Below are positions 1 through 64,000 of a stretch of 64,000 nucleotides of DNA, piece after piece. The position numbers were made by a program, and so were the translations under genes. This DNA comes from Glycera tridactyla (lineage: Eukaryota), in NCBI GenBank assembly GCA_965644265.1, contig OZ286466.1:38068001-38132000 (forward strand), in the 5' to 3' direction. Within the stretch, counting starts at the first letter, position 1; each line of letters opens with the position of its first letter. Under the pieces are notes generated by a model that made no database searches, was not told where the DNA came from, and saw nothing but the letters and a program-made list of their open reading frames with translations.

Positions 1-152
1 ATGTGGAGAAACATACACATGCTCATAATAGGCTCTCTGAATCGTATGTCAATCAACATACACGTAAAAAGAAAATGAACCTTTCCAATATTTGTTCATA
101 CCTCCAAGGGTGTAATTATAGCAAAAGGCCTGATGCAAATGTTATGAGAGTT

Positions 153-158
153 TTTATT
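153..158 (-). terminator. Candidate poly(A) signal for gene A (3' UTR would be about 2.5 kb)
   Basis: First AATAAA I found on the minus strand downstream of the stop at 2662; no transcript support. Confidence 0.25.
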
Positions 159-2661
159 TGTGACACTTGTTGGCTGCTGTAATATTTCTGCACACAAGAC
201 AATAGCACATTTGGGGAGAGTTAATTGGTCTTGGGCCCATATTACATTCAATCCTGAATGCTGTATCCACCTCATACAAAAATGATTGGAATAGGCCCAT
301 GTTTACTACTCTAAGCAAGTGAAATGATTAAATGGAATGAATATATACAGCAGCTCTATTGCCCGGTCAAATTCGGGACTTCTTTAGCCATCTAGAATTA
401 TGCTACACATGTTTTATCTAGAGAGATAAGTAATACATACAGTAATTATGAACATGAGAAATCTAGATCCCACAGATGACCTTCTTGGTCACGACACTCA
501 AGAATCTCATTCACACAAACATAACCACCTGAACATTTCAGATTATTTGAAATGCAAAAATAGATGATACAAGGTGACTAGATTACAACATTTGCAGCAG
601 GAAATAAGCTCTTCATCTTTCTAAGAAACAGATCTCGATGAGGCAATATCTGGGATGGCCAGAATGTAAAACATCCCTCCTTGCCATATCCACTATCCGA
701 AAATAGATAATGATTTGGAGGCTGTATGATGGCATCTCATGTATGAAAGGGCACTGATAAGTATGGTTTTCAGTCCCTACTACACGCACGACAGTAATTC
801 ATGAATGAGGACACCATGAACTCACAGAAGAGAGAGATATGCATCAGATGCAGTTACATAGGTGAAGTATTTGATGTAAAAATGAAGAGTGCCAAATCCA
901 TGATAAATTGGGTAAGTTGCTCAGATGAAGAGCTCATTCTTTAATACATTATGCATGACTGTATGTGAGAAATCAGTATGAACACAGTACATATGATATC
1001 ATATGATGGGTCAAACATGTATTACCTACAATCAATCCCATATTTCGCTGACAAGCTTCGATATAAGCATTCTGGATCACCATTGATGTGACATAGCCCA
1101 ATCACGTGATGATTAAATACAGGTGTCGTGTGTTTCAACTGACCTTCACCAAACTTTCAGCGAGACAATCTCAGAGACAAGCAATTTGTCTTAGCTTTCC
1201 CATTCCAGGATGGTCAAATGCAGCCACAGTAGGGATTACAACCTGTGTGGTGCACAAACAAATCCAAAAGGGAATTTCTTATTTCTCACTAAAATCCACA
1301 CCAGCCACACCGGCACAATGTACATGAGATAGATTGACAAAAACACACAACGCAGTCATTAGTTAGAGCTTCAACAAGTTTCCAGTCAGCATTCTAACAC
1401 ACAATTGGAGCAATTTAACGATCCCCTGAATTTGGTTTAGAAGTTGTCACGATCACACAAACCTCGAACATTCAGGAGATACACTATATCGGAAAACTTT
1501 GAGAGAAGACTGGTCCAATGATCTTTTGGCTTCGTTGTTGAAGTTGTTATGAGAGATTCACTATTTGATTCGTTCAAACATCACAAACACAAAATACAGT
1601 CATGAGTCAAAGGGCCTATCTTAATTCTATCTGGGACAGCAGCTCGTTGGAAAGGTGGTAGGTAGGATATCATGCCAAATCGACTCGAAATTGACATGGC
1701 AATGACCATGTATGATTCCCTGATCTGGTAGAGTACAGCAGCGGTGGACTTTGCATTCATTTTCATGGTCGAGACGAAAGTAAAGTTTGAGGAAGAAAAA
1801 AACCAGTGACAACCAAGTCAGACTCGCTGTTACTTTTCTGATGATGTTGAAGGCTGGGATATAACCAATTAGTTGGAATATAGGATGAGCCTCTTTCCGA
1901 GGGCATTCCACAATAGTCCTACCTAGACTTATATAATATCAGTGTCTGATAATTTCCAGTAGACGTGGATCACAGCCTGAGGTAGGGAATCTATATATGG
2001 AAGTCGTAAAGACATGGCTTTATAGTCATATGCAAAATGGAATCAATTGCTAAAAATTGGCTGTATATTCACCTAACTTGACATTGCCCCCTTGCTATAC
2101 ATGTATTATTATGACTATAATATGATTATTGGTTTCAGACTGTGAAGTACTGACAGGATTAAAGCAATCAAATGCACTTACTACAAAGCATGTGGAATAA
2201 AGGGAATTGCTACATGCTCACTATACCATCCAAAGACTCCCACATTCAGTTCAGTTCTCCTTAAGTTGCTCTGGCAATTTGTCAGTCATGAGAAGGACAT
2301 CTGCACTGGCTGTTACGTTTCCTAGTACAGATGCTGCTATTCAATGACACAATTCCAAGGATCGGATCTTATAAGACAACTCCAGTAACTCGTTTTGCTC
2401 TGGATGATACATTGTGGCACAGAGACCCAAATATTCAAGCACATGCATTTCAAGTAGGCGTAATAGCAGATTGTTCACTAGTTTGAGAACAGGTTCAGGA
2501 TCAGAAAATCACGGTGACCAATCATCTGCTCACGCAGCACAAGTGCATGACGAGTGTGGATGGCTTGTTGCTCATCGGTGGCTTTCTGATCGACTTGCTG
2601 CTGCTGGTTGCTCCTACTGCTGCTGTTCTTGAGATGACGTCATCATAATCGGCCGCCATGT

Positions 2662-2750
2662 TCACAATAGCGCAAAGATGACACACACGATGAGGGAGAT
2701 GATGGAGAAGCTGACATGCCTGGCATCTCCTCGAGCACTCTGGGCAGCTT
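2662..2750 (-). CDS. Gene A terminal coding exon: GPI-signal-like tail
   Basis: Acceptor ttcatttgtag, phase 1; (E)AAQSARGDARHVSFSIISLIVCVIFALL-stop: small residues, spacer, then a hydrophobic run ending at the stop. Confidence 0.8.
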
Positions 2751-3047
2751 CTACAAATGAATAATAAACAAATTGTTATTCATTGAAATGATTGATGATG
2801 TTGCAACAATGCTGAATCTACATGCGAGAGATGCAATTATGACTGTCACTACAAAGAAGGTGATTATCGATGGAATTTCATATATCGAATGCAACTAAAC
2901 TATNNNNNNNNNNNNNNNNNNNNNNNNNNNNNNNNNNNNNNNNNNNNNNNNNNNNNNNNNNNNNNNNNNNNNNNNNNNNNNNNNNNNNNNNNNNNNNNNN
3001 NNNNNNNNNNNNNNNNNNNNNNNNNNNNNNNNNGGGGGTTGTATGTA

Positions 3048-3097
<50 letters not shown>

Positions 3098-3880
3098 TGC
3101 GTGTGTGTGTGCATGGCCTAATGAATTGAACAATAATTGGGAGGAAGGGTAAATATGAACGTGCAATATCGGGAACTATAAAACACAGCTATTCCCACAC
3201 CCACACAAATGAATATTTGCAAATGGGATGAAGGAAGTAAATTAGAATGATCGGCATATATACCATAAATATGGGTACATTGGAATCTTTTAAAATGAAG
3301 GAATATCATAGCAACTTCGATTCATCAAGTCAAACCATGTATATGACTGATCTTTTAACATGTCGGTATACTGTACATACATGTCAGTCATTGACTTTCC
3401 CATCTTGTTTTTTCTTTGTCTTTGCTACGGATAGTATCAAAGCTGGATATATACTAGGTGTTCAATGACTTTGGCATCCAAATGTAGAGTGAAAACTGAC
3501 AGTTTAGCAAATAACATGACCATCAATGGCAGATATATTCTGCTGTGGTAGAACACGATCAAAGGCTATCTCTTCTTTGTGTCAAGACGTGCGTTTTGCT
3601 TCAAATATGAACATAGCTTTCAGTAGTGAGTATCAGTGTCCGAGCAGTTAAATATCGACAGAATAGGTGATCACAGCTTCCAAGGTCCCCTTAGAAAAGG
3701 ATAGTTATTGTGTCACCTCCCACAAATTTCAATTTCACTTATGTAGCCTCTGGTGATATATGTTTGAGAGACATCAGGTTTTTTCTCATTATCTAATGCT
3801 CCCCTATAAGAATGAAATCAGAGCACTTCCGAGAATCGGTTAGCAAATGCATGGAGCACACTGTACAGAGTGCTTATAGC

Positions 3881-3957
<77 letters not shown>

Positions 3958-6900
3958 TGTGCATGTTTTCGTGTAGTCAACGCAAGCTGGTCCTGAAAAT
4001 GGAATTGTTGAATTTCTTACATAAATGAACTCAATGCATATCCAAGAGTCATCTCTCGTGATAGGCATTGTAGCCAGATGCAGGGTGAGCAAACATTGTG
4101 CATCTCATGCTGGTTATTCTAGTATCTCCATTGACACCCATGCATTTACAATCCAATCGATAAGCAGCATGTTTTTACTGTAAGTAAGACAACTGACACC
4201 GGCGACAGACCTCATCCTTACCAAGCGAATACATGTGTTTGGAAATAGTTCTAGGACAAATGCCAGGCCCTACTGAATAAATTGGTTGAGTATTCTCCGT
4301 AGCTGGCTGATGCTTATCTTCGAAGCAGTTGCATAATTAGAAATGCCATCAACAGGTTCATCACAGAGGAGTCAGAGATAACAGACCCCTTGACCAGAGG
4401 CACCTGTCTCGAAGAACTACATTTCGGCATTTCCATTAGTTTGATACCACTTTGCCGTAATATAGGTTGGTCTCTTCTCAGAGGTTACACTGTATCTCAA
4501 CACTGATGGTGGTCAGGAATGAACATCCTTTTCGCCTCCTACTCTGAGCCTTCCTGTGACCGACACTTAATGAGAGAGGACAGTTGTCTTTCACTAGGAT
4601 GGAGTCTTTCTACAAATCACCCAAATCTCTGCCGACCACTATCAAGAGACAAGCACTCCCGTAATTCTCAGGCTTCCGACATGTGCTCATTGTATATCGT
4701 TGTTCACCCAGTACCTGATTTTTAAAATCTAGGTACATTCGACTATATTTGCATTCGTATTTCCTTGTCCTTTTTGTATTCCATGACACTTATACATGTA
4801 ATACAACCCTGGCCGTCGTATACATTTGTGGCTGAAATAAAATCTCAAACTATCAATCAGTCAATCAATCAATCAGTCAATCAATCAATCAGCCAATCAA
4901 CCAATTAGTTCAACCTCAAGCACTGCAGACTCAACTTGGCAGCCTCCGTTTGTGCCATACAACAATGTTTCCAGAAAGGTGAACTTCATGCAAAAATAGG
5001 GTACAAGAAGCATTTCTCTTGAAATAATGGAGAATCATCAGATTGTCAATCATTCAACAAAAGCTACATCTGGAAGTCATTTAGACAATGACCAGGCTCC
5101 ACGACACTGGTGATTCCTTCCAGGGATTCATGCTGCATGACACAGATGGCACTTCTCTAGCATGATTCAGGGTATCAAGCCAAACTGACAGGAATTACAT
5201 GACAGATGCATACACAGCAACTGGAACTTCTGAGGTCAGGTCTCAAATTTAGAAATAATGACACTCACTGCCATGTAATCTGAGAATTGAAGATATTTCC
5301 GCGATAGCCAAAGTTTTGATCGACACAGTGTTATTCTCAGTGGGCAGAATTTACTTCGAGAGATGTGTTTCGAACTTATGATTCCAATTGCTGGATACAG
5401 CAGTATTGGGTCAACTATAAAACAGCAAACAGTAGGGAGAAGCCAAAGACAGAAACATACATCCAATATGCAAGTGTAAATTTCCCCATGCTTTCAACAT
5501 TCATGATAATCTTACACGAGGGGAGGAAAAACTACTACTTTGATAGCAAGATTCGAAAAACACACAGGCAACCACAAAAATGGCACAAAATACCAAACAC
5601 TTGGTAAGCTGCGGATACCAAGGTGGACTTTCATGAGTAAAAAATCTGATGAAAAATAAAGTGAATTTATTCAAGTGGTCTGATATCATCAGAAAAAGCA
5701 ATTAGATACTGGTGGAGAATATGCCCAGAGTATGCATATTCATGTAAGAAGGCAATGTAAGCATGGATGTATTGATGTCAAAGTAGGGTCATATGTGTGG
5801 AGAATAATCATGCCAAGATCTTAAATGATAGTATTGAAATAGACGAGAAAAACCAACATGTAATAAGCTTTCAATGATATGTTTTGTTATTCGAAGCCAT
5901 CTTATATTGTTTGATGTACAGGAACAACTGCCAAGGTCGGGTTCGTTGATCCAACACCAAAATCTGCCATCAATGACATTATCAAAGTCAGAGCACCATC
6001 AATAGCAACTTTTTGGTAACCAGAGATCGCTACTCAAGGTGAAGGTCACCTGCACCCATGCCATGCTGTAGGAGGATAGTCATTACCGAAGAGTATCGAT
6101 CTTCGATGATGAGAACAACATGGGGTAGATAATGGTCATATCAAGGTAAGGGTGATTGATAGGAGAATCAATAGCTAGAGAGGAAACTTAGATAAGACAA
6201 ATAGTAATATAAACCTGGCAAATGTCCCCAGATAATTCTTTGTCAAATTCATACAAAGATAATTATGAAGACGGTAATGTTTTCATAACACTGAAGTGAA
6301 GGTCATTCACTCAAATACCAATAGACTGCAACACCATGGTGGATGCCAAAACAGCATGAAAAAGAAGACACAAACGAATGGCCAATTACCCTTGTTTTGA
6401 CCCTCGACTTCTCCATCTGTAACAAATACAGTGAAAATAGACATCAATGCAAATGATCAGTCCTGCTTTCATGGATGATTTTGAATGATTGATGCCTTTT
6501 TCAACTGTCATCGATGATTTGGAATGGTTGATGACACCTGTGAAGATGATAAGTTCATTCTGAATGATTCTGAATGTTCTGAATGATTTTTGAGTGGACA
6601 GCCCACCCCCATACATCATGGATGGAAGCATTGCTGTCTTTGAAAACGATCCTTCCCTCAACCATGGACAGTTTTATCACTCTAAGTGTGACCGATAATT
6701 GCCAGGAGAGAAATTCGAAAGATGAGTCTGTGCGTTAAACTAAACAATCGTGCTCAGACTTGTCCTGCACCTCCAATGTAAGGACACAACTGAAACACCG
6801 ATCTTGAAAATGAAGTACTGTAGGATGGATAAGTTAACATTATACCCCATCCCCTGCCGCCAATGTCGACATGAACCAGCCTCTTCGAGCAACTTCTCTG

Positions 6901-9900
6901 CTCTTTTGAGGAGACTGATAGGTCACAGAATATTTTGTCTAGTTTGCCCATACCCATAGTTTCAATGACAGCAGTCATATATGGGACTATGAAGGCTTTG
7001 TATCTCCGATAATCATAGAGTGGATGGAAGATCATTGTCTGAAGCATGAAAATTGTGCTTTCAGTTAGCGATATCATCAATCTACTGGAATCACTTCCTC
7101 AGGATCTCATTGGTATGAGTAGTAGCAGTGTTGCTGCCACTGAGCAAAGTCTTGCAAGAGGAGTATCACGATACTATAAAACAGAGACCAAATAACCACA
7201 ACTAAGTAACTACTTCAGAAAAAAGATGACAATATAAAAAAATAGCAAATCTCACCATGATGAATCCTAATCTTTAAAAAAAAAAACAATGAATGTATGA
7301 ATGGTGAACAAGTGAGTCAGCTGGGAAAAGTTCCACTCACCAACTTCTTTACTGTTCTTTAGAGCAACTACATGGCGAGTGCGACCCAATGAATTCGATG
7401 CAGTGAATATGTAGTCTGTGAAGTGCTGATCGAACACACGGTCGATGTGGAGCGACACCATGAACTCAGTTGGCGATTTCTGCAAAGAAATTGATAATTT
7501 AAACAGAGTTAAACGATAGGTCTAAGACAAAAGGACATAATATGCTATAGGACAACGTCAGCAAGTTCTGCAAGGCATTGAGACTGTACCCAAATCTAAT
7601 TCTGACGTTGCAATAGATAGGTATGCAAATGTGCTACTGCGTANNNNNNNNNNNNNNNNNNNNNNNNNNNNNNNNNNNNNNNNNNNNNNNNNNNNNNNNN
7701 NNNNNNNNNNNNNNNNNNNNNNNNNNNNNNNNNNNNNNNNNNNNNNNNNNNNNNNNNNNNNNNNNNNNNNNNNNNNNNNNNNNNNNNNNNNNNNNNNNNN
7801 NNNNNNNNNNNNNNNNNNNNNNNNNNNNNNNNNNNNNNNNNNNNNNNNNNNNNNNNNATTTCCGCATTTATCCATAGTATCACGTGTATTATAATGGCAA
7901 TGTCTTTCAAATGGTATATCCGTACCTGGTCATTCATCAAACAACTATCAACTATAGGAAAGATCAACTGAGGAAAGATGCTGTATTGAATCGGAGAAAG
8001 ATACACGCTGATCAACATCATCACCCCTACCTATATGTTTCCCTACCTGGCAAACTGAGAACACGTTTGGGTATGTTAATTTAAACAACAACAAGGCATA
8101 TTGATCTTTCAATTTTTCCTTTCTAGGTATCATATGCGCCTGATTACCCATTCACTGGACTTCAATGCATCAATCTCAGATCATTCCAATGGAATCTGTT
8201 GTTAGTTCATCAGATTGCTATTGGATTTCCTCAACTTGATTGAGCTTTCCAGAAGTTTGTCCATCATGCTACCTATTGTGATATATTGCGTGGTGGACAA
8301 ATGCTACTATGATCATCACAGGTGAGTAAATCTGGCATGAGATGAAATGTGTAGGCATCGTTGATTGCATTTATGCGGATGGTAAAATATATTTTGGCAG
8401 CAGTAGCATTTTCTAATATTTTATGAGATCAGTTAAGATCACGGAATCTCTCACTAACCCAGACAGTACTTTGAATTATACCACAGTTAAAATCATACTA
8501 ATGTATGTCTATCCCATTCACGGCGGCATATGCTATCTATTAATTCTCTCTCCCCAGTTTTCGTGTGTAGGTGTGTGTGTGTGTATTGGGTGTGTGTGGG
8601 GGGGGGGGGGGTATGTATATGTGTGGGTTGGTGTAGATGTGGGGATGTGGGTGTGGTAGTGGAAGTGTCGTGCGTGTCATCTGCTGGGGATACTTCTGGT
8701 GAGTGACAAGAGTGAAAAAAAAGCGTTAATGATATTTTTTGAATTGGAAATTCCAACTGTTCGATTGATCCTCATTTGTCCTGTATGCAGCCAACAGAAT
8801 ACACTACTATCGTGATTTTCTCTCTGATTGCCACAATATTCACCTTTGTCTAATGTGTCTATCGACTGCATCACATTAAAAAATATATGATCAGGCGTTC
8901 TATTAGAACCATCAAAAAGCAGTGCATGTTGGATGAATCTAGACAATTCCAAGTTCTTCCATAACCGGGGCAACGTGACAAGGCATTTGCTGGTTATTCA
9001 CCACGCCGTGCTTTCGATGACGACATACTTCTCCATGGAGGTGACCGAAGAGAAATTTAACTGCTACTTGTATTATACCCCTACAATATCATATGTACAT
9101 CTACATCCGTTCCCTAGTCCAAATACAAATCCAATACTACTGTAATACCACAATGTCCACATCATCCACTCTTTCCCGCACTGCCTCCTCAACTATTTTC
9201 CGATATCATCTCCCGCGCCTTACGCCACTAACCACAGTATCTAGCCACTCTAACATGAATTCATTGTAATATTTTTTTTTCTTCTTATCATTGTATAATT
9301 GTACTGTACAATATATTGACCATGTTACCTAATTAAGCGACCGTTCGAGCATGTACATGCTTCACGAATACAGTTTATTCAATTCAATTCTAAAAAGAAA
9401 TTGGACTCAAGTGATACAGTAGCCCTTATCTACTGCATCATTCCATAGTCAAATGATGAATGACACCATAATGCTTTTGGTCTTTGCATGAAGAATGGCA
9501 GAATATACAATAAGCGTCTCCTGATTATTGTAAGATATTTCGAAATGTTTTATAAGATTTCATGCCTTTCCCGAAGATATCACTGCTGCAAGGCATATCA
9601 ATGGGTGACTATATTAAGAGCTATATCTGAATAAAATGTTTCTTATTTAGTAAGGAATCATGCCATATACGGATACAATACCCAAAACCACCATCCTACA
9701 CCAGAGCTCACTGAAGGCATTAAAACATTGAGAGATCATGCACAATCACATGCTTTTAAATGTTCTCTACACATGCAACTCTCACACGCTCGCACACAAG
9801 TCACATCCCATTGATAATCTGTGTTCCTTGTGGCGCACACTCATTTTTAGAATATTGATCAAATATCGAAAGTATGCAGTCCAATTGATGACCCTCTCAT

Positions 9901-10211
9901 TCATATTCTCAAAGACACTCCTGGGCTGAATGAAAAATAATGTTTGATGAAATAACACCATACTAGAGTCTGTTTGTCCTGATGGCAAAAAACAGTGATG
10001 GGATTATGTAGGTATTCTTGCGAATCTGGAAAATCACATCAGTCCGTCTACTTTTTGTGAAAATGTAAGACTAAGATGTTATAATATGATATTCGGTAAA
10101 TGTTGTCAAAGTCCATCCATTTTTCACATCCTGTCTATACCACTCATTGAGTTTCATTGCATTCGGTGCTGTAGCCATTTCCATTGTGCTAATCGTGTTG
10201 CCTTCTATTGA

Positions 10212-10285
<74 letters not shown>

Positions 10286-13200
10286 CGTGTGTGTGCGCGC
10301 GTATGGGTGTGCGCGTGTGGGTGCGCGTATGGGTGTGCACAGCACAGGTAGGGAGTTCGAACCTAGTGGAGAGCAGTGAATGAGCACAGGTGGGTGAGAA
10401 GCCGCGAGCCTTTAGCGACCTGGAGGGGGCAGTGAACAGAGCTAGTATCGACAGTGACCCGAAGAGGACCATAGCGAAAAGATCATTACAATCAGTTAGT
10501 TCTAATAAATGCATTAGTCTGCTGTCAGGTGGCACGAGCAGTGAATACGTATCATTACGAGCAAATGAGCATATAATAAGCGCCAGTCTCAATCTATGCA
10601 CTGGCGAGTACTTTCACTCGGATGACATGACATATGAGGGCCAAGAAATGCATCACTGAAAGGAGGAAGGAAAGAAGGAAGGAAGGAAGGAAGGAAGGAA
10701 AGGGACGGGGGAATGGACACTATTCTTGACTTCTGTATTGCAGCCTTAATGGCGATACAAGTCATAAAAGTGGTCCACTATGAACATTATATCCACGCCA
10801 GTGAGGTGACTTCAGTATGGGAGAACGATATAGAATAATGAGCCCAAGGTCCATTGTGGTCATGAGATACGATTGGATAATCTGAAATTGCATCTGCCCA
10901 GCGATCGATAGAAATCTCATGAACCAGCCCGATGGGGTTTGGTACAGGTGAAAAATCAAGCAGCCATGTCTAAGCTTCCAGAAGATTCATTGACTCCTGC
11001 AAAGATATCTTTCTCCATGCTATACAATCCCGAAGTTGGAGATACAAGATTTATTCGTCAATGCCATAGCTAGCACATACACCGACAATAAAACCGAAGT
11101 CCTCTCAGCTGATGAGGGAGCTATTAGAAGCATTCGATGAATGTCCAATTATATGCTTACATAGCACCAAAACATACTTAACTAGGATAAGTAGGACATA
11201 AGGTACAGGCATACTGCAAGGGGATTCCCTGGTGCCGTTACTCAACATCATCGTTATTGACTATGTATTGGGGATGCAATAGATAACGGAGAAGCCCGGG
11301 CTAGAATGAGCTGGAATCAAGTGTGGTTTTGATTTAACCCCAAATCTCTACTGACCTCAACTATTTCTGCACGTAGTTCATCAATCTAAAAGGAGATGAC
11401 ATGTACAGCATGGTGCAATAATTCCGAATGATGCGACACAAGGAAGATCGCCTTAAGCATGGATGAGATTGGTACTGAGGAGAGAAAATGATAGCATGAG
11501 ATAGATGATGATGGAGATGCTTATGGGGTATGGGACATATAAATGAGAATATTCGAATGGTGTGAGGAATTAATCAGTACATTAGTTATGCTGGGAGATA
11601 TGAACGTGGATAGGGCATGGGTGACCTCACTGAAATAGCAATTCAAAGATTGAACTGACAGGTGCTGTCACAGATCCAGAAACGATGAGCTACAGGACAC
11701 AGCTGGACTGAAACAGTTGGAGATAGCGGAAGCTCTAAGGACAGTCCTGTGACAGGCATACATCACGTCATGACCACCAAAGTCTTCCGAAAACAATCCG
11801 AAAACTTCTAGCTAACCCCAAACTAACTGTTGGAGCAACCAAACTAGGCAATGAGACAGGCCCGACAAAAACAATGAACGTCATCAATGAGTACTTTGAC
11901 AGGAGAGAATCTTGCCAGTAAACTTGGACACAGTGTCTAAATAGAGTTTGAAAGCAGGGCACCCGAATACAAATTGTTGTGAGCAGTGAGCATATCTCAT
12001 AGGGACTGGTGCTATTCTTGAATTGCATGGCCGCTCACTGGTTGGGATGAGGTACCGTAGGGTTCCCAGTTGCAGCTAACAATTGCTAACGTTTTGTAAC
12101 AGAAACAGGGTCCCCATTGTTCTATGACAACCTCGAGATGAAATATATTTGATAGAGGATTTGGTGACATTTTCCCTGCTAGCTCAACCGAACAGCCTAC
12201 AGGTCACTTCTCGAATGGAGCATTAATGTAGTCCTAGCCCCCCCCCCCCCCCCCCCATCTCCAATTTATATTACTCACCACCAAATAGATACCTTATAAG
12301 TTACAGGAAGCCATTGGATGACATGAAAAAAACTACAGGACCATGAGCATATCACCAGTTATCAGCAAGATTCTCAGACTGCATGGAGACTCATCATAAG
12401 CTGTTTAGGATGCAATAAGGGTTCAAGAGACACCACTTCGTCAACATCTGTCTGTTGACTATTTTAGAGGAAATCAAGGAAAATGTCGATTAGGGACGTG
12501 CAACTGCAGTGGTCTTCCTGGACCTCAAGAACACATTGCACATAGTCCTGACAGACTAATGTATGCCATTTTGAATAGGGCATGGCAACTGAAGGTGAAT
12601 GACACGTAGCCAAGCATAGTAAACGTGGTATCCTCAAAAGCCCAAGGTCTAACTCTGTCTTTGAAGACAATCGACTGGGTGTACGAGGGTGGATACATCA
12701 CATAGACTTTAAAGGTCTGCATGCAAGCTGTAACATTATATTTGTATGAGTACAATGTACTAGTTCAACATGTGGGATTCAGTGAATGCGTCCTAGGCCT
12801 GCCCTCTATCATATCCAACACCTACTTTGCCATTTTTATTGCATTTTTATACTACTATTGATGTAAACCAACCTGCTTGATATTTTGAACTATATGTTTG
12901 CTGGATTTGTCTGGATAATCCCTATAATGTATTTATGTTTTATATGGGTTATTAGTACACTGGATCTACTCATATCTTATGTAATTTTTGATTCAATTGA
13001 AATGAGGTATGCCTGTCTATTATAATTCGACCAAGATTCATGAAGCAATTATGGGAAAGGCCTGAGATAATCTTGCTGCTGGACATTCGAACAGATCCGT
13101 CCCCACTTCTTCAATACAGTTCACCTAGTCTTCCCCGCATTATTAGTTCAAGTGGACTCAGGTTCCAATCTCATATTCCCCATTAACACTGAACTAAAAA

Positions 13201-16200
13201 TATAAACTATTCCCATAGAGAGTAGATTGAATTGAACATCTTTCCAAGCCATGCACAGTTGACTGATGTTGGTTCAGTCTCATATCCAATCACACATTTG
13301 TCAAGCTCTAGAAACTAGCCAAAAAACAAACAAAAAATGCCACAGGTAGATCTAACCCTCATTCGGACATCAATATCATGTAATGATGCATCATTTCAAC
13401 TTCAGCGTGGATTCCGAGTTGTCTGACCTAATCTGACACTGCTATGGCCATACTATATGTATATATGAATGTACGAGAATCAAAGTTATACTGAAGATCA
13501 ATGTAAAGGGTATACTGCATATGAATTCTATGAAATAAAGATATACGGAATTCAATGGAAGATGTAAATTTCATTGTAAAATATATTGAATACAGTTCGG
13601 AGAGTATCTTAATCCTACCAAAGATTGTGATGACATTTAACATGAAATTACACTGAAAACGTTCTGCTCACTCGCAATGTCTAACAAGAATGATTGCTCC
13701 TCAACATTTACTGCATTATGCTATTAATTTGATGATGGTATTGCCTCTCAACATTGCCTATCAGTGCTGATTGGACGAATCTATCAAACCACATGAATAC
13801 TCGAAATCTTATTATATCTTATATCACCGACCTTAACCCGTTGTTGACTGACAAGAAAGGGATCATGATGGCGAGGAGTAGCTCAGACCCCTTTTGTGCA
13901 CGATCAGTCATCAGAGCGAGCATGCAATTTTAGTGGATGTCGATACATGGAATGCACTATTTTTATTCCAACTGTTGGTCGTTAGTGGTTGCTGGCACTT
14001 CATATAGAAACTCATGGACAGCGTATGCTAACAACGCCAGTGAAAGTATTATGTGATCCTAATCATGTTTACTCGTATATTCCACCTTCACATGCCTTAT
14101 ATGTTATCATCATACAGAATTGATGGCAAGAGCTGCGGACATGTCATCACTAAAATATAATATAATATTGTATTATAATATATAACATATTGTATAATAC
14201 CCATCGGGAAATGCCAAGGCTTCGTCCTGTTTGCAGCTGCACTGAGGACGTGCCATCTCGTAAAGACTGCCATAATACTTAGAGCCAATGATACCACTGA
14301 TTTGGGTGAAAAGCCATGGTTACCAAATCATAACTGAGTATGTGCAAACAAGGTGGAACCAAGTCTGTCAATTGAAGTCAGTCATTCCAAAGTGATGCAC
14401 TATGCTGAATATGAAAGCATTGCTATCAAGATTGGTTGTCACTTTCCTGCCAGCTACATTGTTATATATGCCATCGCTCGTTCAGATTCATGAAAGGAAA
14501 GAAGAGGCGTATCTGAGCTCTCAGCTACATCCACTTGATGATTATTAAGATTCCCTGTAATCTTGTGTTTGGAATTGTTACAGTGATACACGAAGAGGAC
14601 AGGTCATCCGGTTTGTATTGATCAGGGACGCATGACATAGATAATTAATGCTCTAGGTGTCATTGAACCCAAGCAACCAACCATTTGAATTGTGATGGTA
14701 GTGGTAGAATAGCATAAAACATATCTGCTAGGATCAGAACTGAAGAGCCCTATCCTCACATATGGCATAGCTAAATCACAAATTACTGCTGTAGTGATAT
14801 GCACTTTAAAACAATTTGAAAATACACTACATCTCAGCTGGCATCAAGCAAAAAATTGGTATACTGGCATGGATGACAAAATGCAACGTTCTATGACAAA
14901 TGTGGAAAATAGATGCCACAAAATTCAGAGAAAAATTATCATTTCATATGCAAGAAATAGAATTACTGCAAGCTAGACAGGCAATCTTTACAGAAAAAGT
15001 ACAAGAACAACAATTGAAGAATGAAGAAAAGAGGGTTTTTTCTCTTGCAACAGTGAGCTCTGGGTCGACAATGGCACAATAAAGCACACCCATTTAGGGG
15101 AAACCCTTGTAGATGCGAAAACCTCCGATTTGATCTGTACCATGTGTTTTTGGTTGTCAGGAGTGGGATATGTTGTTCTTGTTCTCCTGTTTACTATAAG
15201 AAATTAGCTCTACTACTAGCACCTCACATTCATTGTCTAGATCATATTTCAGACATCTCCCTCGAACTGAAACTCATGGATATATGCCTCCAATGGGGGA
15301 CAATTCTGCTCATAAATTTTCTCAAAGAATGCTTAGATAGGGGAAAACGCAAGGGGGCAGTGCTCACATTTGTACCGGTAGTATCCTTGTCTTGTAGCCT
15401 GTGATGTGACATGAGCAATTGCTTGGGCACTCGATATAGACTCAACAGCTACCAGAGGTACATGTTCTGGGACCAGGCAGGAATCAAAACGCATTATTTC
15501 TCTAGTACTATCATATACAATGACACCCGCCACTATCTAGTCACATCTGCTGATTACCTGCCACCTTCGATACAATTCCAAAACACATTTCCAGTACTGA
15601 ATCAAGTCATAACATTTGTGAATATAGTTTTTTGAACAACAGCAAAAAAGCACGTCAAAGTATCTAGCCAAATGATAGGTAAGATAGGCAGGTTTCGTGT
15701 AGTGAAGCACTCATCACTGGTGTGATTTGGTCAAGGGAGACCATGTGCAAATCTCAACTTTCATCTGTGATGGGACCATGAATGATATACACGTCATCAA
15801 GGATGTATCAAGAGGCTGGTTTCTGACGTGCCACACAAATATCTGCTGTGAAAAAGTCTGTGCATGACATGAACACTCTATCATAGAGACAAGTAATTGA
15901 TTCTGCTACCAGAAAGTGTATACCACCACATTTTGCTGTCATGATGTCTACACTCAGAGGCTTTACCATATTACATTATGTCTAGAGGATGGTGATCCGA
16001 CCAAGAGACTAAACCAAGAACACACTCTTCTTTTACTATAGGTCCTACTATATTGGATCATGTTTGTAGCAAAGAGACGAAGAATACGCTCTTTTCTTTT
16101 ACCAGATGTGAAGTATATGATTACAGCATATGTCATTATCAGATTCTCCAGCAGGTTCCACCTCATGCCTTCCCATTTATCAATATGCCATGAGCAATCT

Positions 16201-19189
16201 CATTCAATAGACACCAAAAGCATCTGATACGCTGATAGAGGACAGAGGGATGCAGACTTTCAAGAGCTTGTACAATGCACTGGTTCCAGACTACATTATT
16301 GCATATTATGAACTGGTTCATGCGCAAAACATTCGAATGGAAGCAGAAGAATGAATGAATCAATGAACAAATGAATTAATGAATAAATGGATGAGTAGAG
16401 GGGACTGTAATTGTATAGCTGGGGGATAGAATGGATAGTTGGATGAATGTAAGGTCGACGGATTGGATAGATGGATGGATAAATAATGAGTATGTAAATG
16501 ATTCGATGGATAAACAGCTGAAAAGACAAACAGATGGACAGACAGAAAGACAGATGATTGGGTGGATTGATCAATCGAGAGTGATGTTTGGGTACTAAAT
16601 TAACAGGAAAAACAATACAGAAATTTCACTGAAATGCAATCATATGTGAAAGAAAAAATCAATTCTTGAAAATGATGTCAGTATCCAAGACAAAATGAGT
16701 TGCACATGAAGAGGACAGTCGGAAAACAGATATTTCATGGTGAGCAGACACATTGAGAGATGAATGTATGATTCGATCAATTGAAGTTTGTTGATGATGA
16801 ATATGAAGGGAACTAATCAACACCAAAGAACGCTTTCACATTACAGTCGTCCGTCCAAATAAATCCATGAACTTAACAAAACACAAAATATCATAAATAG
16901 ATTGGAAATAAATGATCGAACTCATTGCTGAAGAAAAATGAAGTATGAATGCGTTGGGATGCAGTATTTTCGGGACTTTTTTTATGAGAATTCCCTGAGG
17001 CAGTAAGATTGGGTACAGGAGGGTATAAGAGGAAGTAATGGAATGAAACAGGTGGAAAAAACAAAAACGAGAGGAACTCATACAATGATGACTTATAGAT
17101 ATGAATGAATACTCAAATAATGAATGATTTCATCAACAAGGCTGAGCATATTAATAAAAGTATAAAAAAATGAATAGAAAAATCTCACTTACACCTTCGA
17201 CCAATTCTACTGTATAGTCGTCAGTCTAAATAAATGAAATAAATGAACAGGTGAACAAACAAATACACAAATTGACAAACAAACATGTATAAACGAATGA
17301 ATGACCGAATCAAGAAATACAGTGAGTGTTATGTAATACTTATACTCACTTCGTTCATGTTGGCAGTGAAGTGTCCCTGTGATTCACCCTCTGAAACTGA
17401 CACATTTCCTTCATTCTTCTGTTCCCATACAACCTTGAAGTCCTGTACCGGAGGATCAGAGTTGACTGTGCAGTTGACCATTACGTCTGTCTGGTGAAGT
17501 TCGACTGCATACACCTTTTCACAGAAGAACTTGGGAGTGTCTGAAATGGAAAATAAGAAGGAGAAATGTACAGGATGTAGATCTCTGGGGTGAAATTTAA
17601 GATGTAGTCACTTCAATTCTCAACTCTGCGTGGCTTCTACTCGATTGCGGTTCACTTTCCATGCTAGACCTGCATCATGACACCATTGATTCTGCACATC
17701 TCGCAAAGAATGCACCACAATGTTCAGGTGGATAGGTTAAATTACCATACGCCATCACTCACTCCACCTAGGGGTGATTGGCTATGAAAGAGAATAGGAA
17801 TTAGTTCCAAAAGTCTCCACCAGTGTGTTTCAATGTATTGACCTCAAAGTGGCATCTCAGTGAGCTGACTCCCACTTCCTGTTTCAATCACTGCCATTTA
17901 AATATCTGGGAGTGTGAGATATGATTCGAACTGTCTTTCTGCAATCAATATGATATATCCAGTTACTCAAGACATTCCTATCATCAAAATTGACACATGG
18001 ATTACGAAAAATCCATTGTGCACCTCATATGCTTAAGCTGCAATGAGTACATAATCTGCTGATGGATGTGCCTCAAAACAAAACATCCAGATTTGTGCAT
18101 ACAAAAAGATCCACTCTGTTAATTCACAAAGATTGGGGTAAGTTCCCTGACATTCTAATCTTACGACAATGGTTTTTCTCGTGAAGAAATATCAAAAAGT
18201 CCCCACAAAAAATACAAAAAGAAAAAAATCATATTATTTCTCATTTTTTTATGTCTAATATTCTATGTTTCAGCAGCGATCATGACTCATATCTAGGATA
18301 ATCTTGTCTGGGTTGAAGAGATATTATAGGCCCTACTCAATCAATCAATCAATTAATCATATCTTGAGATATGCCACATAAAGTCATCCCAATCAATATT
18401 CCATTGCTATGGTTCTTCAAAACAGCACTAGATGGCAGTGATGATACTTACAACCCGAGAGCTTGACATGGATGGCGCGGTTTTCTTTCTTCCATTTGGA
18501 TCCAGGAACCTTGGCTTCACATCGCAGCTCCTTGTTGCTGAACTCGTAGTCGATGGTCAGAGACTCGTTCTTCATCTCAACATTGTACTTGACCTCTTCC
18601 CTGCCGACGACATCTCCGTCCTTGACAGGTGTGACCTGAGACAACGAAAATTGGCATGTCAAATATATGTTTGTTTGTAATAAGATTTGTTTTCATATGG
18701 CAGAATGATTTATACGAAATGATTTTAAGAGCTACATGGTGAACATAAAGCATCAATATTCTTAACTACACAAGATATGGAAATGAGCAATGACAAATAT
18801 ATGGATAAAGTTTATTAGCTCATACACTGCCAAAACTTTGAGGACATAGAAATTTAAGGGGATGATGAATACACTAGGATTCACAACAAAATGTTACCAC
18901 TGTCCTCAGTAGACTGATTGATCGATTGATATTTCTTTATTTTGATTCGTCATATGTACATGTACATACAATTACCCTTAATAAAGGGCTTTTCCGGGTT
19001 GACGAATAAGCATACTCATAACAATGAATATTCCGTTCAATCATATTTACTTAACTCGTTAGTGGTTAGTACTATCTCCAAAATTACAAACCCTATCGAT
19101 GTCAATAATATATCAAAATGAGTTGATACTGGCTCTCATTTTACCTTCAAAGAACCATATGATGATGTTAGTGTATTGTTTCGGAAATG

Positions 19190-19233
<44 letters not shown>

Positions 19234-22200
19234 CAACATGGTTATGTTACACTTACACAACTGTCTGGTCTATAATATCAGATTTAAATATCGATGTGCA
19301 TGAATAATTTCAGTTTCTCTTTAAAAAATTCGGTTTCGCACGATCCAACAGACATGGTACTGTGTGAAGTAAAACGAATACTACTGAATAAATGAGACCA
19401 TATTCAAGTGGTGTCCAAATGAATGATTTGAATGTTGATGAATAGCACTGACATGGACCAATGTGTGAGAAACCCTGCTAGTAATTGTAAGAGAGTGGAA
19501 AATAGGGCCATGGTTGACTCAATACCGAGTGTTATACTCTAAGGTCAGACTCTCGGGTTTCCGTGTAGTTGGGATATTTGATTTCTGCCGGGAAATTAGA
19601 TTACAAAGAAATGATACTTTGTGCTGAAGTTTTGGGAAAATCAGGAAATTACTGAAACGTGGAAATCACATCATGTGAAAACATGTAGGACACATATTAG
19701 GCTCGTGCTATATCTCATAAAGATCGCTGTGCGATCCTGGACATAATGGAAGCTGAGCCATCCTCAGGATCGGGGGGGGGGCGGCCTTGAAAATCACTCT
19801 TTCACTCGCTCAATAAATCGACCTCTCACTCACTCAATCATTCAACTAAATATTTCGATACAAATCCGAGTAAGTACAAGAATCCTCATGTCAAGCACAT
19901 CTCCAACTAGATGCACTCACTGAGTGTGAATGCTCCACTGAGTGCATGCTTGTCACAAGATAAGCGATTGAGAGAAGAGAAATACATGGACAAAACTAAC
20001 ACCTCTTCAAATTTAAGATAGCCAACCCCAAATCCATAGGTGTCTTGCTAGACTGTAGAAGAGTCCATGCTACAAGGTTGAACTAGCTAGTTCTGTAACT
20101 TTCCAAGTTATTCTTCAGAAACCACATGGACTCTTCCGCACTCAGTGATCTTAAAATTCAATGTGGCTACACCTAGATCGATAGGTAGCTTGTCATAGCT
20201 TAGGAAAGTATGTAGACCAAGTGTGAGATGGCTATCCCTGCAACACTTTAAGATTTTTTTTTTTGATTTATATTCTTTATTTAGTCTCGTCATCCATATA
20301 TCTATATAAAATACACATAAGGAAATACATGTGCCCACAATTGGGCGTTCCCATGTTGACGATGAACAAATAGAAAACACACACATCAAAGTCCGGGGTA
20401 ATGAACACATCATGAGATGTAGGTTGATGAGATGAATGATTATGAGAGCTGATAATTATGAAAACTGATGATGATGGCCTAGGATTAGGATATACAATTA
20501 TTGTTACTTTGCTTTTAGGTGAACAAAAGGTTGACCCAAATATTTCGTCGTTACCCTCAATCCAAGTGGAGAAAGATATTGTCCAGAAATCATTCAAGCC
20601 CAGTCATCCCTACACACCGGGGTCGATTCGAAACATAATGTCCCTTCAGTGTTACACACCACATAAAAAGTTGGAGTGCTCCAGTCAGATTGATTTTTGG
20701 AAGAATAAAAATAAGAATATAATAATAATAATAAAGCTTCACCTTCTTTTCGAATAAATGTGAGATGTCCTTGTCTCCCAGCATCATCTTGACCTCTGGC
20801 TCGGGGTAGCTTCCTTCCACATGACAGTACAGCTTACGTTTCTCACCCTCGGCAAATGTCACATTCTGTCCATCACGGTATGTGATCTGCTCAGAACCCT
20901 CCATGTCCTTTGAAATAAGTTCAATAGTTTCGATCCGATCTGAAAATACACCAAGTTTCATGATACTATAACATGAAGATCGTTTACAAATGCATGAATC
21001 TACCTCATGTCGATGAAATCAAACAAATCATCTCAATGGGTCTGCCAAAATGTGGTGAATTTTTGTTATTGGGATTTTCAGATTATCCGCAATTCCTACC
21101 GCAATCTCTGTATCATCAGCCAGCGCTGCGGCATCCAATTTTTTGGGCAAATCCACCCGTATCCTCCTTCATTTATAGTCAGATTAGGTTTCTCCCTCAT
21201 TGTGATAAGATCACAACTGAACTCAAAACAGCGAATTTGACCTTAAGCTGAATATGATATGTTTCTCCATCATATGTTTCATCATCATTGAATCATTATT
21301 CTGCATTGTGAGGTTCGCCACATAGGACTAGTTGTATTGAGAATGAGAAAAAATATTATAGGAGAGAAATGTAGAGGTAGTAACCCAAGTGATGGCCGAA
21401 AGAGCCAAACTGCGGCTGAGACATAATACCATACTCTTCGGGTATGTTCATCATGAGCAGGTCATCGCAGCTCCTTTCATTTTTAAACGATGAAGAACAT
21501 TTATTTGCATGAAGGTAACTATTTGAGTACCATCTTACAAATCAAGAGAGTAACGGGTGTTAGTAGTAACAACATAATATGGGTACTCATGAATATAGGG
21601 TATATGGAAATTGACATGTATGAAAAGAATTTTGAGAATTTTACTAGCTATTCCACAATATCATTCCATCACGTTTGCCTATTTGAATTTATACGTATGT
21701 AATGATGTAGGAGGGCGACAATAAAAGAGATAGGGACGAATTAAGGGCGGATTAAGTTGGAAATAAGTAGGAAAATAATGCAGAAAAGGATATACCCTTA
21801 TGAATACTTACTGAATACGACAAACTGCTTGAAGATCTCCACACGGTTGCCGGGTATCTTGCATCCCAGTTCTCCAGCATCATTCAGCTGTGCATCTGGA
21901 AACAACATTCACTGCCAATTCAAAATGCCTATACATACAAGCCTGCTCTATGACGTCACTGAGAGATGCATCACTAGGGAGACACCAGGTGTCACCACAA
22001 TACTCAAGTGTCTAATGAACTCTTTCAGTCTCTCAATCATTCGATTACTAACTGATTCACTCACTGATTCACTCACTCACAAGCAATTAACTGCTGGAGC
22101 CTATACTCCATAACAGCATGAATAGGCAATGAAGTGGCTTATTTGAAGAGTTCATCCCCTGTGAACGGTTTTGATCGGAGGTGTCATATGAAGAGACGGC

Positions 22201-23536
22201 TCCTAAACTATACATTTTTTCTCTATGCGATACCTTCAACCCATCAGATAATGATCTAGTTCATGAGCATTTGACCACGACTTCAACCTGATAACCACCA
22301 CTGTTCCCCACCACCTATGTTTAGGATGATTCTTGCAGGTGAAATACTTTGAATACATGTCTCAAAACCTACCACCGACTGAATTCTGACCCCCTCCCCC
22401 CACCACCCGCCATGTGCTTGCATATGTTTATGTGTATTATACTATAGCTGGGGGTAACCGTCGTTGTTGGTATGTGGAGACTTGATATGGTGTCATGGCA
22501 AGCCCTTGAGCATCTTTCTCAGACCCTTTATATAGTTGGTAGTGTATGCCAGGTTCAATGTTTTGATTTGATCACCTTTCAGATTGGGCTCCTCCTCGGG
22601 AAGGGACCAACATGGACAAGGTTCATAATTCCATAACGATACCATTAAACACATCTGTATGATCTGCGCCACCCACAGAAGAGGCACCTCTGTGTAGAGG
22701 TAACTGAGTGGAACCTCTGTACTCCACCACTTCACCCCAACCAGGTGTGAATGGGTACTTGACCAATAGGCAGTGATGCTGACTGTAGAGTGCTTAGCCC
22801 GAGGAATGTATTTGTAAAGTCGGGTGAACTTGCTAAGGATACCACACTATAAACCACTACATTTATACGCATCATGGACTCAGGAAACGAAAGCCACCTT
22901 AGCTCTCTTATATTGCTGGAATCAACAAGCATGTCAAATCAATGACTGATTATGACAGAGTGGTGCTTCTCAAAAAAAGGTCATCCTGCCAGTGAAAGTT
23001 CAAGGGAGTGGATCATTTACTACAATACTGCTACACAATGTAGACAATCATAGCCAATGGGAATTATATAAACCATTGGCTGCGAGCCTGTCGTTTCAAT
23101 CCTGCGGCAACACAATGCTAACATGCAAAGGCCAAAGAGCTACCAAAGGAAAACGTGGGTCCCCTCTTGGGACACCAACGGCTGATTTTGGTGCCCTCGA
23201 CCTGAATAAAAATAGGAGTTCACTCACTTTTGATCCAGAGATTGAACTTGACATGGTATTTGCCACCAGTATTTTTCTCTATGATAGAGGCATTGTAACG
23301 TGATTCTGGGAAGGACCCAGTGAGGATGTGGTTAGTGGCGATCTCTTCTTGGTGAGGAGCCTCTTTTTCGTCGTCCTCATTTGGCAAGGTCTTTTTCATC
23401 CAGTAGAGAACTTCGATGTCGATGGGGTCCTCGCTGGTCACTAGGCAGGTCAAGACAACCTGCTGGCCTGGATAGATGGCTGGCGGATCGGGGTCAGTGT
23501 TGAGCACAACCGCCAACTGGGACTCCACACTCGCAA
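2662..23536 (-). CDS. Gene A: 3-Ig-domain (V + CD80-like C2 + atypical Ig), probably GPI-anchored cell-surface/adhesion protein; Fasciclin-3/nectin/lachesin-like topology; 7 coding exons found, leader exon missing
   Basis: join(23228..23536, 21812..21895, 20743..20939, 18452..18635, 17350..17540, 7341..7479, 2662..2750). All introns are GT-AG, phases 1,1,0,1,0,1 are mutually compatible, and the frame is open for about 397 codons. Motifs: VVLTC..YW..DAGELGC; LYCHVEGSYPEP..LRCEA; PKFFC..VNCTV..DYIFTASNSLG; hydrophobic tail. Confidence 0.9.
2904..3033. other. Assembly/masking gap; others at 7644-7857, 29938-30215, 35957-36297 and 36330-36489
   Basis: Runs of N, several adjoining simple repeats. 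Confidence 0.99.
3039..3112. repeat. (GT)n microsatellite; others at 3882-3957, 10215-10340 and (AC)n at 31735-31764
   Basis: Direct reading. Confidence 0.97.
4540..4905 (+). mobile_element. Probable LINE 3' end with AATAAA and (AATC)n tail
   Basis: KSLPTTIK-like ORF2 end, then AAATAAAA at about 4835 followed by an (aatc) array at 4852-4900. Confidence 0.35.
7099..7266 (-). CDS. Possible alternative 3' end of gene A: 11-nt micro-exon 7256..7266 plus terminal exon 7099..7173
   Basis: ttttaaagattag|GATTCATCATG|gtgag then ctctgttttatag|TAT..TGA gives ..KEV-GFIM-YRDTPLARLCSVAATLLLLIPMRS-stop in frame; introns of 74 and 82 nt. Confidence 0.35.
7341..7479 (-). CDS. Gene A exon: second half of Ig domain 3
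   Basis: Acceptor tttctttgcag, donor TTG|gtgagt; 139 nt, phase 0-1; KSPTEFMVSLHIDRVFDQHFTDYIFTASNSLGRTRHVVALKNSKEV, matching gene B exon 35797..35920. Confidence 0.85.
10805..11370 (+). mobile_element. Decayed RTE-clade LINE reverse transcriptase fragment
   Basis: Degenerate RT motifs in order: GDFSMGERYRIMSPRSIV (NYRGISL), NCICPAID, DLFVNAIASTYTDNKTEVLSAD, GILQGDSLVPLLNIIVIDYVL (QGD motif), TDLNY; stops and frameshifts. Confidence 0.8.
11790..12545 (+). mobile_element. Decayed L2/CR1-like LINE ORF2 fragment, interrupted around 12060-12300
   Basis: NVINEYF/GENLASKL linker; KNYRTMSISPVISKIL; Q*GFKRHH..ILEEIKENVD*GRATAVVFLDLK (RT domains 1-3). Confidence 0.75.
17350..17540 (-). CDS. Gene A exon: first half of Ig domain 3
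   Basis: Acceptor ttccatttcag, donor GAA|gtgagt; 191 nt, phase 1-0; (Y)TPKFFCEKVYAVELHQTDVMVNCTVNSDPPVQDFKVVWEQ. Confidence 0.9.
17650..18030 (-). mobile_element. Possible heavily decayed L2-like RT C-terminal fragment
   Basis: RNPCVNFDDRNVLSNWIYHIDCRKTVRII..RYL resembles the RNLGVxFD..LS..HI motif; later LRDVQN. Confidence 0.35.
18452..18635 (-). CDS. Gene A exon: second half of Ig domain 2
   Basis: Acceptor ttttcgttgtctcag, donor GGTT|gtaagt; 184 nt, phase 0-1; VTPVKDG..SLTIDYEFSNKELRCEAKVPG. Confidence 0.9.
20743..20939 (-). CDS. Gene A exon: first half of CD80-like C2 Ig domain 2
   Basis: Acceptor gtgtattttcag, donor AAG|gtgaag; 197 nt, phase 1-0; RIETIEL..VTFAEGEKRKLYCHVEGSYPEPEVKMMLGDKDI. 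Confidence 0.9.
21812..21895 (-). CDS. Gene A exon: C-terminal part of Ig domain 1 (not in the ORF track)
   Basis: Acceptor tgttgtttccag, donor TTCA|gtaagt; 84 nt, phase 1-1; (N)AQLNDAGELGCKIPGNRVEIFKQFVVF supplies the D-x-G-x-x-x-C F strand. Confidence 0.9.
23228..23536 (-). CDS. Gene A exon: N-terminal part of V-type Ig domain 1
   Basis: Acceptor ttgttttgtttcag, donor AAAA|gtgagt; 309 nt, phase 1-1; encodes ASVESQLAVVLNTDPDPPAIYPGQQVVLTCLVT..LYWMKK..SRYNASI..FNLWIK. Confidence 0.92.
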
Positions 23537-23624
23537 CTGAAACAAAACAAGAGAAGAACCAGATCAGTTCTGGGACAGAAACCAGTGATTTTGATCTTGA
23601 ATGAAACTATGTTTCACGATACAA

Positions 23625-23775
23625 TATTGAAATGTACAAATTGCATTTGTCAGAAATCATCTGATATTTTGAGGATTTGAAACTGGGATCTCTGGCAGCG
23701 TGTGAAAGAGCAAGCTGTCCTGGGTGGTAAGCTAAGTGGGCCGCTTCAAAGAAAGCAGCCACACACCCGGCCGAG
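23625..23775 (-). mobile_element. tRNA-derived SINE-like repeat copy next to gene A first Ig exon
   Basis: Shares gggtgtgtggctgctttc, cagcttgct, gagatcc and cagatgatttctga..tgtacatttcaat with 46230-46390; degenerate B box gtttcaaatcc. Confidence 0.55.
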
Positions 23776-24378
23776 TACGAATCACAAGAGAAGAACAATA
23801 TCACCTCCGGATTAAGAGGTCACCGGAACACAAAAGATCATTGTTAGTTCTGGGACAAATGCAGGGCTCTCCGGAATGGGCGACAGGGGTGGGGATTCAG
23901 TCGAATCATAAAAGGATAAGAATTCCTATCCTACCCTCACCCCAAATACTATAATATTTGTAGATACGTTTTTAATACGTTGTCACCTCAAGATCGTACT
24001 AATATAGGTGAGTTATTCGTCGGAAGAAAGCCCTGTGTCTGGGGTGAATGCGTTACATGAATAAGACGAAATAAAAGAAAGTGTTCAAACAAAAGATCAA
24101 TGACGAGGAAGAGGATTTCTAGATTGAAGACAGGGCAGTCTATCACGTACCCCGGGCCTGTGATCAGCTAAATGACTAAATGTAAGTCATAAGGCTCAGT
24201 TCAATGGGCATGTTACAAGCGTGGAAAGTTTAAGAGTGGAATGATGAATGAATTTGATACAATTGAGGACATAGCAATGATGTGAATGAAACTTACAAAA
24301 ATTATTGATCACTGTAATTACTAGAGAAAGAATAGACCCGAGTGTAGGGACAAGACGCTGGTCAGCAAAACAGGTGAC

Positions 24379-24744
24379 CACTGGAGGTCAAACTGATATA
24401 AAGTATCTTACACTGGAGGTTAATGTGAAGTACCTTACACTGCAGGTCAAACTGATTTAGTATCTCACACTGGAGGTCAACCTGATTTGACGTACCTTAC
24501 ACTAGAGGTCAAACCAATGTAAAGTACCTTACACTGCAGGTCAAACTGATTTAGTATCTCACACTGGAGGTCAACCTGATTTAACGTACCTGACACTAGA
24601 GGTCAAACTAATGTAAGTACCTTACACTGCAGGTCAAACTGGTTTAGTTGGTCACACTGGAGGTCAACCTGATCTAACGTACCTTGCACTGGAGGTCAAA
24701 CTAATGTAAAGTACCTTACACTGGAGGTCAAACTGATGTAAAGA
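24379..24744. repeat. Minisatellite, 12 units of about 31 bp with a 3-unit (about 94 bp) higher-order period
   Basis: Unit cact(g/a)(g/c)aggtcaa(a/c)c..tac(c/t)tta read directly; variants cycle A-B-C three times. Confidence 0.95.
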
Positions 24745-25249
24745 ACCCGTCTTTATTTGTCGATACACTGCCACCGAAAAACCGGGACTGAACACTCTTC
24801 TACCACTCCTGTGACGTAGCATATTCTGAGGGAGTTCTATGCTTTTGCAACTGTTTTGATATATTTTGGATAGTAGCACTGTCGAAGTCCGAAGGCCATG
24901 ATCTTCCCATTGCTGCGATTATAGCTATTTTGGGGTAGGAGTTTCAAACTTGTAAAGAGTGTAACCATCTACTAATTTGGAACCCACATCATCTGTGCTC
25001 TTTCCTTCAGCCAAAAATGTCTCCATCAAAAAACCGCATGTTGGAGGAATGACCCTTGCCAGTTGTTGCCTATACTTTGTTTATGCACTGTTTATATTCA
25101 GCTGAACATGAAGTAATAGACGAACCATGTCGTGAATTCGATGAACATACCCTGTATGAAGGGGACATGTGTCTTGAATAAAATTCTGCAATAAAGTATG
25201 AAACCTCATGATTGATTCATTTTTGTCCAACGTCCTTTCAACAGCTGGC

Positions 25250-25385
25250 TCATATCGAAAAGACTATCCAAAACTTTTTGAAGTATAAAACTAAAAAAAA
25301 AATTCTTTTCTTCAGTCTTATAATCCTCCCAGGGTCGAAGGGAAGTTAAACTTCCCTCACTCAAATCATACAATCAATCAATCTG
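25250..25385 (+). mobile_element. L2/CR1-like 3' terminus with stem-loop and (AATC) tail
   Basis: ..SFLQSYNP.. ORF2-end-like text, hairpin gggaag-ttaaa-cttccc, then tcaatcaatc. Confidence 0.4.
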
Positions 25386-26984
25386 AGCATGATGTGCCCA
25401 TACTGTGCAGCTTCCACCTTTTCTGCTAGATAAGCAATTCCTGATTGAGTACAACCTCACTGGGGAGACAAAAGTCGAGTCTCAATAGTTGAGGGGGGGG
25501 GGGGGGGGGGGTGTGAGGACGTCTCCCTGGACCAGTGGTGTTTTGTGGGAATCCTGCCCCACTCTATTGTTCTCTCTACAATCCTCTCAATCCCAGACCC
25601 CCACCCCGTCTCAATATGGGTCACTTCATGTTCTACTCGAGATGAGTTACTTTTATAGTCATTATTGTAAGCACAACTCAATGACTGAGATGAAACACAC
25701 ATACACATGTATTCACAGAAAACTCAACTTCTGATACATTAATATGTACATTTATTTGATAACATTCATAGTACTAGCACAGACAATATCATGCAGATAT
25801 ACAACAGTATGTAAACAAATGTAAAACTGGAAATGATACACAGTATTCCATGTAAATGTCAACAGAACATACTAGATAAAAAAGTTCTCAAACATGGAAT
25901 TTTGAGAAAATTGTTTGAATCCAACTGCTCCACCTCCTTTGGCAGTTTCTCTGCTGAAACACTGTGGTCTCGAAGATTCAACGGCTGCTGAACAGTGGAA
26001 TGTGGGGTCTTGTTGAAGATTTAACAGATGGCATGTATGGACTCATCTTCTGAAGATTCCTTATACCAAAGCATGGTAAATTCCTATTGTTGCAATATAC
26101 TTCATTATCATTTGCTGAAAAAATAACATGAATCTTCTCATGATCGGATAATCAGTGCACACAGTGAATATATCTCACGATCCAACAGCAGGCAAATACA
26201 TGTCCTCTCATGGTACCATTTTCTGAACAATGTCAGGGGATATGTATCGTAACAAGAATATATGACCTTGAAGTAAAAACGCTATACCAAATGAGGTTTG
26301 AATTTTGCTGGATGTCATAAGGCCAAAGGCCTAGTTACATCCAGCGAAATTCTAACCAAGTTTGGTATTGCATTTTTACCTCACGGCCATATATTCTTGC
26401 TTTTATCACATGAATTAATGGAGAAATCATCAGGAAGTAGCTCTCGCCCAGCTGTGTAGTACCACACACAATACTCAACACCTGATACTCCACTGAAAAT
26501 GTCACATCCATGTGATAAAGAAAATGGATATTTTCCATGATGGCTAGTTGGCAATAGTACTCCCCAGTAGTGTCGTCTCCCTGAAAAGTTACAGGCAATA
26601 TCAGAATTGAAGCAATGCAACAGAAATCCTTATTCCACATTAGCAATGAAGAGTTGAAATTCTGCTGGACTACACACATTCATGTCCATTGCCTATCTTT
26701 TGTTTAGAGTGCATGTGTATTTCTCTATATCGGAACCTGTGATGAAAGACCCCCAACGAGAGACCCCCTTGCCCTTTGATTGGAGATCACTTGTAAGGGC
26801 AGCTATTCTTTGTAGTCAAATATTCCTCCACCAAAAGGACACTTCTTTTGAGCAACCACTCCTTAGTGACATAAATTGCAGTCTCTCAATATAATTGGTG
26901 TTATATTGATTGCAAGATGATTACAGTCTTTTTACGAATATAAATCAACTTAAGCAATGTTTAGTTTGGTTGAGGTTTAGTGGC

Positions 26985-27102
26985 ATGTATCAACCCAGAG
27001 GCTTATGTATGGCATGCATCCCCTGTCAATGAAAGCTAGATGTTCTCTCCCTTGCAGGCATCACTCTCACAAACCCTGGATACAAGATGATGGGGATCCT
27101 CA
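26985..27102 (+). repeat. Dispersed repeat of about 115 bp; second copy at about 31090-31197
   Basis: gcatgtatcaa.ccagagg..gtcaatgaaag.t.gatgttct.tccc.tgcag.catcact..cacaaaccctg.a.acaagatgatg in both. Confidence 0.8.
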
Positions 27103-30100
27103 AAGGTTGTCAAGTGGAAGTGGCTGACATTTCAGTCACACCTGTACCAATCTCACAGGAACATATTGAACCTAATGATGGCACATCCTATTCTGTAACT
27201 GCTTGGAAGCTGACACTTAAGCCTGATAGCAAATTCCTTCTTTTTTAGCAAAGCACAGCACTTGAAATAAGCTTCAGAGATTACTCAACCGAGTGATCAC
27301 TGAGGAAATGGTGAGAAACGAATATGATGTATCTGCTGACTGGATCAAGGCAACTCGTTCGTTTTAAATCTAATCCAGTAAACATGTACATCACATCATG
27401 AATATTTCTTGTGGAGATGTTGGTTGGTTGGAATGTCATAAGTAGTAATCCACAGTATACTGCCACGCACCTGAATACAAGACGATGGGGTGCCAGAAAG
27501 CTTGTCAAGACAATCTATGTATTTACCAACTGATTTTCTCTGAATTGAGAAGCTCCAGTCATCGTTGATGAGGATTTGTGACATGATATTGATAAGAAAA
27601 AAAGCCAAATTATCCTATCATATATGTATACTTGACAGATCGATGCTGTTAAAAAAAACTTGCATGTCCAAACTACAATCATTTATCTTATGTTGCGGAA
27701 CACAAAATCTTTTTACCATGCATATTCATACCTTTGGAAATGGCAATACAACAAAGGTATATAATTGAATGATATGCAAATATCAGTGTTCCAGGCTAGC
27801 ATTGAAAATCTGGCGAGCAAGTCCTTAGAGACTATAGACTCTTTCAAAACTTTAGCACCTTTGGGATTCCATTCCAAAGTGTGGCTTTTAGTGAATACAA
27901 ATAACAACCAGTTTTCATCAGTCTACCACCAAAGGACCCTAGAATATGTACCATGGAAAAGTTTCTCATAATTCTTGCTGATTCACATGGACCGATGCAA
28001 TGCAAGAGCAGGTTTATTTTCACCAAGGCACAGTAAAACATGAGCAGGTTTTAGGTTCATTGACTATTTCTTTCATAACTGTGGTGTTGCAAACACATTT
28101 ATCATCTGATATTCTTTGTTACAGGTGGCCGTTGAAGCCCGGCAATGATATAATTAAGAGTGGTATGGCATAAAAGCCGACAAGGTTGAGACCTCTGATT
28201 CTCATCAGCTTAGAAACATGAAAGACATTAATCTTGTATAAAAAACTGAGATTATACATACAATAATTACCAGAAGCAACTCCTGCTCCTTATGGTAGGT
28301 TGTCATGATCTAATGGCCAAACTATACAGTCTTCCATCCACTAGTTCTATCCTGGAAAGAGTATGCATCTACAAATAAAACTGTTGAGCTATGATGTTAC
28401 TTCTGAACAAGGAATCAGAAAGATTTAACATCATGAAATAGCTACTGGCACAAAAATCATCGCTAAGTGACTGTCAATGCTATTTACAGAATTTCGAACA
28501 AGCACTGATTACGGTACATTCTCACACATAGGTCAACCTGGCATTTCGATCATCCCAACGATTATGTCTCTAGAATTTGGATTAGACTCAGTCCAAATGC
28601 TTGCTTCATTTTCATACAGCAAGTTGTAACCAATTCACATTAAGACAATTTAGACTCAAGACAATTCATGGCTTACTCCAGTGATTGTTGAGCCAGTTGT
28701 GCCTCCATACTACAGTGTATGGCCCATGACGGGTGATCTCCACTAGGAGAACCACATGTGAATCATCTTGTATTTTGTGATATAAATAGAAGGCAGCCAT
28801 CTTTAACAATGATTGGAGCACCATCACTATGTCTATTCATGAATGGATGAAGCCTCACTATGGCAAATCTCTGTTCAATGCCAACTAGAGTGCAAGCTAC
28901 TTTATTTTCGTTGTTGACTATCCTTGTTCGATTTGGTTCAAACTGATGGATCACCCAGCTAGATTGTTACTGAATGAATTCATCAGATTTGTTATTGCAA
29001 AAAATATCATTTCCACAGATGAGAAAAGTTAATGTATGTGTATTCTGTACTGATTATTGACCCTAAATTGTATTTTTGGCACCTTGAGAATTACCAGGAT
29101 TGGTAAATTTGATATTACCGTACATCTCTGTTTTCCCAGTGAAGTCAGTCACACATATCAGCTTGAGAAATTTAACATATATCCCGGTACACATGGTATA
29201 TTGGTATCTATTCATGATGAAAGTAGAGAAAAAAATTGATTTTCATCCAATATTTCTCTATTATGGAACAAAACAAGTGATGTTGATCAAACTGAAACAG
29301 CCAAATTCTGTTACAAAAATACACAAAACTGTGGCATAGACAAATTGTGTATCTATAGCTGTAATACTAAAACTGAAAACTCAAAATGGAATTCAAATAT
29401 TATGACTGAGATTCAGCATATCATGGGGAATAAGCGACAGCAAAGCATTTACAATGCCGTGAAGGCCAAGAAATAACAACAAACACCCGTGGGTACTTCA
29501 TTTTATGACCTAGTTATGAGCTCAAATGTGTCGTTTCGAACAAGGTCATAAAGTGATTGTTATGTTGCAGAAAGTATTCTGCGGTGTCACATACTCCATG
29601 GAAGTATGAATGATTCATCTTGGAGAAAGAGGAATGAAGTTGTAATGAGAAATGATAGGTGCTCAGTTATTGAGTGATATGGCATTCTCAAGCGATATAT
29701 GTATATACCCAACATGATGATTAATATAACATTTCGAGATACACTACTACACACTATTTTCTGCTGATAAAATACCTTACAGACTACAAACTCACACAAT
29801 TCTAATGAACAGTGTCATTTACAAACTCGCACAAAAATAATGGTATAATTTAGCAAGAATCCTCAAATATATTGTCCTATTCACAAGCGACGAGAATCAA
29901 ATTACAGGATACATACACAAGAGAGGAATGATGTTATNNNNNNNNNNNNNNNNNNNNNNNNNNNNNNNNNNNNNNNNNNNNNNNNNNNNNNNNNNNNNNN
30001 NNNNNNNNNNNNNNNNNNNNNNNNNNNNNNNNNNNNNNNNNNNNNNNNNNNNNNNNNNNNNNNNNNNNNNNNNNNNNNNNNNNNNNNNNNNNNNNNNNNN

Positions 30101-31803
30101 NNNNNNNNNNNNNNNNNNNNNNNNNNNNNNNNNNNNNNNNNNNNNNNNNNNNNNNNNNNNNNNNNNNNNNNNNNNNNNNNNNNNNNNNNNNNNNNNNNNN
30201 NNNNNNNNNNNNNNNCAAACATCCATAATTGAACAAATCTGAGTTTCACATGACACAGTTTTGGATATAGATACATTCTACATATCTCTACAATTTCACA
30301 CTACTACAGTCAAACATGTCTCAAATCATGAAGGACATCATTACAAATGTACACCTTGCCAGAACTTATAACCTCATTTCACTTCAATATGGAAATTGCA
30401 GAAGGGATCTCAGACACTCCTGCATTGCCACAATTATATCATCTACCATATTGATTCATTGGTGAAATGGCCCCTGTCCTAATTTCAAACAAGCTGTCCA
30501 CAGAGGGATTTTCACTCTGCACTCTTAGAGTTGTGATAATGGAATGAAGTGAAGCTTCCTGGAGTGCTGTTTACTACAGCTTTAAACTTTCTCATCAAAA
30601 CAGGGTAGACATATACATGTATGTCAAAAGTCACAAATTTCTGTCTGGAAGCATATCCAAGATAGTGACCAGGGCTGCCACACGTTCTTGATAATCTATT
30701 AGGTGCAAATAACTTCATCATGTGATCATGATCCAAGCGTTGTTTACATGACATCTCAACAGTGGGACATCGCAGTTGCCACCTGTTGACGAAGGAGTCT
30801 CTTCAAAAGCTACGTAAAACTCACGTTTTGACATGAGCAACGTGAAATTCCTATAACATATTCAAAAATTATCTCAGTTTTTTTTGTCTCACCTGGCACT
30901 GGCATGTGAAACATTAGTCAATCCAATATATCGGACCTATGTCAAGAAACTAACAAACATTCTACAGATACTTGAGTCACTTCAGTATCTCAATATGGGG
31001 ATGCAAATTTCATTGCAAAGGTTTTGTCCCAATGATAGCTGAACCATGATTTTCATGAAGATTGATTTATTGATTGTTTGACATTCAACAGCATGTATCA
31101 ATCCAGAGGATTATGCTGTATGTTCCTGGTCAATGAAAGATGGATGTTCTGTCCCCTGCAGACATCACTGACACAAACCCTGAACACAAGATGATGAATC
31201 GGTGGTAACATATAAGACAGATTCAACTCTACATTAATCTACTTCGTTACATCTACACTATTACAAAACCTACATATTTCCCGGAAGGGAATCACTCATT
31301 ATGAAACTGTCCTAATGACTGCTATCACTATCTATACCTATTAATAAAGCCCACTAGTCATACATGTTTCACTCTAAACAAATCCATTCCTGTGACGTGA
31401 ATCATCTTTCGATTCATATTACTTATCCTGGGGTGAATTTTATTCATCCACGTTGGCACAGAGACTGAAAGGTTTATAGTTCTTTTGAATGTAGAGAAGG
31501 TGGTTGATCTCATTTGGAAAATTGTCCGACAAAAACGGAGTAGTGGCTTCAAAATAATGGATTGGTGATGACAAGTATTTATTCAGGACCCAATGCGTCA
31601 TGGAGGAATATACAAACAATGCATGACGGAGAACATTCAGACAAACCAAGTCAATTTGTGGATAATTAAAGGACATACGCCTATGCATATTATGTCCTGC
31701 ACACACACAAACTTGCATGCGCAAACGCGCGCACCCGCACACACACACACACACACACACACACCAAAAACGAGCAAACAAACAGCTGCCTCTCAGATCT
31801 CAC

Positions 31804-31900
31804 CTTTATGTACGAGTTTGTATATTCAATAATTCGTTTCTGTTCTCAGTTCAACAACACAATCTCTTGCAAGCTCCTCCATAAATATGCCCCTCCCCTG
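31804..31900 (-). promoter_or_regulatory. Possible promoter and short non-coding first exon for gene A
   Basis: Minus strand GGGGAGGGG, then TATTTAT (31881..31887), then a strong donor AAG|gtgaga at 31804; lies between gene B stop and gene A first Ig exon. Confidence 0.25.
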
Positions 31901-34435
31901 ATATGAGCTCACATCTCCACCATTCACTCACAATCCCTAATTATTCTAGGCTTTATCACCTAATATGGGAAGTCTGTATTTAATGGAATAACAATCCATG
32001 AAAACAGACAACTTGATGCAGAGCATCACAATGTAGGGCATCTTTAGCATTGGAATGATAATAATAATTATATCATTCTGTGTAGTGCCTATGTTGCTAA
32101 TTGTGATATGGCAAAAATAAAGTTTTTTGAATTTGAATTTGAATATAATAATAATAATAATAATAATAATCATTACTATCATCATTATAATTATCACCAT
32201 CATCATCATTACAGTATTATCATACCAACAGGCATCAACCAAGTGATATTTCATCTGCTGCGAAAGCAAAATGAAATCTCATGGAGGGTGGCAAGTGACA
32301 TCTGTTAGTGGACTACTGTATTGATAAGTTGCTTCCCATACACCAGATGGCTCCACTTCTTGCCTGCACGTGCTTCTAGATGGCACTTATGGACGCCTGC
32401 TTCACTCAGATGCATATGGAAATCAGGGAGGCCAACTTGAATAAACCTAGCGATTTTTCCATTTGACATTACAAAATGAAACCTCGTTGAGTAATGACAT
32501 TATTCAGTGACATAGTCCATGTAAACCTGAACGATGCAGTTGTCCAAAAAATTGGTAAAGAATAGTGAAGTCTACATTCAAATTTGCTCATGGGTGCAAT
32601 CACTATCTTATTCATTGCTTAGCTTCCTGGTCTCAACTATAATGTGTCCAAAAGACAGATCTGACCCTAGACCGGTGGTCAGAGCAACAGCTAAACTTCG
32701 GCCATAGTTCAGACTACCAGCATCATCTGACTTTGCTGGTCATGTGACTGAAACAAGAGCTTCAATTGGCTCCTAGTTGCTCCAACAGAATGAGAACCAA
32801 TATTCAACTGTGGCTTGAATTCATTTGAAAAAATAACAAGATACACACTCAATTCATTCCTCAACAAACACATGATAATGCAAACAGACAAGACAATAAA
32901 TTATCATCAACAATAAGATGCGTATATCGAGAGCTCATAATATTTTTTCATTTGATAATGACTATCAACAACCAAGCTACAAAATTGCAGACAACCACAT
33001 TTATTTACAGGATTGTTCAACCCTCTCATCCCCGGATTTATGATTGACTCGAATCATCATCATTTATTACCAATACATCTCATACTCCATCCAACTCACA
33101 AATAGAATACAGGGAGGAAAGAGCGCCCTCAACCAAAAATATTATTGGTAACTTACCTGAAAAACTTCACTGTACACCTATTATATTCTTCCACATATTG
33201 TTATTCTTTCAATATGATGGCCCTATTGTGAAGTGTTCTCAGTGACTTCACCCTATGTCATCATTCTTATTATAAATCAACATATGTAATTAAGAATTGT
33301 TGACACATGGAAGTATCTGAACTGAATTATTCAAAAATAGATGGAATGTAACAAGGAAAATTCCAAATATATCAGCAGCCCCAAAATCACTACTAACAAT
33401 GAGATAAACATAGCGAATACAAATTCTATCCTACAAAAATGTAATTGCTGATTTATAACTATAATACCATAATGATCAATTGCAGAATATCTAACCACTC
33501 TCCTCTGGTCAGGTGGTCTTCTCCAGCAAAATACCTCAAATGAAGAGGAAGTAGATGATTCAGAGATGTGGGCCCAAAATATGGACCAATAAAATGGGTG
33601 ATTTTGGAAATGTAGTCACATTTTTGCTCGATGTTTTATTAGTCTTAGGATAAAGCACTCAAAAGGTTTCAAGTTAGGCGGCAGCATGCATCAAGGAGAA
33701 AATTTTGCTGGTGGCTTTTGCCAGATTGTGAAATAAATAGTATGCGGGACCCTTTAACTTTCATTAGACCTATCAAATATCAAAGGTTGTGGTATGAATA
33801 TTTACAATTTCTCCATTCACACATAAGTTTGTTCATTATTTTCATTCAGTTTGAATCATTGCAACTACTCAGCTCGGAAGATGTGACCACCCAGCTGTTT
33901 CTATGGAATACACTGCCATCTGATGCTTCACTGAGGAACTAATGGCACACATCACTTCCATCAGGTGGCTGCAAATAAAAACTGTCCCTCTGTTCTCCTT
34001 GTGCAACAAACTGAAAAATGAAAGACAGAAAGACATACACTGACTGAAAGGCAGAAAGACTGTCAGATATAATTGATGACAGATCAACTGACCATTACTC
34101 ATTTCTCAAGTTGATAAAAAGATAACTGCAAATCAAGATGGATTATAGGTCACGCACCCAGCTCTTTAATCAATTCCACATCGATGTGATCCCTCAAATG
34201 TGATGTCAATACCGACCAAATACAATCACATTTGTGATGGATGCTCTCAGTTCATTTTTCACACACCACCACACTAAGAATTAGTGCGATATATTACAAT
34301 ACATCAACATTCAGGTAACTCCGAAGATGAAATAATGTTAGTTTCTCCTGTTACTGACGGATCGTTTCTCCGAGCATGTTGTATACTCATTCCTGATTTT
34401 GATGATTCTGACATGAGACACGCAAACACACTGCT

Positions 34436-34441
34436 TTTATT
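34436..34441 (-). terminator. Candidate poly(A) signal for gene B (another at 33635..33640)
   Basis: AATAAA on the minus strand about 340 nt after the stop. Confidence 0.3.
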
Positions 34442-34776
34442 CACTTTCTATTGTGCTATGATGTATGTTGACTAGATAATGTGAGTGTCTGATGGCATTT
34501 TGTCTTATGTGACGGCTTCATATAAGTGTCAAACTGATCATATACCTCATTTGGTGCTGATGACTGAACCAAGTGAATCAATAAGTTGTGGAGATACAAA
34601 TAAATAAAATGCAGAAGAAAATATTTTTGGCAAATCAAATGTCATACACACATAAATAACCAAATCTGAGCGGATTAATAAAATCTTCTCCTCCCACAAA
34701 TCGGTGAGATAGCGTGAAAAAAAATAGCTCAGTCGAATCATGGATCTAGTCCGCCCTCCAGCGATAATTAGAGGCA

Positions 34777-34886
34777 TCACAATGATAGGGATGAGATGGC
34801 AAGCAAGATGGCGGTGGTTGCTATGGTGACCAGTAGACTTGAGCCTGTAGGTGAGCTTACACCACCCCCAATGACAGCAGCCGTGT
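34777..34886 (-). CDS. Gene B terminal coding exon: GPI-signal-like tail
   Basis: Acceptor tttgttctgttacag, phase 1; (D)TAAVIGGGVSSPTGSSLLVTIATTAILLAISSLSL-stop. Confidence 0.88.
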
Positions 34887-37800
34887 CTGTAACAGAACAA
34901 ATACAGCATCGAGATTAGGATAGATGTTCACTTATACGTCAAATCCAACATTCACCAGGACCCAATTCCCTGTCGCTGCATTTATTCCATCAGTTGTTGA
35001 ATAACTGTGACCCCAAAATAGGAAGTCAACATGTGAATTTTATTCATAGAATGAAACCCTCAAGATTGACCACTCCCCATCTGACCTCAATGAAACTTGA
35101 CATCAAGCTATCATGGTTTAACATGGAAAATATTAACTTATTATGTCATTTGATAGGATTACTTGGTGTATGTTATACTTAAGTGCAATCAGCAAGCCAT
35201 GGAATTTGATTCAAAGTTTCTATGCAAACCTCATCAAATACAATGTTATCTGGAGTGAAGGGACTATTACTTCTAGTTGCCACGTCAACCAATAGCTATC
35301 AATCTTTATAGCGGACCTTCAATGGAATTATGGTATGTGACAAGCAATAACCTCTAATTCCACGCCCTTGATGATCTGAAAATTTGTCCTCACAGATAAG
35401 CGGCCACTATGTAGTGATGACTTACAGTGAAAATACCATGGTCTAAAATTGAGATATTAGAAGGCAGGTGATGTGAAACCCTGCAACAAGAAACCCCTGA
35501 CTAGAGACCACCTCCAACACGAGACTGCTTTTCTTTTTGACAAAGTCAAATTCACCACACATGAGTCCGCCTCTTCTGAGAGACCTGTTTGGTGACATTT
35601 AGGGTGGTTTCCCATCGCAGATTTCCCTGTAGTATTTCATGCAAGGATTTCCCCTATAATTTTTCCATTTCTATTCACATCAATGAATTTCGGAAATCTT
35701 ATTACAAGTGATATTGACTCTGAAAGGTTGGATTTGGTCTAGAGGATCACTCTAAATTTGTTTTGTATCGAAATGATTTCAGAAGTAGAAACTGACCTTC
35801 AACCAGTAGTATTGTCGTTTGTGATTCCCCAAGTGCATTACTTGCAACAAATGTGTAGTTTCGGAACATCTGTTTTGCGACAATTTTCAAGATCAGCTGC
35901 ATCAGTGTACGACCCTCATCCTGGAAAAGACCACATGGATGTAGAAAAAGTCATCANNNNNNNNNNNNNNNNNNNNNNNNNNNNNNNNNNNNNNNNNNNN
36001 NNNNNNNNNNNNNNNNNNNNNNNNNNNNNNNNNNNNNNNNNNNNNNNNNNNNNNNNNNNNNNNNNNNNNNNNNNNNNNNNNNNNNNNNNNNNNNNNNNNN
36101 NNNNNNNNNNNNNNNNNNNNNNNNNNNNNNNNNNNNNNNNNNNNNNNNNNNNNNNNNNNNNNNNNNNNNNNNNNNNNNNNNNNNNNNNNNNNNNNNNNNN
36201 NNNNNNNNNNNNNNNNNNNNNNNNNNNNNNNNNNNNNNNNNNNNNNNNNNNNNNNNNNNNNNNNNNNNNNNNNNNNNNNNNNNNNNNNNNNNNNNNNATG
36301 GATGGATAGAGGAATAAATGTATGGAGGANNNNNNNNNNNNNNNNNNNNNNNNNNNNNNNNNNNNNNNNNNNNNNNNNNNNNNNNNNNNNNNNNNNNNNN
36401 NNNNNNNNNNNNNNNNNNNNNNNNNNNNNNNNNNNNNNNNNNNNNNNNNNNNNNNNNNNNNNNNNNNNNNNNNNNNNNNNNNNNNNNNNTGGATGGGTGC
36501 ATGGACGGATGGATCGATAGGTGCATAGATGAATGGATTGATTGATTGATTGATGAATGGATAGATAGGTGGATCTTGGGTGGATGGATGGTTGGATTGA
36601 TTGATGAATAGAAAATTAACGGATGGATTGATGGATGGATGGATAGGTGAACAAATGAATGGATGGATGGATTGACCAATGAATGAATAAATAAATGTTG
36701 TCAAAATGATACTTACATCAGTAACAAGCTTTCCAAAATATCGTCCATCTCCGGGACCTTTCGGTAGCACATATTTTGGTACCTCCTCGGCTTTGGCCTC
36801 ACCCATAGGGTACCAGTAAAAATGGTAGTCGGAGGGGGTAGGCTGACTGGACACTTCACATGAGATCACAAAGTCACGCTCGTACAAGTAGGCCCTCTGC
36901 TCCGTTGCACACTCAAATCGCGGGCTCACTGCACAAAATCAAACCAGACGGCTCATTAGATCAGTTGGTCAGTTTAAATTTAATGGCATGTATCAATCTA
37001 TGGGATTTTGTATGCTGTGAATCTACAGGGCTCTACTTTGACATTTTTCTCCAGCAGTTCTCAGTGCTTTACATTAACCTTTTTCTTCAGCTGTCCTCGG
37101 GCAGTTGAAGTAGGATTTCAAGCTGCCCTCACTGTCATTTTCACCTGCCCTCCTGCATATAATCACTGCCTAAATAAGGGTAAGGTACTTGCCCATCAGC
37201 AGGCAGATTGATAAAATCACTCGCCCTAACAGGAAATCTGCCTGCCTGAGCCATTAGGGCAACCATTAACATAGAGCCCTGGTTCTTCTGGCAGGTGAAG
37301 TGAGATTTTCACCTGTCATCCATAACATTTTCACTTGCCCTCCAGCATACATCCATGGAGTAGATAATGATCATGTGCCTGCAGATGGGACAGATAAAAT
37401 GACCTGCCCTAACAATGATTGACCTTATGATACCAATAGGACAGAGCATAGCATAGAGCCCTGCATTTTTCAGATCTATGAAGGGCCGATGAATTAACCC
37501 CTGCAGGCACCATTATCACGCAACCAAAGAGAGAGGTTGACAAGGGGAAGTATGTAGCAGTTCATACACACCTCTATCTACACCAGTTATCAGAAACTTA
37601 TATCAGATTGAAAGTCCAAAGGTTTAACTGCACAATGATACATGCAATAAGAAACCCAAACAAAAGACTGTGCTTCAGTGGTCTCTGAAAGCATCTTACC
37701 TGTTTGATATAATTGATATACATCTGATGCAAGATTACATCATTCTAATGACTGTTCTTGAGAAAAATCAGAGCAGTCTATCATAGGTATCATGGGATAT

Positions 37801-40800
37801 CGAAAGAAGGAACTGAATAAGCAATTCATTTCAGAATAAGATTTAGTGGCAACGTAACCATGTCAAATATAATGTTTTCATCCGTTAAATATTTCAAGTT
37901 CTTATCATAATTATGTATACTTACTATCTTCCATAGCAACGAGAACACGCTTCTCCAATATTTCCTCGATATTCGGAGTTCTGGCTCTGCACATCAGAGG
38001 GTGCCTGGCGAGATTGTAGGTCATACTCATGTGCGGAATATCATAAGTTGTTGTCATGGTAACCAGTTGCTGACCGTTGGCTTCACCAGGACTGATGTCC
38101 TCTTCAACCGTATCTACGGTGATGTTGTGTGGGTAGCTCAACGTCAAGTTGTGTCCATTGGAGAAGAGTTCAATGGTAGATGCTGGATAACTGTCCGATG
38201 CCACACATTTCAACGAGATGTTTTCATTCTCTTTGAATGTTATTTCCACGTCAGTTGCGATATCAATCTCTGCCCCATCTTTAATGATTACCATTTCCAA
38301 TGATTTTGGTGGTACTGAAAAGGGAACCGAAGCATACATGTATTAGCTTTTTGATATTAATTTTCCATGAACTGAATATACAAAGTATGTTTAACTACCA
38401 CTGCTGCAGCAACTACCCGCATGAAGTGAGCCTATCTAATTACAATTATCCGATAACAGTTCCCATGGTGATTTGTCTCTTGGAGTGCTGAAGTTCTAGC
38501 TACCACAAACAGCCATATCCAGAATATATTTCTATAAAGATTACTTAACGTGCCTCACCTAAACCTTACCAAAACACGTACAGTCGAACCTGTCTATAAA
38601 GACCGCCTTCGGTCGCATAAAAAAGCGGTCTTTATGGGCAGGTGGTCTTTATAGAGAGGTCATTTACTGTTGAAAATACTACCATGGTCGCAGCTCAGGT
38701 GGTCTTTATAGAGAGGTGGTCTTTAGAGCAGGTTCGACTGTATTGATGCTGTTCATTCTGTCTTTATTGGAATGAGGGGGTGATACATGAATATAAAGGA
38801 TGGATTTGGATGATGTGTCGAACCCGCTTTCTTACAACATTTCATATTCACTCTGCTTTCATACTAAATGGACATCTCGTGGTCATCTCTCCCCCATTTC
38901 TGTGTGAATTTGTATTTTCTATTAGTTCATCTATCTATTTATTTATTCATTTCATTTATCTATTCTGTTGGTTCTTCATTCATTTTTCACTCATCCATAA
39001 GTTAATCTATCTATTCATTCATGCATTAGTTCATTCAGGGCTCTACATGAACTCACTTATCCCTTGGACAGGTGAAGTGGACTGGCTCCGAATATGCACC
39101 TCACGAGGAACAACATGGGTCTTCAACTGGCATGTGTTCTTGCTTTTATCCCATAACTGATTTTTGTATCAACAATTTTTGCCCCACTCCACCCCATCAG
39201 TGGAGCAGGCCTCAGCACAGAGCCCTATTCATATATCTATCCCTTTATGCATACATTTGAAGTATAGCCATAAATCATCAAAATAGGTATTGATGCACAG
39301 GTATGGCCTGAAATGTTTGTGGGAACCTGAGATCTGGAGCCATCATGAATTTGTGTGTTGTCAGCAAGAACGATTCATAAATACCATTACAGCACTGACA
39401 TCACTCTTAATGGAACCCTTTCCATATTAAGCCAGCTTCATTTATGCCGACATAATTTCCAGTTTGACACAAATACTGACATATTGATTCACTCATAGAT
39501 TGGAAATAATGAACACAAAATGATCATGTCCATCTTCAAGGTGACATCAACCATACATCTAACATATGTATACCACATATATAAACTATCACAAACTAGA
39601 GTTAAGTATTACACTGTTGAAAATATGACACAACTTTTCATGAAAGTCGATCCAACAAACAAATTTGATTATTTGCATGGATTGGGAGTATTTAGACCAT
39701 TATAAATCGTATGCATGCTAACCCAGTGCATGCCGACTGAGGTATCAAAGGCCGGCCGTGTGTAAGTAAGTAAGTAAGTAAGTAAGTATTCATTTATTAG
39801 GGTTGCATACACATTACAAGGAATGCATGTATAGGAGTCTTTTCCTGTATGCACTTAAAAGAACCACTGCAGTCTTTTGCAAAGAGTAGGGATGGCCCCC
39901 GGCAGTGGTGCCTCTTTTCTTCAGCATTTTCAGTTTTTCAGTCTGATATAACCAAAGGTGGTTGAAAGGACATTAAACAAACCACATACTAGTATATTCA
40001 CTGTAACAATGGAATGCCTTCAAAATTCAAGGTCGCAAATAGTGTTGCAGTGATCAGGAAGGGTCAGCATGACACCGGACAGGCAACTTCTGTATTCCAC
40101 AATAGTATAAGTATTTTTCTGTCTTACAGTAGCATTCTGTGAATGCATTCCCCCTCACAAGTATCCACAGGTCATTATTTTGCACCAAAATATCAGCTCA
40201 AAAACAAGGAGGTCGACTTGATGAATTTGATGAATCCTGACACAAAAAGGGCAGGAAGGAACAGACACAAACAAGGTCGTTACGGTCGGGTTTGGTCTTC
40301 CATGGGCTATATCAAACACACAGGCCAGTGTGACAAATTTGACCCGATCAATTGAGGACTGAAGCCAAATTCATCATAATACTCACCATGTACAACGAGC
40401 TCGATAGATTTTCTCACGGTCTTCTCGCCCTTGACAACGCACTTGAATGTTCCTGAATCTTCAGGACGGACTGCTGTAAAAATAATGAATCACACTTGAA
40501 ATGGATGTCACAGGTTGGCATTTCTCGAAAAGATTTGTATCTGTGTCAAATCCATGAAATTCAAACCGGGCAGCTCAAATGGTAGATTCGATCTTCAATT
40601 TTCAACTGTGTCAATTTCATGCGGTGCTGATTTTATATAGGATTAGCGGCCTTATCAATGTAATTTCACACACCATGCGCTACCATCAATATTGGCACAT
40701 TTGACATAAATGCAATAGGACTGTAGTGATTCTTGCATGGAATAAGTCAGATGATCACTGAAAGTTCTTCATTTGTTAGTGACATTATTCAGATCATGGT

Positions 40801-43800
40801 ACATGAAGAATCATGAGGACATCATGGGAAATCTATGAACCTGACTTTTCATCAAATCTCCTTGTCAACCTTTGAATAGATACCATCTGCCTTTCAGAAG
40901 TCAAGTGCTGGCTGTATGTTTTGCTGGCGGTGGGTGCCTTACTCACAGGCCATGGATTCAAACCCCTCATGAAACGCGAAAATTGGGCTTAGGTATTTGA
41001 CACCTTTCATGGAGCTGTTGCCAGGGCATCATGTCACTGACATGCAATCAATTGAAAAAAGTGTGTGAGCATGCCTTTGTCAGACCATACTTCAACATCT
41101 CTCTGACATAAAACCTGATCTAAGAATTCACCGAGAAATACCTCAAATTCTTGACTAAAATTTCTGGTGTCACCTTTTTCTGAATCCATTGCATTTGCTA
41201 GTTGACTCCTAAGAGTGAATCATAAATTTTTAAAACTAAAAGTAGCTAATTTGACAGGCAAATATTGTGTGACTGATCAAGAAAATTCCAACTATATTAT
41301 GTTTTTGGCTTGATAGCCAACGTCAGATTCATTAGAATATTTCCATATAATTGATGTGTAGTCCTATCATTAGGTTAGTAGTTGACATAGATTTATATGC
41401 TTCTCTGAATCACAGTCAAACCTGTTTTGACTGCTTAAAGCAGGTGGCTTCCTAGGGCAGTTGAATTATAGTGAAAAAAGCCTTTGATGGGATATTGAAA
41501 ATGGCTGCTTAGGGCAGGTGTCTGCTTAGTACAGTGACTGCTTAGGACAGGTTAGACTGTACATACGTTCATCTCCCATATATATTCAGTACATATATTC
41601 ATTTGTTACCCAGAAAATTTCAAAAGATACAGGGATGGAGATTCACTGCGGTCAAGTCACTCATAGTCAAAATATTTAGGACAAAAGTCTAACAGTTTCC
41701 TGATTGGAGTGCTCTTGAAATATATCACGGGTGTTGAAAAAAAATTTGTTTCTTCGAAGGGTAGCCATACATTACACCAAACGTTCTCTCACAGGCCATG
41801 TATTGCCCAGGCAATATATTTGAAAATTGACAGAATTCTCCAGTCATACATTATCCAGCTTCGGTTGAAGGGAGGTCAAACAATACTCAATCAATCAATC
41901 AATACTCTCGTTAGGAAGCAAACTATCACATGATATAACAGCAGTGATAGATTAATCAAAGATGTGTGTCGCCTGAAGCAATGTTCCACACAATTAATCA
42001 ATATATCTCCTATCTCGCAGTGGAAAAATACTATCAGAGTCATCTTTATTTATAGCTTCAACTTTGTTTTTATGTCGACAGAACTATGGCTTCTGTGATA
42101 CATTAATCATGCAGATGATGGCTGCAGAAACAGAAAAATGCGTTTCAATCAAATGAAATCCCAAGAAGACGAATCCAATCAGAGAAAAAATATCAACATC
42201 CCCAAACCATGACGCCAGATGTCCTCACAAAGTGAAGAGCACATCTTCGTGATTACGACATTATTCCTCATCCTGTTGGATAACATTTCGCCACTTTATT
42301 TCCAATCAATTCTGACCTATCTGAGGATGTTGAATATTCCTCATCAGATGTTATACAATGCAGGTGAGGAAGAATAGAATATATGTGTGAATAGATGAGC
42401 ACTTGATTGCAGTGAGTTGGCTTCATGAAATCGCTCTGATAGTGTAGCATTTAGCACACGATCATAACATGTATGGGAAGTCTCGATAATGAGTGACAGG
42501 AACAGAATACGGCTTTGATCTGTCGATATCTTTTCAATTCTGAAATGATCTGCATGACAGAATATTGGTTTCTTCAACGCAAGCCAGAGAATCCAGAGAA
42601 TATTGACAAAAAGACATTGATGAGCTTCTTGAAAGATATTTCATCACACAAGGCGGTTTCATTTTACCAGCATTTCAGAGTGAAAAACGGAATTTTGAGA
42701 ACATTAACTGAAGTCAGTCAAGTTCAAATGAGACGGAAATGTTTTCATCCTACTGGCAATGACAATCAAGATCTGATTCAGGTGAAACTCACTGACCAGC
42801 TTGGCTGATATCTTTGGCAAGCAGAGATGAGATCAAGGTGAACCAAGTGAGCCAAATATATCAGTTTCTCACAGTGATAATAGCGAAGGCAGAGGCCACA
42901 TCCCAGCAGTTGCATGCTCAAAGCCTCACCGATAATGTCAGCAGTTTTGCAGTATGAATGCAATACAATCATAGCAAATCCTCTCTAATTGAATAAGGCT
43001 GCATTTGGGATCCAACCTGATGATCAACAGAAGTTCGGTTTGGTTGAGAATTAGTTGGATTTGACAGACTTCATCACTTTTCCAGCTAATGGTGGAAATA
43101 TGTAAAAGGTCTGATGTGTAGAGCAATCTATTGCCTCAAATTCTTCTGATTAAATTTAAATTAACCTAGAGCCACTGAGCTGAAGTTGTGGCCAGATTAT
43201 CTCGCAGTTTGTTTAATCTATTGCCTCAAATTTAGTTGTTTTCCTTGTTTGGATTTTTGGGATTGACAATTCTTGTTGATATGCATTGATCACATACCAT
43301 TGGTGGAAATTGACACACATTACAAAATGGTATATACTGCAAAGAGTGACATCTCGTGATGACCTTGGGAACTATCGGTACAAAATCATCCATTATACAA
43401 ATTTTCACCAAATGTTCATCAACACTAAATATTTGTCCTCCAAATTCACAACCAATAAATTAAAACTTGATCAAAAGTCATTTTTCAGACATGAACACAT
43501 GCCTTCTCACTTCTAAAATGATCAGACAGACACACCCTCCCTATAATCTAAGGAGAACTCATTCTGTCATGCGATCAAAATCGCACTGACAGAACATGTG
43601 ACAAAACAACAGCAAAGTTGCAGTAGCCTCAGGCTGACAAGAGCTGTTTTTCAAAGCTTCTCTGAAGCACCTAGCTAATTACGAGTGACAAGAACTTCTG
43701 GCTCAAGAAATGTCAGTTACTAATTTGTGTCCTTTAGGTATTGACCAAACATTGATTGTGATTAATTAATCAATGAAAATAAATCCGTTTAATTGATTGG

Positions 43801-46800
43801 CAGAATAGATTTCTAAGATCATCAGGGTTCTATGTTGATCAAAATGTTTATGAGCCGTCCTACCCACAAATCGATATTTTTGTAGTCATTGCCAAATCTG
43901 GATGGCCAGTCAATATACCATCAAATAGAACCTCTCAAAATTTCAGGGGTCATTGGCTACTAACCTTTAAAACATGGTAGCCAGAGGGTAAATTTGGTGG
44001 CCATTAGCTACCCACAGGTAGCAACATAGAGCCCTGTCTATCAGTTATATTAATCAGAATTGCTGAAGGATGCTCGAAGTTCTATTCCAACTTCACAAAT
44101 TAAATCAATGGTAGCGATAGGAACAAGATGTGTAATGCACATGACAAGAAGCGCCATCTGGTGTTACTATAATAAATCACACTGTGGGAAAAAATCTAAT
44201 TAGGAAATCATCCACGGTGAGAATTTTATTGAATGAATGGATGTGATCATTGCTATTGGATTGTGATGCTTTTTTATGTTCGTCACAAATTTCTGGTTAT
44301 TTCTCATAAATTTGGGGCCATGCTTTTTTATCAAAACAGCCAGACATATCACTGAGTGGATCTACTCCGAGAGAGTTTGTTGGGCACAAATGTATACATA
44401 GGTAACGTGTGAAAAGTCATTTACTCGTCAACACACTTACATGACTTTCTCTCACCGAGCTCCTGAGTTGTTTTGCATATCTTATATTTCTGTCCTTCAT
44501 CAAGGTGAATTCATTACCTACAAATATTTCAACAGTTTTATCCAACCATACATCTAGGGCAGGGCTAGTACTGGGCAGACAATGACATTGTACCAAAGTT
44601 ATCCTTGAATTTCCAGCCTGCACATGAATTGGTCAGTGCCATGATCTTGATAATCTAACCTGTTAATGGCAATGTCTCGTTATACAGCTATGTGTCTGAG
44701 TACATCTAGGGGCTAAAAAATCACAGAATTGTTCAAGCAAATGGGTCAAACAATCAATTTCATGTTCATCTGGTTTATAGTACATTGCAGGGAAGAAAAT
44801 TCTGAGAGCCACTTGTCCTTTAAACAAGTGGATTGGAGGAGGCACTTGTCCGAATCGGAGAAGTACTTATCCTGGCTGTGTGCATGATACTGTATCAATT
44901 TGGTTTGCCCTTTTGCTCTCAAGTAAAATACGATTGGTGCCCTATGTACCCCATTGAGATGCCCCTTTAATTTGCATGGCTGGGATGATTCGGGACTCAA
45001 TTGGAAAACTCATGAAATTCACAGACACTCAAGGTGTCATTCCTGAAAAACTCAACACAGCTTCTGCAGCCCAATCCTTCAATTGACTGTACCGGTTCAA
45101 TTCTTTCATCCGTCATATTTCCAGCGAATAGCTCAGAATTCTGGTCTGTGTTGGTGAGATTTTTAACAGCAAACAGCACAGGGCATGAAGAGATGGCCTC
45201 CCACATGCCTGAGGCAGGTATATTTCGAGGGTTGGCAGATTGATTTTGGATTTACCAGCCCGATGGACAAGTGGAGAATGATAATAAATGCGAGCAGGGT
45301 TAATTTCAAAGGGGCAGGTAGATTTGAAATATACCTACTCACTGAGCAGGTGGATATTTTTGAAGTTGGATGTGGATAAGTTAGTTCCCAAGATAACCAC
45401 CGTGTGAGTGGTGGCGCTTCTAACACAATTTCCAGATTTCCAGATTATTTGGTGATAGACTCGAGAACTATCAGTAGTTCCAATGGTTGATGCTGGTGGT
45501 CTGATGATAGGGGACCAGACAAGTGATCGCACACATGCAGCGCCATCGCAGTGCGGCAGTCACTTTCATAACTATTGGATTTTCAACATTCAAGATGGCG
45601 GCACGGGCCACCTGCCGATGAATAAAATTGCTTTTCGCCTTTACTTTCATGGTGAATTCATCGATATACAACAGAATGGCGCAAATCATCAACTCGTCCA
45701 ATCAGACTACCATCTGCAGCCGCATGTATGTCTGAACATGTTTTGTCATCATCCAGGACTATTAGACATAGGATTTTTCGCACCCTGCATTGCTCAATAT
45801 GGACTGATACTAAATTGAATTATATGCATGTATCTCCCCATGTATTTTCCCCACTTTCAGTACTGATATTCATTTGATACTCAGAAAAAAATCACAAGAT
45901 ACAGGGATGGAGATTCACTGCGGTCAAGTCACTCATAGCTAAACGATTTTGGATGGGACAATTTCTGCCCTATTGGCTCTCGAAATAAATATTGTTTGAC
46001 CTCCCTTCATCCAAGGCAGAATCATGTGAGACTGAATAATTCTGTTAATTCTCAAATATATTATCTGGGCAATACTTGGCCGATGAAAAAAAGAAATTCT
46101 AGTGTAATCTTTGGCTACCCTTTGACAAAGTTGCTGATTTGGTAACTGAAGATGTATTTCGAAGGTGTTTGAATAGTTGAGTGTAATTCAATAGAAATGT
46201 GAGCAGGTTATGATTTGGAATGAACATGATATGAAATTGAAATGTACAGATTACATTCTCAGAAATCATCTGATTTCTTTGTGGATCTCCAGCAAGGCAT
46301 GAATCGCTTAGTCCATGAAGAAGCAAGCTGTTTTCTATGCTGAGCTATGTGGACCACTCCCAATGAAAGCAGCCACACACCCCAGCCAGGAGCACACTCT
46401 ACTCCTCACACTGACACTCAGAGACCAAGTTGACTATCTGGTCATACTCGTGTTCAAGCTGTTTTTTGTGAAATTTTTCACGCAATGGGAGATGATTAGA
46501 ATGATACACCACTGAAGGTTGAGAGTTGTTTCACTGGATCTAAATTGGTATTATGATGGATGAAGCTGATTGGCATGAGCATGACTACATTCACACACCT
46601 GCACTTCTCACATGAGCATCAACATCTGCTGGGAATGGCCTTCCAACATTCTAAGGGTTGCAACCAGGATTTCCCCAATCTGGCGGCATTTACCTCCAAA
46701 AAATTAAGAAAAAGGGGCATTTCTTCTCAAAACTGATCAACATGGTCTACTGAATATTGAAAGGTGCCACAAAGCAGCAGATGCTTGCACTAGTAGTGGG

Positions 46801-47213
46801 CAAACAATCCACAAGGTGGCTGTCAGCATACGCATGTGATATGGTGCAGCCAATGACCATGAGTTATGGCACTCCCCACAAAAGCAAGATTCTGCCTGAG
46901 TCCATATAATTGCCCACATTAGGTGAGTGGCAACAAGCAAAATGCTTCAACTTACCTGTGACATTTAGATAGTAGAATATATTGCTTGCGTCTTGGGGAT
47001 CCTCCTTATAGCTGACTTGATATCGGCTACTGGCGACGACGTGCTCCAGGACCAAGTTAGATGTGTACATGATGTCTGATGGATCTGCCTCCTTGTACCA
47101 ATGCATGACTTCGTTGTTGCCTAGACCGATGATGTTGCACTTCAGCTGTATGTCCATTCCTTCCCTGACGACTTCTGGCTTCAGTGAGACGTCCAAAGTC
47201 GCACAAAATATTT
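34777..47213 (-). CDS. Gene B: paralogous 3-Ig-domain, probably GPI-anchored cell-surface protein; 6 coding exons found, leader exon missing
   Basis: join(46956..47213, 40387..40473, 37925..38314, 36717..36928, 35797..35920, 34777..34886). GT-AG introns, phases 1,1,1,0,1, open for about 393 codons. Motifs: IQLKC..HWYK..EDSGTFKC; LKCVASDSYP..LMCRA; PRFEC..ISCEV..NYTFVASNALG; hydrophobic tail. Confidence 0.92.
35473..35629. mobile_element. Degenerate TA-flanked MITE
   Basis: gtgaaaccctgca..gcagatttccctg|TA; gagaccacc repeats like 48986-49266. Confidence 0.45.
35797..35920 (-). CDS. Gene B exon: second half of Ig domain 3 (not in the ORF track in this frame)
   Basis: Acceptor gtggtcttttccag, donor AAG|gtcagt; 124 nt, phase 0-1; DEGRTLMQLILKIVAKQMFRNYTFVASNALGESQTTILLVE. 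Confidence 0.9.
36298..36690. repeat. (GGAT/TGAT)n simple-repeat tract; similar tract at 16340-16570; (AAT)n at 19191-19230 and 32140-32220; (GGAA)n at 10660-10700; homopolymer runs at 12238-12256, 25491-25511 and 57102-57126
   Basis: Direct reading. Confidence 0.95.
36717..36928 (-). CDS. Gene B exon: first half of Ig domain 3
   Basis: Acceptor tgattttgtgcag, donor GAT|gtaagt; 212 nt, phase 1-0; (M)SPRFECATEQRAYLYERDFVISCEVSSQP..FYWY. Confidence 0.92.
37026..37463. mobile_element. Two adjacent MITE-like units with CAGGGCTCTA..TAGAGCCCTG ends (hAT-like termini)
   Basis: cagggctcta at 37026; tagagccctg ending at 37281 and 37463; no clear TSD. Confidence 0.55.
37925..38314 (-). CDS. Gene B exon: entire CD80-like C2 Ig domain 2
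   Basis: Acceptor ggttcccttttcag, donor GATA|gtaagt; 390 nt, phase 1-1; (V)PPKSLEMV..ISLKCVASDSYPASTI..HPLMCRARTP. Confidence 0.92.
38581..38740. mobile_element. Tc1/mariner-type (pogo/Tigger-like) MITE, intact
   Basis: TA|CAGTCGAACCTG..CAGGTTCGACTG|TA inverted ends with TA duplication; internal gaggtggtctttata repeats. Confidence 0.85.
39036..39227. mobile_element. CAGGGCTCTA-family MITE
   Basis: cagggctctac..cagagcccta inverted ends. Confidence 0.5.
39760..39860 (-). mobile_element. LINE-like 3' end: AATAAA followed by (TTAC)n tail
   Basis: Minus strand ..ccctAATAAAtgaatac(ttac)6; plus-strand (taag)n at 39762-39788. Confidence 0.5.
40387..40473 (-). CDS. Gene B exon: C-terminal part of Ig domain 1 (not in the ORF track)
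   Basis: Acceptor tatttttacag, donor ATG|gtgagt; 87 nt, phase 1-1; (A)VRPEDSGTFKCVVKGEKTVRKSIELVVH. Confidence 0.92.
41413..41559. mobile_element. MITE of the same TA-flanked superfamily
   Basis: CAGTCAAACCTGT..ACAGGTTAGACTG|TA; internal ctgcttag repeats. Confidence 0.7.
41624..41666 (+). repeat. 43-bp sequence identical to 45896..45938, inside roughly 150-bp diverged homologous blocks
   Basis: aagatacagggatggagattcactgcggtcaagtcactcatag at both sites. Confidence 0.95.
43823..44036. mobile_element. CAGGGCTCTA-family MITE
   Basis: cagggttctatgttg..caacatagagccctg 15-bp inverted ends with one mismatch. Confidence 0.65.
46230..46390 (-). mobile_element. tRNA-derived SINE-like repeat copy in gene B intron
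   Basis: catagctcag A-box-like motif; co-linear similarity to 23625-23775. Confidence 0.5.
46956..47213 (-). CDS. Gene B exon: N-terminal part of V-type Ig domain 1
   Basis: Acceptor ttctctctgttgcag, donor CAG|gtaagt; 258 nt, phase 1-1; IFCATLDVSLKPEVVREGMDIQLKC..MHWYKE..SSRYQVSY..YYLNVT. Confidence 0.92.
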
Positions 47214-47307
47214 CTGCAACAGAGAGAATCACAAAATTACCCAAAATTCAAATTCTACACAAATTAATTTTTCATCAATGAAGAACCATAAATGTACACA
47301 ACAAAAT

Positions 47308-47442
47308 GGGAGGCAAATATTGCGATTTCAGTTAAGAGGCAACTATCGAGGTTTCAGTTGGGAGACAAATATTGAGGTTTTTGTTAAGAGGCAAATTTTG
47401 AGGTTTCAGTTGGAAGACGAATATTGAGGTTTCAGTCGGGAG
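47308..47442. repeat. 26-bp minisatellite, about 5 units alternating two variants
   Basis: gggaggcaaatattgcgatttcagtt / aagaggcaactatcgaggtttcagtt / gggagacaaatattgaggtttttgtt / aagaggcaaattttgaggtttcagtt / ggaagacgaatattgaggtttcagtc. Confidence 0.9.
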
Positions 47443-47952
47443 TTGAGAGGGGAATATCAATTTCAGTTTATGTAAATGCAACAACCATGACAAAGAGAGA
47501 TGGGCGCATCTAAATTTCTTATAGTAACTTACACGAATGATGGAACCAGGGTGGATGTCAAGGCCAACTCTTCAATAATGACTGCAGACTGCCACCCAGA
47601 CCTATCTTTTATCAGCAACTTGAGGTCCACTTGAGATGAAACTCAATGACAAGTGTTGCTTACATTTACAATGATCAGAAATTAGATATTGATAAAGTTG
47701 ACTCATACATTCAGTGAATATGTCAAAATCCTGAAGTATTGAATATGAGAGCTTCAGGGATTACACAATGATTTCGAATATCATTCAGACAGCAAGTCCG
47801 TTCTTCAAGTAAGCAAATTGTGTTAGACTGCTTTCAATGATTGACCTATGTACAAGTCATGTGAGCAACATGCTATTGTGAAATGTGTGAAACATACACA
47901 TCCGATTTGGATGGAGCAAACTATACTCGAACACATGCTCTCTAATCGGAGG

Positions 47953-48070
47953 TATAGTTGAACCTCTCTTTAAAGATCGCCTTTCCCTTCAGACCCATCA
48001 AAAAGTGGCCTTTATAGGGAGGTGGTCTTATAGAGAGGTGGTCTTTATAGAGAGATGGTCTTTACAAAAG
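47953..48070. mobile_element. Degenerate MITE related to 38581-38740
   Basis: tatagttgaacctctctttaaagatcgcc left end; three gaggtggtctt(t)ata-type repeats. Confidence 0.6.
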
Positions 48071-48985
48071 ATTACATGTCCTATCAATGAGTCTCCCTAT
48101 TTGTGACAATATGGCTGGTCTTAGCGCACAGCCCTGATTATGCTATGCCATATAGAGAAGCCTATCCCTTATACTGGACTTACAATAGAGCTTTTTTTGC
48201 CCGTGGAAGTCATTCACCTAAGGTTTTGCAGACCTTGTGTGTAATGATGGTACTTTCTATTTATATGAGGTTGTCATGGTTACTGTCACTAATTTGTATC
48301 ACAGCCTGATTAGCTGTGTGATATTGAGAATTTCATTCCTGGAATAATTCTCTGAGTCTTCAGGCAATCATTACGGAAATTCAAAGGCGAAAAGTCTGAA
48401 TTCAAATGATGATTAACACACTAAACTTGATAGTGTATCATGTGAAAGGTGACCTCTACAACTGTTGAGTGTTACATAAGTAGTCCTACCCATTTTGTTG
48501 TCAAACAAGAAAAAGCTATCAGTGGGATCATCAAAACAAAAATACAATGAGGGGGTGTCGGGATATTTTACACGACGACGATGGCATGGGGAAATCATCA
48601 GACTGAAGGCTAGCTTAGCTCATATGCTAATCCAAAAGAGTTCAGCTGGTTCCAAACAGAAATGCCACTCTTGCTTCTATACCACGGCCACATGTTCTGA
48701 CCAAGGTGAAGGAATACACAGGGGAACTACTTTTAGACCAACTGTCAGACTGACCAATCAGAGCTCTGCATTGGATGGGTATTGGACTACACATGACTTG
48801 ACCCCTGTCTGACCTGTGATTATTCAGGCAAACCTTCACACCCTGGTTTTGGTACAGTGAGCAGATCTCACCCTATTGGACTATGAGTATCATGCAAGTA
48901 TGTGACAGATCAAATTGGGAATAATTATGATGTTCTCTCAGTGGAGGCTAACAACTGTCTGGGATAACATCACTCCATTCATATA

Positions 48986-49266
48986 CAGTGAAAACCTGCA
49001 AAGAGAGACCCCCTGTCAAAGGACCACATCTGTGTGTGATGAGGCTCACTCTGAGATGGACGTCCAAGTGCCCTGAGATGGACTTCTAAGAGTCCTAGGG
49101 TGATACACTAGTCACCTCTGCATTTTTGGTAACCACCTCTGATGGCAGGCCGCTTTTTCAACATTTCTATCTGACTTAGTGTAAATTCCTCAGACCGGAG
49201 ATCACCTCGTTTGAGTAACCCCTTTTCGGTTGCATTTAGGGTGGTCTCTGACTGCAGGTTCCACTG
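48986..49266. mobile_element. MITE of the TA-flanked superfamily
   Basis: TA|CAGTGAAAACCTGCA..TGCAGGTTCCACTG|TA. Confidence 0.75.
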
Positions 49267-52200
49267 TACATGGATGTACATCCTCTCACTGAATAATGCA
49301 TTTGGCCTATGTATACTATCATGTTGCATACTGGCAAAATCCTAGAGTTTATAATCACACAATTATGGGTACTTTGAAATCATGAGGGGAATTTCTGTGG
49401 GTGATAATCAGCTGAAAATTATTCAGAAATGGTTGAAGTTCTCTTCCATAAATATGAACTGAATGAATTTGAATGATACCACTAATAATAATTCATGAAA
49501 AAAAATGAAATGAGAATAGAATTCATGCCAAACTGAATGAATGGGAGTATTCTATATGAAAATAAATACACAACATTGAAAGAAGGCAACAAACAAATTC
49601 CAAGTAAAGCAATGGCAAGCCACTAACACATGCAAATATGGATGATGGTGGGGGGATAAAAGCAGTTTGATGCATGGCTATTTTCAATGAATGAATACAC
49701 AAAAACGGCATTGAAAATGAACAGATGTTTATTAATGAATTCTAACATTTATATACACATAATGAAACAGGATAAATGTGTGCCTACATCCATGAATGTG
49801 CTTATTGACAACTAGTGTATACAGTGAATATACATCTACCAATCTATACTGCATATCCAGAGTTTCTCACTATTTCTGGAGACGCTACGATAGAATATAG
49901 TATGATATAGTGTTAAGCATGATCGCTGGATGGGCTGAATCCATGTCATAAAATATGAATGTCCTGCCCTGTCCTAGTACCCCATGATTAAGTGGATGCC
50001 ATGAAAAGGCTCGAACAACCGCAATACATCAAAATACACATTTGTTTTGTTTTTGTCCATTTTTTGAGCAAATGATAGCACCAGAACCTTGAAAGAAGGC
50101 AGAAAATTCACCAAATGTGCAATGCCCACTATTTCCCACATTTTTGTAGATGGATCGATACAGTACCCTATGCCTAATGGCACATGGAATATGAAGACCT
50201 AGATAAAGTCATGTATTATATGTGTGGAAGGGGATACACAATTTAACAAGATTACAAGATACAAGTTCGAGTGGATTGGAGTGCATGGTGTTGAATACAG
50301 AATGAAGTGAAGTCACACATAGAAATCTCATTTGGGCATCGGGAATATCAATCTTGTTCCATAACCGGAAATTCTTGATTATAATAGGATTGAAAATTGA
50401 ATCATCAGAGGATGACTCCCTTCGGTGATCAAACTTTTACTCACGGTCAACGAGATATAATATAAGCACAAGAGACTGCCCTAAATGTCATCAAAATGTG
50501 GTCTCTCAAAGAGGTGGTCTCTCATTTAAGGTATATTTGACTATCTCAAAAAGCAAAGCTGCCCTGGACAAGCAGATTCCCATCAGAGGTAATGAAATCT
50601 TGAATAAGCTTCAATATCATGCCAAGAAAATTGGACATATACAGCAATGAGTTAATGATGATTAATTTTGTAACTCATTAACTTTTTCATGTGTTAAATG
50701 ACATGATTTACTGATTATATGCATTCATAACGTCCAATCAACAAGAGGCCTCGGGCAGGGTCCCAGTCCAATTTGTTCTTCATCAGCAAATCAATTTCAC
50801 AACCTCATGCAATGTTACATTGTGCAATAGGTGTCTATCATGAAATCCCGTCATTTCACCAATGACAGAGTCGCCAGAGATGTCAATGGAACCTGTCATT
50901 AAGTTTCATTCTGAATCGATTTTGACCACTGATGAGAGAATAAAAATGTACACACCAAATTGGAGTCAGTACATTTATGCAGAACTTCACAGCTCACTGT
51001 GATTGGACTACCGACATTGATATTCAAGCAAAATCTGTTTGCGAATTCGGTCAAAATTGTGGTTTTTATCTTCAGCTGAGACCTATAGCCCAATTTGAAT
51101 TTTGTTGAACCAATTTATTTTCCAATGGGTAATTGTGATAACCAGATATCTGGAGTTATGGGGAGAATTTCCAGATTGCATTAAACTAATTACATCCAAG
51201 CTGAAGGACAGAATTTCAGGGAATTCATGCTGCTTGCTCATTATTAGAAGATTTACTGGTAGTATGAATACTCACAATTTACTAGAGAAGTGAAGAGCTT
51301 GTCACAAATTTCACTGTATCACAATAGCCTGCTATGAATTAGTGATACACAGTTGGAATATTTTTGGCATGGCTTGTATTAAGCAAGAGCCCATTGAAGT
51401 TTTCACAATAATTCATCTGTACTAAGCATTGACTTACATTGAGTGTACAGTTTAGAAACTTCTTTCAGACTCATGCTGATGACACGTTTGACGGTATTTG
51501 TTACAGAGACATGAGCATAACTGGGCAAGAAAATCATACAGCTGTGATCATATAATACCAGCAAATTGTGCAGGGTGCTAAGAAACATGGTGTTAACCAG
51601 GGAATAAGTGGTACAGTACATCTGTGGAGGACGGCTATAATTGACAGTGAATGTTATGGGGTAAATGCGAACAGACTGGTAACGAGGAAATCAGGAGGAA
51701 ATGAGGCCCCCTGGCTGATGATAGACACTGACAGTCCCACCTGTTCAAATACATGTATGTTGATTTCATCCGATAATTATGATGCTTTTCAACAAATTAT
51801 CTCCCACTGATGTACTAAAGAAATGACAAATTACAAACTCAAAAATCAACCGGTCTTATGAAAATTATGAGGTCACATATTTTTAAATCATGAATTAGAC
51901 TAAGAAGAATATAGATTATACATCATGTACCTTCCAAAGTTGTACAAATGGAATGCTTGAAACTAAAAGATAGAGGATTTTCCTTGACAACCATTGAGTT
52001 TTGCTTACAAATTCCATCATGTCCTATTTTTCGGACTTGAGTAATTTCATGTTGCACTCAATTTCAACATGTCAATAACAGCTTTGACATGCACTCAAGG
52101 AATCATGTAACTCTTCTATTTGCTTCATTCCTGAAAATCATTCTCTGTGTGATTGTGAAACTTACGATCACGTTCTATCTGAAGTTGCTTCATAGTGATT

Positions 52201-55200
52201 TCATAACAAGAATACAAGTAATGAAATAACTATCTGAAACTGGCAGGGAGGTCTCCTGAAGATGGAGGCTGAGTGAAATTCTGACAGAGAGGAACATGTC
52301 AATCCATCTCTGAAAGAAGTATGTGGTATTATCACACTATGGCCATAGGATTTCGATTCATCCAGTCAGTATTTACTAGCGCATGTTTCATATGCTCACA
52401 TGGCATGAAAGAATGACTAAGACCACATTGGTTTAGAAATAACACAATACAATTGCCCAAGCGATATCCTACTTGAGATTCAGGAAGTGGGCTAACTGGG
52501 AATCCAATTTTCGATGTGATAGGATGATCAACAGAAATAGTATCTACTACGCTCAATAATAGAACTGATCAATCAGAGCCCGGGTGGTACCTGAGTCAAA
52601 TCACTCATTGAGGCTTCAATTTGAACTAGTGAGGACTGCTAATGTAATCCTGTAAGAGGACATAAGCTCTGGAAAAATTACCGAAATGTCTCAACTTGTG
52701 CTGCAGCAAGGAATATATACGAAGTAAGTATTTTATCCTTCATAAATATACCTAGTACCAACTTATACATCCAAAGGTATTAATCATATCAATTTTGATT
52801 ACTTTTGATATTTTTAGATTGAATTCTCAATTTCCCATGAAGATGAAGATAAGCGGATAGGTATCTACATCTTTTGTACGTCATCATCTTTGATTTCTTC
52901 TTGTGAGTATTTTGTGGGGTTTGAATTAAATTAAACGGATAAGTTTTCATTCATGCATTTACACACATTTCTAGCATACATTCATGGTTGGCTGGAATAT
53001 TTCCCAACATTCATAAAGAAAATTAGATTCTTTTTTTTGCATCATGCAGTACATAAAGATTACAGTGAATATTGATGATTTCAGGATAAAATCATGATGC
53101 CGCTTCTAGTGGTTCCAGCATGAGGATTTCCAAGACCAGCAGGCAAAAGAAAATCCTGATACTGAAAGCACACCAAAGGTAAATTTCATATTCACCCAAA
53201 ACCATCTTGTGATTTTTATGCCTCAAATGTGTCGAGTGCAACATTTAAGAAATTATGTGCATACTTCTGATTTCATTATATATTTTCTGAGAATACAAAA
53301 TGTTATCCAACTCAAAATACAAATTTGATCTACACATTTGAGGCATAACTTATAATTTAATAGAACATGTGCCATGGAAATACATGAGATGAACATTTTT
53401 CATGAATATTTCTCGATCCAAGTCATCCAAACACCCATGAAAATCCCGATAAAAATCATGTAAAATAAATTTATATGGTAAATACTGTTCAAAATATTTC
53501 TACCTCAAACTCCCATCAAATCAAAATATACTACAAACTTCACATGCAAATAAAAATACACAAAAAAATACATGGCATCAAAAGTACCAGCCAGTGACTT
53601 CAACATGAAATCGGTTCTAATGAATCTTCATTGTGAATACAGAATGTTGGTACCGGAAATGGATGCCCCTATATTATCCAACCCCAGATTGAGGAAACCA
53701 ACTCGAACTAATTTGCCAAACTTCCATAAGTTCACAATCGAGTCTGGCAATGGTGAGCGAACTGATTTGATAAAATATGGCATTATTCAATGCAAAGATC
53801 CTCTTCTCAAAGAACACACATTGGGAAGACGATGGTGTCACAAGATTGACAAACTCTCAACTCCTGGCCTGTCAACCCAGTACATTTAACATTGAGACAG
53901 CCTGGTACAGGCTCAAATGAATGTGAATCAAACCTATACTGACCAGGAGGTCCCGAGTTTTGTGAAAATACTATATCATCTAATGAATCAATCCACAGAA
54001 TGGAAATAGATGTTAGCTCAACATTCACCCAATTCATGGTTCCAAATTTATCTTAGCCACATTCATTATAGTGCGACCTCACAAAAACAAGACATGAGAA
54101 CCAAGAAAGTGTCAAATTATGGTGGTTCAGCCATGCTTGATTTCACGAAACCTGGTTACAGTCAGACATACATCTCATCCAGCCCGCGGATCAGTCAGCC
54201 AACTAGCGAGGCAGCTAGCCGGTCTGACTTTGGCATGATATTTCCATAAAGACAGCGCTCTAATGGATCCTTCATGCACAACCTGTATACCACATTCATA
54301 CCAGGCAAAATATTTTACCGAGAAATGCTCTCCATATCTCATTTTTCTCCAGATGTAATGCTCATTCACAGGCACTTTGTGTGTGTTTGCGCGCACAAGC
54401 ATTTGCATACATGCACAGTCTCTTTGGAATGATGACTTATGGTCCACAAGGACAGCAAGAGAGGTTTACAGAAATATATAAATATATAATGTGCTATGAA
54501 GACAGAGGGTAGCTAACTCTCAAATCTCAACCACAAAGGTGACTTGATGCCATTCAAGAGTTGATGAAGCCAATGAGCAAATTTCAAGAGAAACATCTCA
54601 AGAACTAAGGCATACCAATGAGCATCAATAGAAACAGATTCTTAATTTGGAATGATTACCACAGAGTAAAAACGACCTCAAGACAGGATAGCAACAAAAG
54701 CTAGGTTATAAACCGCCATGGATACAGATAGGATATCTAAAATGGCGCGTGAATATATTTTCTGCAAGGCTTACTATTAGAGATTGTACACAGAATGATG
54801 GATACTAAAGATGGATGCTCATACCAGTGCTTTCTATAATGATGGAGGATATGATGGATAAGAAACAGTCCAATGAAGTCACAAGCAGTTTTACATAGTT
54901 GCATGTGGAAGCAAGGTTTTACAGAGAATACAGGTGGCATATTAGCAGAGTTCGAGAAAAACTCCTGTGGGATGTTTTTGCTTCAACATTGGCAATTGAT
55001 ATTGAATTGAATGAATTCATGCAAAAGCGTTGCCAATGGCAGCAGCAACGGCAAGAAACATGATCTTGAGGAAGCACACATGCTTTTTTTTAAACTGTAT
55101 ACAGTACATGTGATGGGGGACCACATCAGCATGGTTTCACTCACTATTCCTGACCGATTAGCCATTAATAAAATGAGAGTGATTACTAATTGAAAGCATG

Positions 55201-55232
55201 AGGACCTGATGACACTGGGTCTTAAATTGGTA

Positions 55233-55403
55233 CAGAGAAACCTCTTTTGAGAGACCCCACTTCTGGGAGACCACCCTTTTCTCAGAGACTACTTTTCATT
55301 GGTTCTCTTCATCTTGGCATAGTCATATCTTCGATGACAGATCACCCCTCTTGAGACTGGTTGTGGTCGGCATTTGGGCCAGTCTCCTAAGAGAGGATTA
55401 TTG
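55233..55403. mobile_element. Degenerate TA-flanked MITE
   Basis: TA|CAGAGAAACCTCTT..AAGAGAGGATTATTG|TA; gagacc repeats. Confidence 0.5.
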
Positions 55404-57564
55404 TATATATGTGCCAGTCTTATCATCACACGTTTCATCTGGCAGGGAATAATGATGAATATGCCAGGTTTCAATCAGACAGACTGAGCGATGCTGCCAA
55501 TTTGCCTCTAAGTAATGAAGTCAAGATACAAGGCCTGGCGAGAAGGCCACAAGCTCAGTCTGTTGTTACCATCTCTATGCAGGCTCCATCTTTTACATAC
55601 AATCTCAACTGTGATCATATGAAAAACCAAGATTATACAGGACTCGCCATTCCTAGCTTCCCAATGTGGCAACTTGAATTGGGTTGGTCGCATCATCTTC
55701 ATCTATCATCTATAGTAATCGGTAGATCAGTGAGAGAAAGTTCTGATGAGAAATTCTGTGGTGAGGTGATGCTTGGAGTGCAGTATGTTTGGATTTTGCA
55801 CAGGGCGTATTTGCCAAGATATATGTGGTATACAAGGTCAGGCATGGGGAATAGCAGAAGTGCATGTCTTTGGTTCATGACAAAATATGTTTTGGCGTGT
55901 ACATAACAAAGCTGCACATTCAACAACCATTTCAAAGCATATTATTCACAACATCATAGGACAACTACCAATAACTATGGACACTTTATATGCAAACAAG
56001 ACAGACTCGCTGCTCAGCTAGTAATAGTGCATGCCTCATAGCAAAACGAATCTTCACTCAACTACAAAACAAATGTGTAAAGAAAATCTAAATTCCAAAA
56101 TAACCAGTTCATAAACCACCTGCTCGGTAAACTCAGGCACCAATTTTGTGTATGTTGAATTTTGAACACATATAAAGATGAGCCATAGTTACAAGCAGTT
56201 TTACAAAATTGACTTGAGTACTCTCAATTCCGGTTGAATGTAGGAGTCTGATGGTTCATCCAATGAGATTGAGTGTTCAGAAAGAAAGCTTGTAAGCAGT
56301 GCACTGATTGGTAGGTTCGACTGGTTGGAGTCTTGCTATTGGCTAAGTGTTGCAGACATGCATGTAAATGTTGCTCGCTATGGTTCACCATTTCTGGAAA
56401 GTGAAAATAAAACACACAATGTCCATAAAATAAAGTACAGTAGCTGTTCTCAAAAATAACTTTATCTGTGCACCGAAAAAATAAACTGGAATGTGCTACA
56501 CATGAAAAGCAAATAGCTGTGACAACATCAAAAACCTCTACTCCCTAGAAATGAGATACTTCAATGACCATCTTCTTAGCTACTTTAATGCATATATAAT
56601 CTATCCATAATCTTCAACAAACTGCAATAATTCAACTTCAAGGTGTTACTATTTGGTACCAGACTGAAAATATCACACCCTAAATCATCGATACATTCTG
56701 AGGGGGAGTTTGCAAAAACTAAAGCAATGATCGGTGAGTGTGTATGTGCAGAAAAATTGGGGTCAAAGGTTATCTAAGTGCCATGACATTCAGCCTGGAT
56801 GAATGGGAAGTTCACAATGAAAAAATGATGAGATGAAAAATCAGAGGATGACTAAGATGATGCAATCTTCGATGAAGACGCAAAGCGACGGCCATGATGA
56901 GAGGTTTAATGCATAGTTTAATGGATAGTCATGAATATTCCAGCCAAAATGTTATGAATGAATCATATGTATCAATAACAAACATGGGATGTTGATATGA
57001 TTCATGTCATCATTTGAAATGGATACTCTTGCAGGTGCCGCCCGCCAGTGGCGTCACATTCGGATTTCACCTAGCTGTGCAGAAATGACATACGTCAAGT
57101 GACCCCCCCCCCCCCCCCCCCCCCCCGTCTAAAGTTGTAATGAATACTTGAACTCAAATGGGCCCCCTTCTCACTACAGTGAAGATGATGACCGAAGGAC
57201 CCATAAATAGCAACCAAAAATGGTCTCATGGTACATATGATCTCCCAACAGAAATATAATTAAAGATGTGGTAATCCCGATAGATAATCTCTCAAAACAT
57301 TTGGTCTCTCTTTTAGGATGATTTCTTCCACCATATTGTAATTGATTAGTGACAGTTAATGACTGTCATACTGGTGAGCAAGTAATAGGTCTGAGCATAA
57401 TCAGGGGTTATTATCCCATACTGTTTAATTGTGAGGTGGCACCAGGACCCATCATTATGGATCAAACTGTTTCATTTGACTGTTTGTTGTATTTCATCAT
57501 GTTCATGAATCATGGATGGAATACTGCAAATCAGTGAGGTATGAAGGCAAGAACAGCTTTGATG

Positions 57565-57738
57565 CAGTCGAACTTGTCCTAAGCATGAATCCAATGGAAG
57601 TGACAAAAACTATGAGTCTAGGGCAAGTTCATGCTTAGGACAGGTCAATTATGGTGAGAAATGTTCTGGCAGGACAAACAAAAACCTGCTGCTTAGCACA
57701 AGTTCATGCTTAGTACAAGTGCTGCTTAAGTTTGATTG
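57565..57738. mobile_element. MITE of the TA-flanked superfamily
   Basis: CAGTCGAACTTGTCCTAAGCA..TGCTTAAGTTTGATTG|TA; internal agttcatgcttag repeats. Confidence 0.65.
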
Positions 57739-60700
57739 TATCCCTTTGGTAATTACAAAGAGCCAAATCTGAGCAAACATGGCGTTTGACCCATATGCAT
57801 AGATTCAAACAAACCCTGACTTTTCAAGGTGAAATCTTCGGATTGATTTGAGCAGGAGATTGTTCTACATGTTGGATTGATGATATTTTGAATAGGCTGA
57901 TGTGAGGCTATATAGGGAACGTTTCCAAAGAAGACCAGATTATTTCAATAGGAGTTTGACTCATTTAGCCTGTTCTTCATAATATCTCCGCTACAGTATT
58001 TCATGGTATGATGAGAATATGATAAATAAGATCGATGAATATCACTGTCTAATACTTTTGACCGCCAAATTTGACTGGTCCCATTAATGTGTGTTGGTCG
58101 GGCTGGTGATTGCAATGCAGTATATTTACACTGCTATATTGTGTACCAGCAACTCTACATGACCCAATACTGTCTATTTTTCGGTCGAGTGCGGTTGGGT
58201 TATAAACATTGGCAACCATAGCATATCCCGAATGGCTCCATCAGAAGCCTGGATGGATACCAGGCTGCATATAAAAACTGACAGCTGAGGAAATTAGTTG
58301 TGCTAAGGGGATTGTTCCATTAAATATGTATAGAATGATATTGGAAAAATCTCAGCTCGTTATCCAGCCCCGTAATAAGCTTTTCACCTTGGATGCCATC
58401 CCTCTCACTGACTGATCCTTATACATATATCAAGAGATACATGCAATGCATCAAGAAAATTATGCACGCAGCTGCTTTGAATAGGTCAATATACATTATG
58501 TATAACACTAATGGTGTCAAAACAAAATTCCGTCTTATGTTATTGAATTCAAATCGAATTATTTCATCAATCAAATACCTTCAAGGGTCCCATTTTATCT
58601 ATAAAATGTAGAATCCAACTGAACTATAAAATGGACAGAAAAAGGGGCCTAACTCTCCAGGGGCCTTGATCCTAGTTTGGGTGGGTACATGACGTGGTAC
58701 GTCAGAAGGGGTTTTTATTTTTATAATTGATGATAAATCGAGCGAAGCCGTCTGACAATCAATTGCAATCCATTCTAGCTTGTAAGCCATGATGACAGAC
58801 ATTTTGAAGCCGAATGTACAATTGGTGATAGATGAACATCCTTCCATCTACATATATGACTGCATGGAGACAGATACGGATTTGAATCCGTATTTCAGGA
58901 CTTCTTAGGTGCAATGTGTTGATGGGACTGTATTGTGACTTCATATGTTGTTTATGAGTCATCAGTCTTCAAATCTTGCCACTCTCCAGAATCCCAAGGC
59001 GAGGGAATCTGATTTTGGGAGAGCAGGAAGGCCAGACTCACTTTCCTGTTGGGGGAACATAATTTTTTCAAATGATGAGAGAGTGGTGATGAAGCTGTGA
59101 AGACAGAATGCCACGACTCCACCAACAATAAATCCTATATCTATGAGTTGGCTTAAATATGCCTACACAGGTATGATTCTGAAGAAATATCAACAAAATC
59201 TAGATTGGCATTTATTCACACAAATATCTCAGCCATGAGAGAGTTTTCCAGTTTGTTTACCTTTTATGACATACACAAATTTGGGAGAGCGATATAATTT
59301 TTGGGAGACTGATTCGTCCAATCTGCTTTCATGAAGGGTGTGGCTGCCATTTTTTGGGAGCTGTGGTTTGGTTTTCTATCACCAGGTGTCAGTATCTCAA
59401 ACCACCAACCATGAATAGGTTGGGCCTCTCCTTTAGTGTCTACATCTCAATTTTCAAAGCATATGCCTTCTGATAGATGAACGAGGGCCAAGTATTCATT
59501 CATATGCAACTGAAGACAATATTTCTCTTCAGTTTAGAATGAGAATATTCACAATTTCATTATGACAACTCTGTGCTCCTTCAAAATATGCATATTGCAT
59601 GCAGGACCTCAACAAATTCTATCCCATGGGATTTAGTTAGACAAATTAGTACAGACAGATATGGGACCTTTCAGTCTGAAATATGCCATACACGTGAAGC
59701 TGATTTGGAAAAATTGTGTATTTCAAAATCAAACTTTCATCCAGGCTGTAAGTTTCATACTGGCACTACAGGGAAAAGAAATGACAGGAATGAATGATGG
59801 ATGATTGTGAGAAGGAATGGCAACAAGATGAGGGGAAACATGGTGGATATGTATTCTCATGTGAGTAAAATACAATGCATCCTCGTTGAGCAAGCAACAG
59901 GCTTAATTCTGTGAACAAATTCTTCCAGCAGATTAGTGAATCATCAGTATCAGTTCTCGATTCACAACTGTAGTAAATTTCAGGGGCAGCCATATTCCAA
60001 AATCGATGGATAAGGAGGTGGACAGACATCACAGATTCATGAATATGATGATGTCGTGATTTAAAGTCTGACGTCATTGACAAGGGCACCTGACTTTACA
60101 GTCACGTTCCTGATGAGGCCTATTGCAGCTCAGGTCTGACCCCTGTTTTTCACGATTTTTTTCTTCAAGAACGTGAGCAGGGCATAATTTACGGAGTGAA
60201 AAATGTGCTCCATCAAATTTACAGCCGATATACAAGTGATAGACAGGCCTGGATACCATAAAAACCCAAAGTTGCACTCAATTGCTGCCGTGACTTGGCG
60301 TTTGTGACATCAAACAGTGTCAGCGCATGACTTCAAATCATGCACAAATATAACCAGTGTCAGGAACTTGAAAAGCATAAGGAATCATGATCACGTCATC
60401 AATGGAAGAAGGTTGTATCCATAGCAACAATGGATTCTCTCCATGTCAATGTACGTTTCGTGTTTCTCAATATATTTTCGTTTGAGAAATCTGTTATCAC
60501 GAAAAACAAGTGGAATGACTGTAGTATATATCAACAACTGGGTGAAGTGAGTGGCTTCTTGCATCAGGAGTGCTGATTTATGATATACAGTATGTAGAAG
60601 AGTGCCGGTCTAGTATTGACTAACTGACCTAGTCAATTTTAGTCACTGATCATTGTAAAAATTGGGTGATCACTCGTCTCAATCGTATCATAGACCAGAT

Positions 60701-61635
60701 GACAAGCACTTCTTCTTTCAACATTCACAGATTGGCAAACATTCACAGTCTGAGTTATTTGGAAAATGGCTGCCATTGGTAGCTGAAATACCAAACTTGT
60801 CCAGGAATTTACACCAGTTGTGAAATTCAAAATTGACATTAATGTGCAACACTGCCCTGTGCAACACTGCCGACTATATTGCAATCACTCTCCCTCATAA
60901 AGAGAGTGCATTTTCAACTCCATTCTCCCGAGAGGCAGGTTTTAATTTACATTTGAAAGATCCAAAATATGCATGAAATTGTGAGGGATCAGATCAGTCA
61001 AACATCACCCTAATTTTGTAGCATTGAAACCTCAATATGGAGAAAGGAATTGTAATTTCACTCTCCCTACAAAAGATATGTGGTAAGATGTGTTCAAGAG
61101 ATGTGATATGAAGTCTATCAAAACGAACAAGCACAACAATGCAACAGTGGATCAAGATGATCATATGACAGAAACACATCTAGTTTAAGCAGTCAAGGGT
61201 TATACACACTTAAGAACTTCTACAAGATACCCAATCACACAGCCCTGTCAAGTGAGGTGAATCTGATGTCAAATTATAGATGGTCATACAATCAAAGGTT
61301 ATAAAAACCCTGCTTTTTCCAAAGTAGGGTATAAAAGGTAGACTTTGGTATCTGATTTCACTAAATTCGAAAAGATGAATCATTACCAAAGTGATAATCC
61401 ATGGATAAATACCAAAGTTTGGACATTCAATATATTTGCAATGTGGTCACTGATCAGAGCTGAATTACAGTGAAAATTCATATCTTGTTTTGAAAACTGG
61501 ATGGTAATACAGAGTGGTCACTCATGAAAGGTACAATACTGGTCCAGATATAGAGATAAAACCTTTGGTGTTATGCCTTAGTTCCACACCTTATAGACCA
61601 TTCTGAGAAATAACTGTATTGTATGACCAAATATA

Positions 61636-61702
61636 ATGGTTAGTAATATATCATTTGTTAGACAGACCATGGTTAGTAATATATTATTTGTTAGACAGAC
61701 TA
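61636..61702 (+). repeat. 33-bp tandem duplication
   Basis: atggttagtaatatat(c/t)atttgttagacagac twice. Confidence 0.85.
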
Positions 61703-62324
61703 TGATCTACTCTCTACAGATTGGTCGCCAGTGATTACCAAGCCTGGAATTGGTTGGACTGTACACTTTTGGAGAGGGTGCGTTCTAATTTCATTGCATT
61801 TTTACAGTAAATCAGTCAGCATTATTGGCGAAGCTTTGTATGTGAAACAGTGGCGATACAGCCGTCGCACTCGTCGTGAAAACAGCGTTAAATTGAAATA
61901 TGTGGTACTCTACTGTAATCAATAGAAGGGGAATTCAACGAGAGTACATCTAGAGTTGCTAGAGATGTAAAAAAAATGGTTGTCAATGACTTTCATCTCA
62001 ATTTGATGCAAATTCGCGATGCTAGAGCGTAAATCGTACCCGTCACAATTGGACTTGACAGACGTTAGTAGTGTCAACAAACTACAGGAATGTGCAAGGG
62101 GTGGGTGAGAGGCAAGAATGACCAGTCAATCAACATCAAAATCATCAGCCATCTTTGGCAAAGAAAAAAGTATGTCTGTTGAATAACTGGCGGACATGAC
62201 AAAGGTCACTTGTTGGCATATTGTATACAGGATCCCTGTCCTATTTTCTCTGTTATAATATTTGTCATTTTTGATGGAGTAATCAGTAATTGATTTAACC
62301 ATCCTCATATGTGCATAGTGTATA

Positions 62325-62486
62325 CAGTCTTGTCTCTCTTAAACATGCACTGTATGAGGCAGCAACCTGCATCAAACAGCTACTTTTGAATTTCCCACTG
62401 CAGGGATTTTCCCAATAATTTCCCTGTTCTGAGCAGTCACCTGTCCCAAGCAGCCACCTCCCTTACTGCCTTAAGTGATTTGACTA
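62325..62486. mobile_element. Degenerate TA-flanked MITE
   Basis: TA|CAGTC..ttaa..ttaagtgatttgact; gcagtcacctg/gcagccacct internal repeats. Confidence 0.4.
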
Positions 62487-63479
62487 TATGTTGCCTGTTG
62501 TCCATGCCTGTCCCAAAGAATGTATGGTTTTCAAAAATGGTGATAATCGCGGGGAAATGTGAAAGAAATTTAAGTCCATCTTCTCACATAGGCTATAAAC
62601 AAGAATCAGGTAGCATATGCAAGTAATAAGAAATAAAACATTATCTGAATAAAACAGGTCAAGATAAATCACTTAGAAGCCTCATTTCAAACAGGACAAA
62701 CATAGAAGTAAGAAACCATGCCAGTGAGAGGAACAAAGTATATCTCCTGAGCTCTTATTTTGCTTACGGTTTAGCTTATTTGCATGGGATTTGCCACAGA
62801 CTGAACACATTCTTTGCACCAGATGCTCCTGTTGTGAGCACTTGCACATGCCTGAATAAATGCCAGTTACCAATATGATCAAAAGGAAAAGCAGGATTTT
62901 TTTTACATGGTATGGGAATCATCTTAATCATCCAACCAATGATCCAGCGACTCGATCAAATGTTTTGACATGACAAACTGAAGTTAATGATCAACAAGAC
63001 GACAAGATAAAAAAGTAGAATAGACCTTGTATATTTCGAACTACTGCAGAAATCTTCATCAAGGAGTCAAAAATGATGAGACTGAACAGGTTTGTGAACT
63101 AAAATACCAGAAAATGCCCAAAACTATCAATGGGATTTCACCCTTCCCTAAAGGCATGCCCACAAGACGAATATCATCTCAAACAGAAGGCGGCAAATCT
63201 GGGATAGAAGCGTCATGGAGAACAGAGATCAGTGTTGCTGGTCAAAATACCAAAAATATGATCTCAAGATTCATGCTATGTTTCTGATGATGCATGTCAG
63301 GAAATTTTCTGTTTTCTGCAAAGCGTGTGAGACAAATATGGGACAGTCAATGATGATGTGTATTGAGCGATGCAGGCCCAATGATCAACATACACACTTT
63401 CTCATGCTGCTCTCATGCTATGTTTCTCAATACACCAATGAAATGCACAAATTACATTTTCAAAAATCATCCAATTTCT

Positions 63480-63565
63480 TGTGGATTTGAACCTGGGATC
63501 TCCGGCATGGCGCCAAGTGGCTAACCTGTGGAGGAGCAAGCTGACTTTTACACTGAGCTATGTGT
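63480..63565 (-). mobile_element. tRNA-derived SINE-like repeat (best-preserved copy)
   Basis: A-box-like TAGCTCAGTG and B-box-like GGTTCAAATCC on the minus strand; shared core cagcttgctc..gagatccc with the copies at 23.6-23.8 kb and 46.2-46.4 kb; no clean cloverleaf. Confidence 0.55.
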
Positions 63566-64000
63566 ACTGCTCAACACCAACCATCTCCCACTGCATGAAG
63601 ATTCGAGACTAGTAGACTCCGGATGCCTTAATGAATATTATGATTAAATGATGCACAATGGTCAAAGGAAGCGGATGCATAAGAGGGTGTGGTCACTCAA
63701 GGAAATTGGGAAGGGATAATCATGCTGCATATACCCCTGATAATACATGCAAGTTTTCTAAGCACCTGTCTTAACACAAATTCCTGTAACTATGAATGAA
63801 AGGGAGACCTCCTGAGGGTACCAGACGGATTTGACTTTTCATTCCCAGCAACCAACCTGATGCAGCCAGAGTGCTACCAAGCATTCAAGCTGATTGCTTC
63901 TCTGACTGATAGATTGGCTCGGGGTTTCACGGTTCAATTAGTGTGTGACCATGAGCCATGATTACCCATTTCACTGTCAGAAATCATTCGACCAATGATG

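Follow-up and report, generated by a model that had tools for sequence, protein, structure and literature searches.

We propose that the two neighbouring genes A and B, which lie in the window (the whole stretch of 64,000 nucleotides that was analysed, and to which positions refer), probably encode GPI-anchored cell-surface proteins for adhesion or recognition, in which the domains are ordered as in nectins and the third one resembles that of IgLON/DIP proteins, and that both are members of a small gene family. In this model, each gene would give rise to a secreted-pathway protein of about 400 residues with a presumed signal peptide, three Ig domains and a lipid (GPI) anchor. Domain 1, the membrane-distal one, would engage a partner on a different cell, either homophilically or heterophilically, by analogy with the nectins/SynCAMs and with IgLON/DIP proteins, while domains 2 and 3 would function as a stalk. 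Domain 3 would be an I-set-like domain in which the usual B-F disulfide is gone and strands A and B instead hold two Cys with a spacing of 16 residues. The few small residues that follow domain 3, together with a hydrophobic end of 17-19 residues and a stop codon, would represent a signal that can be cleaved by the GPI transamidase. With a lipid anchor, signalling would have to go through co-receptors.

GPI-anchored three-Ig proteins such as the IgLONs and DIPs are central to neuronal partner choice, and nectin-type ectodomains are held to be a chordate invention. The A/B family would mix both designs in a spiralian, with a conserved non-canonical Cys pattern in the membrane-proximal domain. 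As such, it would be a further branch in the evolution of Ig adhesion molecules and provide a natural test of how an Ig fold copes when its core disulfide is missing. In practical terms, these genes carry modest weight; they do not form a cluster and show no sign of hypervariability. We also entertain, as a rather doubtful extension of this model, that A and B represent a spiralian family, absent so far from public protein collections, that pairs a nectin-like V-C2-I ectodomain with a GPI anchor and has its third Ig domain rewired (an intra-sheet A-B disulfide replacing the universal B-F disulfide). Its members, whose first domains are very divergent and which include at least one conserved and probably regulated micro-exon, would then form a small code for matching cells, for instance neurons, with one another.

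Two paralogous genes on the same strand

Genes A and B are neighbours on the minus strand, at 34777-47213 and 2662-23536, with six and seven exons, respectively (Table 1). Position 47213 is the first acceptor of gene A, and position 2662 marks the gene B stop. All exon borders have AG/GT, and the frame is open across every join in the spliced proteins, which we joined from the window sequence for these frame checks and for the alignment of A with B. In this alignment, the two proteins share 22% identity overall, with 22%, 23% and 25% in domains 1, 2 and 3 and z-scores of 7, 10 and 23, respectively, against shuffled controls. Both genes have a phase-1 intron between strands E and F of domain 1 and a phase-0 intron between strands D and E of domain 3. 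The inter-domain introns are in phase 1 throughout, and domain 2 is a single exon in A versus two exons in B. Thus, the sequence-only reading, in which a same-strand pair with a V-like, a C2 and an atypical Ig domain followed by a hydrophobic tail had been recognized as paralogous, with intron positions in common in domains 1 and 3, is borne out by the alignment and the exon structures. In our reading, A and B arose from one gene type by an old tandem duplication.

The window contains five N gaps, all of which are intronic or intergenic. Two are within gene B introns (2904-3033 and 7644-7857), one is between the two genes (29938-30215), and two are in the domain-3 intron of gene A (35957-36297 and 36330-36489), adjoining a degenerate (TGGA)n array. 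Exons were called outside gaps only and none of them touches a gap, the closest being the A3b acceptor at a distance of 37 nt. An Ig-like ORF at 26583-26497 (GDDTTGEYYCQ) had been considered as the second half of domain 1 of gene B. It lies upstream of B1a and would need phase-0 borders, and is therefore regarded as a chance occurrence; the true B1b is at 21895-21812. Scans for leader (signal-peptide) exons as far as 117 kb upstream of gene A, and between A and B, where there is one gap, gave no convincing candidate. Hydrophobic-looking ORF stretches that directly precede A1a and B1a were considered as leaders but are the pyrimidine tracts of the acceptors.

Table 1. Exons and other features of genes A and B, and further loci of the family
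Feature	Positions	Strand	Description	Evidence
A1a	46956..47213	-	First half of putative V-like domain 1 (strands A-E; B-strand Cys, Trp)	Acceptor ttgcag, donor gtaagt; phase 1 in/out; weak Pfam Ig_3/I-set matches
A1b	40387..40473	-	Domain 1 strands F-G, motif DSGTFKC	Pfam V-set positions 76-99, E 0.04
A2	37949..38314	-	Entire domain 2, CD80-like C2-set	Pfam PF08205, 24.6 bits; atlas feature search 0.93
A3a	36717..36928	-	First half of domain 3 with C-x16-C	Exon borders and A/B alignment
A3b	35797..35920	-	Second half of domain 3, NYTFVASNALG; Phe at the F-strand Cys position	Matched end to end (35797-35920) by an RNA contig piece
Gene A last coding exon	34777..34886	-	Gly/Ser-rich linker, 19-residue hydrophobic end, stop 34779-34777; GPI-signal-like	RNA contig
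Gene A probable 3' UTR	32535..34776	-		Patchy unspliced RNA contigs, both runs, over 32535-34750
B1a	23228..23536	-	First half of putative V-like domain 1	Pfam V-set positions 3-47, E 0.02
B1b	21812..21895	-	Domain 1 strands F-G, LNDAGELGC	No other Ig-like phase-1/phase-1 exon from B1a to B2a; acceptor tttccag, donor gtaagt
B2a	20743..20939	-	First half of domain 2	Pfam I-set E 0.004, C2-set_2 E 0.05
B2b	18452..18635	-	Second half of domain 2	Exon borders, open frame
B3a	17350..17540	-	First half of domain 3 with C-x16-C	Ortholog in related species
Gene B intronic block	17162..17290	-	Contains candidate 33-nt phase-0/0 micro-exon 17225-17193	92% identity to related species
B3b	7341..7479	-	Second half of domain 3, DYIFTASNSLG	Exon borders and A/B alignment
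Gene B predicted last exon	2662..2750	-	Short linker, 17-residue hydrophobic end, stop; GPI-signal-like	Best phase-1 terminal-exon candidate downstream of B3b
Other family loci	C18 16.2, 18.0, 25.7 Mb; C42 12.2 Mb; C1 7.8 Mb			Domain-3 signature

Domain 1 appears to be V-like, as typed from its Cys spacing and weak profile matches; the spacing of 72 residues in A, and of 72 and 84 over the two genes, fits the V-type. For domain 2, a CD80-like C2 type had been proposed in both genes. A2 passes the gathering cut-off of Pfam PF08205 (C2-set_2; 21 bits), and 10/10 of its best matches in the atlas feature search belong to C2-set_2 or its clan, in support of this assignment for A. For B, the two halves of the domain were scored separately against C2-set_2, with 14 bits for B2a and nothing for B2b, i.e. 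below the cut-off and on one half only. AlphaFold without an alignment gave a pLDDT of 41 for A2.

An exhaustive HMMER scan with A2 identified no relatives, including no IgLON, DIP, lachesin-like, nectin or CADM protein. Its top matches, P0001-P0005, are long repeat proteins matched over many weak stretches and were rejected as relatives; P0001 is a PKD/bacterial-Ig repeat protein. Neither B1a nor the domain-3b profile gave matches in word searches, and the only match from any word search is one metagenome fragment from a related species (P0006/L050), which is an ortholog of exon B3a. In agreement with the sequence-only reading, no described orthologs turned up in the scan or the word searches, and the gene family is so far undescribed.

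Domain 3 and the gene family

Domain 3 has a C-x16-C motif in strands A and B, and Phe replaces the Cys of strand F. This signature, together with the same phase-0 intron, is present at five further loci in the 2-Gb genome, giving a family of at least seven loci. At 7/7 loci, C-x16-C is accompanied by a non-Cys residue in strand F (Phe; Met in one paralog) and the canonical B-F disulfide pair is absent. In the paralogs, the two halves of domain 3 each match a different, complementary half of the I-set profile. Conservation is lowest in domain 1, whose profile recovers only 3/7 loci. These findings support the idea that A and B belong to a family of their own. By contrast, the accompanying idea of a cluster of recognition genes is not supported. 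Neither flank of 100 kb contains further A/B-like exons, leaving two genes only within 264 kb, and the other members are at distances of 12-22 Mb on this chromosome or lie on different ones. Because the loci are on three chromosomes and megabases apart, the family is small and dispersed, and not clustered. Two motifs of the left flank, at window -2660 and -1532, were rejected as third-gene candidates: no adjoining Ig exons were found, and a non-LTR retrotransposon ORF is present there.

It is possible, if rather unlikely, that A and B do not form a family of their own but belong, in diverged form, to the bilaterian IgLON/DIP/Dpr/lachesin ("Wirin") family, and that the V-like domain 1 and the C2-set_2 match are products of this divergence. 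The IgLONs (NEGR1, neurotrimin, OBCAM and LSAMP), insect DIPs and lachesin likewise have three Ig domains followed by a GPI-type hydrophobic end (in A and B, the anchor itself is predicted), and the second half of domain 3 in IgLON/DIP proteins carries the same hF-x-Y-x-(C)-x-A-x-N-x-x-G motif as in A and B. Among solved structures, the domain-3b profile best matches the third Ig domains of DIP-eta, NEGR1, neurotrimin, OBCAM and DIP-theta. For A2, domain 2 of DIP-theta is the second-best, non-significant match, with no preference for nectins. Moreover, Wirins are reported throughout the bilaterians, with several subfamilies in protostomes (PMC10084454). However, the E-values of the domain-3b matches are marginal (0.0016-0.02), the motif is general among neural I-set domains, and the domain-1 profile shows no preference for Wirin or nectin/CADM proteins. 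Together with the outcome of the A2 scan, the sequence searches with A2 and domain 1 thus provide no link of the whole genes to the IgLON/DIP family. Also, unlike in IgLON/DIP proteins, domain 1 has the V-type Cys spacing, domain 2 of A is of the CD80-like C2-set_2 type, and domain 3 has Phe for the F-strand Cys and the C-x16-C pair while the canonical disulfide is missing. Nevertheless, the contrast with IgLON/DIP drawn in the sequence-only reading is weaker than claimed, as it is the third Ig domain of DIP/IgLON proteins that the second half of domain 3 matches best.

The gene A transcript and the C-terminal tails

RNA contigs were aligned to 30216-35956, which takes in the 3' part of gene A, and demonstrate that gene A is transcribed and spliced at its 3' end. 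RNA contig X1 record 7 joins 35797 to 34886, skipping 910 nt with GT..AG borders on the minus strand, and continues without mismatches to 34777. This joint between A3b and the tail is seen in one contig only, which ends exactly at the stop codon. In the transcript represented by this contig, there is no transmembrane, cytoplasmic, PDZ or 4.1 motif exon. Hence, the hydrophobic tail that had been predicted from the sequence is the last coding exon of gene A, with no transmembrane or cytoplasmic exon in its place in that transcript. Over the coding part of gene A covered by RNA of other individuals, there are no differences. No RNA contigs are present in 31368-32519, and the 3' end of gene A is not fixed because AATAAA is absent at the end of the probable 3' UTR.

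The predicted C-terminus of gene B, with 17 hydrophobic residues followed by a stop codon, is similar to that of gene A with its 19. By eye, the candidate omega regions are GGGVSSPTGSS in A and AAQSARGDARH in B, and two paralogs have candidate short hydrophobic terminal exons. In principle, these hydrophobic ends could be something other than GPI signals, i.e. a transmembrane helix without a tail, an end with other processing and secretion, or the product of minor isoforms in genes whose main isoforms have other 3' exons. In B, the distance from omega to the hydrophobic stretch varies with the residue chosen as omega, the last introns contain two gaps, and there is a rival tail candidate at 5645-5512; in addition, domain 3 of the paralog at C18 25.66 Mb is followed by a hydrophobic ORF that is longer and helix-like. 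We consider a function other than GPI anchoring unlikely, however, because the coding sequence of gene A ends directly after its hydrophobic residues with no basic stop-transfer residues, has small Gly/Ser-rich residues upstream, and is read by the contig straight through an internal GT in the tail exon.

Comparison with nectins and Hydractinia Alr

The putative order of V, C2-set_2 and I-like domains in A and B is the same as in nectins and SynCAM (CADM) proteins, where binding is mediated by the first domain (PMC10084454). A and B could, accordingly, be non-chordate relatives of nectins/SynCAMs in which the transmembrane and cytoplasmic parts were swapped for a GPI signal, and the domain-3a profile matches domain 3 of nectin-1 with an E-value of 2.6e-4. 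We regard such an origin as improbable. The domain-3a profile matches MDGA1 and VEGFR2 equally well, neither A2 nor domain 1 prefers nectins, and there is no specific sequence similarity to nectins/CADM. Unlike in these proteins, the coding sequence of A stops in the hydrophobic stretch, and its transcript contains neither a transmembrane nor a PDZ/4.1 motif exon. Finally, Nectin/Necl orthologs have been reported from tunicates and vertebrates only (PMC10084454).

Hydractinia Alr proteins are likewise invertebrate proteins with divergent Ig ectodomains that include atypical domains. The Alr genes encode transmembrane proteins and form a large polymorphic cluster. That A and B would be part of a comparable polymorphic locus for self/non-self or immune-type recognition is barely plausible, even with paralogs that are very divergent, above all in domain 1, because the two genes are alone in 264 kb, the RNA-covered coding part of A shows no differences in other individuals, and cytoplasmic signalling motifs are absent. 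The analogy to allorecognition genes that had been drawn earlier is not supported by B3a, the sole exon that is comparable between species: it is identical to its P0006/L050 ortholog at 53/63 positions with a dN/dS of about 0.05, and is, thus, under strong purifying selection.

Two tandem genes for three-Ig proteins

In a six-frame reading of the window, Ig-like open reading frames were confined to the minus strand. From these frames, together with splice sites and phases, we built two exon sets, gene A upstream and gene B downstream, with models of 384 codons (leader not included) and 396 codons, respectively. Both have AG/GT at every border and an open frame across all joins. The inter-domain introns are in phase 1; A and B also have in common two introns within domains, one of phase 1 that separates strands E and F of domain 1 and one of phase 0 in domain 3. 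Gene A encodes domain 2 in a single exon, gene B in two. The two genes are paralogs with 22-25% identity per domain, well above shuffled controls. The sequence-only reading had proposed a tandem pair with a common layout and shared introns, which the two complete same-strand exon sets bear out, and, of the end points that it gave, 47213 is the first acceptor in gene A and 2662 the gene B stop.

Exons of genes A and B (window coordinates) and further loci with domain-3 similarity (domains 3a and 3b, first and second halves of the third Ig domain)
Feature	Position	Strand	Basis or remark
Exon A1a	47213-46956	-	gene A model
Exon A1b	40473-40387	-	gene A model
Exon A2	38314-37949	-	gene A model
Exon A3a	36928-36717	-	gene A model
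Exon A3b	35920-35797	-	gene A model; RNA contig
Gene A tail exon	34886-34777	-	gene A model; RNA contig
Exon B1a	23536-23228	-	gene B model
Exon B1b	21895-21812	-	gene B model
Exon B2a	20939-20743	-	gene B model
Exon B2b	18635-18452	-	gene B model
Exon B3a	17540-17350	-	gene B model
Exon B3b	7479-7341	-	gene B model
Gene B tail exon (predicted)	2750-2662	-	best phase-1 terminal candidate
Family locus	C42 12.20 Mb		both domain-3 halves, right order, same strand
Family locus	C18 25.66 Mb		both domain-3 halves, right order, same strand
Family locus	C18 17.96 Mb		both domain-3 halves, right order, same strand; Met at F-strand Cys position
Family locus	C18 16.17 Mb		first domain-3 half only seen
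Family locus	C1 7.84 Mb		both domain-3 halves, right order, same strand

Two RNA contig runs of the same organism were aligned to window 30216-35956 only. Record 7 of one run, X1 (366 nt), aligns to exon A3b and the tail exon with zero mismatches, skips 910 nt with GT..AG on the minus strand, which is exactly the predicted join, and ends with the stop codon's final base. The initial 132 nt of the contig lie outside the aligned stretch, on the side where A3a lies. The skipped intron is mostly without RNA coverage, and an internal GT of the tail exon is read through by the RNA contig. Thus, gene A is transcribed, and the coding sequence of the X1 transcript stops in the hydrophobic tail. Transmembrane exons instead of this tail, named in the sequence-only reading as a refutation, are not what the contig carries for A; the tail of gene B is a prediction. 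Low-depth unspliced contigs of both runs over 32535-34750 probably represent a long 3' UTR of gene A. Across 34500-40495, 6% of words are present in the two runs, and a repeat at 38568-38747 probably supplied part of them.

Domain types and the non-canonical third domain

A V-like domain 1 is suggested, not proven, by weak Pfam V-set matches on the proper halves; its Cys-Cys distance is 72 residues in A and 84 in B, its profile matches many Ig types in PDB, and atlas features are non-committal. Exon A2 scores 24.6 bits against Pfam C2-set_2 (cut-off 21), and in the atlas feature search (0.93) all ten best named hits belong to the C2-set_2 family or clan. A significant PDB match for A2 was not found, and single-sequence AlphaFold gave it no usable fold (pLDDT 41). 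Domain 2 of gene B has weak Pfam I-set/C2-set_2 matches in its first half only.

The conserved non-canonical third domain is the most unusual trait of the family. In both A and B, the F-strand motif is Y-x-F-x-A-S-N-x-L-G, with Phe in the place of Cys, and the first half has two Cys 16 residues apart at strand A and strand B positions. From this conserved spacing and the alternation of core-facing residues we infer a disulfide joining strands A and B.

DIP-eta, NEGR1, neurotrimin, OBCAM and DIP-theta are GPI-anchored neuronal three-Ig proteins, and their third Ig domains are the best solved-structure matches of the domain-3b profile (E 0.0016-0.035). The domain-3a profile matched MDGA1, VEGFR2 and nectin-1 domain 3 about equally. 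The domain order V, C2-set_2, I-like occurs in nectins and SynCAMs, which are transmembrane; in a review, they are reported from tunicates and vertebrates only, and the IgLON/DIP/Dpr 'Wirin' family is described as bilaterian, with several protostome branches (PMC10084454). Set beside these matches, the A/B family may be a very divergent Wirin branch, or it may be separate from the Wirins.

A dispersed family and its relatives

Whole-genome searches with the domain-3a and domain-3b profiles, in which only the best candidates were scored and counts are lower bounds, revealed at least five further loci. C-x16-C is present at 5/5; wherever the second half was seen, the F-strand Cys is replaced by Phe (Met in one case) and the phase-0 intron is identically placed. 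The halves match complementary halves of Pfam I-set. Upstream domain-2 exons and candidate short hydrophobic terminal exons were each found at two of these loci, and the C18 25.65-Mb locus has a B1a-like V exon too. Among the candidates scored, the domain-1 profile recovered only A, B and this 25.65-Mb gene, which argues that domain 1 is the family's most divergent part; protein searches of the genome with A2 and B1a gave no near paralogs. The proposed cluster of Ig genes did not hold up, as tblastn and a motif scan of 100 kb on each side of the window gave no further A/B-like exon and the other loci are dispersed. At the 25.66-Mb paralog, an open frame after domain 3 (C18:25,661,636-25,661,803, plus strand) encodes an acidic stretch and about 30 hydrophobic residues before a stop. 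Because this stretch exceeds the usual GPI signal, some family members might be membrane-spanning.

No ortholog of A2 was found when 1.84 billion representatives were scanned exhaustively with HMMER; the five hits at E < 0.001 were rejected as relatives, all being long repeat proteins that match weakly in many stretches, one of them a PKD/bacterial-Ig protein. The other searches were word searches, which miss proteins that are distant or much longer; they gave no match for B1a or the domain-3b profile and one for the domain-3a profile, P0006, a protein on a 747-nt contig (L050) of an ENA metagenome. P0006 is a related species' ortholog of exon B3a, with 53/63 residues identical and both Cys kept. 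B3a is under purifying selection (pS 0.68, with synonymous sites saturated; pN 0.083; dN/dS ~0.05). The view that A and B belong to a lineage-restricted GPI-type family was judged right; an allorecognition-like role is without support. We moderately favor a model in which the products would be GPI-anchored surface proteins for adhesion or recognition, binding through domain 1; leader, GPI anchor, binding and tissue are what we infer for these proteins.

In the B3a-B3b intron, a 128-nt block (17162-17290, minus strand) is 92% identical to L050, while the remainder of the intron does not align and synonymous sites of the adjoining exon are saturated. Within this block, 17225-17193 is an open 33-nt phase-0/0 candidate exon that encodes TDDYTVELVEG and is bordered by a GTAAGT donor and, on the acceptor side, by a pyrimidine tract and AG; it resembles a micro-exon of Ig domain 3 that is conserved and regulated.

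Gaps and repeats around the genes

The window (C18:38,068,001-38,132,000 of the 2.04-Gb assembly) is animal DNA with 39% GC, a CpG observed/expected ratio of 0.43 and five N runs. None of the five overlaps an exon of A or B, with two in the last two introns of gene B, one intergenic and two in the domain-3 intron of A; they may conceal exons. A degenerate (TGGA)n array of ~46 units (36490-36672) flanks both N runs in A and is probably the cause of these two gaps.

Between the genes, an open frame at 26497-26583 (minus strand) has a perfect-looking Ig F-strand motif, GDDTTGEYYCQ, and would have phase-0 borders; a partner exon was not found, and the frame is probably due to chance, possibly a relic. 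A repeat at 30984-31367, also intergenic and 86-87% identical to many genomic copies, is abundantly transcribed, with a word depth of ~1,500-3,200 and many loose ends in both RNA contig sets. In the A1b-A2 intron, the ~170-bp element at 38568-38747 has very many genome-wide copies at 96-99% identity (the whole 4-kb query gave 13,019 first-look candidates) and resembles a young SINE/MITE-like repeat. Just downstream of gene B, the minus strand of the left flank has an open frame of 697 residues (window coordinates -10917 to -8827) that resembles a non-LTR retrotransposon; its reverse-transcriptase motifs were recognised by eye.
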